Shown here in pieces: positions 1-64,000 of a DNA stretch of 64,000 nucleotides (positions are counted from its first letter, which is position 1; every line of letters starts with the position of its first letter). The position numbers and the translations under genes are program-made. This DNA comes from Bdellovibrionota bacterium (GTDB taxonomy: Bacteria; Bdellovibrionota_C; UBA2361; CAKMMH01). The DNA lies in contig JBMNLI010000012.1 in assembly GCA_050952645.1 (NCBI GenBank), positions 64,001 to 128,000 of the forward strand, read 5' to 3'. The notes beneath the pieces are model-generated. The model was not told the origin of the DNA. It worked only from the letters and a program-made list of their open reading frames with translations, and made no database searches.

Positions 1-95
1 AGTATCAATCTCGCCCTGGGGGTTATACACGTGTGATAAAAACTCGCACTAGGGCTGGCGACGCTGCTGAGCTTGCGTTTATAGAGTTAGTGTAA
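1..95 (+). CDS. rplQ: 50S ribosomal protein L17, 3' end (partial, truncated by window edge)
   Basis: Frame from base 3 reads [30 protein letters not shown], the conserved L17 C-terminus (RPGGYTR..K...R.GD.A..A.IELV); not in the ORF track. Confidence 0.93.
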
Positions 96-179
96 AATTT
101 TAAGATATTAATATTATATTGACAATTTGTAATATAAGCTAAACTTTGACTATCCATAATCTTTAAGGATTAAGTAGGT

Positions 180-494
180 TTGATGTTAGAAGATTTATTT
201 AAATTACTTGCAGATGCTAAGAAAGAGAGTGATGTCGATAAAAAGATATCGCTATTTGAAGAGTATTCTGATAAGTTAAAAACTTTTTTAAAGCAACCTA
301 AAATCCAAGAAAAGTATTCAAAAAAAGATTTAGAAACATTAAATACGATGCATGATGAAGTTTTAAAAGAAACTGAAAGAATTTTTTCATCGTTTAAAGA
401 TGATATAAAAGATTTTCAAAAAAAAAATAAAGGGATAAAGGCGTATATGAATATGCCTAAAAATGTAGCTATAACTAATTATAAAAAAGGATAA
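180..494 (+). CDS. hypothetical helical protein
   Basis: 104 aa ORF co-oriented and tightly packed with the next gene; no family recognised. Confidence 0.6.
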   Translation: MMLEDLFKLLADAKKESDVDKKISLFEEYSDKLKTFLKQPKIQEKYSKKDLETLNTMHDEVLKETERIFSSFKDDIKDFQKKNKGIKAYMNMPKNVAITNYKKG

Positions 495-497
495 ATT

Positions 498-1088
498 ATG
501 GGAGGGATATTACGTATATTATTACCGTTATTAATTTTCATAACTGGTTGTGGTTACACTTTTATAGGTAGTGGCTCGTCGCTTCCTGCAGACGTGCGTT
601 CGGTGTATATTCCCTTTGTTACTAATTTAAGTTCAGATACGTATATAACATCTTTATTAACTGAGGCTTTAAGAGAAGAGTTTGAAAAATATGGTGCTCT
701 TAAAGTAGTAGATTCGACTGAAAACTACGATGCGGTGTTAAACGTTACTATACTTTCAGTAGGTGATGGCTCTAGAACCGTGACTGCAAATACCGAAACG
801 GAGCTTCAAAGCGATTTAACTTTAACGCTTCAAGCAGAGCTTTTAAGGCGTGATGGTACTGTTCTTTGGGCAAATCCTAATTTGTCGCAATCTCGCTCTT
901 ATGCTTCAGATTTAAGCACTGTGCTTACTGGGTCTGCTAATTTTGCTCAAAGTGGTATGAGTGCTGGAGACTTAAGAAATTTAGGGGGTAATGAGATTTC
1001 TCGTTCTCAGCAAAGAATTACTATGGAAAATCTTATAGCTGAAACCTCAAAAAGAATGTACATGCAAGCAGTAGCTCCTAGTTTTTAG
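498..1088 (+). CDS. lptE: LPS assembly lipoprotein LptE family
   Basis: Lipobox ITGC followed by GYTF, SLPADVRSVYIPFVTN, and DAVLNVTI pattern typical of LptE. Confidence 0.75.
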   Translation: MGGILRILLPLLIFITGCGYTFIGSGSSLPADVRSVYIPFVTNLSSDTYITSLLTEALREEFEKYGALKVVDSTENYDAVLNVTILSVGDGSRTVTANTETELQSDLTLTLQAELLRRDGTVLWANPNLSQSRSYASDLSTVLTGSANFAQSGMSAGDLRNLGGNEISRSQQRITMENLIAETSKRMYMQAVAPSF

Positions 1089-1126
1089 TAAGATATATTT
1101 TTAGTAAGATGTGTTTTTAGTAAAGA

Positions 1127-1876
1127 ATGAGTAAGAAAGCAAAAAATGGATATTTATTACTAGATATTTTACTTAAAAAAAATCTTGCAGATTCTCGTTT
1201 AAAAGCTAAGGCGTTGATAAGTGCCTCAAAGGTTTATGTAAATGGAGAAGTGGTAAACGATGTTTCGGCCGTGTTTGATAGTGATGATTTAGATATTCAA
1301 ATTTTTCAAAAATTATTCGTAAGCCGAGCTGGCTATAAATTAAAAAAAGCGTTAGATGAGTTTAAGATAGATTTAAAAGGCAAGGTATGCATAGATGCTG
1401 GCTCTTCTACGGGTGGATTTACAGATTGTATGCTTTTGTATGGTGCTAGTAAAGTTTATGCGGTAGATAGCGCCTATAATGAGCTAGCTTGGAAGCTAAG
1501 AAGTGATAAAAGAGTAGTAGTAAAAGAAAGAACTAGGATTTCCGATTTAGTAATAGATGAAAAAGTCGATTTTATATCCGTTGATTTATCGTTAATTTCT
1601 ATTAAAAAAGTTTTGCTCGATATTAAGAAACATCTTAAAAAAGATGCTCAAATGGTTATCTTAATAAAGCCACAATATGAAATTGAAAAAGACAAACTAC
1701 CTAGCGGTGGAGTTATAAAAGATAGTGATACGCATTTTAAAATTTTAAATGATCTAATAGATTATTTTAAAGCAAATGGTCTTATAGTTTTAGGTAAAGT
1801 AGTTTCCCCAATAAAGGGAGCGCTTGGTAATACTGAATTTTTAGTCCACGTAGAAAATAATATTCTTGCAAAATAA
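1127..1876 (+). CDS. tlyA: TlyA family rRNA 2'-O-methyltransferase (S4 + FtsJ domain)
   Basis: FVSRAGYKL, DAGSSTGGFTD, LIKPQYE and SPIKGALGNTEFL motifs. Confidence 0.95.
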   Translation: MSKKAKNGYLLLDILLKKNLADSRLKAKALISASKVYVNGEVVNDVSAVFDSDDLDIQIFQKLFVSRAGYKLKKALDEFKIDLKGKVCIDAGSSTGGFTDCMLLYGASKVYAVDSAYNELAWKLRSDKRVVVKERTRISDLVIDEKVDFISVDLSLISIKKVLLDIKKHLKKDAQMVILIKPQYEIEKDKLPSGGVIKDSDTHFKILNDLIDYFKANGLIVLGKVVSPIKGALGNTEFLVHVENNILAK

Positions 1877-2003
1877 ATACAAGAATAAATTCTTTTTAAT
1901 AAAAAATATTTTTTCAATTCTTTCTTATAATATTTCTTATAATATTCCTTATAATATCTTGAAAAATAATAGTTTTTTTTATTGAAAATTTTTAATAAAA
2001 CTA

Positions 2004-2036
2004 TTAAGTTTTTTTTCGTATTTATCGATACATAAT
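2004..2036 (+). promoter_or_regulatory. putative promoter of the intergenic RNA (sigma28-like TTAA-N16-ATCGATAC; overlapping sigma70-like -10 CATAAT)
   Basis: Motif resemblance to TAAA-N15/16-GCCGATAA; both readings place a start near 2038-2043, where the structured region begins. Confidence 0.45.
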
Positions 2037-2041
2037 TTACA

Positions 2042-2540
2042 GGGTGGATGTTAGGTTATGTTTAGAACGGTTAGTAAGTTTAGGTGAGTGTAATCCTAGA
2101 AAAAGCTTATAGTTCTAAAATGTCAGAGTGTTAATACATTCTATTGTTTGGTTATGGGTACTCTAAACAAGACTCGTAGCGAATAGAAAAAAAGTTTAAT
2201 GCTTTGAAGCCTTGCGATTTATTTATGCAGCGGTTAAGGAGCATTTACTTGGTGTGGTAAGTGTCCATGCTTTTAGTAGAGTTTCTTTTACGTTATATAA
2301 AGATATTATATAAAGATATTATATAAAGATAATGTCGGCAAGGTCGTGGCTTAAAATATAAAAATATTTTTTTTAGGTTTTTAAAAAGGTTAAAATCTTT
2401 TTTTAAATTTAGAGTAACATTCATGTTATTTAAATGTGTAATAACGAAAGTTATATGCGTTTTTAACATAAAATCCTGTATTTGCGAGTGGGGGCAGCAG
2501 GCTATTTTTTAAAAAGAAAAATACTTGTTGCCCTTTTTTT
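2042..2540 (+). ncRNA. putative large structured non-coding RNA, family not recognised
   Basis: Closing helix TTATGTT (2056-2062)/AACATAA (2465-2471) plus flanks, at least six internal hairpins with G-U pairs on the + strand, a GAAA tetraloop, a terminator, and no ORF in the track. Confidence 0.65.
2490..2540 (+). terminator. intrinsic terminator
   Basis: GGGCAGCAGG...CTTGTTGCCC stem followed by a T7 run. Confidence 0.75.
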
Positions 2541-2852
2541 ATTTATCTCCATTTCCAAATAAGCTATGTAAAGCTTTATGCAAAAAATCAAAACAACTTT
2601 AAGGTAGATAATCTTAAAATTCCTTAAGTATCTCTCTTTACTTTTACTAAAAGAAAATGTAAAAATTAAGGTTAAGTTTTTAAAAAAATATCAAAATATT
2701 TTTGTTAAAGTTTGGATTTATTGCAAAGATAGTGTATACTAACTAAATGCGCTGAGCGTAAGTTTGTATACATTTTTTATGTGTATGTTTATTTAGGCAT
2801 CATACATACATACATACATACATATATTTATTTTTATTGGAGTAATTTTAAA

Positions 2853-3539
2853 GTGTCTGATTTTGTTATACAATTAAAAGATAGATCTCAGTTTGGTTCT
2901 TCAAATGCTAATCGTTATAGGAGAGAAGATTTAATACCAGTTTGTGTTTCTTTTAAAGGTGAAGAAAGTGCTTTAGCAGTGGTTGCTTATAATGAGTTTT
3001 TTCATATGGCAGAGAGAGCAAAGACTTCTCAAGTTTTTACTTTTAAGAGTGATAATAAGAGATTAAATGGCGTTAAAGCGATAGTTAAAAATATACAAAA
3101 AGAATATTTAAAAGATAAAGTTCTTCACGTCGATTTTCAAGCTTTAAAGCCAGGGGAGCACGTTACGGTAAAAGTTCCTTTACAAATCGTTGGAGTAGCA
3201 CAAGGAGTAAAAGTCCAAGGTGGAATTTTAACCCCAGGGGCTAGAGAGGTAAAGCTACGTGTTTTAGATGAAGCTATCCCAGAAATTTTAGATGTTGATG
3301 TAAGCGCTCTTCGTATAGGCGAGACTATATTAGCAAGCGATCTTAAGCTACCAGAAGGGGCAACGCTACTTAGTAGCCCAAGAGAGGCATTAGCAGGCGT
3401 AATCGAAAGCCGTGCTAGTAGACTTGCTGAAATAGCAGCTTCAACGGCTGCTAAGGGGCAGAAAGCTACGACAAAGGATAAAGCGGCAACTGCACCAGCA
3501 GCAGCAGCAACTAAGCCTGCAACGAAGAAAGATAAATAA
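2853..3539 (+). CDS. rplY: 50S ribosomal protein L25 / general stress protein Ctc
   Basis: VLHVDFQ, VKVPL..VG.A.GVK.QGG.L, IPE.LDVDVSAL.IG motifs; probable start GTG 2853 after GGAG; precedes pth. Confidence 0.92.
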   Translation: MSDFVIQLKDRSQFGSSNANRYRREDLIPVCVSFKGEESALAVVAYNEFFHMAERAKTSQVFTFKSDNKRLNGVKAIVKNIQKEYLKDKVLHVDFQALKPGEHVTVKVPLQIVGVAQGVKVQGGILTPGAREVKLRVLDEAIPEILDVDVSALRIGETILASDLKLPEGATLLSSPREALAGVIESRASRLAEIAASTAAKGQKATTKDKAATAPAAAATKPATKKDK

Positions 3540-3542
3540 AAA

Positions 3543-4181
3543 ATGTTAAATCCTTTCGTAATAGTTGGTTTAGGAAATGTCGGTGCAAAGTATGATTTTA
3601 CGAGACACAACGCAGGTTTTTTTATTTTAGATTACCTTATGCCTTTGTTTAACGTTGTAAGTAGCTCTGAAAAGTTTAATGGAGATTTGCAAACCGTTTC
3701 CTTTTTGTTAGAAAGTGATAATTTGCTAGAAAGTGATAATTTAAAAGGATATTTACTAAAGCCTAAAACGTTTATGAATCTTAGTGGTGAATGTGTAAGG
3801 CCGTTTTTAGATTATTATAAGATCTCAGTTTCTAATTTGCTCGTTATTCATGATGATATAGACTTGAAATTAGGCTCTATGAAATTTAAATGCGGTGGGG
3901 GAGATGCTGGTCATAACGGTTTAAGGTCGATTACGAGCCATTTAAACACTAATAATTATTATAGATTGAGAGTAGGTGTTGGAAGAAAGGAAGATGCAAA
4001 AGGGGAAGCACAAGTGGCTGTAAAAGGAGATGTAAAAGATTGGGTTTTAGGAAAGTTTAATAGTAGTGAAAGAGAAAAACTTAAAAATGTAGCTAGTAAA
4101 GTTAAGGAGTATTTACCTTTGTTTTTAGCTGGAGATTTTCAAAGATTTCAAGAAAAAATAAACGGTATTAAGGAAGTTTAA
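3543..4181 (+). CDS. pth: peptidyl-tRNA hydrolase
   Basis: IVGLGN, TRHNAGF, KP.TFMNLSG, HDDIDL and GHNGLRSI motifs. Confidence 0.97.
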   Translation: MLNPFVIVGLGNVGAKYDFTRHNAGFFILDYLMPLFNVVSSSEKFNGDLQTVSFLLESDNLLESDNLKGYLLKPKTFMNLSGECVRPFLDYYKISVSNLLVIHDDIDLKLGSMKFKCGGGDAGHNGLRSITSHLNTNNYYRLRVGVGRKEDAKGEAQVAVKGDVKDWVLGKFNSSEREKLKNVASKVKEYLPLFLAGDFQRFQEKINGIKEV

Positions 4182-4374
4182 GGCAAAGAAAGAAAGACAA
4201 AGTTAAAACGAGTAAAAAAAATAAGATAAATAAAACTAGACCAAGATTTAAGTTAAGTTTATTTAAAATTTTTTACATTGGTAGTCTTGAAATTTTTTGC
4301 TAATATATATAGCATTATGCTTGTATGTATTTTATTTGTATGTATTTTAATTTAATAAATTAGGTAAATAGATT

Positions 4375-4779
4375 ATGAGAAAGTATGAGACGATAGTTAT
4401 TTTTAGCCCTGAGTTAAATAAAAGTCAATTGACTGCACAAATTTCTAAAGTAAAGGAAGTTTTATCGAATGAGAGTGTTGCAGATGTTTTTGTTGAAGAG
4501 TGGGGAAAGAGAAAGATCGCTTACAAATTAAATAAACAAACCTCTGGGCATTACGTTTGTTTTTATTATGAAACTAACAATAGAAAAGCGGTAGATGAGT
4601 TAAATTATAATTTACGAATAAATGATGTAGTTTTAAAGTTTCAAACTCACTTTGTTAGTGATAAGCCTGAAAAATATAGAGGCAATATGGTATTTGTAGA
4701 TTTAGCTAAAACTAATGAAATGATTGCTCCTGATATAGATGATGATTTAAGTATGGCTGATGCTGATTTTAATGATTAA
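4375..4779 (+). CDS. rpsF: 30S ribosomal protein S6 with acidic C-terminal tail
   Basis: MRKYETIVIF.P, WGKRKIAY.L.K...GHY motifs. Confidence 0.95.
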   Translation: MRKYETIVIFSPELNKSQLTAQISKVKEVLSNESVADVFVEEWGKRKIAYKLNKQTSGHYVCFYYETNNRKAVDELNYNLRINDVVLKFQTHFVSDKPEKYRGNMVFVDLAKTNEMIAPDIDDDLSMADADFND

Positions 4780-4946
4780 TAGTTAATAGCTAATATAATG
4801 TTTCTTTATTTAAAGTTAAAATTTAAGCTTTAAAAATTATTTATTCTAATAAAGCGATAAAGAAAAAACGATAAGAAAAAAAGATAAAGAAAAAGATTTT
4901 TTTGACTAATTTAAATAACTAATTAAATAAATGGAGTTAGATAGAA

Positions 4947-5546
4947 ATGGAAATTATATTAAAGGAAGATTTTCCACAGCTTGGTTTTGTAGGTGATACA
5001 GTAAAAGTAAAATCAGGATATGCTAGGAATTTTTTAATCCCTCGTGGTTTAGCAGTCGTTGCTAATTCAGCACAAGCAAACGTAATTAAGCATGAAATGC
5101 AAGCGATAAATGCTAAGAAAGCTAGATTGAAAGAACTCGCTGAAGAAAAGAAAGGAAAGATTGGAGAGTTGTCATTAGAGTATAAATTAAAAGCAGGCGA
5201 AGATGGAAAAGTTTTTGGTTCTATCACTTCTCAAAATATCGAAGAATCGATGAAAAAAGAGGGCGTTCAAGTCGAAAGAAAGCAAATTAAACTTTCTGAG
5301 CCTTTAAAAGATGGTGGAGAGTTTGAGATTCCTGTTAAACTTCACGCAGATGTAGTAGCAAATTTAAAAGTGCTAGTAGAAATCGAGAAGTACCAAAGAC
5401 CTACAAGAAAAAAAGTTGATAAAAAAGCTAGACATCAAAAGCAAGATAAGAAAGTAGCTAGCAAAGAAAAGGTAGCTTCTATGGTGCAATCAGAAGTAGC
5501 TTTAGAAACGATTGATAAAACGGATAGTGTGGCTACTGATGAGTAA
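4947..5546 (+). CDS. rplI: 50S ribosomal protein L9 with ~50 aa C-terminal extension
   Basis: MEIILKED...LG..GD.VKVKSGYARNFLIPRGLA, GKVFGSIT motifs. Confidence 0.97.
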   Translation: MEIILKEDFPQLGFVGDTVKVKSGYARNFLIPRGLAVVANSAQANVIKHEMQAINAKKARLKELAEEKKGKIGELSLEYKLKAGEDGKVFGSITSQNIEESMKKEGVQVERKQIKLSEPLKDGGEFEIPVKLHADVVANLKVLVEIEKYQRPTRKKVDKKARHQKQDKKVASKEKVASMVQSEVALETIDKTDSVATDE

Positions 5547-5578
5547 TGCCTATTTTAGCTTGAATGCTAGTTAATTTT

Positions 5579-5614
5579 AAAGGCAAAGTTTTTTACCGAT
5601 AACTTTGCCTTTTT
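5579..5614 (+). terminator. intrinsic terminator after rplI
   Basis: AAAGGCAAAGTT/AACTTTGCCTTT stem plus T run. Confidence 0.8.
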
Positions 5615-5712
5615 AATTATTAAGTTTTAATTATTGAGTTTTAATTATTGAGTTTAAACTGTTGAGTAGTTTTTTAATTAGAGAAAACTTAAATTAGAGA
5701 AAAAATAAAAAT

Positions 5713-6532
5713 ATGCAAAATGTAAAAAAAATACTTACTCCGTTTTTGTTTTTCTTAACCTTTATTTTACCTGTAATAATTTTATACGTTTTTTTATAAG
5801 TTTTATTACAGCTCATCAAAAGAAATCTTTGTAAAGGAAAATAAATTTGTTAAATGTTCGTTTTCTGCAAAGCCAGGGCATAGTTTTAAAATAGAAGATA
5901 ATAATTTGTTAAACCCAGAAGAGGGAAAAGATTTTATATTAACTAGTTGGTTTAAATTTAGAAAGCTTCCTAAAGATGGCGAAAGAGCGGTGCTAATAAC
6001 TAAATACGATGCAAAGACCGCTTATAAACAAGGCTACGCTTTAGCAGTAGAAAAACAAGCTTCTACTGGTTATAGAGGAAGTTTGTTTTGGCAAGATATT
6101 CATAATAATGGCAGGTGGTATACTTACGGTGAGATCCCTCTAGTAACTGGCAAATGGTTTATGTTCACAGCTAGTTATACCTCAAACAAATATCTTGCAC
6201 TTTATTATACCCACGAATTAAATGGTGAAATAATAACTGAGCTTATAGGGGCTTACAAAGTATCTGCAACGCCAGCTAGTAAAAGTGATTTTAAAGTGGG
6301 TTCTCTACTATCACGAGTATTCGATGGAAGAGTTGGCACTGTTTCAATTATAAAACCTGCGAATGTAGATAAAAATTTAGAAAATATAATAAAAGCTAAT
6401 TTTACTAAACCTAGAAAATTTTCAAAATTATACAAAAAAGAAGACGTAGCCTTATGGACAGTAGGAGCAGGGGAAGATTTAGGAAAAAATAATTTAAAAA
6501 TAATTAAAGTAGGAAAACCTAAAAAGAAATAA
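5713..6532 (+). CDS. membrane-anchored LamG/concanavalin-like domain protein, apparent +1 frameshift at T7 run 5789-5795
   Basis: ATG 5713 gives a hydrophobic N-terminus; removing one T joins it to ORF 5906..6532, which has LamG-like FILTSWFK, GKWFMFTASY and F.VG....FDGRVGTVSI elements. Confidence 0.55.
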
Positions 6533-6570
6533 ACAAATATCAAAATAATAAAAAAATAAGTTAAAGAAAA

Positions 6571-7754
6571 ATGTTTTACAAAAATTACACTTCCGATATT
6601 TTAGAAGATATTAAAAACAAAAACAAAGAGAAAGACAAAAACAAAAGCGAAGAGGAAAATAAAGAGAAAATCAAAGAGAAAAATGGCTCACTTTCTCTAT
6701 CGCTGAGTGCAGGTAAATTTAAAATCTTTTTACCTAAATCTTTTGGTTTTTGTTTTGGTGTTAGAAACGCTTTGAAGATAGTTTCAGATGTAGTTTCTAA
6801 AAATAAAGGGAAAAACATATATTTACTAAGTGAGATTATTCATAATGAAAAATGTAAATAGCGACCTAATTAAAGGCGGAGTGAATTTTATTTTCGGGCG
6901 TAATGGCGAGCAACGAATTCCCTTTGATAAGCTAAAAAAAAGATGATATATGCATTATTCCAGCTTTTGGTGCGACTAGAGAAATTAAGGATATTTTAAA
7001 TCAAAAGTTTGAAAAAAATAATATATACGATACTTGTTGTCCGTTCGTTAAAAAAGTTTTAGAAGCGGCAAAAAATATAGGAAAGAGTGGAGGCACAATT
7101 GTTATTCACGGAAAATATAATCACGAAGAAACTAGAGCTGCATTTTCTTTCGCTAGACAATATGGAGAGGTCATCGTTATAAAAGATATTTTAGAGGCTA
7201 CTTTTTTAGCAGACTGTATAAAGGGCAAATTTTCAAAAAAAGATTTCTATAATAAATTTAAAGACGTTATAACTAAAGATTTTGATTTTGAAAAACATTT
7301 AAAAAAAATGGGGATAGTTAATCAAACTACGATGCTTGCTAATGATACGGTTTTAATTACAAACATTATAAAAGATGCATTAAGTAAGGTTAAAGGAGAG
7401 TTTGTCGATGTGGGTTTTACGCTCTGTTATGCTACTACTAAAAATCAAAAAGCCGTTAAAGCATTAGTAAAAGAAAAACTAGATATAGTGTTAGTAGTCG
7501 GGGGTTTTAACTCGTCTAATACTACTAATTTATATAAAATAGCAAAGCAAAATTTTGAGAGGACTTATTTTATAAAAGATGAGAAAAGCATAATATCCGA
7601 TACTAAGATCGTATGCTTCGATGTGGAAAATAAAAAAGAGAACATTAAAGAAAATTATTTAAGCTCAGTTAAAAACATTGGCATTATCGCAGGGGCTAGT
7701 TGTCCAGATATATTGATAGAGAATGTAATAAAAAAATTAGCATCGTTTTCTTAA
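6571..7754 (+). CDS. ispH: 4-hydroxy-3-methylbut-2-enyl diphosphate reductase with two apparent +1 frameshifts (A runs 6848-6852 and 6934-6941)
   Basis: FGFCFGV, EIIHN, IIPAFGA, DTCCPFV, IHGK..HEET, NQTTM, TLCYAT, VGGFNSSNT and GASCP motifs across three frames. Confidence 0.9.
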
Positions 7755-7756
7755 GT

Positions 7757-8458
7757 TTAACCTTCATAATCTATAAATAAAATATTTTTCTTATACGTAG
7801 GAACAAAAGAAAAAATAAAAGAAGGTGGTTCTTTTATTACAATTACATTACTCTTAGATTTTACCGTAATATTATTAGTGCTACTTTTAAAAATTACAAA
7901 ATACATTTGAGTAGGGTCGTTTCCTATGATATCGAGTATCTTTATATCGCCTAAAGAAATTATAAAAGAAACGTTTTGTGTAAGTATAATATTTTCTAGT
8001 GCAATATTCCCAGAAGAAATAAGTATAGCGGAGTTTAAAGGGAGCAAGGCTTTGTTCGAGACTATATTGCCTAAATAAGCGTTATGCTCAAATTTAGAAA
8101 TATTACAAAATTTTTCTGAGATAAAATCTTCATTCGCAAAAAAGGGTTTGCTTTCTTTACAAGTAAAAGAGTTTTTTAGTATCTTATTAAAATTAAATTT
8201 TAATTTATTATCAGCAGGATAAGTTTTTATTTTCTTACTTAAATTATTCTTAGGATTTAAATAATTATTAAACTCTTTTTCATTTAATTTATGGTTTTTT
8301 ATTATCTCTTCACTAGAAAGATATATTTTAAATGATAATAAAAATATAAACTCAATAATGATAATAAAAACGAGAACTACTATTAGAATAGTTCCTTTTT
8401 GATTTTTATTTTTAATTTTATTTGCAGTTTTATTTTCAATATCCATTTTTATACTCAT
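7757..8458 (-). CDS. PilX/GspK-like minor pilin
   Basis: KG-TILIVVLVFIIII class III signal-like N-terminus without Glu5; last gene of a four-gene cluster. Confidence 0.5.
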   Translation of the reverse strand: MSIKMDIENKTANKIKNKNQKGTILIVVLVFIIIIEFIFLLSFKIYLSSEEIIKNHKLNEKEFNNYLNPKNNLSKKIKTYPADNKLKFNFNKILKNSFTCKESKPFFANEDFISEKFCNISKFEHNAYLGNIVSNKALLPLNSAILISSGNIALENIILTQNVSFIISLGDIKILDIIGNDPTQMYFVIFKSSTNNITVKSKSNVIVIKEPPSFIFSFVPTYKKNILFIDYEG

Positions 8459-9317
8459 TTATATAGGCTATAAAGTTAAAAAAGTTATCACGAGCGAGCA
8501 AATTATCTAAAGAATAAATCATATCTTTTTTATCTTTTGCATAAATTTTTAATTTACAGAAAAGGGTATAAAAGCCATTATTTAATTTATGAGAAAAATT
8601 AATATTAGAAATGTTTTGCATTAGTGGTTGATTTTCAACTATTTTATTATTTTTATAAGTTACGAAACGCAGAGTTTTATTTTGTGCTAAGTATATAGTG
8701 TAAGTAGATGAGATGGGGATAAATGCAAGAAATTTTATATTACTCGGGGCTTTTTTAGTTAAGATGCTTTTAGAGTTAGAAACTTTTGCAATGTAGCAAT
8801 TTTTATCTTTAGTTAAATTTAATGATACCTCAAAAAAATCGTCGCTTGTTAAGGCTAGGAACGTTCTAACGGCATCTATATTAGTTTTCTTTTTGAAAAA
8901 TGGGCATATATAGAAAGTATTTTTAAAGTAATGATTAGTTTTTAATAAGTCTATACTTTCTAATTTAAGGTAAGTAATGGCGTCGCTATTTTTGTTTTTT
9001 GCTAAATCGTCTTTTCTTTTTGAAATTTCGCTAAGTGAGTTATCTTTATATCGAATGTCGCTACTGTGAATAATAGGGTATATATGGAAGCTATGGGCGT
9101 CTAAGTCTTTTATGATTTTTAATAATATATTATTAGTTTTAGAAGTGGCGTAAATTTTATGCAAAAACTTTTTTGCGTAGTATAAATCATTAAAGCTGAT
9201 TTTAGTTAAAATAGCTATGCTTGCTAAGATACTAGAGCTTAAAAATAGGCTTAAGAGTATTTCTAAGTATGTAAAGCCTTTATTGCAATGTTTTAATCTT
9301 ATAAGTAGTTTTGCCAT
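8436..9317 (-). CDS. prepilin-type (PilW/GspJ-like) protein
   Basis: KG-FTYLEILLSL N-methylation motif. Confidence 0.7.
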   Translation of the reverse strand: MAKLLIRLKHCNKGFTYLEILLSLFLSSSILASIAILTKISFNDLYYAKKFLHKIYATSKTNNILLKIIKDLDAHSFHIYPIIHSSDIRYKDNSLSEISKRKDDLAKNKNSDAITYLKLESIDLLKTNHYFKNTFYICPFFKKKTNIDAVRTFLALTSDDFFEVSLNLTKDKNCYIAKVSNSKSILTKKAPSNIKFLAFIPISSTYTIYLAQNKTLRFVTYKNNKIVENQPLMQNISNINFSHKLNNGFYTLFCKLKIYAKDKKDMIYSLDNLLARDNFFNFIAYINEYKNGY

Positions 9318-9525
9318 ATTTATTTTTGCATTTTAAAACGGTAAGTGAATTTACGTTTCTAGATGTGCATATATTTGAAGAGTTATCTAAAGTGTCTAAA
9401 AATTTTATTTTATTTTGAGTTTGAATTTTGTAATCTTTTAAAGATGAGTTTACTATGCATGGAACGATTAGTAGAAGCATTAAAAGTGCTATACAAAATT
9501 CCAAAAATATTATTCCTTTTTGCAT
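9280..9525 (-). CDS. small prepilin-type (PilV/GspI-like) protein
   Basis: KG-IIFLEFCIALL class III signal. Confidence 0.6.
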   Translation of the reverse strand: MQKGIIFLEFCIALLMLLLIVPCIVNSSLKDYKIQTQNKIKFLDTLDNSSNICTSRNVNSLTVLKCKNKYGKTTYKIKTLQ

Positions 9526-9899
9526 ACTTTTTTTATCTGCCCCCTTAAAGAAATTATTATTTTACAAGTATAGTTTTTTAGGCTTAAGTTTATAGTGCTA
9601 GGAGTGCAAGTTAAGTTTTTGCAGCAAACCTGCGTAGTCGTTGTAGTAAGCGAGATTTTTTTATCTACATTAAAAGTTTTTATTTTTGCTTTCGTTTCTT
9701 TATTAAATATGCTGATTTGTTTCCCTGCAGTTTTAAGACAAATATTCTTATTTTGATTTAAGCTTAGCAAACTTAAATTGTTAAAAATATTTTGTGCTTC
9801 AGCTTCTATGGTAAATTTATTTTTCATAGAAGCTAAATTTACGATTCCTAAAACTCCGATACTAGTAAATATAATTATAGTTATTATAGTTTGATTCAT
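9510..9899 (-). CDS. FimT/GspH-like minor pilin (degenerate leader)
   Basis: N-terminal hydrophobic helix, C-terminal P.TI.L......KIIISLRGQIK resembling FimT/GspH; overlaps the downstream pilin genes. Confidence 0.5.
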   Translation of the reverse strand: MNQTIITIIIFTSIGVLGIVNLASMKNKFTIEAEAQNIFNNLSLLSLNQNKNICLKTAGKQISIFNKETKAKIKTFNVDKKISLTTTTTQVCCKNLTCTPSTINLSLKNYTCKIIISLRGQIKKVCKKE

Positions 9900-10137
9900 A
9901 TAAAGTTATATCGAAAGTTTAGTAAAGAAAATTCTTTTTTTAAGGAAATATAGTTTTAAGGAAATAGTTTTAAGGAAATAGTTTAAAGGAAATAATTTAA
10001 AGCAAATAATTTTAAGAAACACAATTTAAAGAAATAAAGAAAGGGGAATTCGATTTAAGTTTAAGTTTTTTTAAAATATTTTTAAGTTGGTCTTTAAGCT
10101 TTAGTAAAAATTAAAAGAAAAAATTTAAAAGAAGAAA

Positions 10138-10182
10138 TAGTCGAGGAAGGAACTAAAACTCCTTCCTCTTCTTCCTCGACTA
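10138..10182 (-). terminator. probable terminator of the minus-strand ORF
   Basis: TAGTCGAGGAAG/CTTCCTCGACTA perfect 12 bp stem with a T-rich tail on the minus strand. Confidence 0.6.
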
Positions 10183-10278
10183 GAGAATTAATGAGGTTAA
10201 ACCTTATTGTCTCTTTTTATGTGTCTATTTCTGAGAGAGCTTAAAACCTCCATGCTGCTAAAGTCGGTGAAAATTCCC

Positions 10279-10674
10279 TTAAGCGTTACGACGGCGACCA
10301 TTTTTTATCGCACGTTTCGTATTTCTCGGGCTTTCCCCAGCGATGAGTCCACTTTCTTCCAAGATGCGAAGCACGTGTTTGCAGATGTTTTTGCTGGTGA
10401 TGCCACGGTTTTTAAGCCAATCTCCAACTTCTCTTTTGGCAAACATCTTGTTAGGGTGTTCTTTTACAAGCTCACTAAAGAGTTTACGAGCTTGTTTCTT
10501 AGCGCTAGGATTTTCAGGGTTTCCATTGCGACTACTCTCCCTCCGACCATTCCCACTATTAGGAACCATCGTCGCATTAGAAACCATCATCGCCGCGCCC
10601 GAATTAACGCTTCCAGTAGCATTCATGTTTTTCACCTTTTCTTTCTGTTGTGAAAATAGCCTATCAAAGACCAT
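10279..10674 (-). CDS. hypothetical basic protein, possible winged-helix-like C-terminal domain
   Basis: Own upstream promoter-like sequence and downstream terminator; VLRILEESGLI resembles a wHTH end; start may be ATG near 10629. Confidence 0.5.
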   Translation of the reverse strand: MVFDRLFSQQKEKVKNMNATGSVNSGAAMMVSNATMVPNSGNGRRESSRNGNPENPSAKKQARKLFSELVKEHPNKMFAKREVGDWLKNRGITSKNICKHVLRILEESGLIAGESPRNTKRAIKNGRRRNA

Positions 10675-10848
10675 TCTTTTTAGGCTATTTTTGAAGCATC
10701 TTTTAAATATAGCAAACTTTTGATATTATGCAAATATATAATTTGCTTTAAAGGTAAAAAATTATTTAGAATTTTAATTAGTTATAAAAAATTTTATTTT
10801 TTATAAGAATATTTTTAATTTTTCCTAAAATAAGTATAATAATTTTCT

Positions 10849-11913
10849 ATGGAGAAAATAAAATATATATTAGGAATTGAAACTAGTTGCGATGATACGG
10901 GCGTTGCTATATGTAAAATAGAAGGTAAAAAAATAACGCTAATAGATGCAATGTTATCTTCTCAGATAGATATCCATAAAGAATACGGAGGTGTAGTCCC
11001 CGAGGTAGCTTCAAGACTTCATTTAGAAAACTTGCCAATATTATTTAAGGAAATTTTAAATAGAAATAATATAACTAAAGAGATGCTTGACGCTATAGGA
11101 GTAACTCAAGGTCCAGGGTTAAAAGGTTCGCTTTTAATGGGAATGAATTACTCTAAAGGTTTGAGTTTCGCTTTAAATAAACCTCTAATAGGTGTTAATC
11201 ATATTAAAGCACATATCATGGCAGCCTTACTAGATAATCAAGAGTTATCATTTCCCTTTCTTGCCGTTGTGGTTTCAGGGGGGCACACAGAGATAATAAG
11301 CGCTAACTCGCTTAGCGATATGAAAGTTTTAACTAAAACTATAGATGATGCAGCTGGTGAGGCATTCGATAAATCTGCTAGCCTTTTAGGTTTCGATTAC
11401 CCGGGAGGAGCTTCGCTTTCACGCCTTGCAGATACAGTTTCGGATGCTTACAAAGGAACAGTGAGTTCTAATAACTTAAAAGAAATAAAAAGCAAGTTTG
11501 CACTTCCTAAAGTTATGAGAGAGGCTAAAGGGTTTAGCTTTTCAGGACTTAAAACTGCCATTTCTCTTCTAGTAAAAAAATATCAAGATGAGCTTCAAGA
11601 TGAAAATATAAAAGCGTGCCTCTGTTATGCTATACAAGATGCAATAGTAGATGCTATAATTTATAAAACTAAAAAAATACTAAAAACGCCAAGCTATAAA
11701 AATTATAAAAACGTAGTACTCGCTGGGGGAGTAGCCGCTAATAAATGTTTAAGAAAAAGATTTGAAAATTTACAAGGCGTAAATTTATATCTTCCAGATT
11801 TTAAACATTGCCAAGATAATGGAGCCATGGTCGCTTACTTAGCTTCAAAAATGTATTTAGAAAATGATTTTATTTCTCTCGATGCGAAAGTATATCCTAG
11901 ATGGGAATTGTAA
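10849..11913 (+). CDS. tsaD: tRNA N6-adenosine threonylcarbamoyltransferase
   Basis: ILGIETSCDDT, GGVVPEVASR.H, NHI.AH, VSGGHT, GEAFDK and FSFSGLKT motifs. Confidence 0.98.
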   Translation: MEKIKYILGIETSCDDTGVAICKIEGKKITLIDAMLSSQIDIHKEYGGVVPEVASRLHLENLPILFKEILNRNNITKEMLDAIGVTQGPGLKGSLLMGMNYSKGLSFALNKPLIGVNHIKAHIMAALLDNQELSFPFLAVVVSGGHTEIISANSLSDMKVLTKTIDDAAGEAFDKSASLLGFDYPGGASLSRLADTVSDAYKGTVSSNNLKEIKSKFALPKVMREAKGFSFSGLKTAISLLVKKYQDELQDENIKACLCYAIQDAIVDAIIYKTKKILKTPSYKNYKNVVLAGGVAANKCLRKRFENLQGVNLYLPDFKHCQDNGAMVAYLASKMYLENDFISLDAKVYPRWEL

Positions 11914-11916
11914 TTT

Positions 11917-12744
11917 ATGTATGTAAAAGAAAAATTAAAAGAACTAGACGTTAGAGCTTCAAAAGCTAGAGGACAAAATTTCGTAATAAACGATAGGCTA
12001 ATAGAAAATATAATGAGCTTTGCTAATCTTAATGAGGATGAAAATATTATTGAAATAGGGCCAGGGCTTGGTGCTTTAACTAAAGAGCTTTATAAATTTA
12101 AAAATTTAAAAGTTATAGAAATAGAAGAAAAATTTGCTGAAGATTTAAAAAAAAGATTTCCTAATTTAGAAATTATAAATAAAGATGTTAGAAGCGTTTC
12201 TCTGTCGGATTTTGGAGATAATTTAACAATTTTAGGGAATTTACCCTATTCATTTTCTTCAGATATCATTTCTCATCTTATCGCTTACGCTCCGTATATA
12301 AATAGGGCAATTTTGCTTTTGCAAAAAGAGTTTGCGATGCGTCTAGCTGCAAGCCCGAGCACGAAATCTTACGGCTCTTTGTCCGTAGCTTGTCAACTAT
12401 GGGCAGAGCCAAGGCTTGGTGCCGTTTTTAAGGGAGGTTCTTTTCATCCCCCCACAAAAGTAGACTCGCAAATAATAGAGCTTAAATTTTATAAAGACAC
12501 TAGGTTTAACGTCAAAGATGCTTTTTGGCTTCAGCGTTTCGTTAGAGCATGCTTTTCAAAGCGAAGAAAAAAAATTATAAATAGCTTGAAGTCGACTTCC
12601 ATCTTTCCAATAGATAAATTAGAGCAAGCTTTTAAAGATACTAATATAGACGGCAATCGTAGACCTGAAACTTTTTCTATACAAGAGTTTATCACTCTTT
12701 CTGAAGCATTTGGAAAAATTTTATACGATATAGAGAAAAAATAA
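11917..12744 (+). CDS. rsmA: 16S rRNA m6,2A dimethyltransferase KsgA
   Basis: GQNF, EIGPGLGALT, GNLPY, QKE.A.RL and F.PP.KVDS motifs. Confidence 0.96.
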   Translation: MYVKEKLKELDVRASKARGQNFVINDRLIENIMSFANLNEDENIIEIGPGLGALTKELYKFKNLKVIEIEEKFAEDLKKRFPNLEIINKDVRSVSLSDFGDNLTILGNLPYSFSSDIISHLIAYAPYINRAILLLQKEFAMRLAASPSTKSYGSLSVACQLWAEPRLGAVFKGGSFHPPTKVDSQIIELKFYKDTRFNVKDAFWLQRFVRACFSKRRKKIINSLKSTSIFPIDKLEQAFKDTNIDGNRRPETFSIQEFITLSEAFGKILYDIEKK

Positions 12745-12849
12745 AAAACTATAAAAATATTTTATAAATATAATATATCTTTTTAAATCGGGTAAAAATA
12801 GTATAATAAGACCGTTATCGTTTAGTCTTTTTTAAAAGGAAAAATTTTT

Positions 12850-14301
12850 GTGAATAATAGTTTAAGTGATAATTGCCTTGAAGGGCTGTATAAAGAAATA
12901 TCAGAAAAAATAAAGTGTGAAATAAATGAAAAGGGTGGCACTTTAATAAACTTTAATCCGATAAAGCTTGATTTTTGCGACGATGTAGAGGCAGGAGATT
13001 TAAGGCAATCGGACTATTTAAAAAACGTAAATATCGGATACACCTATCCTATGGGGCTTATGAATTTAAACAACGTGTCAACGCCAAGAAAGGGGATAGT
13101 CGGAAAGGTTATATTAAAAACAAAGCGAAGAATTAAAAAGTTCCTAGTAGGAATTTTAGATGAATATCTTAAAGCGGAAAAAGAGCAAAATGAAAATATA
13201 GTTTGTTTTTTAAATGAAGTGCCGAGATACGTAGATAAGAGAGATAATTATATATTTTTAGAGTTAATAAGAAAAGTCGATAGCGATTTATGCACTCTTA
13301 ATAAAAAAATAGAAGAACTCGCAGATAAACAATGGGTATTAGAAGAGAGCGTTCAAGAAAAACTAGAAACCTACCATAAAGATTATAATGTAAATTTTGT
13401 AAATGAAACTAAGGCTAGAGACAATCATACTCAAATAAGACTTAATACTCTTTTTTCTATCGTAGAAGAATTAGAAAGGATAATAAAGAGTTTTTCTAAA
13501 GAGCAAAAAGATAGTTTTAGTAAAGATAATAATAATAATAATAATAATAATGATAATAATGATAATGATAATAATAACGAAAGAATACTTTTAGGTGATG
13601 TAGATTACGGTTATCTGTTCCACGAGCTTAAGTTTAGGGGGAGTAGTAAGGATATTAAGGAAAGGCAAAGAGTTTATATAGATATAATAAAAGAAATCGA
13701 TATTAAAAATGGTGATGTAATAGACATAGGCGCCGGGAGAGGTGAGCTTTTAGAGCTACTAAAAGAAAATAATATAGATGCAATAGGCGTTGAAACTGAT
13801 GATGGAATGCTAGATGTCTTAAATGAAAAAAATTTAAAAGCTATAAAATCAGATGGACTATCTTACTTAAAATCATTAAAAGATGGTGAAGTGCCTTGTA
13901 TTATCGCTCTTCAAGTAGTAGAGCATTTATCGTTTGATTATTTACATAGTCTTATAAATGAAGCAAATAGAGTGCTAATAAAAGGAGGAAAACTTATATT
14001 AGAAACTATAAATCCACTTTCATTTTTCGCTTTAACATCTAGCTTTTTTAAAGACTATACTCATAAGTGGCCTATTCACCCCGATGTTCTAGAGCAATTT
14101 TTAAAGCTAGGCGGCTTTCAAAAAGTAGATAGTTTAAAATTATCTAAGGTTCCTAATGAGGTCTCGCTAAAAAATATAGAGATAAGCGAGTTTATGCCAC
14201 CTAGCCAAGTTAATTTTGTAAAAGAATACAATGATAATATCTCTAAATTAAATAATCTTTTGTATGGATTTCAAGATTACGCACTTATAGCAAGAAAGTA
14301 A
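12850..14301 (+). CDS. class I SAM-dependent methyltransferase with coiled-coil N-terminus and poly-Asn linker
   Basis: E.KFRGS...IKERQ, DIGAGRGE, QVVEHL, ETINP, F.KD.TH..PIHP and QDYALIARK motifs (type often linked to surface glycans). Confidence 0.85.
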   Translation: MNNSLSDNCLEGLYKEISEKIKCEINEKGGTLINFNPIKLDFCDDVEAGDLRQSDYLKNVNIGYTYPMGLMNLNNVSTPRKGIVGKVILKTKRRIKKFLVGILDEYLKAEKEQNENIVCFLNEVPRYVDKRDNYIFLELIRKVDSDLCTLNKKIEELADKQWVLEESVQEKLETYHKDYNVNFVNETKARDNHTQIRLNTLFSIVEELERIIKSFSKEQKDSFSKDNNNNNNNNDNNDNDNNNERILLGDVDYGYLFHELKFRGSSKDIKERQRVYIDIIKEIDIKNGDVIDIGAGRGELLELLKENNIDAIGVETDDGMLDVLNEKNLKAIKSDGLSYLKSLKDGEVPCIIALQVVEHLSFDYLHSLINEANRVLIKGGKLILETINPLSFFALTSSFFKDYTHKWPIHPDVLEQFLKLGGFQKVDSLKLSKVPNEVSLKNIEISEFMPPSQVNFVKEYNDNISKLNNLLYGFQDYALIARK

Positions 14302-14370
14302 AAGAAATCAAAAGTAAGTAAAAAAGATAGTAAAAAAGTAAGCGAAAAAAAGTAAAAAATATTTAGTTTT

Positions 14371-14387
14371 TTGGTATACCATTTGCA
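14371..14387 (+). promoter_or_regulatory. sigma54 (-24/-12) promoter of flgKL
   Basis: TTGGTATACCATTTGCA has the GG-N10-GC spacing, ~65 bp upstream of the flgK start. Confidence 0.7.
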
Positions 14388-14450
14388 ATATCTATTTAAA
14401 AATGTTTTAAACGGAAAGATTTTCCTATTTTATTTTTTTTGGATATTGCT

Positions 14451-16097
14451 ATGGCTTATAATTACGGTTCAAGAATTTTAAACAATGCTGTTAGTGGTTT
14501 ACACGCTCAACAAGGAGTTATAGCGACTACTGGTAATAATATAGCAAACGTCGATACGGAAGGATACACGAGACGAGTTGCAAGAATAACGAACAGAACG
14601 GAGGAAAATTCTGCCTCACTTCGTATAGGAAATGGGGTAGAGATAGGAGAAATTCAAAGATACTCAGATGCATACATAGAGGGCAAATTAAGGGATGCGT
14701 TAGCTTTTAAAGAAAAAGGAGCTACTGAAGATGAATTTGTAAGTCGCATAGAGTCGCTGTTTGATTTAACGGGCGAGTCTCAAACTATTGGAAGCTCTTT
14801 AACCGCTTTTTATAGTGCTATAGATGATTTAAGTGTTAATCCATCAAATATAGAGCTAAGAACTAATCTATTAGAAAGCGCAAAGACTTTAATAAGCTCT
14901 ATAAAGTCGACTTATGAAGCAGTGGCGGCTCTTCAAGATGAAGCGGATGTTAGGATTGCAAATGAGTTAAATACTGTAAATGCACTTACTAGGTCTATTG
15001 CTAATTTAAATTTAAGAATATCATCTATCGAAAGGTCGGGGATTAATCATGCTTTTGATGAAAGAGATGAGAGAGATAAATTGCTTTTAGATTTATCTGA
15101 AAAGATAGACTACGATTTGATAGAAAATAGTGATGGCTCGGTTACCGTTTCTCTTTCTAATGGTTTCTATTTAGTTCATAGTGGAAATTACCATGAACTT
15201 TCCGTAGATAAAACTCCAAGCTTTTTAAAAGGAAATCTCCCTGCTGAGTCGCTTTCTGGTGGAAATTTAAGCTATATTACTTATGATTATAGTTATGGAG
15301 CAGGAACTGGAGATATAAATTTAACTAATATTATAGCTAGAGGCGGTGGTTCTATCGCTGGGCTTTTAAATGTAAGAGGTGTTCAATCACCTACAGACGA
15401 TTCGCCTTTTGATGCAAACGGTCATTTAGTCGATATAGCACAAAGGATAGAGGGAGTTACGAGAAATTTACTTACGAGATTTAACGAGGTTTACTTAGGA
15501 CCAGATCCTCAAAATGGTTTATTTTCAGGCGATTTAGATGGTAATAATCCTGCTACTTTTGGTTTTTTTACATTTGCTGGAGCTACTGATTTTGATGGAG
15601 ATAACATACCGACTAACGCAGATTTAGATGCGACTTTAACTAACATTCATTCTTATTCTAGATATTTAGAGCTTGGCGTTAAAAATGCTAGAAATATTGC
15701 TGCTGCATATCCAAGCGAGGTTTCTCTTGGTGTTTATGAATACGCCCCTGGGGATTCTAGAAACTTATCTGCTATTTCAGATCTTAAAAATGATAAGACC
15801 ATGGTATTTAATGTGCCACAAGGAAACGGGACGTATTCTTTTATGGGAACTTTTGAAGAGTCCTATCATGAGATGGTAAACTTTGTAGGAAATTTAAGAT
15901 CTAGAACTATGGTAAATAAATCTGTAAGTGAAGATAAGTATATTTCGACGCTTAATGAACACGACCAAGTGTCTGCCGTAAGTCTAGATGAAGAATACAC
16001 TAGACTTATAACTGCACAACAATCTTACCAAGCTTCTGCAAGAATGATTAGAATAGCACAAGAATTATTTGATGAGATTATCGCTATGTATTCATAG
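14451..16097 (+). CDS. flgK: flagellar hook-associated protein 1
   Basis: GNNIANVDTEGYTR N-terminus, VSLDEE...LI..QQSYQASARMI C-terminus; ATG 14451 preferred. Confidence 0.95.
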   Translation: MAYNYGSRILNNAVSGLHAQQGVIATTGNNIANVDTEGYTRRVARITNRTEENSASLRIGNGVEIGEIQRYSDAYIEGKLRDALAFKEKGATEDEFVSRIESLFDLTGESQTIGSSLTAFYSAIDDLSVNPSNIELRTNLLESAKTLISSIKSTYEAVAALQDEADVRIANELNTVNALTRSIANLNLRISSIERSGINHAFDERDERDKLLLDLSEKIDYDLIENSDGSVTVSLSNGFYLVHSGNYHELSVDKTPSFLKGNLPAESLSGGNLSYITYDYSYGAGTGDINLTNIIARGGGSIAGLLNVRGVQSPTDDSPFDANGHLVDIAQRIEGVTRNLLTRFNEVYLGPDPQNGLFSGDLDGNNPATFGFFTFAGATDFDGDNIPTNADLDATLTNIHSYSRYLELGVKNARNIAAAYPSEVSLGVYEYAPGDSRNLSAISDLKNDKTMVFNVPQGNGTYSFMGTFEESYHEMVNFVGNLRSRTMVNKSVSEDKYISTLNEHDQVSAVSLDEEYTRLITAQQSYQASARMIRIAQELFDEIIAMYS

Positions 16098-16149
16098 CGT
16101 TAAAATATTTTAATATTTTATATAAAGATTTTTAAAGGATAAATTTTTT

Positions 16150-17151
16150 ATGAGAGTAACTGAATCGCAAACGAGAAGAACGTTAGTTTCACAAATTACT
16201 ACAAATAGATTAAATGTCGATAAGTATAGTAATCAAGTGACTACAGGGCTAAGCGTGCAAGAGCCTGGGGACTCTAAACAGTCTGGCACGATTTCAAGAT
16301 TTAATGAGAGTTATAATAGAAACGAATCTCATATTCAAAGAATATCGATGGTAAAATCGCTTTTAGAATACCAAGAAGGGATAGTAACCTCTCTTAGTGA
16401 TTACGTTATTCGTGCTAAAGAGCTAGCTGCGCAAGGCGCTAATGAAACTTATGGAGTAGAAAAGAGGCGTGCTTTAGCAAGCGAGGTTTTTGCGATGCGA
16501 GATAGTGTTGTATCTTTAGCAAACTCTAAATATCAAGGTGTTTACATATATGGCTCGGCCGATGATGACGACCCTCCTTATGATAGGGTGGCAGACTACG
16601 TGCCTGCATCTAACGGGTTGGCCGATGAAAGGTATGCTTTCGATAAAGAGGCTGGAACGGATGTGGTAAAGCAAGTCGTTATTACGGACTCGCTTACCAT
16701 TAACGTATCTACTAGAGGAGATAAGATTTTTGATAATCTTATAACTTCTTTAGAAAGATTAGGAAGAACTCTATCTGGATATAAAACTGATGTAGATGCT
16801 GATGGCAAGTCCTTAGGAACTGGCGATCCTTACGACTTTGAAAATGATTATAAGAATGCTTACACACAGCAAACTGAAGATATAAGAAAATGTTTAGACT
16901 TAGTAAATAAGTCTAGCACTGAAGATATTTTACCTGAACAAGCAAGCCTTGCAGGAAGACTTACTAGGCTAGATATTTCTAAATCGATTTTAAATATTAC
17001 TAACACATCTACTAAAGAGGCTTTATCTACGCTCCAAGAGGTAGATGCTTATGAGGCTGCTTCAAATTTAGTTAATGCTCAAACTGCACTTAATGCATCT
17101 TTTTTGGTAACTAGTAGAATTTTAAGGCTAAGTTTTTTAGATTATATTTAA
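16150..17151 (+). CDS. flgL: flagellar hook-associated protein 3
   Basis: MRVT start, flagellin-like N domain, ends LSFLDYI; follows flgK. Confidence 0.92.
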   Translation: MRVTESQTRRTLVSQITTNRLNVDKYSNQVTTGLSVQEPGDSKQSGTISRFNESYNRNESHIQRISMVKSLLEYQEGIVTSLSDYVIRAKELAAQGANETYGVEKRRALASEVFAMRDSVVSLANSKYQGVYIYGSADDDDPPYDRVADYVPASNGLADERYAFDKEAGTDVVKQVVITDSLTINVSTRGDKIFDNLITSLERLGRTLSGYKTDVDADGKSLGTGDPYDFENDYKNAYTQQTEDIRKCLDLVNKSSTEDILPEQASLAGRLTRLDISKSILNITNTSTKEALSTLQEVDAYEAASNLVNAQTALNASFLVTSRILRLSFLDYI

Positions 17152-17237
17152 AGTATATTTTAAAGCGGTATCTGTTATTTTTTTAATTATTTAGTTCTTA
17201 ATTATATTCTTTAATTATGTTTTTTTAATTATGTTCC

Positions 17238-17723
17238 TTAATTATAAAGCATTCCCGATGTGGCGGTTTGGAGTGCGTTTTTATATCTAATAATTTCTTG
17301 GTTAAGTGAGTTAACGTCATCTATATTTCTTAATGTAATTTCGATTTCTGATGTGCTAGCAGTAGAGATTTGAAGGTCGCCATATCCAACTAAGCGTCCT
17401 AAAATGGTTTGGTTAGTCTTTATTTCTCTAATATCTATATAGTTGATAGTATTTCTAGTTAAATGAAAAGAGATTATGCCTTGAACGGAAATGATTTTAT
17501 CGGAGTGGATAACGTACTTATCGTTAAAATATCTTCTAATTACCTCTAGAACGCATATCGCCATTAAGACGTAATACACGGCATCTATTTGAACATTGCC
17601 AATTTTACAATCGACTGCGCAAGTTGCGATAGCATAAATGTAAAGAAAGGAAATTGGTAATGTAGCAAAAATAAAAAACAATAGTAGTGCTTTTATAGAT
17701 GGGCGAACCGTTTTTATTTTCAT
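17238..17723 (-). CDS. bacterial PH-domain membrane protein
   Basis: Two TM helices then Y.I....I....GI, QTILGRLVGYGDL.I.TA (bPH_2 pattern). Confidence 0.8.
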   Translation of the reverse strand: MKIKTVRPSIKALLLFFIFATLPISFLYIYAIATCAVDCKIGNVQIDAVYYVLMAICVLEVIRRYFNDKYVIHSDKIISVQGIISFHLTRNTINYIDIREIKTNQTILGRLVGYGDLQISTASTSEIEITLRNIDDVNSLNQEIIRYKNALQTATSGMLYN

Positions 17724-17932
17724 AAGTGAAATATTATATTATCTATTATTTTATGCAAGTAATCTTTTATAATCTTTACGTTTTATTTGTATTCTTTCTT
17801 TTTAATTCAAATATCGTTTTTATTAAGTTTTTTATTAACTTTTTTAAAATGATTTAAACTTTAATAATTCTTTTTATTCTCGTTTAAGCCTTGCAAAAAA
17901 AATAATTTTATTGTATAAATTTTTAACATTAT

Positions 17933-18005
17933 GCACCAATAGCTCAGCTGGTAGAGCAGGAGACTCTTAATCTCTTGGTCGTGGGTTCGAATCCCCCTTG
18001 GTGCA
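17933..18005 (+). tRNA. tRNA-Lys (anticodon CTT), CCA not encoded
   Basis: Acceptor GCACCAA/TTGGTGC, D arm GCTC/GAGC, anticodon loop CTCTTAA, TTCGAAT T-loop (one T-stem mismatch). Confidence 0.95.
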
Positions 18006-18346
18006 TATTTTTTTTATATTTATTTGAATTTATCTGTATTTATTTTTTATTTTTGTTTTTATTTTTATCTTTGCTAGTCTATTTGTCTTAAATTTATCAA
18101 TAAATTCTATCAAATTTTTCTTTAGCGTTTTTTCTTTAGCGTTTTTTCTTTAGCGTTTTGTTTCCCCATGTTTTTTAGTAGTTTGTTATATCTTTATAAA
18201 AAAACCTTATAAAAAAAACTTATAAATTAAGCTAGTTGTGGTTTTTTTAGAAGAATTTAGAAGCATAGTGCTAAGTTATTAAGATAGAATAACTACATTA
18301 AGGATGGCACTTATATCTTGATTTTTTTAAAAAGGACACTTAATTT

Positions 18347-18493
18347 ATGATTCCACAAAATGTATTAAGAGATTTTAAAGTAGTTGATATCGATATAACT
18401 AAACATCCTGATTATCAAAAATTAAAAAAAGAAATAGAAACATTAGAAAAAAAATTAAATGAAAAAAGACACTACTTAATTTTTAAGAGTTAA
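18347..18493 (+). CDS. small hypothetical protein (48 aa, coiled-coil-like) or gene remnant
   Basis: MIPQNVLRDFKVVDIDITKHPDYQKLKKEIETLEKKL... preceded by AAGGA; below the ORF-track cutoff. Confidence 0.35.
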   Translation: MIPQNVLRDFKVVDIDITKHPDYQKLKKEIETLEKKLNEKRHYLIFKS

Positions 18494-18873
18494 ATTTTTT
18501 CTATCTCTGATTTTCTGTAATTTTCTTATAGCTTATTTTATAGTTCTTTTTATAATTGATGTATAAACTAAATGTTAAAGCTATATTTAGTAAAAAAGTT
18601 AAAGAATACTAGAAAGGTAGTTTTGTTTTTATAATTTTTTTTAAAAGAAACTTTTCTTAATCTTACGTTAATCTTACGGTTTTTTTCTATTATCTTTAAT
18701 AAATTTATTTACGAAAAAAGCCTTTAAAGAAGCTTCTTTATCGTTTTTCGTCTTAAAATCTTATCAAAAATTCCTAGTAATTTTAATAACATAAATTTTA
18801 TTCTTATTTTTTTTATAGTTGACTAATTTCTTTAGTTAGTGTAATTTTTTTAGTTGACTACTTAAGATTTTTT

Positions 18874-18997
18874 AGGCGTCTTGAAGCAAGAGTTCTTGCA
18901 TAGTAAAATTTCGAGATTTTAATTTTATAAATAAATATCTTATAAATAAATATCGAAGAGTTGTTATGCAAGAACTCTAATGTTTTTCAAGATGTTT
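18874..18997 (+). other. long imperfect hairpin upstream of the porin gene
   Basis: GGCGTCTTGAA/TTCAAGATGTT and AGAGTTCTTGCATAG/TTATGCAAGAACTCT arms with G-U pairs. Confidence 0.6.
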
Positions 18998-19071
18998 TAA
19001 TTATCTAACTAGATTGTTTTGTAGTCGAAAAAATTAATTAATTAATTTTATTATTTTTGGGAGAATAAAAT

Positions 19072-20262
19072 ATGCGAAAAATAATTGCATTAGCAGGATT
19101 ATCTCTCCTTCTTCCGTTTACATCTCAAGCAAGAACGCTAGAAGATATCCTAGTTGAAAAGGGTATCGTTACTAGAAATGAACTTGCTTTAGTTAAGGAA
19201 GAAACTGCTGAGGAACCTGTAAAAATTTATTGGAATGAAGGAAGCCGTGTGGAATTTCCTGATGATGGATTTACTGCAAGGGTTTACACTAAATTCCGTT
19301 CAAGATATGAGTTCATCGATAACGATGGTGATGTAGAAAATGAGGATAATTTTGAAAATACCGACTTAACTTTAGGTATCGATGGAACGGCCCTTTATAA
19401 TGACTTTTACTATAAGTTTGATGCTAACTTCGCTAAAGACGGTAGCGATATGATTGAGGATGCTTACGTTCAATGGCAACCTTGTGATAATATGTACGCT
19501 CGTCTAGGTCAGTGGAGAACTGAGATCTCAAGACAAAGCAATACTAGCTCTAGCAAAAAGCAATTTCTTGATGATACAGTTGCTTCAAGCATTGTAGATA
19601 AAGGATATTTACATGGATTTGGAGCTGGTGGAGACGTATTAGATGGCAAAATTAAGTTCGGTGCATCTGTAAGAGGTGGAACTAGCGATGGTGAAGGAAG
19701 CAACAGACCTGGTATTGACAATGATGTTGCTGGCTATGCTTACGCTAGATGGGACGTATTAGGAGAAATGGATCCATTTGAAGAAGGCGATCTTGCAAAT
19801 ACTGAAGATTTGGCTATCAATGTTGGAACGGCTTATGGCTATTCTGATATGAATGCTTTAGGTGATGTGTATGCTGACCAAGCATTAAGTGCTGATATTA
19901 ACTTAAAGTATAGAGGGCTTTCACTAGCTGGTGAATATTTCTACGATAAGCTTGATGCAGAAATTACAGACGATTCTGCTGATTACAATGGCTTCTACGT
20001 TCAAGCTGGCTACTTTGTATTACCTCAACAATTAGAACTTGCTTCTCGTTTCGGTTATTCAGACTGTGATGGTGGAAGAATGTGGGGACAATGTGCAGGT
20101 AATGATAACATCAAACAAGCTTCTGTTGTAGCTAACTACTACTTTTGGGGACAACACCTAAAAGCACAAGTTGGTTATGATATGATTCAAGAAAAAGATG
20201 CTTCTACTAGAAGAAACGATAATACTAATAAATGGTTAGTAGGTGTTTCTACTTGGTGGTAA
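19072..20262 (+). CDS. outer-membrane porin, OprO/OprP-like
   Basis: Signal peptide, LEDILVEKG N-terminal helix, DAYV, GFYVQAGYF, YYF.G..LK.Q and terminal aromatic residue. Confidence 0.75.
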   Translation: MRKIIALAGLSLLLPFTSQARTLEDILVEKGIVTRNELALVKEETAEEPVKIYWNEGSRVEFPDDGFTARVYTKFRSRYEFIDNDGDVENEDNFENTDLTLGIDGTALYNDFYYKFDANFAKDGSDMIEDAYVQWQPCDNMYARLGQWRTEISRQSNTSSSKKQFLDDTVASSIVDKGYLHGFGAGGDVLDGKIKFGASVRGGTSDGEGSNRPGIDNDVAGYAYARWDVLGEMDPFEEGDLANTEDLAINVGTAYGYSDMNALGDVYADQALSADINLKYRGLSLAGEYFYDKLDAEITDDSADYNGFYVQAGYFVLPQQLELASRFGYSDCDGGRMWGQCAGNDNIKQASVVANYYFWGQHLKAQVGYDMIQEKDASTRRNDNTNKWLVGVSTWW

Positions 20263-20296
20263 GAAATATCTTTTAGCTTGAGCAGAAAGCTATTTT

Positions 20297-20337
20297 AAGG
20301 GATATCTTGCAAAGTTTTTGTGGGATATCCTTTTTTT
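20297..20337 (+). terminator. intrinsic terminator after the porin
   Basis: GGATATCTTGC/GTGGGATATCC stem plus T7. Confidence 0.8.
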
Positions 20338-20390
20338 ATGTTTTTTATTTATATCTTGTTTATTTAGCAAATTATTTTATTATATAAATT

Positions 20391-20753
20391 ATGAGTAAAA
20401 CTATTTTTAAAAAAATTATCGATAAAGAAATTCCTGCGACGATAGTCTATGAATCCGAAACGGTTCTAGCTTTTAAAGATGCAAATCCAGTGGCTCCCGT
20501 TCATATATTAGTAATTCCTAAAAAAGAAATAGAAAGTGTTGATAGCTTAAGCTCTAATGATTTTAAAGACTCTGATGATGGAGAAATTCTCTTAGATATG
20601 TTTAAAGCTATTAAGAAAATAGTTGCCGAGCAAGGCATTGCTAAAACTGGATATAGGCTAGTCGTAAATAATGGAAAGGATGCGCAACAATCCGTTAATC
20701 ATTTACATATTCACGTAATAGGTGGAAAATTTTTAAAATGGCCTCCTTGTTAA
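20391..20753 (+). CDS. histidine triad nucleotide-binding protein (HinT)
   Basis: TIFKKII.KEIPA, HLHIHVIGG, WPP motifs. Confidence 0.95.
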   Translation: MSKTIFKKIIDKEIPATIVYESETVLAFKDANPVAPVHILVIPKKEIESVDSLSSNDFKDSDDGEILLDMFKAIKKIVAEQGIAKTGYRLVVNNGKDAQQSVNHLHIHVIGGKFLKWPPC

Positions 20754-20813
20754 AAGTATCAAATATATAAAAATTATTTATAATTTCTAATTAAATATTT
20801 AATTAAATATTAA

Positions 20814-21305
20814 GTGAAAACATTAAGTGAAAATATTAAGGAATTAAAAGATATGTTTAAAAAATTAAGTGGCGGTATTTTTTTACTGTTTATAAGCGTT
20901 CTAGTTTTATGTTTAGATGCTTGTGTGTTAGTGCCTTTTATCGATTCGTATAAACAAATAGGAGTGTCTGAGGGAGATAGACAGGCTTTGCTTCCTAAGA
21001 CGTTAAAAAAATTTCAAGACTTTGTATACTGGGGACAATACTCTAACGCTTTAGCTTTTGCTAAAGAAGACGAGGTGATGAACATTAGAGAATCTTTAAA
21101 AAGGTATAAAGAAATAAAAATAGTTTCCATGAAAGTAGACGATATTTTATTTGAAGATGATTCAAAAAAAGCAACGGTCGATATAGTAGTTAGCTATTAT
21201 AAAATTCCACAATACGTAGTAGCAAAAGAGAAAGTAAGGGAAGTTTGGGAGTTTAGTTTAAGCGATTGGAAGATAAAAGAAAGGGTGATGATAAGTGAGG
21301 AATAA
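20814..21305 (+). CDS. hypothetical lipoprotein
   Basis: LDAC lipobox-like signal (start probably ATG 20853). Confidence 0.6.
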   Translation: MKTLSENIKELKDMFKKLSGGIFLLFISVLVLCLDACVLVPFIDSYKQIGVSEGDRQALLPKTLKKFQDFVYWGQYSNALAFAKEDEVMNIRESLKRYKEIKIVSMKVDDILFEDDSKKATVDIVVSYYKIPQYVVAKEKVREVWEFSLSDWKIKERVMISEE

Positions 21306-22251
21306 GAGGAATAAAACTAGTAATAAATTAAATGTAAATTTTAAAATTAAAAAAAACTACTTATTATCGTTTGTAGTAATTTTTAGTTTTGTAGTTTTTA
21401 GTTTCACAGCCTGCAATTTTAATAATATACCATTCTTGCAAAAGAAATTTTCTAAAACTGAAAATGAAAAAATCAAAACTACCGAAAGTGAAAATTTATT
21501 TTCTATGAGGATCGTAGAAAAAGTTAATGATGGCGAGAAAGTTTATATTTTAGGCGAGGCTTTTTCTAATGAAGAAATTCAGGTAGATAAAGTGTCTGTA
21601 AAATTAAGATTACTTAAAGGAAATGGAGAAACGAGTTTCGAGAATGTGTACGAATTTGCAGATTTGATGGGTAAAGATAAAAGTAAATTTTTTGAAAAAA
21701 AAGTTCCAAAGAGATTTTTAATCTCTTTAGATAATGATTTTTTAAAGCTAAATAGTGCTACAGATTTTCAATTAGAGCTTTTATGGAACTTAAATGAAGC
21801 TAACTTAAATGAAGCTAAGCAAGATGAAGTTAAACAAGGTGAGGATAGGCAAAGAGAGATTAAAGACGAGAGTTTAACTAATAGCGTAGCGAGCGTAGAT
21901 AATTTTTCAAATTTAAGCACGCTTCCTAAAGAGGCGTTAAAGATGGTTAATCTATCTTTTGAAAAAAAACTTGTGTCTTTAAATGATAAAGAACCTAAAT
22001 ATTACTTTTTAATAAGTGGAGAGCTTGAAAATTTATCAGATAGGGTAATAAATGAAATCACCATTACAGTTTCTTTTAAAAGCAAGTTAAGCAATATTAA
22101 GTTAAATAAAGAAGAAGAGTTCTTGGAAATTAAAGGTATTCGGATTAAACCTCATAGTTCAAAAAAGTTTGAGATGGAGTTAGACACCGTTTTAAGTAGT
22201 CAAGATGCGAATATTTATAAACCAGAAATAAAGATATTAAGTTTTAATTAA
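21295..22251 (+). CDS. hypothetical lipoprotein with C-terminal FxLYD/DUF3426-like beta domain
   Basis: FTAC lipobox; ISGELENLSD...EITITVSF...IKP.SSKKFE pattern. Confidence 0.55.
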   Translation: MRNKRNKTSNKLNVNFKIKKNYLLSFVVIFSFVVFSFTACNFNNIPFLQKKFSKTENEKIKTTESENLFSMRIVEKVNDGEKVYILGEAFSNEEIQVDKVSVKLRLLKGNGETSFENVYEFADLMGKDKSKFFEKKVPKRFLISLDNDFLKLNSATDFQLELLWNLNEANLNEAKQDEVKQGEDRQREIKDESLTNSVASVDNFSNLSTLPKEALKMVNLSFEKKLVSLNDKEPKYYFLISGELENLSDRVINEITITVSFKSKLSNIKLNKEEEFLEIKGIRIKPHSSKKFEMELDTVLSSQDANIYKPEIKILSFN

Positions 22252-22290
22252 ATTTCTTTTGTAAAATAAAATTGCTTTAAGTAGTAAGGT

Positions 22291-23619
22291 ATGAAAAAAA
22301 AATTATATATAAGAACGTATGGCTGTCAAATGAACACGTACGATTCTAAGAGAATAGCTAGTTTATTAGAAAACGAATATGAGACTACGGATACCGCATT
22401 AGATGCAGATTTAATAATCATCAATACTTGTAGCGTTAGAAGAAAGCCTGAAGAAAAGCTTTTTGCAGTCTTAGGCTCTATAAAACCTTTAAAGCAAAAT
22501 AATAAAAATTTAATTATCGGCGTTGGAGGTTGCGTAGCTCAACAATATGGGAAAAGTCTCTTAGAAAGAGCCTCACATGTAGACTTTGTTTTTGGGACTC
22601 ATAATTTATCTTTAATACCTAAGTTTATAGAAGATATAAACAAAGAAAGAGATAAGAATAGTGATAATCAAAAATATGTAGGCGTAGAATTTAGAGATGC
22701 ATGGGAAGAGCTTCCTATTTTAAATTCTAGTAAAGGCGCCTTGTCGATTAGTGTTGCGATAAGTAGAGGGTGTGATAATAAGTGTGCCTATTGCATAGTG
22801 CCACAAACTAGAGGTAGGGAAGTATCTAGACCGCACAGTGAGATTATAGATGAAATTTTATCATCCGTAGAGATGGGAGCTAAAGAGGTGCTTCTTTTAG
22901 GGCAATGCGTCAATTCGTATAAAAGCCCAGTTGATGAGAGCGTATCGTTTGAAAAATTATTAGAAAAAATTAGTGATATTAAAGGCATCGAGAGGATACG
23001 TTTTATAAGTCCTCATCCTAAACATATTACAGACGAGTTTATAAATCTCGTATGTTCTAATCCTAAGATTTGTAGGCATATTCACTTGCCCTTACAAGCA
23101 GGAAGCGATAGAGTTTTAGAGCTTATGAATAGAAAGTATACCAAGGAGCGCTATTTAGATATAGTAAATAAAATTAAGAGCAAAGTTCCCGACATGGCTT
23201 TTACGACGGATATAATAGTAGGGTTCCCGACTGAAACTGAGAGTGATTTTTTAGAAACGGTGAATGTGGTTGAAAAAGTGGGTTTTGTAAATAGTTATTC
23301 CTTTGTGTATTCTCCTAGACCTAATACGGAAGCATTAAAATTAGTTGATGATGTTCCGTATAGTGAAAAATTAGGCTGGCTTAATTTTTTGCAAGATAGG
23401 CAATACGAAGTGTCTGCAAGGGTGCTTAAAGATTTTATAGGCAAAACTACTAGTATTTTAGTTGACGGTTTTTCAAAGAAAGATGATACTTGTTATAAGG
23501 GAACTAATTCTCAAAATATTACGGTCAATCTTTCTAGTGACTATTCAAGTGTAGTAAAGCTTGGTAGTATTATAGATGTGAAAATAAAGGATATTTCTAG
23601 ATTAACATTAAAAGCGTAA
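22291..23619 (+). CDS. miaB: tRNA-2-methylthio-N6-dimethylallyladenosine synthase
   Basis: TYGCQMN.YDS, NTCSVR, GCDNKCAYCIVP radical-SAM motif, TDIIVGFP. Confidence 0.96.
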   Translation: MKKKLYIRTYGCQMNTYDSKRIASLLENEYETTDTALDADLIIINTCSVRRKPEEKLFAVLGSIKPLKQNNKNLIIGVGGCVAQQYGKSLLERASHVDFVFGTHNLSLIPKFIEDINKERDKNSDNQKYVGVEFRDAWEELPILNSSKGALSISVAISRGCDNKCAYCIVPQTRGREVSRPHSEIIDEILSSVEMGAKEVLLLGQCVNSYKSPVDESVSFEKLLEKISDIKGIERIRFISPHPKHITDEFINLVCSNPKICRHIHLPLQAGSDRVLELMNRKYTKERYLDIVNKIKSKVPDMAFTTDIIVGFPTETESDFLETVNVVEKVGFVNSYSFVYSPRPNTEALKLVDDVPYSEKLGWLNFLQDRQYEVSARVLKDFIGKTTSILVDGFSKKDDTCYKGTNSQNITVNLSSDYSSVVKLGSIIDVKIKDISRLTLKA

Positions 23620-23658
23620 AATAAAAAATAAGTCTTATTTTAAAAAGGTTAATAGTTT

Positions 23659-24450
23659 ATGAGTAAAAAAAATAAAAAAACAAAAAACGTTAAAGAACTT
23701 AAAGAAAATGTTGCTAGCAATACAGAGCTTGAGCAAGTTTTTGTAGAGGATCCTTTGTTTAGGTTTTTAAAAAAATGGCAAAATGTTATTTTCTGGGTAC
23801 TTTTACTCGTAGTAGTAGGGTATTTTGGGCATCAAAAATACACTGAAACTAGGTTAAGTGAGCAAAGAGAAGATGCAGATTTATTTGAAGAGTTTAGACC
23901 AATTTATGCTAATATTATAACTCTTAATAAAGATATTAGGGAAAAAGAGTTAAGGATAGAGAGAGAAAAAAAAGAAAACAAGGATGTAGTAGGTGCTAAG
24001 AAAGATTTAGAAAATTTACAAGAGCGTTTAAGTAAGTCTTTAGTAGAGGCTAATAGTCGTATTAAACCGCTAATGGCAAGCAGGCATTATGGTTCTATAT
24101 CAAAATTATATTCGGCTCAATTAAAAAGAGTTCAAGGAGATGATAAGGGCTTTGAAAAGATAGTTGGCTCTTTAGATTATAATAATTTTCAAAATGAAAA
24201 AAATGATTCTAAAAGATTTTACAAAGAGCTTACTTGTATAATAGTAGCTAAGACTTATTTAGAAGATAAATCAAAAATAGAGGAAGGAAAAAAACTTTTA
24301 ATGAATTTAGCAAAAAATGGAAAGTTTTTTAACGTTGTAGCTTTTAACTCGCTAGAGATCGTTTCAGGTAGAAAAGATGTAGATGCATTAAGTGCTTTAA
24401 AAAGTGAGATCTTAACGGTATATCCAGAACAGGCAGAGTTGTTAAAATAG
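23659..24450 (+). CDS. membrane-anchored helical protein (YfgM/TPR-like)
   Basis: Single N-terminal TM helix followed by an all-helical region. Confidence 0.5.
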   Translation: MSKKNKKTKNVKELKENVASNTELEQVFVEDPLFRFLKKWQNVIFWVLLLVVVGYFGHQKYTETRLSEQREDADLFEEFRPIYANIITLNKDIREKELRIEREKKENKDVVGAKKDLENLQERLSKSLVEANSRIKPLMASRHYGSISKLYSAQLKRVQGDDKGFEKIVGSLDYNNFQNEKNDSKRFYKELTCIIVAKTYLEDKSKIEEGKKLLMNLAKNGKFFNVVAFNSLEIVSGRKDVDALSALKSEILTVYPEQAELLK

Positions 24451-24796
24451 AAAAAAAGTTTTTTTTAAAATGCATTAAAAAATTTATCAGCAAAGGGAGT
24501 ATTAGAAGCATTTAGGTGTTTTCGGTAATACTTTAAATTTATCTATCTCTGTTAGTTTTAAGTTTTTTATATTGTTATTTATAACTTGAAATTGTATAAT
24601 TAGTTTTGTAAGTTTTTGTATTACGTATATTGCTTCGATACGTGTTTTTAGAAAATTTTAATTTAAGCCCAAAATTTTTTTTAAAGAGTGTGTAAGTAAA
24701 ATTAAAAACTAGATTTTTATTATGTTAAAATTCCTTTTAACCTCAAACAGTCGATTGAAAAATTTCTTTAAAAATTTCTTTCAAAATAAAAATTTG

Positions 24797-25361
24797 ATGA
24801 AAAATAAATATAAAAAGTCTCATTCGAGTCGTGGTAGTATTTTAACAGAAACAGGCTATAGTTTGTTTTTATTATTTTGTACTTACATGGGTAGTGACGA
24901 ATGTTTTCGTATTTGTTTTTCATGTGGTATGTTTAAATGAGAGAAATCTAGACTTGTTAATAGCTGTAGAAAATAGGCCAGTGCAATTTGTAGTCGATGT
25001 TTCACCTCATTTTATGGTAGCCTTAAGAGAGTATTGCCTAGACGGTTTAAGAGATACAGACGTTCCTAATTGTGAGTCTGTAAGGGGGAAAACTCGAAGT
25101 GAAATAGATGAAGTATGCGAAGTGCCTGAGGTGCAAGCTCTATCTAAAGATTGTCCTACTATATGTAAATTTTGGATTACGGCTTATAATTTAGCATTAT
25201 CGAAAAAGGTAGCGACGCCTAAGCAGCTAGGCTTTAAATATTTTGAGTTAAGAGGGGAGCCGTGTATAGCTAAGTATGGTATTTTAATTGCTTCTTCACG
25301 TTTTAGGTGGGTTAGAAAAATTGTTTTGGGGGTTAGCTTAAAAGAAAATTGGCTTTTATAG
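24797..25361 (+). CDS. TadE/TadG-like pseudopilin, apparent +1 frameshift at GG 24854-24855
   Basis: RG-SILTETAIV after removing one G joins ATG 24797 to ORF 24894..25361. Confidence 0.5.
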
Positions 25362-25437
25362 AAAACTATCTATAGTTTAAAGAAAAATTACAACTATATT
25401 TAAAGTAATTTATTTTATGCAAATTTCTTTAAAGTCA

Positions 25438-25511
25438 ATTTTCTTTTGGGCTTCGTGGGGCGAGTGATACTAATTTTAAGGTCTAAAACCTACCTTAAAA
25501 CGTGAAGAGCC
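25438..25511 (+). repeat. dispersed palindromic repeat, copy A
   Basis: GGCTTCGT.G.GG.GAGTGATACTAATT...ACCTACCTTAAAACGTGAAGAGC near-identical to 50649-50723 and the reverse complement of 57094-57195. Confidence 0.85.
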
Positions 25512-26684
25512 TTTTAATTCCTGATATAAAATTAGATAATGATAGTATAAAGACTACTAAACTCCCTCGAGAGTTTGTGGAGAAAGGAAAAATATGTAGA
25601 TTTTGTTCCCGTTGATAAAGAAAGTGAGACGATAAAACTTAGGACAATGAAGGGAGGGAAGATTTTTATTAAGTCTGGTATAATATTAGATATATTTAAG
25701 TTGTTAGATGATGAGCCTCTCATAGCAGATTCGTTTCATGTAGGTTTTTTTAGGACTGCGCAAATTTTCGATACATCTAGTTCACCTAAGGGGAGTTCGT
25801 CTAGTAGTAGTCCATCATCTAGTAGTTCATCGTCTAGTAGGAGCAGTTTATCTAGTAGCAGTGCATCTAGTAGTAGCATTTCTTCAAGTTTTTCTAGTAG
25901 TAGTAGTTTAAGTAGTTCTAGCTCATCTTTAAGTTCACCTTCAAGTTCATTATCTAGTAGCAAAAGTTCTAGCAAGAGTAGTTCTTCTAGTTCTTCTAGT
26001 TCTCTAAGTTCAAGCTTATCGCCAAGTAGTAGTAGTTCGTCTAGCTCTTCTAGTAAGAGTTCATCATTAAGTAAGAGTAGTTCGCCAAGTAGTAGCTCAT
26101 CTAGCAAGAGTTCGTCATCTAGTAGTAAGAGTTCGTCGTCTATTAGTTCTAGTTTAAGTAAGAGTAGTTCTTCAACCAAAAATCAGGGTAGCAATTATGG
26201 AGCTGATGGAGTGTGTTGCCCTAGGGAGTTTGATATAATGTGCGGTGGTGAAGGACAATGTTGTCCTGTAAATAGATGTATAGGCGAAGGTGGTGGTGCT
26301 AGGTGTGGTTGTTCTAGCGATGAAACAGAGTATACAGATAATAGCGGTAAAAAAGCGTGTTGTAAAACTGGTAGAATATATAACGAACAATATTGTTGCT
26401 CTCAGGATTTATGTAATGGAGTATGTTGCGAAGATGGAGAGACGTGTGATAATGGTGAATGTAAAGGAGAGTATAATTGTATGTCTGGGGAGAATTTTAA
26501 AAATGAAGGTTGCACGCCAGGCAATATGACTGAAGAATGTTGCGGAGGTAATTGTATGCGGTTTGGGGATGATATATACAGGTGTTCGCTTTGGGAAAAG
26601 AATTATGGTAAACCTTGCGAAAATGATGTAGATTGTGATAATTATAGACTAAAGTGCGAAAGTGGCAGGTGTGTAATTTCTTAA
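25502..26684 (+). CDS. Ser-rich linker plus Cys-rich C-terminal protein (ORF 25575..26684, likely extends upstream across a +1 A at 25588-25592)
   Basis: ~135 aa poly-Ser tract followed by many CC/C motifs; the alternative frame from GTG 25502 reads VKSLLIPDIKLDND...EKGK into the ORF. Confidence 0.65.
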
Positions 26685-26706
26685 GTGTTCTTATTATATA
26701 TTTTTC

Positions 26707-26735
26707 TTGTCTAAAAAGCTTATTTTCAGTATAAT
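26707..26735 (+). promoter_or_regulatory. sigma70 promoter
   Basis: TTGTCT-N17-TATAAT. Confidence 0.65.
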
Positions 26736-26850
26736 AAAGTTTAATTTGTGTCCTTTAAAGGACGGTTTTTTTAGGATTTGCAGTTCAGTTAAGATTTAAT
26801 TGAGTTGCAAATTCTTCACCTAATCTCTACTAGAAAGGAGAGATAGGATT

Positions 26851-27714
26851 ATGAAAAGGATTTTTGGTGTTGCCGTTTTGGCGTGTACTATTTTCTTTGG
26901 TGCTACTTGCTTTGGGCAAAAAGAAAATCTTGTTCCTAAAGGCGGAGAGAAGATTGAGAAAGTTATCCCGCAGGATAATGCACAGAATAACGCTCCGAAT
27001 ACTAATCTGACGCAAGAACAACTTAACTATAATCATCAGACGCTTATCTATGCTGAAATGATGGAGAAAGATAAGGCTACGTATTCGGGAGAATCTTTGT
27101 ATAGAAGGCTTGGCTTCCTTGAAAAGGGCATCACTAAATTTCAAAGTATGGTAGATGAAATTCAAGCCATTGGTGTTGATGCTAATGACATTCGAGTTGT
27201 GAATGGGTGTGATAGTCTTAAAAATTCTAACCTTCCAGTTTTAATTAAGAACGCTGCTGAAATTAGGTCTAGAATGCAAGAAGGCGTGCCTAAAAGACGG
27301 CCAGCAAGGAAGCAACTAGAAGCGAGTTTGTGGAACGACCCTGAGATTCTATATATTGTTGCAGAAATAAAGTTTTTTTGCGAATGTTCTGTTCGGGGTT
27401 GGGAAATAACAAAAAAGTACTCGCGAAAAGCAGCAGATGAGATAAAAGAGCCGATAGATAAAGCGGACAAAGTACTCAAACAGATGGAATATATCTGCAC
27501 TGGCATTTGTATGCAATTTTCCGAAGATAGTAAAGCTTACTGGGGAAATAAGCTTGGTATGGGTAAGCCAAAAACAGTCTACTACTTCAAGTCAGTAAAT
27601 GGAGAACGTAAAGCTTATGTTATGGGTAAGAGAGAAGGCACTGACGAAATACCAGAGGCAGTAATGCCAAACGACAACCGTAAGAACGTCAATAACCGTA
27701 GACGTGATCAGTGA
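26851..27714 (+). CDS. hypothetical secreted protein
   Basis: Signal peptide, strong SD AAGGAG, own promoter and terminator. Confidence 0.75.
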   Translation: MKRIFGVAVLACTIFFGATCFGQKENLVPKGGEKIEKVIPQDNAQNNAPNTNLTQEQLNYNHQTLIYAEMMEKDKATYSGESLYRRLGFLEKGITKFQSMVDEIQAIGVDANDIRVVNGCDSLKNSNLPVLIKNAAEIRSRMQEGVPKRRPARKQLEASLWNDPEILYIVAEIKFFCECSVRGWEITKKYSRKAADEIKEPIDKADKVLKQMEYICTGICMQFSEDSKAYWGNKLGMGKPKTVYYFKSVNGERKAYVMGKREGTDEIPEAVMPNDNRKNVNNRRRDQ

Positions 27715-27727
27715 TGATCCAACATTT

Positions 27728-27771
27728 GAGCTCCTTTTTATACATCTGTATTTTAAAGGAGCTCTTTTTTT
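27728..27771 (+). terminator. intrinsic terminator
   Basis: GAGCTCCTTT/AAAGGAGCTC stem plus T7. Confidence 0.8.
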
Positions 27772-28000
27772 ATTAATTTTTTATTACAAAAAATTTTCAC
27801 TTTTACTAAAAGTTTTATCGATACTCCTATTTTCTTTCTATCATTTAGTTTCTTTCTACCATTCTTGCTCCCTTTTATTCTTACCATTTATTGAAAATAA
27901 TCTTTAATTTTCGTATAATATACATTTACTCTAAAGAAAATAAACTAGGTAATATAAAAATATATAAGGAAATAAATTATATAAGGAAATAAATTAAAGA

Positions 28001-30730
28001 GTGAATACGGCATTTGAGATTGAACAATATGGGAAACTTCCCCCAATGCTTGAGCAATATATCGAGTATAAAAATGAATACCCTGATTGCTTGATATTTT
28101 GTCAAGTAGGCGATTTTTATGAATTGTTTTTTGAAGATGCTAAAGTAGTAGCAAAAACCTTAAATTTAACATTGACTAGTAGAGATAAAAATAGTGAGAA
28201 TCCCGTGCCTATGTGCGGAGTGCCAATTTCAGTTATAGATGGCTACATAGATAGATTAGTAGACCTTGGTTTTTCAGTGGCAATCGTAAGTCAGGCAGAA
28301 TTAGCCTCCGAGGCTAAAGGTATGGTAAAAAGAAAGCTAGAAAGAATAATAACGCCAGCAGTAAGACTTTTAGGAAGCGATAAAGCAGAGTCATGCGTTG
28401 CGGCTTCCATATATTTTGATAATGAGAAAAATATGTCGATAGCTTTTTTAGATGTGCAAAATGCTACGCTCTTTTATAGAGAAAATATATCGCTAGAAAG
28501 TTTAAAATCTGAACTCAGTAGAGTCTCCCCTAAAGAAATTATAGTGCTTCAAAACTTAGGCGGAAAAAGAATAGACAGAAGAACACTCTGGTTTAGAGAT
28601 ATAGAAAGAAGCTTTAAAGATGCCATTATAAAAATAAAACCCGAAACTTATTCAAGCTTAGATTTAAATCCTTTAAGAAAATTTAGCGAGCTTCAAGGAT
28701 ACGCAAGCCTATCAAATGCTACTAAAAAAGCGGTTAGAATACTTATAAACTATATAGATGAGATCACTATAGAAAAAACACTTGCAATTTCAGAAGTTTC
28801 AAAATGTAATTACGATAATATTATGAGCGTCGATGCTAGCGCTAGACAAAACTTAGAGCTTATAACTAATATAAAAGATGGGAGTAAAAAAAATACTCTC
28901 TTTGATTACATGGATAAGACGATTACTCAAGGAGGAGAAAAGCTTTTAAGAACTTGGATCTTATCTCCTTTGTTAAATGTCAAGCAAATAAAAGAAAGAC
29001 AAAACGTTATCAAGTTTTTCTTATCAGAGGTTTTTATCCGCTCGAAAGTAAGAAATATTTTAAAGTATATTTGTAATTTCTCTAAAATAGCTTCAAGACT
29101 TGAAATGCAAATAGTATCTCCTAGAGAACTTGGAAGCTTAAGAGATAGCTTAAATAAAATTCCAGAAATTATTTTCCTTTTTAAAGAAACATTAGATGAT
29201 ATCCCTAGCAATTTAAGAAATATCTTAGATAGCCTTATAGTGCCAGAAGAGTTAAAAGTTATTTTAGATAACACTCTAATAGAAGAACCTAGCAACTCTA
29301 TAAATGAAGGAAATATTATAAAGGAAGGCTTTAGTAAAGAGGTAGATAGACTAAGAGATATAAGGCAAGGGGGTTGCTCTTGGATTTTAGAGCTAGAAGC
29401 TAAAGAAAGGGAAGCAAGCGGAATAAACTCTCTTAAAATTAAATTTAATAATGTGCTTGGATATTTTATAGAGGTTACGAAAGTAAATAAGGATAAAGTT
29501 CCAGATTATTTTATTCAAAGACAAAGCACTTCAAATTATGAAAGATTTTTTACACCCGAACTAAAAGAAAGAGAAAAGGAAGTTCTAGGAGCCGAAGCAA
29601 AACTGTTCGCTTTAGAAAGAGAGCTTTTTGCTAACTTAAAAAATACTTTGCAAGCTTACATTCCACTTTTAAGAAGCTTAAGCGATACTATTTCTCTTCT
29701 CGACCTTTATGCATCGCTAGCAGAACTCGCAGAAAATGAAGCGTTAGTCTGCCCTAATGTTACTTCTGATTACGCTTTAGATATAAAACAAGGTATGCAC
29801 CCAGTTTTAAAAAAAGTCCTAAAGAGCGATTTTATCCCGAACTCTTTAAACTTATCTTCGCTTGAAACGCTTGTAGTGCTCACAGGGCCTAATATGGGCG
29901 GTAAGTCTACATTCCTTAGGCAAGTAGCCTTAATCGTTATTATGGCTCAAATAGGAAGCTTTGTGCCTGCAAAAGAGGCTGCCATAGGACTCGTAGATAA
30001 GATTTTTGCTAGACTAGGAGCAAGCGATGATATGGAGGAGGGAGAGTCTACTTTTATGGTAGAAATGAGAGAAGCGTCAAATATTTTGTCTAACGCAACA
30101 GAGCGATCTTTAGTGCTAATAGATGAGATAGGAAGAGGAACGGCTACTACCGACGGGATTTCCATAGCAGAGGCTATTTTAGAATATTTGCTATTAAAGA
30201 TAAAATGTAAAACCGTTTTTGCTACGCACTTTCACGAACTAACAGAGCTTGCTAAAAAATATAAACAATTAAAAAATATTTCAGTAGGTTCAATAGAGCT
30301 AGAAGGAGAGGTAGTCTTTACTCATGAGATAGTAGATGGTGCTGCAAAAAAATCTTACGGTATCCACGTTGCTAAACTTGCAGGAATAAATAAGGTGATT
30401 TTAAATAGGGCAAGAGAAATTTTAACTAAGCTAGATGCTAAAAATAATCTAGTAAAAGAAGCGCAGATGTCCTTTTTCGATGATAGCTTAAGTGGCACGC
30501 TAGGCGAAAATTTAGAAGATATGAGAAGCGTAGGAGATATAGAAAATATAAAAGACTTAAATGTAAAAGATTTATTTAAAGAAGATTTATTTAAAAAAGA
30601 CATAGCTCTTCCTGATGATTACGAGGAATTAAAAGGGGTTGCAGAAAGTATAAAAAATATAGATATTAATTCTATGACCCCAATAGAGGCACTAAAATTT
30701 TTAAACGATTTAAAAAATGAAATAATTTAA
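28001..30730 (+). CDS. mutS: DNA mismatch repair protein MutS
   Basis: GDFYELFFEDA, TGPNMGGKSTFLRQ, STFMVEM, DEIGRGT and THFHEL motifs. Confidence 0.98.
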   Translation: MNTAFEIEQYGKLPPMLEQYIEYKNEYPDCLIFCQVGDFYELFFEDAKVVAKTLNLTLTSRDKNSENPVPMCGVPISVIDGYIDRLVDLGFSVAIVSQAELASEAKGMVKRKLERIITPAVRLLGSDKAESCVAASIYFDNEKNMSIAFLDVQNATLFYRENISLESLKSELSRVSPKEIIVLQNLGGKRIDRRTLWFRDIERSFKDAIIKIKPETYSSLDLNPLRKFSELQGYASLSNATKKAVRILINYIDEITIEKTLAISEVSKCNYDNIMSVDASARQNLELITNIKDGSKKNTLFDYMDKTITQGGEKLLRTWILSPLLNVKQIKERQNVIKFFLSEVFIRSKVRNILKYICNFSKIASRLEMQIVSPRELGSLRDSLNKIPEIIFLFKETLDDIPSNLRNILDSLIVPEELKVILDNTLIEEPSNSINEGNIIKEGFSKEVDRLRDIRQGGCSWILELEAKEREASGINSLKIKFNNVLGYFIEVTKVNKDKVPDYFIQRQSTSNYERFFTPELKEREKEVLGAEAKLFALERELFANLKNTLQAYIPLLRSLSDTISLLDLYASLAELAENEALVCPNVTSDYALDIKQGMHPVLKKVLKSDFIPNSLNLSSLETLVVLTGPNMGGKSTFLRQVALIVIMAQIGSFVPAKEAAIGLVDKIFARLGASDDMEEGESTFMVEMREASNILSNATERSLVLIDEIGRGTATTDGISIAEAILEYLLLKIKCKTVFATHFHELTELAKKYKQLKNISVGSIELEGEVVFTHEIVDGAAKKSYGIHVAKLAGINKVILNRAREILTKLDAKNNLVKEAQMSFFDDSLSGTLGENLEDMRSVGDIENIKDLNVKDLFKEDLFKKDIALPDDYEELKGVAESIKNIDINSMTPIEALKFLNDLKNEII

Positions 30731-30759
30731 AAAAATAATTTAATAAAAAATATACTAAT

Positions 30760-32118
30760 ATGAAAAAATTAAACTTAAATATACTTTTCTTTGCATTTTT
30801 CTTTTTAACTTCCTTGCTATTAAGTACGCAAAAAGTAAGTGCGCAAAAAGGAGTCCCTAATGTATACGCTTTTAATGATGTTTATAATAATCAATATGAT
30901 AATCAATATAATAATTACGAAGCTATAAACACGAATGCGAGCGTGCAAGTTTTTGAAAGTTTAGAAAGTGAGTTTTTAAAATTAAGGAATTTAGATACAA
31001 AAGTAGAAAGGATAAAAGAATGGGAAACGCTAGCAAGAAAGTTTGAAGTGTTTTTCGATAAAAATGAAAGATTGAGCCAAAGTGCCGTAGCGATGCATAA
31101 TGCTTCGATATTATATGAAGAGCTATATAAAAAAACGCATCTAGAAAAATACTTAGATAGAGCTTTTATAGTTATAGATAAGTTTTTAAAAGATTATAAG
31201 AATCATTATTTAGCAGATGATATAATTGTAAAAAAAGGAGACATCTATCTTTTTTTATTAAACGATTTCGATAAAGCAAAGAAATGCTATGAAGAGGTTG
31301 TAAAGAATTATGTAGATAGCGATATGTTCGAGCTAGCAAAAGCGAGAGTAAAGCTAATATTAGATAGAAAAAATAGCAATGTTTTAGGAACAGTTTCTGA
31401 GCAAGTAAAAAATAACGGTGGGGAAGATAAATTTACTAATAATAATTACGTTATCGTTATAGATCCAGGGCATGGCGGTGAAGAGGTTGGAGCTAAAAAC
31501 GCTGCTGGGCTTTTGGAAAAAGATATAACTCTCGACATTGCACTAAAGTTGGAAAAAATCTTAAAAAGAAACACCGGGTTTAATGTTTTCTTAACTAGGT
31601 CGACCGATAAATTTCTATCTTTAGGAGAAAGAACCGAGTTTGCTAATGAAAAAGAGGCAGATCTTTTTTTAAGTCTGCATGTAAATGCTAGCGTGAAAAG
31701 AGATGCTTACGGAATAGAAACTTATTATCTCGATAATACCGACGATAAGTCTAGTAGAAAATTAGCAGAACGAGAAAACAAGTCGCTAACGTTTGGAAAT
31801 GGCGATATAGATGATCTGCAATTTATGATAAGCGACTTAATACAAAGTGGAAAGCAAGAAGAATCGATAGTGTTTGCAAACCACGTTCAAAGCGAACTTA
31901 TTAGACATCTAAATAAAAAATGGCGTGGTATAAAAGATTTAGGAGTAAAAAAGGCTCCTTTTTACATTTTAGTAGGTGCGCATATGCCTTGCGTGCTAAC
32001 TGAAATATTATTTATCGATAATTACCAAGATGCTAAAAAATTAGCTAATGAAAGATTTAGGCATGATGTAGCGCATGCTCTATATGTCGCTATATTAAAA
32101 TATTTTAACCAAAAATAG
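30760..32118 (+). CDS. N-acetylmuramoyl-L-alanine amidase (Amidase_3) with N-terminal TPR-like region
   Basis: VIDPGHGG, EKDITL, SLHVNA, GIETY and APFYILVGA.MP.VLTE motifs. Confidence 0.92.
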   Translation: MKKLNLNILFFAFFFLTSLLLSTQKVSAQKGVPNVYAFNDVYNNQYDNQYNNYEAINTNASVQVFESLESEFLKLRNLDTKVERIKEWETLARKFEVFFDKNERLSQSAVAMHNASILYEELYKKTHLEKYLDRAFIVIDKFLKDYKNHYLADDIIVKKGDIYLFLLNDFDKAKKCYEEVVKNYVDSDMFELAKARVKLILDRKNSNVLGTVSEQVKNNGGEDKFTNNNYVIVIDPGHGGEEVGAKNAAGLLEKDITLDIALKLEKILKRNTGFNVFLTRSTDKFLSLGERTEFANEKEADLFLSLHVNASVKRDAYGIETYYLDNTDDKSSRKLAERENKSLTFGNGDIDDLQFMISDLIQSGKQEESIVFANHVQSELIRHLNKKWRGIKDLGVKKAPFYILVGAHMPCVLTEILFIDNYQDAKKLANERFRHDVAHALYVAILKYFNQK

Positions 32119-32143
32119 TGAAACTTTAAAAAAAATAAAAGAT

Positions 32144-32914
32144 ATGGACTATAAAGAGTGCAGAGATTTTTTTACTAGAGTTCTTCTTTTTGCTAAAAAA
32201 GAGCGTGCTGAAATAAGTTTAGTCGGTGGATTTTTAAGAGATTTATTTATATTCGATGATTTTTATTCTAACGATATCGATTTTATAACTACTAGTAATG
32301 TCGATAAGCTAGCTAAAAATTTTGCAGATGATTTTAAAGGGGAAGTTTTACTATTTAGCCAATTTTTAACTAGTAAGGTTAGAAATTTAAAAACTTTTAA
32401 AAACGTTTATGAAGTAGACTTTGCAAGGTATAGAGAAGAAAGGTATTTAAAAAGTGGTGATTTTCCAAAAGTTAAAGCTGTTAGCGATATTAAGGAAGAT
32501 TTAAAAAGAAGAGATTTTACTATAAATACATTAGTAATTCCTTTAGAAGATTTCATAAAAACTTTTGATGATAGCATAGAAAACATAGATCACATGCGTT
32601 TAAGAAAGCATGTAAAAAATTATCTTTTTGCTCTAGAGGATATAGATAAAAAAATTATAAGAGTGCTACATAAAAAAAGTTTTCACGATGACCCTACTAG
32701 GATTTTTCGTGCCTTTAGGTATAAGGCTAGAATTAGTGGCAGTTTCGATAAAGAAACTTTTAAACTTATTTTAGAAGCTCTTAGTAGTGGAGTACTTAAT
32801 AATATATCAAAAAATAGAATTAAAAAAGAAATAGAAAAGATTAAAAAAGAGAGAGATTTTGAAAAGATTTTAAACGACCTAGAAGAGATAGGAATTAAAA
32901 CCGATATAGAGTAA
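32144..32914 (+). CDS. class II tRNA nucleotidyltransferase (short; CCA/A-adding type)
   Basis: LVGGFLRD..DIDF, DLKRRDFTIN and SFHDDPTRIFRA motifs. Confidence 0.85.
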   Translation: MDYKECRDFFTRVLLFAKKERAEISLVGGFLRDLFIFDDFYSNDIDFITTSNVDKLAKNFADDFKGEVLLFSQFLTSKVRNLKTFKNVYEVDFARYREERYLKSGDFPKVKAVSDIKEDLKRRDFTINTLVIPLEDFIKTFDDSIENIDHMRLRKHVKNYLFALEDIDKKIIRVLHKKSFHDDPTRIFRAFRYKARISGSFDKETFKLILEALSSGVLNNISKNRIKKEIEKIKKERDFEKILNDLEEIGIKTDIE

Positions 32915-32960
32915 GCAAAAGATAAGAATAAATAAAAGTAATAGTTAGGTAATTTTAATA

Positions 32961-34202
32961 ATGTTAAATATTAAAAACATTGAAGCAGAAATTTCTAAAA
33001 ATGCAAAAGAGTATTTTAATACTAATATAGAAGCAAAATTTAATCCGTCTCTAGATTTAAATTTAGGAGATTTTTATTCAGATTATTGTATAGTGCTAGC
33101 TAAAGAATATAAAAAAAGCGTAAGTGAAATTTATAAGATTATTTCTAAAGACTTGTCTTTAAAAGATTACGATATTTTGCTTATAGGCGATTATATAAAT
33201 ATTAAACTAAAAAAGTTTATTATAAATAGTTTTGATATAATAAAGCCTAATGTTAAAACTAATAATGTAGAAATTAAAAGCGTAGTAATTTTTATTCCGC
33301 TACTTAAAACTTATACTAAACCGTTATTTTATAGATTATCATTTTTAGGTTTTTTAAATAAAATTTTATTTGAAAAACTAGGTGTAAAAGTAGAGTTTTT
33401 CTTAGGAAGTAAGGACTATAAGGCAAACGATTTAGGAAGTGATACGCTAAGCTTTAGCAGGCTATTAGAGAAAGTTTACGACGATTTAGACGCTAGAAAA
33501 GATATTTTAGAAAAAATATATGACCTAGATAAATTATATAATATAGAACTATTTTTAATTCATATAGGGCCAAGCACTTTTTACCAAAGAAGTTTGCCAA
33601 AAGCACTTTTCAAAACTACTAAAGCACGCACTCATTTTGCTTTAAAATTTCACTCTAAAGATTGGGGGGAGGTTTACAAAGAAGATATAGATGAGATGGA
33701 AGATTTTATAAAGAGCTTAAATAAAAACCAAAATAAGAGCCAAAATAAAAACGAAAATAAAAACGAAAATATCACTGCGCTAAACGCTCTTATGTATATG
33801 TTATCTACAAATAAAGATTTTAAAGAGATAAATTATTATGATGCTACGATAAATACACAAGAAAATTTTATATATTTTTTAAACTCCACTTTAAATAGAA
33901 TAAATAAGTTTTTTAAAGGCGATGCGAGTAAAGAAAAGGATGTCTTATATGAGTTTAGCAAAGATGATAAGCTTAGGAATATAATGCTAAGAGGCTACAC
34001 ACTAAACAGTGTTTTGTGTGATACTGTAAGGCATGGAAGAGTAGGAGACTTTTTATCATACTTTGATGAGCTACTAAGGGATGTAAATTACGTGTTGAAT
34101 ACTCCATCTTTTAGAAGTAAATTAGTAAATGGAGAAATTTCAAGCAAGACGAGTTTCGTGTTTAATTATATTAAAGTAGTATTTCAAGATTTTTTAAGAT
34201 AG
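32961..34202 (+). CDS. degenerate arginyl-tRNA synthetase-like protein lacking the HIGH motif
   Basis: ArgRS N-domain pattern GDFYSD....LAKEYKK...GDYINIKL; DALR-like YFLNSTLNRINKFF; upstream of a SPOR gene as argS usually is. Confidence 0.6.
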   Translation: MLNIKNIEAEISKNAKEYFNTNIEAKFNPSLDLNLGDFYSDYCIVLAKEYKKSVSEIYKIISKDLSLKDYDILLIGDYINIKLKKFIINSFDIIKPNVKTNNVEIKSVVIFIPLLKTYTKPLFYRLSFLGFLNKILFEKLGVKVEFFLGSKDYKANDLGSDTLSFSRLLEKVYDDLDARKDILEKIYDLDKLYNIELFLIHIGPSTFYQRSLPKALFKTTKARTHFALKFHSKDWGEVYKEDIDEMEDFIKSLNKNQNKSQNKNENKNENITALNALMYMLSTNKDFKEINYYDATINTQENFIYFLNSTLNRINKFFKGDASKEKDVLYEFSKDDKLRNIMLRGYTLNSVLCDTVRHGRVGDFLSYFDELLRDVNYVLNTPSFRSKLVNGEISSKTSFVFNYIKVVFQDFLR

Positions 34203-34275
34203 TGTAATATTTTTATTAGTGTTGTATTTTTTGTCTAAGTTATTTATTAAGTTATATTTAATATAAGCATTTATT

Positions 34276-35832
34276 TTGAAGCATTTATTTAGGAGCGCAA
34301 AGGAGATGATACCTTTTAAAGAGTATAGAATGAGCACACTTCAAGTAGTATGTCTAAGTGGAATAGTTATGGGATGTATGGTTTGTGCTTTTTATATAGG
34401 AACGTATTTCGGAAATAAGATAGGTTTCGAGAATGCTATGAAAGAGAATTTAGAAAACTTAGCAAAAGTTCCTATCGATTCTATCGATATCGGCAGCGAT
34501 GATACCGACGAAAAAATTTCTTTAGAAGTAGAAACGAAATTAAAACGAGATAGCTTAGCTAAGAATGAAGAGCCAACACTAGAAGATATCGTAAATAGCA
34601 AATCTCCTACAAAGAAAGAAAAAGAAGATGAAGCGATAGAAATACTTAATAAGAGATTGCTAGGAGATGTAGTTGGCGAGGATGGTAGCATTAGTCTAGT
34701 AGAAGATGTTAGCTTAGAAAAGAAGATAAAAAAGGAAGATGATAAAAACAATGAAATTATAGAAATTAGTAAAGAAGGTAATATCGATGATGTAAATGTT
34801 TTATCGGAAAAAGAAGAAGTCGAAAAAATAAGCAAATTAACTAATGTGGAATTTGAAAAAAATAAGCAAAAAAGCAAGGAAAAAGATAAAAATAAAGAAA
34901 AAGATGTAGCTAAAAGGAAAGATAAAAGGAAAGATAGAAAAGAGATAAAAGTAGATGTTAAAGAGGCTGTAGAGATTAAAAAAGAGATTAAAGAAGAGAT
35001 CAAAGATAAGGAAAGCGAAAAATATGAGGCGATTAAAAGACAGGAAGATAAAATTTTAGCAGAGGCTAAAAAAGATTTAAAAAAGGCTGATGATACCGTA
35101 AATAATCGATTTAAAGAGGAAGCTTCTAGGCAAAATGCGCTTAAAGTAGAGCCAGCTTTAATCCAAAGAGCAAATAGAGGAGTAGAACCAAGAATAGTAG
35201 AGCAAGTGCCTAGTCAATTACCTAGTCAATTACCTAGTCAAGCACCTAGTCAATTTAGAGAAGATATATTTGAAAGTCCTAATATTCAAGCAAGGCCGCA
35301 AGATAGATCTGTTCAAGATAGTTCTATGCAAGATAGATTAGTGCAAAAAAGGCAAGTAGCACCTCTTAAAGGCTATCAAGGTAGCAGGCAAGGCGCCAGC
35401 GGACAAGGCAGCGGACAAGGCAGCGACGTTAGCTACCAAGGAGGCTATAGAGGAGGTTATCAAGGAGGCGTGCAAGGAGGAAGACGAGCGCCACAACAAG
35501 TAGGCGAGTATCAAAGACCACAATTGCCACAAAGAGAGCAAGTCGGATCTCAAAATCCTAGTCTTGCAAGAACTCGGCAAGCAAGTATTCAAAAAGGCTA
35601 TTACGTGCAAATAGCTTCTCTTAGCAATGAGATGGATGCTAATATTTTAGTAAATAAAGTTAATAGTTCGGGTTTTAAAACTAAAGTGCAAACGACGATA
35701 GTGAGTGGGGTAAAATATTATAGAGTTCTTTCTGGCCCAGAGGATACGCATATCCACGCTCAAAGAATGGTTGAAGAGTTAAAAAGAGAGCCTTATATTA
35801 CGTCTAATCCTTTTGTAGTAGAGTTTAAGTAA
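34276..35832 (+). CDS. SPOR-domain cell division protein (FtsN/DedD-like)
   Basis: TM helix, long charged and Gln/Gly-rich linker, C-terminal YYVQIASL...YYRVLSGP SPOR domain. Confidence 0.85.
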   Translation: MKHLFRSAKEMIPFKEYRMSTLQVVCLSGIVMGCMVCAFYIGTYFGNKIGFENAMKENLENLAKVPIDSIDIGSDDTDEKISLEVETKLKRDSLAKNEEPTLEDIVNSKSPTKKEKEDEAIEILNKRLLGDVVGEDGSISLVEDVSLEKKIKKEDDKNNEIIEISKEGNIDDVNVLSEKEEVEKISKLTNVEFEKNKQKSKEKDKNKEKDVAKRKDKRKDRKEIKVDVKEAVEIKKEIKEEIKDKESEKYEAIKRQEDKILAEAKKDLKKADDTVNNRFKEEASRQNALKVEPALIQRANRGVEPRIVEQVPSQLPSQLPSQAPSQFREDIFESPNIQARPQDRSVQDSSMQDRLVQKRQVAPLKGYQGSRQGASGQGSGQGSDVSYQGGYRGGYQGGVQGGRRAPQQVGEYQRPQLPQREQVGSQNPSLARTRQASIQKGYYVQIASLSNEMDANILVNKVNSSGFKTKVQTTIVSGVKYYRVLSGPEDTHIHAQRMVEELKREPYITSNPFVVEFK

Positions 35833-35993
35833 GGGAAGGTAGAAAGACTCGCTGCTAGCTATAACGCTGTTTGTTATAATTTTGCTACTAGTAAGAGCAT
35901 TAGTTTTAAAAAAAGCTTAAAGATTTTAGCACTTACCATCCGAAAATATATTAGATAGGAATAAATTGTTTTATAACCTTATAAATTTTTTAG

Positions 35994-37826
35994 ATGACTA
36001 ATTCTTTACTAGAACCGAACAAAGATATACTAGATCGCATTTCCCATTGTGTAATTACAGATGTCGGAAAAAAACGAGAGACTAATCAAGATAGTTTTAT
36101 CGCTGTCTGTGGCGAGAATTTTAAATTATTCGTCGTTTGTGATGGCATGGGTGGAACCGACGGTGGGGAGATAGCAGCAGGAATAACGATCTCATATTTA
36201 CAATCTGAACTTTCAGGAAAAAAAATAAATGATATAGAAGATGTTAAAGAGGTGGTGTTTTTAGCTAATAAGCACGTTTTCGATTATGGCGCTGAACATA
36301 AAGAGGTTCAAGGACTAGGAACTACCATTACGACTTTACTAGTAATGGCTAAAGGGTCTTGGATATTAAATGTAGGAGATTCTAGAGTTTATAAAATTGT
36401 AGCTAACTCCATGGAGCAAATAACGCAAGACGATACGGTTTTACAAGAGTTAATTAAGTCTGGTGCAGTATCTAAGGAAAAAGCTAAAAGCCACCCTATC
36501 GCTAATATGCTAACTAAAACCATAGGGCAAGGAGATAGCCTAGAGATAGAAAGTAAGAGAATAGGTTTTTTAGATGATAGCGAACTTTATCTACTTTGCT
36601 CAGATGGGCTATACAATATGCTCTCAGATGAGGAAATCTTAAAAATAATTAAAGAGAGTAGCCCTCAAGAGGCCGTAAAAAAATTAGTAGAAGAAGCGAA
36701 TGATAATGGGGGTGCCGATAATATTACAGTAATGATAGTAGGAACGTTTGAAGAAGAGCTTAATAATACTACTAATGTTGATAATGATTTTTCTTCTAAA
36801 GACAAGCCAAAAATAAAAAAGCCAAAGGAAATAGTAACTAGAATAAATTATAAGAATTTAAGTCAAAAAGTTTTTCAAGCAAAGCTAAATGAAGATGGTA
36901 ATGCTGAGCAAAAAAACGATGATTATAAAACTTCTCAAAATAATAAAAATATAGATAAAGAGAATATAGATAAAGAAAAACCTCGTGAAATTACTCAAAA
37001 AGATTTATATTTATCGAATACGGATTCCAAAAAATTTATTCGACTTTTTTTATTATCGCTTTCAATCATTTTATTATTAATTTTTATGCCTGCTAAAAAT
37101 AATAAAAACGCACCTAAGGAAAAAGAAAAAAAATTAGTGGGCATTATCGGTGATATAAAAGTAGTAGAGAAAGAATATAAATTTAAAATGAAAGATATAG
37201 AAAAAAAGGTTGATACAAATACCACAGTTAATTATATAAAAGTTAATTATACAGAAGAAGAAAAAAAAGCTTACGACGATATTTTAAATTTACTTCAAGA
37301 AAAAAAAGAACTATCTAAAAGATTTTTACAAAACGAGAAGAATATATTACTAACTTCGATTAAAGAAGCTGAGAGAAAAATAGAAAAACTTGCGAAAAAA
37401 GAAAAAGAACTCAGAGGCTATAATGGGCAAAGTCTGATAGATATCGCTAGCAAGATATCGCTAAAAGATAAGAAAAAAGGAAGTAGTGAAAATAATAATG
37501 AAAATAATGGCGTAAAAAAAGCGTTAGATGATTTTTTAAATTTTTCTTATAGCATTTTAGATAAAAACTTATCGCAAAAAGATTACGACAGTTTAATGAG
37601 TGCTAAAATTAAAGCTTTAAATGAACGAGTAGAAAAATACGTATATAATAATTTAATAAAGCTTAAAAAAAGTGTAAAAGAAACACAAGAAAAAATTTTA
37701 CTTAGTCGCCTTAATTTATCTCTAGTAAATTTAAAGTTAGAATACGTTCAAGTGCTACAAAGTGGCGATGAAGAAGCTCTTGAAAATTTTAAGTTAAAAA
37801 TAGAAGCTCTAAGAGAAAGGCTTTAA
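35994..37826 (+). CDS. PP2C-family Ser/Thr phosphatase with TM helix and C-terminal coiled coil
   Basis: TDVG.KR..NQD, VCDGMGG, GTT, VGDSR.Y, CSDGL and GG.DNIT motifs. Confidence 0.92.
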   Translation: MTNSLLEPNKDILDRISHCVITDVGKKRETNQDSFIAVCGENFKLFVVCDGMGGTDGGEIAAGITISYLQSELSGKKINDIEDVKEVVFLANKHVFDYGAEHKEVQGLGTTITTLLVMAKGSWILNVGDSRVYKIVANSMEQITQDDTVLQELIKSGAVSKEKAKSHPIANMLTKTIGQGDSLEIESKRIGFLDDSELYLLCSDGLYNMLSDEEILKIIKESSPQEAVKKLVEEANDNGGADNITVMIVGTFEEELNNTTNVDNDFSSKDKPKIKKPKEIVTRINYKNLSQKVFQAKLNEDGNAEQKNDDYKTSQNNKNIDKENIDKEKPREITQKDLYLSNTDSKKFIRLFLLSLSIILLLIFMPAKNNKNAPKEKEKKLVGIIGDIKVVEKEYKFKMKDIEKKVDTNTTVNYIKVNYTEEEKKAYDDILNLLQEKKELSKRFLQNEKNILLTSIKEAERKIEKLAKKEKELRGYNGQSLIDIASKISLKDKKKGSSENNNENNGVKKALDDFLNFSYSILDKNLSQKDYDSLMSAKIKALNERVEKYVYNNLIKLKKSVKETQEKILLSRLNLSLVNLKLEYVQVLQSGDEEALENFKLKIEALRERL

Positions 37827-38015
37827 AAAAATTTTCCTTTTAAACTCTTGCTTTGAACTTTTTCAAAAGAAATGTTTTGTTAATTATTTCGACATACTTT
37901 ATATGTTATTTGATGTGATCTTTTAGTTTCGATTATGCTTTAGAGATTTTCTTTTATAAGTTCTCGTTCACATTATTTTTGTAATTTTTTTTGCAAAATT
38001 TTAAAAGGAATAATT

Positions 38016-39131
38016 ATGCAAATGTTTTATACAAAACTTACACTCTCGCTTATTGCGATGAGTTTAAAATCTGCGCACGTTAAAGAATATAGCGATTATC
38101 TTGCTAAAAATTTAATTTATGAAGATGATAATTTTTTAAGTTTAATTGAAGAAAATTTTCCAAATATTATAGAAAAATATAATGATAAATTAGTTATTGA
38201 TACGGTCGAAGAAAATATTGCAAAATGGGAAAAACAAGATATTAAATTTTTATTACTCGGCACTTTAGATTATCCTCAGGCGCTTAAAAATATTTATAAT
38301 CCTCCCTTAGTCTTGTTTTATAAAGGGACTTGGAAAAAAGATTACGATTATAATTTTTCAGTTGCCATAGTAGGCTCGAGAAAGGCTAGCGTTATGCAGA
38401 CTAAGTTTGTAAACCAGTTTGCTAGCGTGCTAAGTTTTTCTAATATATGTGTAGTAAGTGGGCTAGCGCAAGGTATAGATGCCGCTTCTCACATGGGCGC
38501 AATAAGTGGCGATGCAAATAAGTTTCCTACGATTGCAGTTCTAGGAAGTGGGGTAAATTATATATACCCTGCAGTTCATAAGTATTTAGCACACAAGATA
38601 ATAGACAAAGGTGGCATCTTGTTAAGCCATTTTTTGCCAGACACTGCCCCTTTTCCTTATAATTTTTTAGATAGAAATAGAGTTATCTCAGGGCTTTCAA
38701 GGATAGTAATAGTAGCGCAAGCCGCTGCTAGAAGTGGGGCACTTTCCACCGCTAGATATGCACTAGAGCAAGGAAGAGACCTCCTAGCAGTTTTAGGCCC
38801 AGTGTATGATGATAGTTTTGTAGGCTCTAATAATTTAATTACGCAGGGCGCTACGCCGATAGCGAGCGTTGAAGATTTTTTTAAATTATATCCAGAATAT
38901 TTACTAGATAAAAATTTAGATAAATTTGAAGATAATAAAATTATAAACTTTGAAGATGAGAAAGAAAAACAAGTTTATGAGTATATTAGAAAGCATAAAA
39001 AAGTTTCTAGAGAAGAACTGCACGAAAAATTTACTGATAGTAATTTATCGCTTACTGTTATAAATTTGTTAGCAAGAAATCTTATAGAGTCGCTCCCAGG
39101 GGATGAGTATTGTTTAGCACAAGGTTTGTAG
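38016..39131 (+). CDS. dprA: DNA processing protein DprA
   Basis: PP.VLFYKG, AIVGSR, VSGLAQGIDAASH, RNRVISGLS and SGAL.TA motifs. Confidence 0.95.
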   Translation: MQMFYTKLTLSLIAMSLKSAHVKEYSDYLAKNLIYEDDNFLSLIEENFPNIIEKYNDKLVIDTVEENIAKWEKQDIKFLLLGTLDYPQALKNIYNPPLVLFYKGTWKKDYDYNFSVAIVGSRKASVMQTKFVNQFASVLSFSNICVVSGLAQGIDAASHMGAISGDANKFPTIAVLGSGVNYIYPAVHKYLAHKIIDKGGILLSHFLPDTAPFPYNFLDRNRVISGLSRIVIVAQAAARSGALSTARYALEQGRDLLAVLGPVYDDSFVGSNNLITQGATPIASVEDFFKLYPEYLLDKNLDKFEDNKIINFEDEKEKQVYEYIRKHKKVSREELHEKFTDSNLSLTVINLLARNLIESLPGDEYCLAQGL

Positions 39132-39229
39132 AAAGAAAAGATTGTCGTTTTTTTATTTTTTCTATTTTCTTTATGTTTTATGTTTTATTTTTTTGAAATT
39201 TATTTTTATAATCTTCGATAACTTCTATT

Positions 39230-39805
39230 ATGAGTGTAATAATATTTTATCAAAATAGCGCATCGCTAAAAAATGAATATTTGCAAATAAGGGGCTTAGG
39301 AGGAAGTGTCGGGTTAGATAAGCGTGGAAGCATTGCTAGCGAAGATATCCTAGAGCATTATTTTCGAGTTGACGCTATAGGAAAAGAGTACGTTTTAAAA
39401 GTAGGAGAGCAAAACATACTTCTTCCTAAATATTTTAAAGCAAACATTAATAATATAGATTTTATTTTCTATACTACATCTCCTACTAGTGAGAGTTTAA
39501 CTTATACTTATTACGACTTAGATTCCTTTGATATTAAAAACAAGAAATTTATTACATTAAATTTAAGTTATAATTTAACGATGCTTTCAATAAAAATTTA
39601 TGAAGGGATAGAATATTATTTAGGCTCTTCAAAAGTTTCTTCTATTTGTATAGCAGAGAATTTTGTAGCTCCCTACCACTCGAAAATTACTTATGAAAAT
39701 GAGCAAATAAAAATTGTAGATGTAGCTGGAAGTTTAAAAAAAGAGGGAGAATATGCATATAGTTTAAATGATATTTCTCTAGTATTTGAAAAAGAGTTAA
39801 ATTAA
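39230..39805 (+). CDS. hypothetical protein with degenerate FHA-like C-terminal domain
   Basis: YYLGSS....I.I....VAPYHSKI......I.I.D matches the FHA layout but lacks the GR/SR residues. Confidence 0.45.
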   Translation: MSVIIFYQNSASLKNEYLQIRGLGGSVGLDKRGSIASEDILEHYFRVDAIGKEYVLKVGEQNILLPKYFKANINNIDFIFYTTSPTSESLTYTYYDLDSFDIKNKKFITLNLSYNLTMLSIKIYEGIEYYLGSSKVSSICIAENFVAPYHSKITYENEQIKIVDVAGSLKKEGEYAYSLNDISLVFEKELN

Positions 39806-39823
39806 GTTTTAGTTTTTTGTTTT

Positions 39824-41074
39824 TTAACCTTGCAATGCTTTATAGATGTTTTCTATCCAAACGACTGGCTTGTCGCATTTTGAAAACCAAGTGTCTGCAT
39901 TCGCATCTTTTGCTAACGTTTCTAAGTTTTGTTTTGATATATTAGAAAAAAGCGCTATTTTCAAGCTTGGCATAGTTTGCTTTAACATTTTACACAGATC
40001 ATTTCCGTTTATATTAGGCATATTAACGTCTGAAATTAGCAAGTCTATGTTTTCTTGAAATAGGTAGCTATGAATAGTTGATGGGTCTTGAGTAGTAAGA
40101 ACCTCAAAGCCTTCTTTCGTTAGTATATGGCTTAATATATTTAATATCATTTGATTATCATCTATACATAAAATTTTCGTTTTTTCTTGTTTGTTATTAT
40201 TTGAATTTTTATAAGTAGAGTTTTTATTTTCTTTTCCTAAAACTTCTTTGCAATCTTGCATAAAACTATCTGCCGTTTGGTATCTATTATTAGGTATTTT
40301 TTGTAGTGCCTTGTTTACGATATTTGCCACATCTTCTTTTATATTTAATGAGCTATCGAAAGGTGGCACTGGATTAGTTAAATGCATTAAGAGAGTTTGC
40401 ACTACCGTTTCTCCAAAGAAAGGAACTTTGCCAGCTAGAAGCTCGTATAGAACTATGCCTGCTGAATATATATCGATCCTCGAGTCGAGCTCCACCTCTC
40501 CTGCTGCTTGTTCTGGTGCCATATATTGAGGAGTTCCAAGGGCTGAGCCATCGATAGTTTTAGTATCGTTTAATTTTAAATCTTGCTTCATTTTAGCTAT
40601 GCCAAAATCTAGCACTTTTAATTCCGTGTAGTCATCAAGGGTATTATTAAAGTTTACTATAATGTTATCAGATTTAATATCTCTATGAACGATACCGTCG
40701 CTATGGGCGCAAGATAGCACGTCTAAAATATCTATTAAAATTCTTAGTGCTAAATGGTAATCTAAGGGGCCACATTTTTTTACGCATTTGCTAAGCGTGA
40801 TTCCTCTACAAAAGTCTGTAGTCATGTAGTAGCGACCATCTTTAGTTTTTCCGAAATCTCTAAGTTTAGCGGTATTTTTATGAGAAAATTTTTCTAGCAC
40901 TCTCGCTTCTTCTATAAAACGCTCTACAATCTGAGAGTTGTTCGATACTTCTTTTGATAGCAGTTTTAGGGCGTATTGTAGTTTTAAGTCCTCGTGTTCT
41001 ACAAGGTAGACATCTCCCGTTGCCCCAGAGCCTAATAGTCTAATAATGTTATATTTTTCAGCGATTTTTTCCAT
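39824..41074 (-). CDS. Hanks-type Ser/Thr kinase with C-terminal receiver domain
   Basis: LGSGATG.V, ALK, HRDIKSDN, DFG, GTPQYMAPE; C-terminal ILCIDD...LLISDVNMP...G REC domain. Confidence 0.95.
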   Translation of the reverse strand: MEKIAEKYNIIRLLGSGATGDVYLVEHEDLKLQYALKLLSKEVSNNSQIVERFIEEARVLEKFSHKNTAKLRDFGKTKDGRYYMTTDFCRGITLSKCVKKCGPLDYHLALRILIDILDVLSCAHSDGIVHRDIKSDNIIVNFNNTLDDYTELKVLDFGIAKMKQDLKLNDTKTIDGSALGTPQYMAPEQAAGEVELDSRIDIYSAGIVLYELLAGKVPFFGETVVQTLLMHLTNPVPPFDSSLNIKEDVANIVNKALQKIPNNRYQTADSFMQDCKEVLGKENKNSTYKNSNNNKQEKTKILCIDDNQMILNILSHILTKEGFEVLTTQDPSTIHSYLFQENIDLLISDVNMPNINGNDLCKMLKQTMPSLKIALFSNISKQNLETLAKDANADTWFSKCDKPVVWIENIYKALQG

Positions 41075-41107
41075 TTATTCGTTATGTTTTCGTAATGCTA
41101 AGGTATA

Positions 41108-41135
41108 TAGTCGGCAAAATAGAAAAAATTATTTA
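41108..41135 (-). promoter_or_regulatory. sigma28-like promoter of the kinase gene
   Basis: Minus strand TAAA-N16-GCCGACTA. Confidence 0.5.
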
Positions 41136-41239
41136 TAAAGTTTTTATAAAGATTTATAAAAGATTTTTAAATTTATCTATCTTTTTTGAAAGTTATAGCA
41201 TCAAAGCTATTAGGAAGTTTTTAAAAGGGTTAGTTTCGT

Positions 41240-41602
41240 ATGCAAGAAGAAAAAAAAGAAGAAATAATAAAAGAAAAAAGCAGAAAAGATAATCTAGACA
41301 ATTGTTCAATTCAAGATAAGGTTGGTACTTTGCAATTTTTTTACGATGTTAATCTAGTCGTATCTGTTGAGCTTGGTAGAATAGAGTGTACACTCGATAA
41401 GTTAATAAGGCTTAAAAAGGGCTCTATTATCGAACTCGATAAGCTTCCTGAAGAACCTTTAGATATAAGGGTAAATAATAAACTGCTAGCGCAAGGAGAA
41501 GCCGTAGTAGTAAATGATAAATTTGGAGTTCGCGTAACTCAGATAGTGTCCCCAGATGGCGAGCTAGATGCGCTAGCAGCTGTAAGCAATTCTGCTAAAT
41601 AA
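41240..41602 (+). CDS. fliN: FliN/SctQ-type SPOA-domain C-ring protein
   Basis: DV.L.VSVELGR, GSIIELDK...EPLDI.VN.KL.A.GEAVVVNDKFGVRVT motifs. Confidence 0.9.
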   Translation: MQEEKKEEIIKEKSRKDNLDNCSIQDKVGTLQFFYDVNLVVSVELGRIECTLDKLIRLKKGSIIELDKLPEEPLDIRVNNKLLAQGEAVVVNDKFGVRVTQIVSPDGELDALAAVSNSAK

Positions 41603-41790
41603 ATTCATAAAATAAAATTTCTAAATAAAAAACGTAAAATAAAAAATCTAAAATAAATGATTCAATATAAATAACGCAAAATAAATTACAAACTGCTAAA
41701 GAATATAAATCCTGTTTTTTAAAACAGCATTATAATTTTAGCCTATAAAAAATTCTATATTGTCGGATTTTCATTTTCTTGATAAATTTG

Positions 41791-41818
41791 TAAACAGATA
41801 GGCGTATTGTGCCGTATA
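41791..41818 (+). promoter_or_regulatory. sigma28-like promoter
   Basis: TAAA-N16-GCCGTATA just upstream of the AAGGA SD of 41844. Confidence 0.4.
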
Positions 41819-41843
41819 ACTTTAAATTTAAAGGATTAAAAAG

Positions 41844-44131
41844 ATGTTAGAAATTTTAAAAAAGAAAAAATTATTTTTAAGTTTAACATTTAGTTTAGCA
41901 TTTCTTTTATTGCACTCAAATGGAAATGCGCTGATTATAGATGATTTTACAGATAAAGATGTTTCGGGTAGCGACGCTTCGCTTCAAACAAACATTGAGG
42001 GAGATGGCGATTTTAGTTGGAATAGTGTAAAGCTCTCTAATGTTGTAGGTGGTTGTAGAAAGGCTGAAATGAAAAGGGATGGTAAGGGGACTTTCGAATC
42101 GGGGCGTTATTCACATAACCAAGGCGCCACTAAAACGGCTCGCTCTACTATCACTTGGGGTGAGTGCGAAGATGGAATCACTATGCCACTAGTCGATTTA
42201 ACTATAGATGGTGGTGAGTATATAATCGTAGAAACTGAAGGTAGTGAACATAATGGGGACATATTTTTAGAGTTGCATGATGATGTTGGGTACAATGGTA
42301 GAGTTAATTGTAGTAAGGTGACAGATGTTCATGAGTATCGATGTGAGTTTTCAAAATTTTTAGGTGTAAACTTAAAAAAGATTGAAAAAATAATTTTAGA
42401 GATAGATGGAAGGCCTGGGTTTGACTTAGATGTAACTAAAGTCTTAACTGGCAATGAAGCTAATACCGTTTGTGGTGTTATTCCATCTGCTTTAAATGGC
42501 TATGGTGCAAAAGATGAGTGTGAAATATGCCCAGGGGAGACCGACTATGGATTAGGAAAAGATGAGTGTGGTTATTGCCCTAATGATACGCTTCCAAAAA
42601 ATTATAGTTATGGAGATGGAAAAATTTGTAAATATAGTTGCGATAAAAATCAAGTTTGTGGTTGGTGCCCAACGAGTACTAAGCATATAAAAGATGGGGG
42701 GTATACTTGTAGGCAGTGTGATGATGGCATAGACAACGATGGAGATGGAAAGATAGACTGTAAAGACCCACAATGCTTAAAAGGTGTAGGTGGAACCTGT
42801 GATAGAAATTACGATAGTGAAGCTCCGCAATGTAGCAATTTAAAAGATGATGATGGTGATGGATTAGTAGATGATGACGACCCTGCTTGTATGGATGAAA
42901 ATGGAGATTACGATCTAAATTTAGATAGCGAAGCGGATGATCCTGCGTGTAGCGATGGGATAGATAATGATGGGGATAAATTGAAAGACGATGAAGACCC
43001 AGGGTGTTACGCTAAAGACCCACTCTCTGGAAAGTACGTTTATAAGCCTTATAAAAGAAGCGAAAAAGGACCTGACACTGAGTGTTCAGACGGTATAGAT
43101 AATGATGGAGATGGTTATATAGATAGCAAAGACCCTGATTGTTGGCACCCAGATTCAACTAAGCTAGGTGGCACTAAAGACTACTCTAGCGTTGCTCCAT
43201 TTTACGATTGGAATCCTTGGCATGACTCAGAGGCTGGAGATAGAGTTTATGAGTGCTCTGACGGTATAGATAACGACCTTGATGGAACTTATCGATGCAG
43301 AAGATCCTGGTTGTCTAGTAAATGAGGAATGGGATCCAAGAGAGGGAAAGCGAGATAAACTCTCCTAATGGTAAGCCTGAATGTAATGATGGAATAGATA
43401 ATGATGGCGATGGGCTTATAGACTACCCTGCAGACCCTGGATGTATAAACAAGGATGATGATTCTGAGGGGGACGATTTAAAGAAACCTGAATGTTCAGA
43501 TAGAATAGATAACGATGGAGATGGAAAGATAGATAAGGAAGACCCTGCTTGTTGGACTTATGATGGCAATGGAAATCCTGTAAACTACGACCCTACTATC
43601 GATGATGAGTCTGGTTGTGCTGGAGTGTCTAGCTTTGGTAACCTTGCTGTAGATAATGAAAGATTAGCGGCTGTTGGGCAAAATGCAGCGCTATATTTAA
43701 AAAGATTTCATAGAAACTCTAGCAAGGAATTTAAGAGAACTACACAATCGGCAAATAGAGTAGGAGAAAAGATAGGAAAAGAAATTAATAAAGTTATGAC
43801 TAACTTAAAAAATTATTCAGTTTCTTGTAAGGATGGTAGCCAAGTTATGGGGACATCTTGTCGTAATAACAATGATGCTGAGTTAAATAAGTTTTCTAAG
43901 CGAGTAAGAAAATTAAATCAGCTAGTTAGAAGAGCACAAAGAAGAGGGTTGTTCTTTAGAAAAAATTATGAGAAGAAAGCTATATCTGCTAAAAAGCAAA
44001 AAAGAGCAAGGTATAAAGAGGTAAAGGATTTAATGCTAAATAATAGACGTGCTGGAACTAGAGGAAAAGTATTTAAAGAGATAAATCGTAAGGTTTCAAT
44101 AGTTAAAGGGTTAGCTATTTGTAACGATTAG
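41844..44131 (+). CDS. secreted Cys/Asp-rich Ca-binding repeat protein (CxDGxDNDGDGxxDxxDPxC repeats); one gene split by two apparent +1 insertions near 43286 and 43338
   Basis: Signal peptide; seven repeats across ORFs 41844..43325 and 43322..44131; the bridging frame reads DGLIDAEDPGCLVNEEWDP. Confidence 0.75.
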
Positions 44132-44197
44132 TCTTTTTGCTTTTAGTTTTTTACATTTAGTTTTTTATTTTCTAAATGGAACGCTTACGAAAGTTAT

Positions 44198-44282
44198 AGT
44201 TTTTCACGTTTAAAGGTGGCTTACGCTTATGAGATGGCTTAAAAGAAAATTTAGCTTTAGTCATCTTTAAACGTGAATAACT
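44198..44282 (+). repeat. hairpin sharing TTCACGTTT/AAACGTGAA termini with the dispersed repeat family
   Basis: TTCACGTTTAAAGGTGGCT/AGTCATCTTTAAACGTGAA stem. Confidence 0.6.
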
Positions 44283-44451
44283 GCTTTTTAAAAATTCTAA
44301 TAATGATTTTTTTAAAAAAAATTACGTAAAGAATTTTTTTTTATTTTCTTTTATTATTTTCTTACCTTATTTAAAACCTTATTTAAAATTTTTTCTCCTA
44401 TTTTTCCTAAAATAATGTTTTGATTTAACTATTTAATTTTTAATATAATAT

Positions 44452-44479
44452 TTAAGTTTTTTCTAAAGTAGCACGATAG
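44452..44479 (+). promoter_or_regulatory. sigma28-like promoter of the tad operon
   Basis: TTAA-N16-CACGATAG, same geometry as the motif at 2004-2031. Confidence 0.4.
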
Positions 44480-44544
44480 TATTTTTAAGTGGTATTAGAG
44501 TTTTGTTTTTTTATTAAAGACGGGTTTTTAACAATTAAAAATAT

Positions 44545-45789
44545 ATGAAATTATTAATTATCGATGTATCAACTGAAGCACAAGCGAGATGCGCTAAAAA
44601 AATAGAGCCATTTAACAGAAGTGATGTCGAAATGCTAGACTTAAAAATAAAGCTAGCAAACGATAAAAACTACAAGGAGATTTTAACAGGGGCCGATGTC
44701 GCAATTTTAGGTGCAGATTTAGGCCAGCAGGCTATCACGGTAGCTAGGGAAATATCGGGGGCTTGCCCTTGGATGAATATCATAATGTTCGTAAAAGATG
44801 AGTTTTATGGCGGAAGTTCTTTTAGGTCTGCTCATTCTGTGGGAGTTAGAAAAGTTTTTGCAGACACTGCTAGCTCGCTAGATTTTCTTCAAGAGTTAGT
44901 GGCTATCCATAGTGAATTTAGAAAAGAGGGAAGAGCAAGAGAAGGGGTGATAGTTGCAGTAAATCATGCTAAAGGAGGGGTTGGTGCTACGTCAGTTTGT
45001 GCAGCTTTAGCAGAGGTCTGCGGAATATATAACAAGAGGACTCTTCTTTGGGATTTAGATGTAGAAACTAGAGATTTAAGTAGGTCGCTAACTGCTAGTG
45101 GCATGGAGGCAAAGGTAGTGTCTTCTTGGATTAATGGCTCTAGAGAAATCACTAGAGAGTCTTTAAAAGATGCGCTTTTACCTATTAGCAACGATGTTTC
45201 AATTTTAATTCCCCCAGATAGTATGGCAGAATCTATGGACTTAGTATGTCATACTGATAGCATTTCACTTTGCAGTAGAGTGTTAGAGCTTTCTAGAGTG
45301 CTTTTCGATGTGATTATAATCGACACTGGCGGACGCATGGGGCCTGCAACGGGAAGTGTAGTTAGAAATAGTGATAAAACTCTTATAGTTGTAGATGATA
45401 CGATTTTAGGATTAACCGCAGCCGACCTATATTTAAATTTCGTAAAAAGCCTAGTTGGAACTCCAGAAAGAATACGCTTTTTAATAAATCAATATACGGG
45501 AAATTTGCTTACTAAATCGCAAATGGAAGCAGAGCTAGAGCCAGTGCATCAGCTAGGAGCAGAGGTTTGGGATATAGAGCCTATATATATGGATCCTAGA
45601 GCTAGCCTATGGCCTGCAAGCGGAAGAACGCTCTATAGCCTTGGAAGTAGAAATACTAAGATAGCTATAAAAAAACTAGCTATAAGCTTAGGAATAACTT
45701 TGCAAGGTGGAGTAGTAAAAAGAGATGAAGAGCAAAATAATTTTACCAAAACTAAAGATGGTGGTTTTTTTAAAAAGCTGTTTGGGTAA
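44545..45789 (+). CDS. CpaE/TadZ-like pilus localisation ATPase (degenerate receiver + MinD/ParA domain)
   Basis: AKGGVGATS deviant Walker A, LWDLD, FDVIIIDTG; first gene of the tad cluster. Confidence 0.8.
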   Translation: MKLLIIDVSTEAQARCAKKIEPFNRSDVEMLDLKIKLANDKNYKEILTGADVAILGADLGQQAITVAREISGACPWMNIIMFVKDEFYGGSSFRSAHSVGVRKVFADTASSLDFLQELVAIHSEFRKEGRAREGVIVAVNHAKGGVGATSVCAALAEVCGIYNKRTLLWDLDVETRDLSRSLTASGMEAKVVSSWINGSREITRESLKDALLPISNDVSILIPPDSMAESMDLVCHTDSISLCSRVLELSRVLFDVIIIDTGGRMGPATGSVVRNSDKTLIVVDDTILGLTAADLYLNFVKSLVGTPERIRFLINQYTGNLLTKSQMEAELEPVHQLGAEVWDIEPIYMDPRASLWPASGRTLYSLGSRNTKIAIKKLAISLGITLQGGVVKRDEEQNNFTKTKDGGFFKKLFG

Positions 45790-45998
45790 AACGTTTAGCT
45801 AAAAATAATTGAAACTTATTTTTTAGCTTCGCATCGTAATAGTTGTAAAGTTTGTATTTGTATTTTTATTTTTTAGCTTAAACTTATGCATCTTAAGTAG
45901 TAATCGATGCTCGATTTTTAAATTTAAAAATTTTTAAGCTAAATTTTTTTTAAAATAATTGTTTATATATAATTAATTATATTATGGAGATAATCAAA

Positions 45999-46166
45999 AT
46001 GTTAAGAACTTTTACAAAAAAACAAAAAGGTGCTTCAATGGTAGAGTACGCTTTAGTAGTAGCTTTAATCGCTATAGCTGCTGTTGTAGCAATTAGAGGT
46101 TTGGGCAATCAAATTAAAACTAATTTTGAAGATGTAGAATCTACATTAGAAAGCATAGACCAATAG
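45999..46166 (+). CDS. flp: Flp family type IVb/IVc pilin
   Basis: KG-ASMVEYALVVALIA Flp motif; ATG 45999 after GGAG. Confidence 0.92.
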   Translation: MLRTFTKKQKGASMVEYALVVALIAIAAVVAIRGLGNQIKTNFEDVESTLESIDQ

Positions 46167-46209
46167 TATATATTTAACAAGCACTATAAGTATATAAGTA
46201 TATATTTTT

Positions 46210-47163
46210 ATGAAACCACTTAATAATATGCATCAAAATGATAGCAATGTTGGGAGACTAATCTTGATAATAGCATTAGTAGTAATGCTATTATTAGGTG
46301 GTTTCTTATTATTATTTTTTAGTGCTAAAAATAAAGTAGAAAAGCAGTCGTCTTTTGAGGTGACGCAAAAGACTAAAGGAGCTAATGGCGAGTTAGAAAA
46401 TGAGCTTATTCGCTTTGAAAACGTAGATGGTAAAAATGTTGAAAAGATATACCAAGTTTTAATGGCTGCAAGAGATATAAAAAGCGGTGAAAGGTTAAGC
46501 CCTGCTATGTTTAGAAAAGAACCGAGACCATCGAGCGTATTACTAGGAGGAGAGTTTAAAGATTTCTCAGAGCTTCAAGGGCTTTACGCTAAAGAGGATA
46601 TTAGTGCTAGTGATACTATCGATGCAAGCAAAGTAACTAATAAAAAACCCGTAAATACTATTACGGCAAATATCCCTGAGGGGTATAGAGCAGTTACTAT
46701 AAATGTGGACGTGACTAGTAGCGTTGAGGGCTGGGCACGTGCTGGTGCATTCGTTGACGTAGTTTGGAATTCAGTTTTACAAGGGAAACCGTCTGCAACG
46801 GTTATAGTTCAAAATGCAAAAATTTTATCCGCAGAAAGAGTAGTAGAAGGAAATACTCAAGAGGGACAAGTGTCGCAAGCGCAAGTCCCTAGCACAGTTA
46901 CGCTTTTAGTCCTAGCAGATGATGCTACTAAAATTCATTTAGCTGCGACTACTGGAAAATTAAGTTTACAATTAAGGGGCGATGATACCGATGAAAAAAG
47001 AGATGCCAATAGGTCCTCTCTTACTATAGACGATTTATTAGGAGGAGGAAAAACGGCTCGAGGGAAAAAAAGATACGATGCCATAGTAAAAATAAGAGGA
47101 AGCAATGGCAAAATGGAAAAGTGGGGCTTAAAAGATGGCGTTCTTGTCCCAGTAGAAGAATAA
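46210..47163 (+). CDS. cpaB: Flp pilus assembly protein CpaB/RcpC
   Basis: SAF domain (AARDI..GE.L), IPEGYRAVTI.V....V.G....G..VDV, VTLLV and L.LQLR motifs. Confidence 0.9.
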   Translation: MKPLNNMHQNDSNVGRLILIIALVVMLLLGGFLLLFFSAKNKVEKQSSFEVTQKTKGANGELENELIRFENVDGKNVEKIYQVLMAARDIKSGERLSPAMFRKEPRPSSVLLGGEFKDFSELQGLYAKEDISASDTIDASKVTNKKPVNTITANIPEGYRAVTINVDVTSSVEGWARAGAFVDVVWNSVLQGKPSATVIVQNAKILSAERVVEGNTQEGQVSQAQVPSTVTLLVLADDATKIHLAATTGKLSLQLRGDDTDEKRDANRSSLTIDDLLGGGKTARGKKRYDAIVKIRGSNGKMEKWGLKDGVLVPVEE

Positions 47164-47230
47164 GGTTTAAGACGGCAATACGAATCTGGTTTTAGCTTTG
47201 GTTTTAGCAAGGTATAATGGGCGAGGTATA

Positions 47231-48679
47231 ATGAGAAAGAATGATGATATAGATATAACAAGTTTATTTTCGACTAAGTTAAATAGAGATAGGGAAACTA
47301 AAGAAACTACCACTGAAGAAACCTCACTTACCACCGTTGATAATTCCACAAGAAGTTTAGCTAATACTAATAATGAAAATAAAGATAAAGCTAATAAAGA
47401 AGACCCCTTTAAAAAAGAACTTTCCTCGACAGGAAATAACGTCTTAAAAGAAGCAAGAAGTGAGCTTGGGGAGCTCATGAATAAATCTCAAGAGGCTCTA
47501 AAGCAAGTAAACGAAGAAACTATAATAAAAGCGGTAGAAAAGGTAATATTTAAAAATAGTGTTTCAATTCCAGACTTAGAAAAAGCTACAATTATTATCC
47601 ATTTACAAAAAGATTTATTAGGTTGGGGAGTTTTGCAACCGCTTATAGACAATCCTGAGGTTACGGATATTCACGTATACGATTATTCCACCGTAGTTTT
47701 ACAACGAGGTAAGGTAAGTGAAAGAACGCCTTATCACTGGCCATCGAAGCAAGTTTACGTTGCTTTTATCGATAGACTACTTTTAAGATTAGGAAAATCG
47801 CTATCTAACCAGCAACATACTATCGACGCTTCGCTTCCAAATGGAATAAGAATATGTGCTATTCACGAGAGTGTTTGTGGTTCTAGGGGGCCTCTTTTAA
47901 GTATTCGTGTGCCTAGAATCAGCAACGTATCATTAGAAAGTATAATAACTTACCAAATGGCTCCACCGTTAATCGTTAGGTATTTAGCAGCGCTAGTAAA
48001 ATGCGGAATATGCACTTTTATGATTGCTGGTGAAACTGGAACCGGTAAAACTACGCTTATGAAATGTCTTGCAACGCAATTTGGTAGCGATGAAGCGATA
48101 GTGGCAGTAGAAGATACTCCCGAGCTTAATTTACAGCACGAATATTTTAGATCATTAGTTTCACGTCCTGCTAATACTGAAGGGAAAGGTGAGGTTACGC
48201 TTCAAGAGCATATTAAAACTACGCTTCGCATGACGCCAAATAGAGTGCTTTTAGGAGAGATGAGAACTCCTTACGCAGCCGAGGCCTTTTTAGAGGGAGT
48301 TCAAACTGGGCACGTTGGAATGAGCACTATTCACGCTCGTAATGCTAGAGAAACTCTTACTAGGCTTGAAGGGCTTTTAGGTCGTGCTCAACATTCGGTT
48401 TCAATAGAAATTTTAAGGCAACAAATAGCACTCGCAGTCGATGTCGTAGTGTGGCTATTTAGAGAAAAGGAAACTGGAAAACCGAGAGTTGGGGAGATTA
48501 TAGAGGTTGGGCATTGTGTTGAGGGTGTAATTCAAACTCGCCCGATGTTTTCTATGCTAAAAACTGGAAAAGACCCTCTATGGAGAGTCGACTCTTGGGC
48601 TAGCTTTTTCGATGAGGAACTTGCAGAATACGGAATATTTTTAGGAGATGTGCCTCCTGAAATTAGTTTAAAGGATTAG
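47231..48679 (+). CDS. cpaF: CpaF/TadA pilus assembly ATPase
   Basis: LGWGVLQPL, GETGTGKTT, EDTPEL, LRMTP.R.LLGEMR and TGH.GMSTIHA motifs; ATG 47231 after GAGG. Confidence 0.92.
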   Translation: MRKNDDIDITSLFSTKLNRDRETKETTTEETSLTTVDNSTRSLANTNNENKDKANKEDPFKKELSSTGNNVLKEARSELGELMNKSQEALKQVNEETIIKAVEKVIFKNSVSIPDLEKATIIIHLQKDLLGWGVLQPLIDNPEVTDIHVYDYSTVVLQRGKVSERTPYHWPSKQVYVAFIDRLLLRLGKSLSNQQHTIDASLPNGIRICAIHESVCGSRGPLLSIRVPRISNVSLESIITYQMAPPLIVRYLAALVKCGICTFMIAGETGTGKTTLMKCLATQFGSDEAIVAVEDTPELNLQHEYFRSLVSRPANTEGKGEVTLQEHIKTTLRMTPNRVLLGEMRTPYAAEAFLEGVQTGHVGMSTIHARNARETLTRLEGLLGRAQHSVSIEILRQQIALAVDVVVWLFREKETGKPRVGEIIEVGHCVEGVIQTRPMFSMLKTGKDPLWRVDSWASFFDEELAEYGIFLGDVPPEISLKD

Positions 48680-48794
48680 AAAAATTAGTTTTGAAAATCG
48701 TTAAATTACAAAACGCCGTTAGAGGTATTTATGGGGTGCGTTTTTGGGTTTGTCTAGTTTAATTTGACAATCCGCTAAATTAAAGGTTTAAAAA

Positions 48795-49739
48795 ATGTCT
48801 ATCGGAATTATATTAGGTATTTTATTTATAGTTATATCCTTAGCTTTGCTAGTAGCCTTGCTACATTTAACTAAGAAAAATCAGATTAAAGATAATAAGT
48901 TAAGGAATTTTCAAACTTATAATCAAAAGACTAAGAGTAATGATGATTTTCAAGATAATGATGACTACACGATAGTCGAAAGGAAAGCTAATGGTGATTA
49001 CACTCTAAAACAAAAAATGATATATGCTAATTGGCATTTTCCTCCTATTCTTTTTAGCGCATTAAGATGGCTAGTCGCTTTTTTATGTTTTCTTTTAGCT
49101 AGTACTTATTTCAAAGTATTTTTATCGCTAGTATTTGGTTTTTTAGGTTATGCTTTCGTTAATAGTTTTTTAGATAGAGCTATAAATAAAAGATTTGAAG
49201 CTTTCGATAAAGATTATCCAACATTTTTACAGTCCGTTGTAAGTCTATTAAAATCTGGTATGAATATTCTTTCCGCTATTGAATCTGCCTCAGATGGGCT
49301 AGAACCTTCTTCTTTGTTAAGGCAAGAGGTAGGTATAATGCTAGAAAGATTAAGAATGGGAACTGGGGAAGAAAAAGCGATAGGGAATTTTGGTGCCTCT
49401 ATTAACCATCCTGAAATAGAGCTTTTTATCCAAGCCATAATTTTAGGAAAAAGTTTAGGTGGTGCGTTATCTAATACGCTTGATAGGCTTTCAGAACAAG
49501 TAAGAAAAAGGCAATACTTTAGAAATTCTGCGCAAGCTGCAATAGTGCAACAAAAAGGTTCTCTTTGGGTAATATTAATAATTTTAACGAGTATTTTAGT
49601 AATTATAGGAAAACAGGCACCAGATCTTTTTGAGGCGGCATTAGCTTCTAATCATGGGCGAATGGTGTTAGAGGTAGCTATTGGAGCTATATTAGGTGGT
49701 GTTTATTGGATAAAGCAGATAGTAAAGATTAAGGTTTAG
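48795..49739 (+). CDS. tadB: TadB (T2SSF-domain) platform protein
   Basis: LKSGMN, GG.L...LDRLSEQVRKR; follows cpaF. Confidence 0.8.
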   Translation: MSIGIILGILFIVISLALLVALLHLTKKNQIKDNKLRNFQTYNQKTKSNDDFQDNDDYTIVERKANGDYTLKQKMIYANWHFPPILFSALRWLVAFLCFLLASTYFKVFLSLVFGFLGYAFVNSFLDRAINKRFEAFDKDYPTFLQSVVSLLKSGMNILSAIESASDGLEPSSLLRQEVGIMLERLRMGTGEEKAIGNFGASINHPEIELFIQAIILGKSLGGALSNTLDRLSEQVRKRQYFRNSAQAAIVQQKGSLWVILIILTSILVIIGKQAPDLFEAALASNHGRMVLEVAIGAILGGVYWIKQIVKIKV

Positions 49740-49743
49740 TTTT

Positions 49744-50610
49744 ATGGAATTTTTATATATAAGTGCAGCTATAGTTTCAGTTTTAATAGTTATATTATTA
49801 ATAGCTATAAAAATTTCTAGCAAAAAAAATAGCAAATTAGGTAATTTTAGAAACTCTCAAGGAGACACTAAAGATAAAGTAAAAAAAGTATCTGATAGAG
49901 AAAAGAAGGCGAAAGACAAAGAAGATTTAGAAACTCTTTTTGCAAGAGCTGGAATGTTTTCTCAAGATGAGAGAGCTAAGTTTAATATATTTAGAAAAAT
50001 TACGCCGATAGTATGTTTAGCGATAGGTATTATATTAGGATTAAAATTTGGTGGCATAGTTGCTCTACTTTGCATAATAGCTGCTATTTATTTAGGGCTT
50101 AAAATTCCAGATATAAGATTAAATAAAAAAATAAAAGATAGAAATGAGGATATATTATATTATCTTCCTTTAGTTATAGAGCAGTTAGTTATCGGTGTAA
50201 GTAGTGCGTTAGATGTGGGACCGTGTATAAGCTACGTGGTAGATATGGCAGAAAAGAGGGGAACTCACAACCCAGTTACTTTACTTTTAAAGCAAGTGCA
50301 AACTTACGTTCGTTTTGGAGCATCTTTAGATAATGCTCTTTCTGATATAGGAAGAGAGTCTGGTCATAATGAGCTTAAAAATAGCTTTCTTCAACTTGCG
50401 CAAGTAACGAAACACGGTGGTGAAATTACTAAGCAACTTCAAGATTTAGGCACAACGGTTGCAAAGCAAAGAGAGGTTATAATCGATGGAAGAATAAAGA
50501 CCCTAGAGTTAAAGGCCACTGGCCCTGTGTTTTTAGTATTTGCAGGCAATATGACCATTTTGCTCGGCTTCATAATACTTGGGCTTTTAAAAAGTATGAA
50601 AGAGCTTTAG
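49744..50610 (+). CDS. tadC: TadC (T2SSF-domain) platform protein
   Basis: P...L.KKIK.R...I...LP, L.Q..K.GG.I...L pattern; follows tadB. Confidence 0.8.
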   Translation: MEFLYISAAIVSVLIVILLIAIKISSKKNSKLGNFRNSQGDTKDKVKKVSDREKKAKDKEDLETLFARAGMFSQDERAKFNIFRKITPIVCLAIGIILGLKFGGIVALLCIIAAIYLGLKIPDIRLNKKIKDRNEDILYYLPLVIEQLVIGVSSALDVGPCISYVVDMAEKRGTHNPVTLLLKQVQTYVRFGASLDNALSDIGRESGHNELKNSFLQLAQVTKHGGEITKQLQDLGTTVAKQREVIIDGRIKTLELKATGPVFLVFAGNMTILLGFIILGLLKSMKEL

Positions 50611-50648
50611 CATAAAAGAAAATTGGAGCTAGCTTTAGCTTTGCGGAG

Positions 50649-50723
50649 ATTTTCTTTTAGGCTTCGTCGAGGTGAGTGATACTAATTCTTAAGGTTTAAA
50701 ACCTACTTTAAAACGTGAAGAGC
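50649..50723 (+). repeat. dispersed palindromic repeat, copy B
   Basis: GGCTTCGTCGAGGTGAGTGATACTAATT...ACCTACTTTAAAACGTGAAGAGC. Confidence 0.85.
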
Positions 50724-50734
50724 TAAAAAATACC

Positions 50735-50762
50735 TAAATAAATCAATTTATTTGGCCGATAT
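50735..50762 (+). promoter_or_regulatory. sigma28 (FliA/SigD-type) promoter
   Basis: TAAA-N16-GCCGATAT, a consensus match ending 8 bp before the ATG (implying a very short or absent leader). Confidence 0.65.
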
Positions 50763-50770
50763 CTACATAT

Positions 50771-52855
50771 ATGAAAAAATCATTAATCCAAGGACAAGAT
50801 TTTATGTTAGCACTTTTTGTGCTTTCTATTATGGCTATGCTTGTAATTCCTCTTCCTACAAGCCTGCTCGATTTTTTATTAGTTATAAATATTTCATTTT
50901 CATTACTACTTTTACTCGCTGGGCTTTACATGCCTAATGCCCTAGCACTACTTTCTTTTCCATCTCTTCTTCTTTTAACTACGCTTTTTAGGCTTGGGCT
51001 TAACGTGGCATCGACTAGACTTATCTTAAGCCAAGGAGATGCGGGACACGTTATTGAAACGTTTGGAACGTTTTTAATTAAAGGCGAAATTACAGTAGGT
51101 GTTATAATATTTTTAATTATAACGATAGTAAATTTTATCGTAATTGCTAAAGGTGCTAGCCGTGTATCTGAGGTAGCTGCAAGGTTCTCTTTAGAGTCTC
51201 TCCCTGGAAAACAGATGGCGATAGACTCAGACCTTCGCTCTGGAGTGATTACTACTAATCAAGCTAGAGAAAAGAGGGAAGACCTAAGAAAAGAGTCTCA
51301 ACTTTACGGTGCTATGGATGGTGCGATGAAGTTTATTCAAGGCGATGTTATAGCAGGTTTCTTTATTACGCTAACGAATATTTTTGGTGGTATGTTTATA
51401 GGCTTAAAACAGGGGATGCCTTTTAATGAAGCTCTGCAAACTTATACAATGCTAACCGTAGGAGATGGTTTAGTAAGCCAAATTCCAGCACTTTTAATTT
51501 CTATTTGTGCAGGTATCGTCGTTACTAGAGTAAGTTCGGGCGAGAATACTACGTTAGGAAAGGAGCTTGGGAGCCAACTTTTTGCAAGCCCTGGTATTAT
51601 GATTTTTACGGGGTTTGTGTTATTTCTTTTTGCAGCTTTGCCAGGGCTTCCAGCTTTTCAGTTTATATTAGTAGGTTTAGTATTTGTTTATATAGGTTTT
51701 CATATAAGACGTAAAAAAAGAATAGAATCTCAAAAAGCAGAGTTTTTACCAGTATCGGTTATGCATGCTAATAAAGAATTACTAGAAAGCGATAATGCTG
51801 AAAATTTAGATTGTTTTGAGATATGGATAGATAGAGATTTTGGAGATTATGTTGATTTAAATTCTCTTTTAATTTTACAAAAATGTAATGATTATAAAGA
51901 TAATTTTTTAAAAATGACTGGATTTAAATTTCCTACATTTAAGTTCGTTATAAAAAATGAGATCGCAAAAAATTCATTTAAGATATATAAATCTAATACA
52001 TTAACGGTAGAATCTGTTTTTGCAGATGATATGGTTTATATAAATGTTAATAAATCACAACTTCCAATTTTAGGGCTTAAGGAGTTAAAGGAAGAAAGAC
52101 ATCCAATTTATGGAAGTAAGCTTTATGGCGTTAAAAAAGATGCTTTTTCGAGTTTACTTTGCAAAGAGGCGGATATTATTAGTTATGATAAGATAGATTG
52201 GATATTATTAAATTTAGTAAATTTTTGTATAAATAATCCGATAGAATTTTTTAGTATTTCAGATATAACGATAATGCTTAAAGAGTTAGAAAAAATATAT
52301 CCTGCAACTGTAAAAGATTTATTTTCAATTCCTCAAGTAAGTAGTGCAAAAATTTTTGAAGTTTACAAAGAACTTATTAGGCAAGGTGTGTTTTATATAT
52401 CACATAGGGAAAAATTAGAGGGTATTATTTCATATTTTAATGGCTATAATATTTCTAGCGATAGTGATTTCGATGTTTTTAGTATTGTATCATCGATTAG
52501 AAAGGCTAAGAAACTACACGTTGTATCGAACTCTATATTTAGAGAAAAACGAATAAAACTTTGTAGCATATCTGATGAGTTGCAAGAAGTGTTCGAGGAG
52601 ATGATACCTCAAGTTTATGAGGGGAATATAAATTTAGATGCAAAAGATTTTTCTACTATAAAGAATAATCTTTTATCATTACAAAGAAACTATATAGAAA
52701 GGGGAATAGTTAGTTTTTCTATAATTAGCTCTAGAGATTTAATTCCCGTAATATACAATGTGCTTAGAATTTTTGAGTTAAAAATTAATGTAATAGATTT
52801 TGATGAGCTTACGCCAGATTTAAAAATAGAACATATAGGAGTTTGGAGAAAATAA
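50771..52855 (+). CDS. FHIPEP-family type III export gate protein (FlhA/SctV), SctV-like signatures, divergent cytoplasmic domain
   Basis: FPSLLLLTTLFRLGLNVASTRLIL, EVAARF.L..LPGKQMAID.DL, ESQLYGAMDGAMKF and GDGLVSQIPALLIS motifs. Confidence 0.9.
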   Translation: MKKSLIQGQDFMLALFVLSIMAMLVIPLPTSLLDFLLVINISFSLLLLLAGLYMPNALALLSFPSLLLLTTLFRLGLNVASTRLILSQGDAGHVIETFGTFLIKGEITVGVIIFLIITIVNFIVIAKGASRVSEVAARFSLESLPGKQMAIDSDLRSGVITTNQAREKREDLRKESQLYGAMDGAMKFIQGDVIAGFFITLTNIFGGMFIGLKQGMPFNEALQTYTMLTVGDGLVSQIPALLISICAGIVVTRVSSGENTTLGKELGSQLFASPGIMIFTGFVLFLFAALPGLPAFQFILVGLVFVYIGFHIRRKKRIESQKAEFLPVSVMHANKELLESDNAENLDCFEIWIDRDFGDYVDLNSLLILQKCNDYKDNFLKMTGFKFPTFKFVIKNEIAKNSFKIYKSNTLTVESVFADDMVYINVNKSQLPILGLKELKEERHPIYGSKLYGVKKDAFSSLLCKEADIISYDKIDWILLNLVNFCINNPIEFFSISDITIMLKELEKIYPATVKDLFSIPQVSSAKIFEVYKELIRQGVFYISHREKLEGIISYFNGYNISSDSDFDVFSIVSSIRKAKKLHVVSNSIFREKRIKLCSISDELQEVFEEMIPQVYEGNINLDAKDFSTIKNNLLSLQRNYIERGIVSFSIISSRDLIPVIYNVLRIFELKINVIDFDELTPDLKIEHIGVWRK

Positions 52856-52857
52856 CA

Positions 52858-55173
52858 ATGGATGATAATAAAAGTTTGTCACTTTTAGTTTCAATTAATG
52901 ATTTATTTAAAATAGAGTCGAGCATTGCCGTGTCGAACAACTCAGAGGCTTTCAAAGCTATTGAGATTAAAACTGGAAGAAGCGTTATTGTGTCGATTTT
53001 AAAAAGAAAATTCGATGCTTATAAAGATGTTGAAGATGCAAAAGAGTTTTTAGAAAGATTAAGAAAAATAAAATCTTTAGGGAGCTACGTATCAGATTTA
53101 ATAAATTTTGGAGTTGATAAAGATGGTGTTGGGTATTCAATAAGTAAGATTACATCTACGAATTCTATTTTATCGGGGAATATAAGCTTAGGGGAAGCTA
53201 GCAGAAGATTTGAAGCTATGCTAAGTCTTATAAGAAAATTGCACAAAGAGGGTATAATTCTTGGGGATATCTCGAATGATACTTTTTATATAAGTAGAGA
53301 TGGCAATATCGGCGTTCTTGCCCTTAATGGTTCTTATCCGACTAAGAATGTTTTTTATATGACTGAAAAAAGCTATTTATTACCTAGCGAAGAAGAGCCT
53401 ATTTCAAAGGCGAGTGATATATATAGGTTTGGTATTTTATGTTATAAATTATTTTTAAATGATAGCACTGCTTATCCGTTTGATGATAATAAAAATTATA
53501 TTCCAGTTTCAATGACTAAATCTGTGCCTAGGTTTATAGATATAGCGCTTAAAACATGTCTTTCTGAAACTCCTAAAGAAAGATTTTCAGATGTAGAAGA
53601 GCTTTATAATTACATAAAGGTTGAAAAAGAAAAGTTTTCTAATATTGACGAGGAGTCTTTTAATTTATCTAATGATGAGTTTAAAAAATTAAAAGTGTTA
53701 AATGAGTTAACGCTAAGAGAAGAAAAGGATGATAAGCATAGTAAGCACGCTTTAGCATATGTAATAGGGGGAGTTTTCGTATTTTTAATTTTAATATTAT
53801 TTATGTTTTTGCATTCGAGTAAAACTAGTAATAAAAATGTCGTTATTTCTATGAGTAGTAGTCAAACTAGTAAAGATAATTTAGAAAAAAGGGAAGCACA
53901 TTTAAAAAGAATTTATGATAGTGAAGACCCCGTAACGTACGTTGCAATAGTTAATATGGCGGCTAAAGCACCTACGCCACAACAAAGAGAGTTAGTAGAA
54001 AAGTATATATTAAAAAGATTTGTTAATTATCGGTTTGATAAAATGAGTGTGGTGTTAAGGGAGTTTTTTAATGGCATTACTCAAAATATAGTTCCAGACT
54101 TTTATGAAAAATTATTATTATCATTAGATAAGAATTATCCAATAGAAAAAAGGATAACATTGTTTAAAGAGCTAGTTAGAACTAATAGGAGTTTAATAGT
54201 TAATTTTGCTTTTGCATTATCACTAGATACGAATGATACGAAAGGGTATAGGGAAATTTTTACTTATATTTTAGATGATCAATATAAAGAAGATATATCT
54301 CGAAGAACGTTTGATGCTTTAGTAATTGCTGAGTATACGGCATGGGAAAAATATAAGGATATATTAAAAGAAAAATTAAAAACGCTCTCGGATGAAGATT
54401 TAATATGGGAGCTTCAAATTTTTGTTAAAAGAAACGATATGCATTTAGGGGAGCTTATCGATTTAATTACTAAGAGAGAGCTTTTAGATAATATTCAAAC
54501 GAAATTTTTATCTCTAGTAAATGAGCTTCGTCCACCAAGGGAGATTAAAAACATTCTATTAAGTGCAGGGACTGCGAAAATTACGAGGAAAGATATAGGA
54601 ACAGTTTCAAATTGGTTAAATGTTAATAAGGTAAAAGTTTTTTATGTAATGTTGTTAGCGCTTAAAAATGATGATTTATTAAAGAGAGAAATTTTTGATG
54701 TGTTATCTCTTATAAATTTAGAGAGCGAGGCAACGAATAATTATATAAGATATGCTAAACAAAAGGAGTGGGACAATAGGGGAGATTTAGCAACTCTTAT
54801 ACCTTATATGCAAAATTACGATGATTTTTCAGATAGAGAGATTTTAGACGTTATAAAATTTAGCATAAGAAATTTAAGTACTTCTAGTAAGCAACAAGTG
54901 CTTACGCTTCTAATAAAAAATTTAGATGATAATTATAAAAAGCTAATAATGGAGAATTTTTATAATGAACTTGGCATAGGAACGCTTGTAAATTATTTAT
55001 CGTATAGTGATAAGACTATAAAAAAGATGGCTATAAAGGGGTTAAAAGAAGCTAATATAAATGATGTGATAATTTCTAACTTAATAATAAATAAATATGA
55101 GGACGAAGACGATGAGGAGTTAAGGGAGTTATATAGGGAAAGTTTTTGGTTTATAAAAAAGCGTGGGATTTAA
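52858..55173 (+). CDS. membrane-anchored pseudokinase with large C-terminal helical (HEAT/ARM-like) domain
   Basis: Kinase-fold remnants LH..GIILGDIS, SDIY.FG.L.Y, CL...P.ERF, but no HRD, DFG or Gly-loop; central TM; ATG just after the upstream stop. Confidence 0.7.
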   Translation: MDDNKSLSLLVSINDLFKIESSIAVSNNSEAFKAIEIKTGRSVIVSILKRKFDAYKDVEDAKEFLERLRKIKSLGSYVSDLINFGVDKDGVGYSISKITSTNSILSGNISLGEASRRFEAMLSLIRKLHKEGIILGDISNDTFYISRDGNIGVLALNGSYPTKNVFYMTEKSYLLPSEEEPISKASDIYRFGILCYKLFLNDSTAYPFDDNKNYIPVSMTKSVPRFIDIALKTCLSETPKERFSDVEELYNYIKVEKEKFSNIDEESFNLSNDEFKKLKVLNELTLREEKDDKHSKHALAYVIGGVFVFLILILFMFLHSSKTSNKNVVISMSSSQTSKDNLEKREAHLKRIYDSEDPVTYVAIVNMAAKAPTPQQRELVEKYILKRFVNYRFDKMSVVLREFFNGITQNIVPDFYEKLLLSLDKNYPIEKRITLFKELVRTNRSLIVNFAFALSLDTNDTKGYREIFTYILDDQYKEDISRRTFDALVIAEYTAWEKYKDILKEKLKTLSDEDLIWELQIFVKRNDMHLGELIDLITKRELLDNIQTKFLSLVNELRPPREIKNILLSAGTAKITRKDIGTVSNWLNVNKVKVFYVMLLALKNDDLLKREIFDVLSLINLESEATNNYIRYAKQKEWDNRGDLATLIPYMQNYDDFSDREILDVIKFSIRNLSTSSKQQVLTLLIKNLDDNYKKLIMENFYNELGIGTLVNYLSYSDKTIKKMAIKGLKEANINDVIISNLIINKYEDEDDEELRELYRESFWFIKKRGI

Positions 55174-55255
55174 GTTAGGGTGTAAAATTTTTTTGCTATT
55201 TTTCGTCCGCTATTTTTACAATTTACAAATAGTGCGTGTTTTCTAAATAATTTTT

Positions 55256-55283
55256 CTGACCCACCTAAAACGTAAAGAACTAA
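55256..55283 (+). repeat. partial copy (3' end) of the dispersed repeat
   Basis: ACCCACCTAAAACGTAAAGAAC resembles ACC(T/C)ACYTAAAACGTGAAGAGC. Confidence 0.5.
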
Positions 55284-55734
55284 ATTTTATATGTTTTTTA
55301 CGAGTTTTAGCTATAAAATTCAATAGATTATAAAAAATTTCTTAAAAATTAAACTTTTTTAGAAGCATTTTAGTTTTTTTTGTAAGATTAGTGTTTATGC
55401 GTGCTAGAAGTCTATTTTTTTAGCATTCTGGGAAAAAAGCATTGTTAAAAAAGCAATGTGTAAAAGCTAAAGCTTTTTACAAAGGTTTTTTACTAGGTTA
55501 TTGCTAGCTAAAATTTTTGCTAGTGATAATATAAACAGAAACTCGAGAAACACTTTATGAGTGTGATAGGGTATTACTAATGAAAAAATAATTTTTTATG
55601 TGATGCTAATCCTTCTGATTGTATTGCAGTAGTCGGAAGTATAGGAGCGGTGCATGTAACTCAAGAGATGTTAACAATCCTAGAAAACTTAGGAGACGTG
55701 TCTTTTCGAAGGCGCTCTCTCTTTAGCGTTTTTT

Positions 55735-55923
55735 TTATTTTTTTAGACTATTTTCTAGATTTTCTAAATCTTTAGAATTTTCCATAGTCTCAGGTATTAC
55801 ATACTTTTCACTCGCCCAGGCACCTAAATCGATAAGCTTACACCTTTTAGAACAAAAAGGAAGCCAGCTTAAATCTTCAATCTTACTTTCAACGATTTCT
55901 TTTTTACAATAAGGACATTTCAT
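55735..55923 (-). CDS. yacG: DNA gyrase inhibitor YacG
   Basis: CPYC...[23 protein letters not shown]. Confidence 0.93.
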
Positions 55924-56045
55924 TTTTACTAATAATTACTAATAGATAGAGCATAAACTAAAAAAGAGGTTAAAACTATTAACCTCCTTTCTAAAAAATA
56001 ATACTTAATTTGCTATTTAAAAATATAAATAAAAAATTATATAAC

Positions 56046-56336
56046 TTAAATAGCCATCTCTTTTAAACTACATAAATCTGAACAGTCTTTCTCTCCTTGA
56101 GAAATTATAGCACGCTTTAAACTGTCAGTATCTAAATCTAAAGCTTCACATATAAACTCGAATGTTAAAGGAGTCTCTGGGTCTTGACCAAGAATCCAAA
56201 GCTTTGCTGTCTCCCTTAAATCACCCTCGCCACTTATAAAATCCGTTATTGCACGTTGCAAAACGGCAGACAATAACTTCTTTTCTGGAAGATATTGATT
56301 GTGAGAAGGAATCTCAGAATTTGACCACCCTTTCAT
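56046..56336 (-). CDS. conserved hypothetical protein
   Basis: PEKKLL.AVLQRAI.D...A..WI......TFEFICEAL.LD pattern recalled from uncharacterised small proteins; AAGGA SD. Confidence 0.7.
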   Translation of the reverse strand: MKGWSNSEIPSHNQYLPEKKLLSAVLQRAITDFISGEGDLRETAKLWILGQDPETPLTFEFICEALDLDTDSLKRAIISQGEKDCSDLCSLKEMAI

Positions 56337-56833
56337 AAAAATTTTCCTTTTAAAATATAAAATTAAACTACTAAAAATCTAAAAATCATACCAATCTTGA
56401 CACTTATAAACACTCGTAAAAAACTTTAAAAAATTACACAACCCCCCCCTAAATAAATATTTTAATAAATACTTATTTAAACAAACTTTTGATTTATTAT
56501 TTTGATGCTTATTTCATAAGATACTTTTATGAAATTGCCATTTTTAAAAACTTGTAAAACTCCCTTGCTAGCAAAAAAACTAACACTAAAAAAAAGCGTT
56601 TTTAAATTTTTAAATCTGACAACCAAAAAATTAAAATATTTTTACAACTATTTAAAACAAACTTAACTATCACGGAAAAAGTGTCACTTAAAGATATTTT
56701 ATATATAAATGTTTTTATAAACTCTGCTAAAAATAAACGACTACAAAATAAACACCTTTAAGCAAATATATAAAAAAAGAATATATAAAATTAAATGAAA
56801 CCTAAATATAGAAAACACTTCACAAATCAAATT

Positions 56834-56960
56834 GCGAATTCACACAAGCCACTAAAAGAACTTATCTTAAATTAGCTTAGCTCTTATTTTGCTTTCAATT
56901 AGCCTGTCTGAATTCACGACTTAAAGATACTTTACAACTCTCTTTCCCTTGACGACTAGA
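56834..56960 (-). ncRNA. candidate small RNA or structured 5' leader
   Basis: Minus-strand promoter TTGCAC-N16-TATACT (56967-56994) followed by rod hairpin GTGAATTCA/TGAATTCGC, ACAGGC/GCTTGT, AAGAGCT/AGTTCTT. Confidence 0.4.
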
Positions 56961-57093
56961 GATTATAGTATAACAAAAGAAAGCAAAAGTGCAAGAAAAA
57001 AATGAAAAGAATGCGAAATTTCTTTAAAAATACAAATGCCGTTCTGAAAAGTAATATTTTACTTGACTAAGCTAAAAAAATAAACTTAAATCC

Positions 57094-57195
57094 GTTCTTC
57101 ACGTTTCGTTCTTCACGTTTTTAAGGTAATTTTAAATTCTCGAAAATTAGTATCACTCACCTCGACGAAGCCAAAGAAGAAAATCTTCGCTAGCT
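57094..57195 (-). repeat. dispersed palindromic repeat, copy C (terminal 14 bp tandemly duplicated)
   Basis: Reverse complement GGCTTCGTCGAGGTGAGTGATACTAATT...ACCTTAAAAACGTGAAGAACG AAACGTGAAGAACG. Confidence 0.85.
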
Positions 57196-57208
57196 TAAAT
57201 CTTTCTTC

Positions 57209-58186
57209 TTACTCCTTAAAACTACCATTTATCGTTAAAATTAAACTTTTCATATTCTCTGTTATCTTACTTTTGTTAGCCTTTAAAATGTTTTTAGTCT
57301 GCTTTTTTTCTTTCTTAAGTAATTTTAGTTTATTTAAAATATCTTGGTGCTCAGCCCTCATGCTTTTGCTACTTTCTTGCAATGATAAAAGCCTGCCAGT
57401 AAATACCTCATAGGCATTATTAGATTGAATAGAAACATTGCCTCCAATTTTATCTAACTCTTCTTTTAATAAGAAAAGTGAGCCAATTCCATCTTTTAAA
57501 TCTTTTAAGATAGGAAGCCCAGCTAGAACTCCGCTAGTGTAAACATCAAACTCGGTGCCTTTCTTATAAGCTGGCTTTAACGATAAAAAAAGCCCAAATT
57601 CATCTGCTAGCAATAAATGTCTTCTAGCCACTCTAGTTTTTCTTGCTTCTAAATTATCGCACTCTAAGTCTTGCTTTTCTATATTCCCATTTTCTAATTT
57701 AGATGATTTTAATAACGCCTCCGTATCGCTTACTATATCTTTAATTTTTTTAACGTTTAATATGCCTAATTTTTGAAACTCACTAGTAATATTTGCAAGC
57801 TGCTCGCTAGCTTTTTTAATATCATTTTTTTCAGCGTAAGTATTTAATAAAAAAATATCTTCTTGCAATTTTTGAGAGAAAGTCATTTGCGGAAAATTAT
57901 TTTTTTTAGCATACGAAGATAAACTAGGAATAGTAAAAAATAATTTGCTCAATATGTTATTCGATATACTAGGCTCTAGTCTACTTACACTAATTTCATA
58001 AGCACTTTTATAGTTTCCACTATTTAGAGACGATTGTAAAAGCTCAAAACTTATTTGTGATTTGAAATAATTAAGAAATGTATCGAGAAAAACCCACACG
58101 AAAGATAGCAAAAGCATGCTAACTGCCGACATGATATAACCAGATTTTAATGTTAAAGTATTATTTGAGAGTTTGTAGTAATTCAT
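57209..58186 (-). CDS. hypothetical membrane-anchored coiled-coil protein
   Basis: N-terminal TM helix and heptad-rich body. Confidence 0.7.
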   Translation of the reverse strand: MNYYKLSNNTLTLKSGYIMSAVSMLLLSFVWVFLDTFLNYFKSQISFELLQSSLNSGNYKSAYEISVSRLEPSISNNILSKLFFTIPSLSSYAKKNNFPQMTFSQKLQEDIFLLNTYAEKNDIKKASEQLANITSEFQKLGILNVKKIKDIVSDTEALLKSSKLENGNIEKQDLECDNLEARKTRVARRHLLLADEFGLFLSLKPAYKKGTEFDVYTSGVLAGLPILKDLKDGIGSLFLLKEELDKIGGNVSIQSNNAYEVFTGRLLSLQESSKSMRAEHQDILNKLKLLKKEKKQTKNILKANKSKITENMKSLILTINGSFKE

Positions 58187-58266
58187 TTAAATTTAATGTA
58201 TATTGTATAAAACCTTAAACTTTAAGAATTTTATCAAAATAACTGTTTAAAAACAATAGAAAAATT

Positions 58267-59586
58267 ATGCAATTAACTAGTAATAAAAACCCAAAAAATA
58301 ATAAAGAAAATAATAAAGAAAATAATAAAGAAAATAATAAAAATAAAATCGCTTTAGGAGATGATATTAGGTGCGAATTTCCAATCTTTTCTAACTACCA
58401 AACTAATAATAAATTAAAAAGACTAAGCTTCTTAGACTCGGCTGCAAGCACTCAAAAGCCTTTTTGTGTGATAGAAAGACTGAAAAATTTTTATTCATAT
58501 GAATACGCTAATATTCATAGAGGGGCTTACGATTTAAGCGCAAATGCAACCTTGAAATATGAGGAAGCAAGGAAAAAAGTTGCTAATTTTTTAGGTGCGA
58601 GCGATAGCTTTAGCATAGTTTTTACTAGGGGGACTACTGAAAGCATAAATCTAGTTTCATATTCTCTTGAAGATTATTTTAACGCTAACGATACTATTTT
58701 GCTATCTATTGCTGAACATCATAGCAATATTTTACCTTGGCAATTCCTAGCTAAAAGAAAAAACTTAAAATTAGTTTTTGCTAACGTCGATAAAAATTAC
58801 AATCTCGATATAAAAGATTTCGATAATAAAATAAAAGAATATAAGCCAAAGTTAGTGTCTATAACTATGTGTTCTAACGTTTTAGGTTCCATTTTCCCAG
58901 TAAATGAAATTCTTGAGTGTGCAAAAAAAGTAAACGCTTTAGTGCTTTTTGATGCTGCGCAGTGCGTGCCTCACAAAAAAATAGATATGCAAAAACTAGA
59001 TGTAGATTTTCTGTGTTTTAGCGGACATAAAATTTATGGGCCAACGGGAATAGGGGTTTTGTGCGCTAAAAATGAGCTTTTAAATAGAATGAAACCTTTT
59101 GAAGGTGGGGGAGAGATGATAAGCAAGGTTTCTCTTTTTAATGCCACTTATGCAGATATCCCTTATAAATTTGAAGCAGGCACTCCTGCTATTTCAGAAG
59201 CTATCGGCTTAGGAGAGGCTATAAGGTTTATTGAAAAAATAGGATTAGAAAATATCGAAACACATGAAAAAAACATTTTTGAATACGCAGTTTCAAAATT
59301 AACACGGTTAAAAGATGTTGCTATATACTCTCCTTTGCTCTCAAATGAAAATTGTGGTGTAATATCATTTAATATAAAAGGAGTACACCCTCACGATTTT
59401 GCTAGTATTGCAGATAGCTTTGGAGTGCAAATTCGTTCAGGGTTTCATTGTGCTATGCCACTTTTAAATTACTTAAAAGTAGATGCTACTAATAGGTTAA
59501 GCTTAGGTGTGTATTCAGATACGCAAGATATAGATGCTCTAATAGATGCGATAAATGAGAGCAAAAAAATTTTTAATGTATTATAA
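58267..59586 (+). CDS. sufS: SufS-type (group II) cysteine desulfurase
   Basis: [39 protein letters not shown] and RSGFHCA.P motifs. Confidence 0.93.
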
Positions 59587-59669
59587 TACATACTAATATT
59601 AGTTTAAAAGATTTTCACGTAAAATGTAGAAAGTTTTTTTATAAAAGTTTTAAAAGAGATTTTTTTAAT

Positions 59670-60758
59670 ATGTCATTTAATAATAGCGATAGTAAAAGAA
59701 AAACATTAATTCCTAATAATGAAGATATGCAGTCTTGGAGTAGTCTATCTAGCGTAGCTTCATTAGCAGAAGATGGAAGTGAAGAAGAAAGCGGTATAAA
59801 ATCTTTAAGACCAAACGTATTTTTAGAATACATTGGGCAAGAACGAGTAAAAGAAACCGTAAAAATAGCTTGCAGTGCAGCGCTAAAAAGAGGGGATACG
59901 CTAGACCATATCTTATTTCATGGTCCCCCTGGGTTAGGAAAAACCTCCATGGCAAGGCTGATAGCTAATGAGTTAGGTGTAGGTTTTAAGACGACCTCGG
60001 GACCTGTGATAGAAAAACCTGGAGACTTAGCTGCTATATTAACGAGCTTAAATAAAAGCGATATTCTATTTATAGATGAAATTCATAGAATGCCAAGAGT
60101 AGTAGAAGAGGTGTTATATCCAGCAATGGAAGATTTTGAAATAGACATAATGATAGGAAATGGTCCCGCTGCAAAATCTATAAAAATAGATTTAAAACCT
60201 TTTACTTTAATCGGTGCGACTACTAGAACGGGGCTCTTAACTTCCCCTCTAAGAGATAGATTCGGGCTTGTTTTAAGGCTAGATTTTTATAAAATAGAGG
60301 AACTAAGAGATATAGTTTTACGCTCTGCAAAGATTCTTGCTTTAAAGATAGAGGATTTAGCCGCATTAGAAATTGCAAGGCGTTCTAGAGGCACTCCAAG
60401 AATAGCTAATAAACTTTTAAAGCGTGTAAGAGATTATGCTCAAACTAAAAATAAAGATATTATAGATAAAGAAATTGCTAAAAAAGCTTTAGATTTTTTT
60501 CAAATAGATAATATGGGACTCGATGAGATGGATAGGTATATTTTAAAGACTATTATTGAAAAGTTTTCAGGAGGCCCTGTAGGTATAGAGACGATATCTT
60601 CTGCGATAGGAGAAGAGAAAGATACTATAGAAGATGTTTATGAGCCTTTTTTAATACAAGAGGGGTTTCTAGTTCGCACTAGGCGAGGACGTATCGTAAC
60701 GGAGCTAGGATATAAACATTTAGGATTAGAGTTTCACGGTCAACTTTCATTCGTTTAA
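59670..60758 (+). CDS. ruvB: Holliday junction branch migration helicase RuvB
   Basis: LRP....[33 protein letters not shown] and RGTPRIAN motifs. Confidence 0.98.
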
Positions 60759-60810
60759 TTATAAACAAAGTTAGTATTTAAATTTTGTAAAAAAGTTTAT
60801 TTAAGGCGAT

Positions 60811-63111
60811 ATGGTAACTAAAAGATTAAAATTAGCTCTTTGGTGGGAAAGGATAGAAACTCCATTAAGGCTTGCACTATTTATTTTAGGAGCATCTCTA
60901 TTTGCTCTAATAGTATACTGGGTATATTGGCAAAGACCTGAGTTCGAGATCGAAAATTTTAGTAGCAACTTAACTTTCTTTATTCTAATCAATTTAAATA
61001 TCGCATTATTATTCGTTTTTGCTTTTCTAGTAGCGAGAAATATTGTAAAACTCGTTTTTGATAGAAGACGAAACATTTTAGGTTCAAAATTAAAACAAAA
61101 ATTAATTTTTGCCTTCGGTGGTTTAACTTTAGTCCCTACGATAATTATCTTCGTTCTTTCTAGTGGTATGCTTAGCCATTCGATGGAAGAAATTTTTTCT
61201 AATAATATTTTAGAAACTATAAGTAGTGCAAACGACCTAGCACAAAGTTATTGTGAGATTATAGAAAATAATTTTGAAAATATTAGCAAAAAAATTGAAA
61301 AGAAAATAAATGATTTACATGGCGCTAATAGTGCAAAAACAATAAATAAAAATATAATAGATAATAAAAATAAAGATAATAAAAATAATAGAAAAAACAA
61401 TAATAGAAAAAACATAGAGGAGATTTTTTCTAATGTAATTGCAAGCGAGAAGATTTTTAATATTTCATTAGTCGATAAAGATAGTAATATTATTGCTAAT
61501 AGTTCTAAAGAAAATATTTTTAAAAAATATAATTTGCCATTAGATTTTAAAGCTGTAAGTGAAACGATTAGCAAAGGAGTTTCGAGATCGGTTTTTAATA
61601 ATGTTAAAGAGGCTCAAGTTATAAGATTTTATTATCCTATAAAATTAAATGGAGTAAGTTATGGCATAGTTTTAATGGGGCTGTTAGATGAGAATATAAA
61701 TAAGGCGTTGCTCAAAGTAGAAGAAACGTATAATGAATATCAAAATTTACTATTTCATAAAAATCCAATTCGTTCGAGTTATTTGTTAACTCTTGCTATG
61801 ATGACTATGCTTATTTTATTTGCTGCTATTTGGATCGCATTTTATATCGCAAAAGAGATTACTATACCGATAGAAAAATTAGCTAATGCTACAAAGCAAG
61901 TAGCACTTGGAGATTACGATTGTTCTATAAAAATAATAGGGGATGATGAGCTTTCATATTTAAGCCGTTCATTTAACACGATGCTTTCCGATTTAAAGCA
62001 ATCGAAAAATGAAACTGAAAGACATAGGCTTTTTATGGAAACGGTTCTTTCAAATTTAGCGGTAGGAGTTATAACGCTAGACAAAAACAGGAAGCTTATA
62101 GCTGTAAACTCCGCAGCTAGCGATATTTTAAGTATAAAATCGGGAGTTCATGATGGGACTAAGTCGTTAAATGATATATTTGATAAACATATAGCAGATA
62201 AACTTATAAATTTATTAAACGATGCATCGCTTATTTTAGATGAGTTTAGCGCAGGTATGACCGATACTGAGTTTACTATAAGGGCAGAGGGGAGGGAATA
62301 TCAAATAGTATGCACGGCAGGAGCTATAGTCGATAATGTAGGAGATACGCTAGGAAGTGTTTTAATTTTTGATGACGTTACGGATTTATCTCATGCACAA
62401 AAAATGGCGGCTTGGAGAGAGGTTGCAAGACGTATAGCACATGAAATTAAAAACCCACTTACTCCTATAAAATTATCTGCACAGAGAATTAAAGGGAACG
62501 CCACAAAGGATAATCTTCCAAAGCTTTACGAAGAAAGCTCTACGATGATAGTTGAGCAGGTAGAAATTATTAAAAGACTTATAGATGAGTTTTCAAATTT
62601 TGCAAGAATGCCAACCTCTTCGTTTGAAAGGGTAGATGTAGTTTCATTTTTAAAAGAGATTATTAGTTCATTTTCAGAAAATAATAGTGATATAGAGTTT
62701 ATATCAGATTTTGAAGAAAACGAGTTAGAGGTTTCGATAGATGTAGGGCAGATGAGATTAGTTCTTTTAAACTTATTTGAAAATGCTATGCAAGCTTTAA
62801 GAAATGGGAAAGTAAGTAATCCTAAAATACACGTTAAACTATCTTATTTAAAAAAGATAAAATCTTTTTCCATAGAGGTAGCGGATAATGGTCCTGGAAT
62901 TTCCGATTTCGATAAGACGAGAATTTTTGAGCCTTATTTTACGACTAAAGAAACTGGCACTGGTTTAGGCTTAGCTATCGTTACCTCTGTAATCTCAGAC
63001 CATAGAGGACGAATAAGAACGTTTGATAATAAACCTAAAGGCGCTAAATTTATTATTACGCTTCCAATTTTTCAATCCGACGCTAAGACTAAGACTCAGA
63101 GATTTAATTAG
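60811..63111 (+). CDS. NtrY-like HAMP/PAS sensor histidine kinase
   Basis: AWREVARRIAHEIKNPLTPI.LSAQR, EFS.FARMP, DNGPG, FEPYFTTK..GTGLGL motifs. Confidence 0.9.
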   Translation: MVTKRLKLALWWERIETPLRLALFILGASLFALIVYWVYWQRPEFEIENFSSNLTFFILINLNIALLFVFAFLVARNIVKLVFDRRRNILGSKLKQKLIFAFGGLTLVPTIIIFVLSSGMLSHSMEEIFSNNILETISSANDLAQSYCEIIENNFENISKKIEKKINDLHGANSAKTINKNIIDNKNKDNKNNRKNNNRKNIEEIFSNVIASEKIFNISLVDKDSNIIANSSKENIFKKYNLPLDFKAVSETISKGVSRSVFNNVKEAQVIRFYYPIKLNGVSYGIVLMGLLDENINKALLKVEETYNEYQNLLFHKNPIRSSYLLTLAMMTMLILFAAIWIAFYIAKEITIPIEKLANATKQVALGDYDCSIKIIGDDELSYLSRSFNTMLSDLKQSKNETERHRLFMETVLSNLAVGVITLDKNRKLIAVNSAASDILSIKSGVHDGTKSLNDIFDKHIADKLINLLNDASLILDEFSAGMTDTEFTIRAEGREYQIVCTAGAIVDNVGDTLGSVLIFDDVTDLSHAQKMAAWREVARRIAHEIKNPLTPIKLSAQRIKGNATKDNLPKLYEESSTMIVEQVEIIKRLIDEFSNFARMPTSSFERVDVVSFLKEIISSFSENNSDIEFISDFEENELEVSIDVGQMRLVLLNLFENAMQALRNGKVSNPKIHVKLSYLKKIKSFSIEVADNGPGISDFDKTRIFEPYFTTKETGTGLGLAIVTSVISDHRGRIRTFDNKPKGAKFIITLPIFQSDAKTKTQRFN

Positions 63112-63124
63112 AGAAGATTTTTTT

Positions 63125-63392
63125 GGCTCTTCACGTTTTGAGTGGGTTAGAGTCTATCTTCTAATGTAAATTGACAAAATTATTTTATAAAACTGTTGTT
63201 GTTTTATTAAAATAATAGTTAATTTTATTGGTAAAAATAAACATTAGAGTTGTTAGGAAAAGTTATCCATAACTGATAGCAAGACCGAGCAATTAAAAGC
63301 TAAAGGTCAGGCTGTGGATAACTTTCACAAAGACCTTACTAACAAAAATGGTGTCTTATTTCTCTCAACCCACTTAAAATGTGAAGAAGAGC
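63125..63392. repeat. ~270 bp element bounded by ~28 bp terminal inverted repeats of the dispersed family (MITE/REPIN-like)
   Basis: CTTCACGTTTTGAGTGGGTTAGAG ... CTCTCAACCCACTTAAAATGTGAAG; two internal hairpins. Confidence 0.65.
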
Positions 63393-63498
63393 TTAATTTA
63401 ATAATCCGTGAATCTATTTTTTATGTGATAGAAGGTCGTTTGATAATGCTCAAATATGTTTCTGATTGATTGTTAGTTAATTCAAAAAAATAGTTGAC

Positions 63499-63522
63499 TA
63501 TATATATATATATATATATATA
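63499..63522. repeat. (TA)12 microsatellite
   Basis: Direct reading. Confidence 0.9.
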
Positions 63523-63581
63523 ATTTTTTTGCTTGTATTAGAGTTAATAAAATTATTTTGAATTATATGGGAGAGAATATT

Positions 63582-63722
63582 ATGAATAGTAAGATATATG
63601 TAAGACCAGTAATTGTTGGGTGTTATGGTAAAAGTGGATGTTCAGTAGGAAATAAGTCTAATAAGACTGACAAAGATAACAATAAAGAAAGAAAAGACAA
63701 AAAAGATAATAATAAAAAATAA
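63582..63722 (+). CDS. 46 aa peptide, RiPP-precursor-like
   Basis: MNSKIYVRPVIVGCYGKSGCSVGNK...; GGAG SD upstream; below the ORF-track cutoff. Confidence 0.5.
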   Translation: MNSKIYVRPVIVGCYGKSGCSVGNKSNKTDKDNNKERKDKKDNNKK

Positions 63723-64000
63723 TAATATTTTTGCAACGAATTTTTTCCTATCAAATAAGGTGAACACTTCTTAATTAAGGTAAATTATTACGATAAGTTT
63801 TGCATTGAAATCTTTTTGATAAGAAGAATTTTTCTGTTATATGTTTTTGTGAATGAAGGAAAAATTTAGGTAATTATCATTAGTCAAGAAAATTTTTGTT
63901 TTTCTTATGCAAAACTAAGTTCTTTATTGTAATCAAGGTGTTTTAAAAAGAGCTTTGAAGAACTTTTCTGTTTTATGAGTAAGTATAAACTGATGAGATT

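Follow-up and report, generated by a model that had tools for sequence, protein, structure and literature searches.

A candidate structured non-coding RNA gene in the tlyA-rplY gap of a Bdellovibrionota bacterium

The gap between tlyA and rplY in the genome of a Bdellovibrionota bacterium likely holds a genuine structured non-coding RNA (ncRNA) gene that matches no Rfam family. The window, a stretch of 64,000 nt (contig JBMNLI010000012.1, positions 64,001 to 128,000, assembly GCA_050952645.1), carries a predicted RNA of ~500 nt at 2039..2540 on the + strand, to which the fold z-score, a homologue in a congener and the lack of an Rfam match all point. As no reading frames are conserved, the fold exceeds chance, and the promoter motif and terminator are kept in the sister species, an ncRNA gene is the likely interpretation. 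With moderate confidence, we propose as the best overall explanation a free-standing structured ncRNA gene of ~500 nt with a FliA-type promoter, its own terminator and a folded-scaffold role. A first-pass annotation had suggested a new large ncRNA here; the discrete + strand unit, the absence of an Rfam match and the keeping of the cassette bear this out, but for conservation of the detailed structure the evidence is suggestive at most.

Locus, promoter motif and terminator

The predicted RNA lies between an S4+FtsJ (TlyA-type) gene, tlyA (1127-1876), and the L25/TL5 gene rplY (true start GTG 2853, to 3539), all on the same strand, and rplY and pth form an operon downstream of the RNA region. 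The gap had been described as ORF-free, which held in substance: the ORF list contains only frames of 30-58 aa there, the three gap ORFs checked (58, 33 and 30 aa) have no Pfam match at E<=1, and comparison with the congener revealed no conserved frame except one 22-codon GTG frame. The cassette (promoter motif, 27-nt 5' block and terminator) is present in one copy in both the source genome and the congener. A mobile element was rejected, given the single copy per genome and the flanking inverted repeats, which are AT-rich low-complexity sequence. Strain variation was sampled in contigs from 8 DNA runs; these contain 5 SNPs within the RNA, each from 1-2 contigs at depth 2-4, and no joints at the cassette, and thus give no sign of an invertible switch.

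A sigma28 (FliA)-type promoter motif, TTAAG-N16-TCGATA, is positioned at 2004..2030 on the + strand (TTAAG at 2004-2008, TCGATA at 2025-2030), and both motif and spacing are identical in the alignment with the congener. The motif has 10 of the 11 specified bases of the FliA consensus (TAAAGTTT-N11-GCCGATAA type), at a fitting distance to the start; the attack-phase/FliA consensus described for Bdellovibrio bacteriovorus is TTAAG-N16-CCGATA (PMC3627812). This latter form is found upstream of motA in the source genome (Pfam MotA_N, 3e-21) and in the congener, and near-variants precede two flagellin genes. In addition to flagellin genes, a FliA gene (246 bits) is present in the source genome. Genome-wide, the motif is not enriched at N16 (14 matches vs 4-19 at other spacings). 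Its counts in the congener and in two other genomes (same family, other genus) equal those of a reversed-pattern control, and the pattern matches in these three genomes include no second such RNA. We infer that 2004..2030 acts as a promoter and that the RNA is probably sigma28-driven; this idea had been raised before, and the fit to the FliA consensus and to the motA promoters favours it, whereas the lack of enrichment at N16 does not. The RNA is accordingly predicted from its motif to be switched on with motility. An alternative sigma70 -10 element (CATAAT / AGTAAT) may be located just upstream of the start.

The 5' end is inferred to be A2039, 8 nt past TCGATA and the first base of helix P1, and the 3' end is predicted to fall in the U-tract at 2534-2540. 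The latter belongs to an intrinsic terminator at 2490..2540 (+), in which a 12-bp G+C-rich stem and an inner A/U stem are followed by seven U. The fold of 2490-2535 reaches -23.1 kcal/mol (z -4.4); a simple terminator scan missed the hairpin because its loop is long. The terminator is conserved in the congener (-17.8 kcal/mol, with U7 after the hairpin), and two G-U to A-U changes between the species fit the + strand only. Thus, both elements that had been claimed for the unit, a promoter of its own (as a promoter-like motif at 2004-2030) and a terminator (as the hairpin and U7 at 2490-2540), were found.

Predicted fold and the homologue in a congener

Folding the + strand of 2040-2540 gives an MFE of -141.5 kcal/mol (z -7.69), a stability that 0 of 100 shuffled sequences reached, so that the z-score check proposed at the outset came out clearly. 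Twenty random 500-nt segments of the same genome gave a mean z of +0.30 (sd 0.98, min -1.44). Measured against shuffles, the + strand is more stable than the RNase P RNA of the same genome (z -6.36; tmRNA, z -3.76). The minus strand of the same region scores z -2.58, a difference that arises because 40 of the 184 MFE pairs are G-U; the first-pass annotation had taken the G-U mismatches on the + strand as a sign of RNA-level selection.

BLAST against 41 genomes detected real similarity in a single genome of the same genus (64 nt at 89% identity, E 3e-17, plus the terminator). The search for homologues that had been suggested for related genomes therefore yielded one, and no others among the 41. 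This homologue occupies locus coordinates 1538-1936 (399 nt). Its promoter, initial 27 nt and terminator are conserved, along with some short blocks, and its interior has diverged. The 5' motif, with up to 3 mismatches allowed, is present in 2 of 124 phylum genomes and absent from the other 122. A 21-base 5' motif had 0 matches in metagenome contigs; a search of viral contigs likewise gave 0, and one of genome contigs returned the congener alone. A metagenome search with TlyA as bait returned 4 loci, namely one contig of the congener species that ends before the RNA and three distant ones, and the RNA is missing from the tlyA loci of two genomes of the same family but another genus. A covariance model made from one sequence (2366-2486, the 3' domain in the source species) had no match among 91 genomes of the order and barely recognised the congener (15.2 bits, E 1.1). 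Judged by these searches, the RNA is likely genus-restricted.

The divergence between the two species is considerable. TlyA proteins are 68% identical, and 35 of 83 conserved four-fold third positions in tlyA are identical, vs ~32% by chance; as synonymous sites are thus near saturation, neutral DNA should not align. The cassette has been kept in the only congener despite these near-saturated neutral sites and despite a flip. Gene order there is rplY(-), orf162(-), RNA(+), tlyA(-), the cassette being inverted relative to both tlyA and rplY, with its blocks and the conserved rplY-proximal blocks (2633-2696, 2706-2741 and 2829-2852, on rplY's own side) on opposite strands. This order and strandedness indicate that the cassette is independent of its neighbours and hence serves neither tlyA nor rplY as a leader or UTR.

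In the MFE, the invariant 5' block ACAGGGTGGATGnnAGGTTATGTTTAG (2039..2065, +), which shares 25 of its 27 nt with the congener, pairs successively with four distant segments, forming P1, P1b, P2 and P3. Two mutually exclusive models close the molecule, either P1 (2039-2045/2473-2479) or the rod of the first-pass annotation, and in each of them the 5' end pairs with the conserved 3' closing region AACATAA..ATCCTGT..TTTGC (2465..2485, +). The rod is the MFE of the congener; in the source species all pairs of this closing helix are canonical and formable, but it is absent from the MFE and costs +13.0 kcal/mol. The 3' arm of P1b (2415..2422, +; pairing with 2046-2053) has a conserved CATTC. P1b has a single double change (U-A to G-C), which coincides with one of the two bases, and no more, that vary in the 5' block; at the other variable base, the pair is broken in the congener. 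The 3' arm of P2 (2345..2351, +; pairing with 2054-2060) reads CGTGGCT in the source species; the congener has CATAGCT, with U facing each of the two G to A changes.

Stem-loop P3 (2061..2119, +; 2061-2068/2112-2119) encloses an inner hairpin, and the congener is able to form its outer 6 pairs. Stem-loop P4 (2139..2188, +; 2139-2145/2182-2188), drawn from the MFE and the comparison between species, is an 11-bp helix in the congener with a base-pair probability of 0.996; there, one U-A pair is replaced by G-C, a double change, and one A-U pair by G-U. The conserved junction block TGCTTTGAAGCCTTG (2200..2214, +; 13 of 15 nt identical) provides with its 3' part the 5' arm of P5 (2209-2215/2338-2344). 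Within the expanded P5 domain, which is ~85 nt shorter in the congener, lies a species-specific perfect tandem repeat (2293..2331, +; 13 nt x 3.0 copies, 100% identity); previously assigned mostly to a loop, it is partly paired in the MFE. The two-tier hairpin P6/P6a (2371..2414, +), with the conserved core AAAAAGGTTAAAA.CTTTTTT, takes the same shape in both species when folded alone.

The stems that had been drawn by eye are complementary as written, except CCATGCTT/AGGTCGTGG, which needs a bulge. The MFE contains TTTAGAAC/GTTCTAAA with its inner TAGG/CCTA, TTCTAT/ATAGAA, TTTAGGTTT/AAATTTAGA together with the hairpin inside it, and the hairpin capped by GAAA; TTGTTTGG/CTAAACAA, AATGCTT/GAGCATT, CCATGCTT/AGGTCGTGG and GTAACA/TGTTAT are absent from it. 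Whether the detailed multi-stem model represents a conserved structure is doubtful, since the congener's MFE is a different fold and a rival closure competes with the closing helix.

Evidence for a secondary structure conserved across the two species is suggestive. Pairs mapped by hand in 10 helices were canonical in the congener in 69 of 72 cases (51 unchanged, 13 with one-sided and 5 with two-sided changes; 3 broken), vs 31-39 of 72 when the 3' partner was slid by 1-3 positions as a control. Where both arms of a helix lie in sequence-aligned blocks, 7 of 9 changed pairs still pair. This hand-picked covariation is not decisive, because the rod model also shows 'compensatory' pairs, each of the two exclusive closures suiting one species better, and covariation has little power with two species. 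P1, P6a, the terminator and 6 bp of P1b emerged again from a profile alignment that was blind to these helices; MAFFT alignments of the RNA interior were unreliable. Imposing the helices of the source species on the congener costs +21.7 kcal/mol, and the congener's base-pair probabilities are near 0 for P1b, P2, P3, P5 and P8. The strain SNPs at paired positions all keep the pair (4/4), a weak result because random transitions at paired positions do so at 224 of 368.

Alternative explanations

Conserved 5' ends and terminators are common to many enterobacterial sRNAs, and the sigma28-dependent sRNAs of E. coli include UhpU, MotR, FliX and FlgO. A trans-acting base-pairing regulatory RNA, in which the invariant 5' 27 nt would serve as a seed for mRNAs and the interior would be unimportant, may account for the retention of promoter, 5' end and terminator alongside a divergent interior. 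The first 30 nt do not fold on their own (-1.1 kcal/mol, z +0.2), and sigma28-dependent base-pairing sRNAs have been described in E. coli and Campylobacter (PMC10578931, PMC11187230). We nevertheless consider this explanation unlikely, as the 5' block is wholly paired intramolecularly in the MFE of both species. In addition, no genomic site of at least 13 nt is complementary to the 5' block, 11-12-mers occur at chance level, and the best predicted targets of the conserved blocks are not kept in the congener. The best predicted duplex, with the smpB 3' end, reaches -35.2 kcal/mol (congener -18.5, vs a null of -13.7 +/- 2.7), and its 15-bp match is estimated to be at chance level once G-U is allowed. 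The RNA, at 400-500 nt, is also far longer than such sRNAs.

It is likewise improbable that the region is non-functional AT-rich intergenic DNA with a species-specific fold, its promoter- and terminator-like pieces having been retained on other grounds, for instance as relics of a lost gene or as insulators of neighbouring genes. Such DNA would fit the modest fold of the congener (z -2.7 on +, -2.4 on -, the strands being alike), the lack of a clearly conserved structure seen in the imposed-fold cost and the covariance-model score, the young, species-specific 13-nt triplication, and the fact that the sequencing runs listed as holding the sequence include no RNA run. It would not explain why the 64-nt block has outlasted near-saturated synonymous sites, nor why the whole cassette was kept through an inversion. 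In the source species, the fold (z -7.7) is >6 sd from the genome background with markedly different strands, and both the terminator and P2 carry G-U to A-U changes that suit a + strand RNA.

An mRNA or dual-function RNA is a distant prospect. The 22-codon GTG frame from 2045, which would encode VDVRLCLERLVSLGECNPRKSL and VDGRLCLACGTKVDMKDYPRAR in the two species, agrees between them in start position and length, but it starts 6 nt from the predicted 5' end at a GTG codon with no Shine-Dalgarno site. The peptides are unrelated past residue 7 save a shifted Pro-Arg, and the 27 nt show conservation at every codon position, the only two changes being non-synonymous. A shared open frame over 13 more AT-rich codons has an estimated chance of ~0.15. 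A cis leader or attenuator of the rplY-pth operon, or a tlyA 3' UTR, can be put aside for practical purposes: the source genome does have the cassette between both genes on their strand, but in the congener it is convergent with tlyA and directed away from rplY, an extra 162-aa ORF separates it from rplY, rplY has conserved upstream blocks on its own side, and a strong terminator closes the RNA.

Possible function and comparison with known RNAs

For the preferred reading, a free-standing structured ncRNA gene, transcription would begin at the FliA (sigma28)-type promoter, hence together with the motility genes, and would stop at an intrinsic terminator belonging to the gene. Helices with downstream segments would bury the first 30 nt and bring the 5' and 3' ends together. 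Taken by itself, this architecture suggests a long-lived folded scaffold that may bind or titrate a protein or small ligand in the motile phase ('attack' in predatory relatives), rather than a short seed-pairing sRNA. Strongly structured bacterial ncRNAs longer than ~400 nt are rare and, when studied, have mostly been ribozymes or parts of large ribonucleoproteins. Predatory Bdellovibrio relies on FliA for most of its attack-phase programme and for several abundant orphan RNAs, none of which, to our knowledge, has a known mechanism. A bolder proposal, which we regard as quite doubtful, is a new class of FliA-made scaffolds of 400-500 nt with a locked 5' end, which would sequester a global factor in the motile/attack phase. 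The factor might be RNA polymerase holoenzyme, in a lineage without detectable 6S RNA, or else, as has been suggested for merRNA, a second messenger. The two closures would be switch states, with the 5' block paired as a 'spine' or as a 5'-3' 'rod'. Under the preferred reading, a second, unrelated lineage would have a large FliA-type RNA of its own, and such RNAs may then be a recurring part of the motile/growing switch in the group.

Comparison with the 4227 families of Rfam 15 gave no match to either copy at E<=10 apart from junk, far below the gathering score: mir-297 on the CATA repeat, the plastid psbA 3' UTR on the terminator, and Enterococcus sRNA_1300 at 16 bits. The Rfam comparison called for earlier thus left the candidate without a family. 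OLE, ROOL, GOLLD, raiA and HEARO are unusually large, highly structured bacterial ncRNAs with functions that are obscure or recently found; none matches either copy at E<=10, and they occur in many species with strong covariation, whereas the RNA here has two members. RNase P RNA and tmRNA, of which no hallmark had been noticed, were rejected, both being encoded elsewhere in the genome (RNase P at C7:130421-130922, 214 bits; tmRNA on C17, ARAGORN).

6S and mycobacterial Ms1 are stable RNA polymerase-binding RNAs made when growth stops. 6S RNA (RF00013) was rejected, with no match in the region at E<=10 and none in the genome; it was found in 0 of 61 genomes of the order, so within the reach of Rfam the 6S role appears vacant. 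In both 6S and Ms1 the 5' and 3' ends pair, as predicted here, but the present RNA is 2-3 times too long; 6S is a rod of ~180 nt with a large central bubble, whereas the RNAs here are 500 and 399 nt and multi-branched in MFE and centroid.

As noted at first sight, no c-di-GMP-I aptamer (GEMM-I, RF01051) is visible: there is none in 1800-2950 at E<=10 and none in the window at gathering score, and the whole genome gave no match in a search in which control genomes gave none either. The merRNA of B. bacteriovorus, described in PMC3627812 as 445 nt long, massively expressed and carrying a c-di-GMP-I riboswitch, has been proposed there to be a reservoir or sponge, not a cis regulator. It is similar in size, free-standing, without an ORF downstream and lineage-restricted. 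The parallel to a FliA-linked merRNA drawn earlier is reduced to an analogy, as the aptamer is missing here and merRNA is not flagged FliA in Table 2 of PMC3627812. APsRNA3, 6 and 7 of B. bacteriovorus (128, 655 and 275 nt), which have FliA promoters (Karunker et al. 2013, PMC3627812), resemble it by description and come from the same broad bacterial group: they are intergenic, lineage-restricted, predicted to be structured and as long as 655 nt, with TTAAG-N16-CCGATA in front. Unlike the present candidate, which is predicted from its genomic sequence, they have the support of RNA-seq and start sites. The sigma28 sRNAs described in E. coli and Campylobacter jejuni share the late-flagellar sigma factor and timing with motility, which a predicted FliA-type promoter would give here; they are short, mostly UTR-derived and seed-pairing, unlike a free-standing RNA of ~500 nt with a 5' end predicted to be buried.

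The candidate, from two uncultured species, appears well founded and, existing in two natural forms (399 and 500 nt), would offer a compact object for probing and pull-downs. A CsrA-titrating RNA (CsrB/RsmY type) was rejected because GGA is depleted (2 vs 6.5 expected; congener 5 vs 5.9). A CsrA gene is located at C17:256521-256673. Separately, the motif [AU]AGG[UC] is borderline in the source species (5 vs 2.2, P 0.056) and enriched in the congener (8 vs 1.8).

The locus and its single homologue

The candidate RNA (2039-2540, + strand) occupies an unusually long gap (1877-2852) between a TlyA-type gene for an S4+FtsJ methyltransferase (1127-1876) and the gene for ribosomal protein L25/TL5, rplY (GTG 2853 to 3539), with LptE (498-1088) and peptidyl-tRNA hydrolase also encoded nearby, all assigned by Pfam. 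The host genome comprises 1.95 Mb at 31% G+C, and the DNA runs carrying this stretch came from anaerobic digesters, bioreactors and landfill. ORFs within the gap reach 30-58 aa at most, and the three searched against Pfam gave no match. A 22-codon GTG frame begins at the same position in the host and its congener (G001), but it is unlikely to be coding: no ribosome-binding site precedes it, only 6 nt separate its start codon from the predicted 5' end of the RNA, and the two peptides are unrelated past residue 7.

A BLAST search of 41 related genomes revealed real similarity in one, the congener, comprising 64 nt across the promoter and 5' end, 89% identical, together with the terminator; short matches in G002 and G003, genomes of the same family but another genus, were dismissed as A/T-rich low-complexity sequence. 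With up to three mismatches allowed, the 5' motif turned up in 2 genomes, the host included, both among the 91 genomes searched from the order and among the 124 from the phylum, and it was not found in metagenome and viral contig collections. The congener copy is predicted to span 399 nt (1538-1936 of its locus, L002).

Sensitive blastn placed the blocks at 1958-2065, 2200-2214, 2379-2403 and 2512-2545 all on one strand of the congener locus and the rplY-adjacent blocks (2633-2696, 2706-2741 and 2829-2852) on the opposite strand. Given the gene order there, rplY(-), a 162-aa ORF(-), the RNA(+) and tlyA(-), the unit from promoter to terminator has therefore been inverted as a whole, which excludes it as the leader or UTR of tlyA or rplY. 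The TlyA proteins are 68% identical, and at conserved four-fold codons the third base is the same in both species at 35 of 83 sites, near the ~32% expected from composition; unconstrained DNA should no longer align at this distance, and the conserved blocks are therefore under selection.

Folding in the two species

The region 2040-2540 (+) folds at -141.5 kcal/mol with a z-score of -7.69, equalled by none of 100 dinucleotide shuffles, which bears out the expectation of the first-pass annotation. The minus strand reaches only -2.58, a difference arising because 40 of the 184 pairs in the minimum free energy (MFE) structure are G-U. Twenty 500-nt segments drawn at random from the host genome gave a mean z of +0.30 (sd 0.98, lowest -1.44), its RNase P RNA -6.36 and its tmRNA -3.76; by fold z-score, the candidate is at least as structured as RNase P. 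Sub-pieces fold much less (z -1.6, -3.6 and -2.3), and long-range pairs therefore carry much of the signal. The tandem repeat and terminator described earlier were recovered as a 13-nt triplication at 100% identity (2293-2331) and a hairpin of -23.1 kcal/mol with seven U immediately after it. Most of the stems proposed earlier are complementary as written, and about half appear in the MFE structure.

That MFE structure, here called the spine, pairs the first 30 nt in turn with 2473-2479 (P1), 2415-2422 (P1b), 2345-2351 (P2) and 2112-2119 (P3), closing nested domains that contain P4, P5, P6/P6a and a GAAA-capped hairpin. When 72 pairs in ten of its helices were mapped by hand onto the congener, 51 proved identical, 13 differed on one side and 5 on both, and 3 were broken, against 31-39 of 72 in a control with the partners slid. 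Of the only two variable bases in the 5' block (2039-2065), one changes together with its P1b partner (U-A to G-C) and the other leaves its pair broken; P4 shows a clean U-A to G-C change. However, arbitrary pairings are canonical at ~45% in this U/G/A-rich composition, and hand-picked covariation therefore has little weight.

A profile alignment blind to these helices recovers P1, P6a, the terminator and the greater part of P1b, and P6/P6a in isolation takes the same shape in both species. Other results speak against the spine or add little to it. Where sequence alignment fixes both arms of a helix, only 7 of 9 changed pairs remain paired. Of five SNPs that distinguish strains within the RNA, four fall at paired positions and all four preserve pairing (the fifth is unpaired), but a random transition would do so in 61% of cases. 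A covariance model of the 3' domain barely saw the congener copy (15.2 bits). Moreover, the spine costs the congener +21.7 kcal/mol over its own MFE, with essentially zero probability for P1b, P2, P3, P5 and P8. The congener prefers a 5'-3' rod that includes the closing helix of the first-pass annotation; in the host this rod costs +13.0 kcal/mol, and it has two double changes of its own. By these energy models the RNA is strongly folded in the host, and several helices are plausibly common to the two sequences compared.

Promoter, known families and possible function

Both species carry TTAAG-N16-TCGATA alike (2004-2030 in the host), and transcription is predicted to start 8 nt past TCGATA at A2039, the first base of P1. 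Analysing 140 attack-phase promoters of B. bacteriovorus, Karunker et al. (PMC3627812) derived TTAAG-N16-CCGATA, assigned it to FliA and reported it at 3 of 8 attack-phase sRNAs. The host encodes FliA and has five or six flagellin genes. There the exact motif stands before motA (Pfam MotA_N, 3e-21), a site shared with the congener, and before a STAS-domain gene next to the flagellin cluster, with near-variants at two flagellin genes. The sigma28 proposal thus gains a motif that fits the FliA consensus and a shared motA site, but not a genomic excess: in the host the N16 spacing is not favoured above others, and counts in G001-G003 equal those of a reversed-pattern control. A weak sigma70 -10 also overlaps the region. 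We infer that the promoter is probably sigma28-driven. In the flagellar late-gene cluster (G000:C17:254086-261457), a STAS-domain gene preceded by a perfect TTAAG-N16-CCGATA is accompanied by csrA (256521-256673) and by two flagellin genes in tandem.

The genome's RNase P and tmRNA genes both lie at other loci. No known family was recognized: Rfam 15 at gathering score returned nothing but a distant tRNA across the whole window, and at E<=10 only junk for the candidate region and congener copy. The 6S model (RF00013) matched none of 61 genomes of the order, the host included, of which 39 reach a completeness of 90% or more, so its absence says nothing specific about this locus; the order's 6S RNA is either too divergent for the model or missing. 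No c-di-GMP-I aptamer was matched in a search in which the control genomes were silent too. Although csrA is present, GGA is depleted in the RNA (2 versus 6.5 expected), and a CsrA sponge was therefore rejected.

No complement of at least 13 nt to the 5' block was found in the genome, and the best duplex between the conserved blocks and 1773 translation-start windows was a 15-bp match to the smpB 3' end. This end and the spacer after it (G000:C7:55614-55661; 1614-1661 of the smpB locus, L055) can form 15 contiguous pairs with the conserved junction block (2179-2216) at -35.2 kcal/mol; however, the match is at chance level once G-U pairs are allowed and has no counterpart in the congener, and it is probably fortuitous. 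No conserved trans target was found, and both closing models bury the 5' end beside the 3' end, an arrangement also seen in long-lived RNAs; together these make a stable scaffold the best reading. FliA transcription would time such a scaffold with motility, and it might bind or titrate a protein or small ligand, a mechanism that we regard as doubtful.

That the candidate is a real RNA gene is rather likely. It would be a new, genus-restricted orphan structured RNA of no described family, with sigma28 timing by prediction. Its nearest known counterparts are the FliA-driven attack-phase sRNAs and merRNA of B. bacteriovorus, which resemble it in lifestyle and size range and are likewise orphans, but share neither sequence nor aptamer with it, the sRNAs being compared by published description. 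At the level of abstracts, the literature on merRNA, sigma28-dependent small RNAs and Bdellovibrionota non-coding RNA yielded no such RNA from this lineage.

Flanking sequences

Between the 3' end of tlyA and the RNA promoter, the 12-nt unit TTTCTTATAATA is repeated in 3.1 tandem copies (96%; 1921-1957), which are not conserved in the congener. Downstream, on rplY's own strand, the blocks conserved with the congener at 2633-2696 (64 nt at 78%), 2706-2741 (36 nt at 81%) and 2829-2852 (24 nt at 100%) probably represent the promoter, leader and ribosome-binding region of rplY, the distal one sitting 160-220 nt ahead of the start codon. A perfect (CATA)6 microsatellite (2801-2824), ~30 nt 5' of the L25 start codon, accounts for the region's only weak Rfam matches (mir-297) and could vary in length by slippage.

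In the sister genus, ~180 G+C-rich nt with hairpins (500-680 of the G002 locus, L004) lie downstream of tlyA and ahead of an ECF-type sigma factor gene, and match no Rfam family at E<=0.1. The 162-aa ORF of the congener (L002 851-1339, -), between rplY and the inverted unit, has no Pfam family and a G+C content visibly above its surroundings, and was probably acquired. In addition, a nearly perfect ~125-nt palindrome with a G+C-rich centre (L002 2150-2290), between the RNA terminator and the tlyA 3' end, looks like a MITE-type hairpin element.

Follow-up and report, generated by a model that had tools for sequence, protein, structure and literature searches.

A stretch of 64,000 nucleotides from a Bdellovibrionota genome (the window) carries Tad pilus genes that run into a gene for a type III export gate, raising the question of whether pilus and gate belong to one machine. 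A preliminary description of positions 35994-55173 had proposed a physically linked Tad/T3SS-like hybrid under phospho-regulation, and the genes that it listed were all found where it had placed them. Open reading frames and profile searches confirmed the core, cpaE-flp-cpaB-cpaF-tadB-tadC-sctV-pseudokinase (44545-55173, each gene on the + strand). This conserved core opens with a cpaE/TadZ-like gene (44545-45789), whose product combines a receiver-like N-terminus with a ParA/MinD-type domain and, for most of the phylum's 124 genomes, has a profile match at orthologue level (E<1e-100). The following genes encode a Flp pilin of 60 residues (45984-46166; PF04964, E 2.8e-12), CpaB/RcpC (46210-47163; TIGR03177, 129.8 bits for a cut-off of 71), the CpaF/TadA pilus ATPase (47198-48679), with intact Walker A and B motifs and no FHA domain, and the platform proteins TadB (48795-49739) and TadC (49744-50610), both recognized by PF00482. 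The window thus holds all of the Tad/Flp pilus parts Flp, CpaB, CpaF, TadB, and TadC. The core ends with a full-length, non-flagellar SctV-type export gate (50771-52855), in which the motifs of the membrane domain are conserved, and a membrane pseudokinase (52843-55173), whose open reading frame shares 13 bases with the end of sctV. The cluster contains no secretin, prepilin peptidase, needle, or other export gene, as the preliminary description had stated. The core genes are under purifying selection, with dN/dS values of 0.07-0.24 for seven of them (dS near saturation). Scans for promoters (58 versus 61.7) and terminators (11 versus 7.9) revealed no excess over shuffled sequences.

The assignment of the gate was based on profiles and trees. 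The window SctV matched PF00771 with 539 bits over positions 1-656 and scored higher with the hrcV model than with the FlhA model (536 versus 489), both FHIPEP models giving scores under their cut-offs; for the flagellar model TIGR01398, the score was 488.9 and the cut-off 772.1. A separate canonical flhA, scoring 837.7 bits, is located elsewhere in the genome (C12:190 kb), beside flhB, flhG, and fliA, and the window gate groups apart from it. In a quick tree, limited to 16 operon copies and leaving out the degenerate SctV of genomes G073, G074, and G085, flagellar FlhA was split from operon SctV with an SH-aLRT support of 99, and operon SctV fell outside the canonical SctV clade (support 98). 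The SctR tree agreed with the non-flagellar split (100/99); both trees were built without myxobacterial or chlamydial references. Joining flagellar FlhA and operon SctV was rejected by the AU test (p 0.0003; G067 left out). In G071, the operon SctV scored slightly higher with the FlhA model (513.7) than with hrcV (506.4). Of 71 genomes, 8 lacked a flagellar-score FliP but had two SctR matches. The sequence trees show the window gate to be of non-flagellar ancestry. That the gene is instead a displaced or decaying flagellar flhA beside an ordinary tad locus, as a FliN gene in the cluster and the two sub-threshold FHIPEP scores might suggest, is hardly credible, a flagellar identity being refuted by the separate flhA, the AU test, and the synteny conserved across the class, and the dN/dS of the window sctV being about 0.10.

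The protein encoded after sctV comprises a kinase fold (residues 15-270), a transmembrane helix (304-322), and a helical-repeat domain (340-776), which is tentatively HEAT-like; the pLDDT of the structure model was 86.6. The β3 Lys was present in 2/51 pseudokinase sequences and the DFG Asp was not among the residues listed, whereas the β3 Lys, αC Glu, and DFG Asp motifs were all intact in 29/29 control kinases. This loss of motifs shows the membrane kinase to be, by prediction, catalytically dead. YukC/EssB of type VIIb secretion is described as a membrane pseudokinase that likewise belongs to a secretion cluster and has partners with FHA domains (PMC9600267). The likeness is one of description: the secretion system is a different one, and the outer domain is here made of helical repeats.

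The order tad-sctV-pseudokinase is conserved across the class, far beyond chance. In relatives, sctV followed the tad genes in 52/53 loci with at least 7 kb of downstream sequence. In a set of 40 loci, tadC preceded sctV in 39 (the remaining contig was too short) and the pseudokinase followed it in 39. Upstream from cpaE, FHA and kinase genes were found in 61/64 loci with at least 3.5 kb of sequence. In other orders, a PP2C-FHA-kinase triplet preceded cpaE in 20/20 loci, sctV was downstream of the tad genes in 15/20, and a double-FHA gene followed the pseudokinase in 12/12 informative loci. Six genomes (G065, G067, G071, G078, G082, and G004, the last belonging to the window's own order) carry a same-strand run that goes on into FHA proteins, sctJ, sctQ, and sctRSTU. 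The proposal of a Tad/T3SS hybrid is thus strengthened, since in these relatives a single run includes the complete export apparatus.

Some of the parts missing from the window were located elsewhere in the genome. The export tail (FHA proteins, sctJ, sctQ, and sctRSTU) lies on contig C15 and completes a non-flagellar SctRSTUV apparatus. SctT was recognized by Pfam in one of the four operon copies scanned and otherwise assigned by position. The SctJ ring and SctQ C-ring proteins are present, with NCBIfam scores below cut-off, and sctJ is followed by a gene for a 75-residue, possibly FliG-N-like, protein. The place expected for the double-FHA gene falls off the start of C15; a candidate at C13:19033 was rejected (43 bits versus about 400 for true copies). 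A motif scan had suggested that the flagellar ATPase was the only one. This was overturned by a family search, which found a second SctN in an unlinked SctL-SctN pair (C3:31826-33708). Replacement of SctN by CpaF is therefore unsupported in this genome. It has this one pair and two gates, a second non-flagellar gate occurring in the same genomes, whereas other orders carry two SctL-SctN pairs; neither neighbourhood nor branch length matched the two SctN clades to the two gates. No dedicated Tad or T3SS secretin was detected in 46 genomes, although a pore of highly divergent sequence might escape detection. Secretin matches numbered two in 41 of these genomes, one in four, and three in one, and those of the present genome are of the GspD and PilQ types. 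In the same genomes, PF13629 was found in 0/46 (the control was positive in Caulobacter) and the secretin search did not reveal the short KilC secretin. The needle SctF (TIGR02105) was found in 0/31 genomes and in 3/3 control plasmids. A single A24 peptidase (frames of 275-323 residues) and no dedicated TadV/CpaA prepilin peptidase were found in 5/5 genomes.

Because the tad genes run into a gate, a dead kinase, and, in relatives, the rest of a type III apparatus, they are likely to specify one contact-triggered export device. We consider it somewhat better than an even chance (about 0.55) that the tad-sctV-pseudokinase block forms the central part of an operon found throughout the lineage and encoding one inner-membrane machine, in which a pilus and a needle-less gate would perform contact-dependent delivery. 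By analogy with Myxococcus Kil/T3SS*, its best reading is that of a phosphorylation-gated pilus and needle-less export machine. The membrane kinase of the triplet would phosphorylate threonines and the PP2C phosphatase would reset the switch; three FHA proteins would read the phospho-mark and nucleate the assembly in the manner of the Pseudomonas T6SS cascade that has been cited for Kil (PMC8460266). The pseudokinase could act as a membrane-spanning scaffold next to SctV, in place of the missing SctD, as the YukC/EssB hub suggests. SctJ, the FliG-N-like linker, SctQ, and SctRSTU/V would form the gate, driven by the proton motive force and helped by the separately encoded SctN/SctL where present. 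CpaF and TadBC would polymerize Flp, after its processing by the one peptidase of PilD size, and thereby extend a pilus that may borrow a PilQ or GspD secretin for its passage across the outer membrane and stand in for the needle. Proteins exported to the periplasm at the pilus base would then probably be delivered to another cell upon contact.

Kil and T3SS* of Myxococcus xanthus resemble this system in having a Tad core with several FHA proteins and a type III export apparatus with SctJ and SctQ, described as lacking needle and secretin (PMC8460266, PMC12075869, PMC10433427). Two non-flagellar T3SS variants per genome recall the long and short loci of Myxo (PMC3459982). In contrast to Kil/T3SS*, both machines are here encoded in one operon rather than in separate clusters; a PP2C-FHA-kinase triplet and a membrane pseudokinase are additional components, and a flagellum is usually retained by the cells. 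Unlike Kil, whose ATPase is fused to an N-terminal FHA domain (PMC8460266), the window CpaF is unfused, and neither a KilC-like secretin nor a dedicated prepilin peptidase was found. There is also no SctD with a periplasmic ring and no recognized SctI, and SctU is devoid of its C-terminal domain. With neither an FHA-fused ATPase nor KilC, the window system is, on predicted domain content, not a member of Kil. Relative to canonical diderm Tad/Flp systems (type IVc, Caulobacter cpa type), the operon has Flp, CpaB, CpaE, CpaF, TadB, and TadC but no RcpA/CpaC, TadV, or minor pilins, and type III genes come next; its CpaF shares only about 32% identity with CpaF of proteobacteria. As in canonical injectisomes (Ysc, Inv-Mxi-Spa, Hrp, Desulfovibrio), there are homologues of SctV, R, S, T, U, J, Q, O, L, and N that fall with the non-flagellar sequences in the trees; unlike them, SctC and SctF were not detected and the FliG-N-like protein is kept.

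In Myxococcus, Kil and T3SS* are reported to co-localize, and three of four pilus tips to need T3SS* for killing (PMC12075869). By analogy, the pilus-gate device possibly serves attack on other cells. A coupled machine devoted instead to adhesion, surface-protein display, or host symbiosis appears quite unlikely: the lineage is uncultured, the domain content is not that of a Kil orthologue, and the CpaF tree places the window ATPase as sister to the clade of the lineage's second Tad system, but the relatives are placed in Bdellovibrionota and the only pairing of Tad with a needle-less T3SS studied in the cited accounts is predatory (PMC12428579, PMC12075869). The two readings share their architecture and differ in purpose only.

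The operon is not preserved intact everywhere. The export tail was detached from sctV in 34/35 informative loci of the window's order, and 4/20 loci of other orders were broken after cpaE or flp, indicating that the tad-sct linkage is not obligatory. The operon has several break points, which differ between families, and sigma-factor genes flank the tail, as might be expected if a pilus for adhesion and an exporter to the periplasm were physically separate machines sharing an operon solely for co-regulation by the kinase cascade and the adjacent sigma factors. We regard this explanation as unlikely, since, where the operon is split in the window's order, sctV remains with tadC and is parted from its own partners sctRSTU (39/40 loci), which co-regulation alone does not predict.

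There is a small but real chance that the gate was co-opted as a non-exporting scaffold, or as a proton-coupled platform for signalling, by which the Tad motor is positioned or switched and through which little or no protein passes. In one family (G073, G074, and G077), SctV is nearly unrecognizable (23-72 bits versus 295-639) and CpaF stays conserved. SctU is truncated, the NPTH/C-terminal domain being absent from 7/7 copies; SctO is lost from the export tail of G004 and G016; and no SctN was detected in G023 and G034. These features fit a gate with a reduced export function, and three FHA proteins and a pseudokinase would suit a signalling hub. Against a non-exporting gate, none of SctR, S, T, U, V, J, and Q has been lost, 35/35 aligned orthologues share the membrane motifs of SctV without change, and most genomes keep SctL-SctN pairs.

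We found no description of the operon in the literature, although a survey of Kil loci (PMC13200544, Table S3) may list these loci. How a T3SS without needle and secretin delivers proteins, and whether it forms a complex with the Kil pilus, are presented as open questions (PMC12075869, PMC12428579), and the co-occurrence of Kil and T3SS* is reported as restricted to Cystobacterinae (PMC12428579). An operon with both machines confines the parts to a closed set of about 22 genes, among which the pseudokinase and the FHA proteins are candidate couplers, making the question of coupling testable. It brings in two T3SS lineages from outside the myxobacteria that branch early and lack a secretin, which bears on the transition from flagellum to injectisome, and suggests a lifestyle dependent on contact for an uncultured class. 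We advance only tentatively, as possible though doubtful, that this is an ancient, class-wide single machine, a Tad pilus without secretin having taken the place of the needle in an early-branching type III exporter with a FliG remnant, a pseudokinase scaffold, a threonine-phosphorylation switch, and sometimes no SctN. It would then represent a surviving link between the flagellum and the injectisome, and a version of the Kil/T3SS* coupling that is genetically fixed.

The left half of the region (35994-44131), which the preliminary description had counted as part of the machine, consists mostly of bystanders. In the 40 relatives' loci, its kinase-REC, PP2C, FliN, dprA, and repeat genes lay beside the operon only in one relative of the same genus. 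The PP2C phosphatase with a transmembrane segment (35994-37826, + strand) groups outside the operon PP2C set, whose positional orthologue is on contig C17, and dprA (38016-39131, +) is a bystander found at 1/40 loci. A 191-residue all-β protein (39230-39805, +) belongs to a narrow family of five members, itself included, seen beside the operon only within the genus. It has no Pfam or NCBIfam match, so that its earlier label of FHA-like stands only as a weak resemblance (hhalign probability 15.8; Foldseek matches to FHA of probability 1.0 with E 0.06-0.14), and it probably has a degenerate C-terminal FHA fold. The kinase-REC fusion (39824-41074, - strand), with intact active-type motifs, scored 158 bits with the operon-kinase profile versus 567 for the C17 kinase. 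The stand-alone FliN (41240-41602, +), labelled FliN/SctQ before, is of the flagellar type (TIGR02480, 93.6 for a cut-off of 84.05) and failed the SctQ model (55 versus 100.8); its best matches were about 1 kb from flagellar fliP in 3/5 relatives. Profile scores, grouping, and narrow family led us to reject the kinase-REC, PP2C, FliN, and 191-residue proteins as operon members. The last bystander, an acidic double-disulfide repeat surface protein (41844-44131, +; NF033662), is frameshifted into two open reading frames and is a single frame of 769 residues in G001. Phospho-regulation by the window genes named for it is not upheld, but it holds for the lineage through the conserved PP2C-FHA-kinase triplet, which this genome carries at C17:7110-10702.

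Re-examination of the window bore out all gene positions given in the preliminary description. The genes of the block at 44545-55173 (cpaE-flp-cpaB-cpaF-tadB-tadC-sctV-pseudokinase) are all in one orientation with intergenic gaps of at most 194 bases, and sctV overlaps the kinase-like gene by 13 bases. The genome that contains it is 1.95 Mb in 17 contigs (completeness 93.75%), and the phylum comprises 124 genomes, every one within the same class. Synteny was assessed in 40 of 60 relatives' loci, picked for long contigs and genus spread. tadC was found ahead of sctV in 39 of the 40 loci and the pseudokinase gene after sctV, likewise, in 39, indicating that the proposed adjacency is conserved. 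In a second set of 80 loci, located through cpaE in genomes partly overlapping the first set, sctV was present downstream from the tad genes in 52 of the 53 loci that were informative, whereas cpaE was preceded by FHA and kinase genes in 61 of 64. Among the 20 genomes examined for synteny out of 33 from other orders, all harbored PP2C-FHA-kinase-cpaE, followed by tad-sctV in 15, by a contig end in one, and by a break after cpaE or flp in four. Since the relatives are kin and not independent, these counts show deep inheritance rather than many origins. No description of a tad-sctV-pseudokinase operon was found in titles and the beginnings of abstracts, a coverage that excludes subscription journals; a survey of Kil systems (PMC13200544) may include these genomes.

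The window's genome contains three FHIPEP genes and three FliP/SctR genes. The window copy is not its only flhA candidate, since the FHIPEP copy at C12:190 kb adjoins flhB, flhG, and fliA and passes the FlhA cut-off (837.7). The window gate scored 536 with the hrcV model versus 489 with FlhA, both under the cut-off, and one operon orthologue gave the reverse order, with FlhA marginally above hrcV. In a quick SctV tree of 37 rows, the nine flagellar FlhA were separated from all other rows (SH-aLRT 99), and a clade made up of the 16 operon copies (99) branched apart from the six canonical non-flagellar SctV (98). Grouping of the operon SctV with the FlhA of the lineage was rejected by the AU test (p 0.0003), and the SctR tree displayed the same flagellar/non-flagellar split (100/99). 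As judged from these sequence comparisons, the window gate is not the flagellar one. Of 61 genomes, 50 gave at least three FHIPEP matches, and at least that number was obtained for FliP in 57 of 71 genomes; a FliP of flagellar score was missing from eight genomes, which nevertheless kept two SctR. Residues R83, D192, and D232 of the SctV membrane domain, which we take to be the counterparts of the FlhA proton-coupling residues, were invariant across 35 orthologues. Comparison of sctV with the same-genus relative gave a dN/dS of ~0.10, with dS near saturation.

A second non-flagellar gate, conserved class-wide, forms its own clade. Its locus combines a sigma factor, sctJ, a sctQ-like gene, a TPR lipoprotein, and a SctV of only 608 aa, and the genes sctRST and a split sctU are at other sites; parts are located at L018:7920-13884 (C17:278-284 kb), L022:7027-12236 (C10:227-232 kb), and C17:20174-23062.

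The preliminary description placed the core in a larger linked cluster of phospho-signaling, FHA, and FliN genes. The core is kept in relatives; the genes to its left (35994-44131), encoding PP2C, DprA, a 191-aa protein, kinase-REC, FliN, and an acidic disulfide-repeat protein, adjoin the operon, among the 40 loci, only in the same-genus relative, except for two loci in which the upstream neighbor is, by chance, a flagellar operon that includes fliN. Profile searches with the conserved genes preceding cpaE identified orthologues of the PP2C-FHA-kinase triplet at C17:7110-10702, where the kinase scored 567 bits with the operon-kinase profile versus 158 for the window kinase-REC. The window PP2C fell outside the operon PP2C set, in a comparison in which the C17 copy had a very long branch and was assigned mainly by position. 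The window FliN matches the flagellar FliN of relatives, and the 191-aa protein belongs to a narrow family with a weak FHA-fold signal. The genes for kinase-REC, PP2C, FliN, and the 191-aa protein were rejected as operon members, and dprA and the repeat gene are likewise read as bystanders. The repeat gene (41844-44131) is frameshifted near 43285-43345 relative to an intact 769-aa copy in genome G001, and is either a pseudogene or an assembly error.

Downstream from the pseudokinase, all 12 informative loci from other orders contained a double-FHA gene, as opposed to 1 of 35 loci from the window's order. Nine other-order downstream regions were read. Five continue with a zinc-ribbon-FHA gene, sctJ, a gene for a 75-aa protein, sctQ, and sctRSTU; in most of these, sctQ is preceded by a SctO-like gene, and a TPR protein gene comes after. 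The other four end at about sctQ. Genome G004, from the window's order, retains the entire 22-gene run, and in the window's genome this tail is at C15:115-7533. SctU lacks the C-terminal domain. The 75-aa protein scored 0.86 as FliG-N-like, a resemblance that may serve as a lead, and its homologues with an organism name carry names of the kind seen in records of this lineage. Many genomes of the order, the window's not among them, encode a thioredoxin-like lipoprotein after the pseudokinase (L051:7820-8338 and similar).

Two secretin matches per genome were detected in 41 of 46 genomes, those of the window's genome being GspD and PilQ. The RcpA-type N-domain was detected in none of the 46 genomes and the needle model in none of 31, the positive control working in both cases. 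A single prepilin peptidase, of PilD size, was present in five of five genomes. The window's genome has one SctL-SctN pair, at C3. In other orders, SctN formed two clades, each branching, with weak support, apart from both FliI and canonical SctN, and one sctL-sctN pair is followed by genes for two conserved membrane-anchored coiled-coil proteins with no convincing Pfam match (L178:8642-12781). SctN was not detectable in G023 and G034; these genomes (97% and 94% complete) have two export gates, yet FliI is also undetectable.

In the predicted model of the pseudokinase, a kinase fold is combined with a single transmembrane helix and a long domain of helical repeats. The beta3 lysine is kept in 2 of 51 sequences, and the residues listed at the other two catalytic positions include neither the alphaC glutamate nor the DFG aspartate; all three were intact in 29 of 29 control kinases. 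One full-length cluster held the operon CpaF at 50% clustering. Its sister clade, devoid of FHA fusions, contains the second Tad ATPase of the window's genome, encoded by a secretin-less Tad locus with TadE/TadG-like genes (C9:47-56 kb), and CpaF-type ATPases with a fused N-terminal membrane domain (P0141, P0144, and P0147).

The favored reading, with a probability of roughly 0.55, is a single coupled machine, gated by phosphorylation, whose pilus would take the place of the needle. The strongest hint is that sctV remains with tadC when the rest of the export apparatus moves away. Counting against this reading are the truncated SctU, a family whose SctV is degenerate, and some genomes that have lost SctO or SctN. 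By analogy with the Kil pilus and needle-less type III system of Myxococcus, the operon might be used against prey. The family with extremely diverged SctV (L154:14036-16093, L155:4676-6697, and L157:13337-15127) still keeps CpaF and the pseudokinase, and offers a natural test of the purpose of the gate.

Elsewhere in the window, ispH (lytB; 6571-7754) is apparently split into two ORFs, and the protein encoded at 32961-34202, upstream from a SPOR gene, is recognizable only as an N-terminal ArgRS domain.
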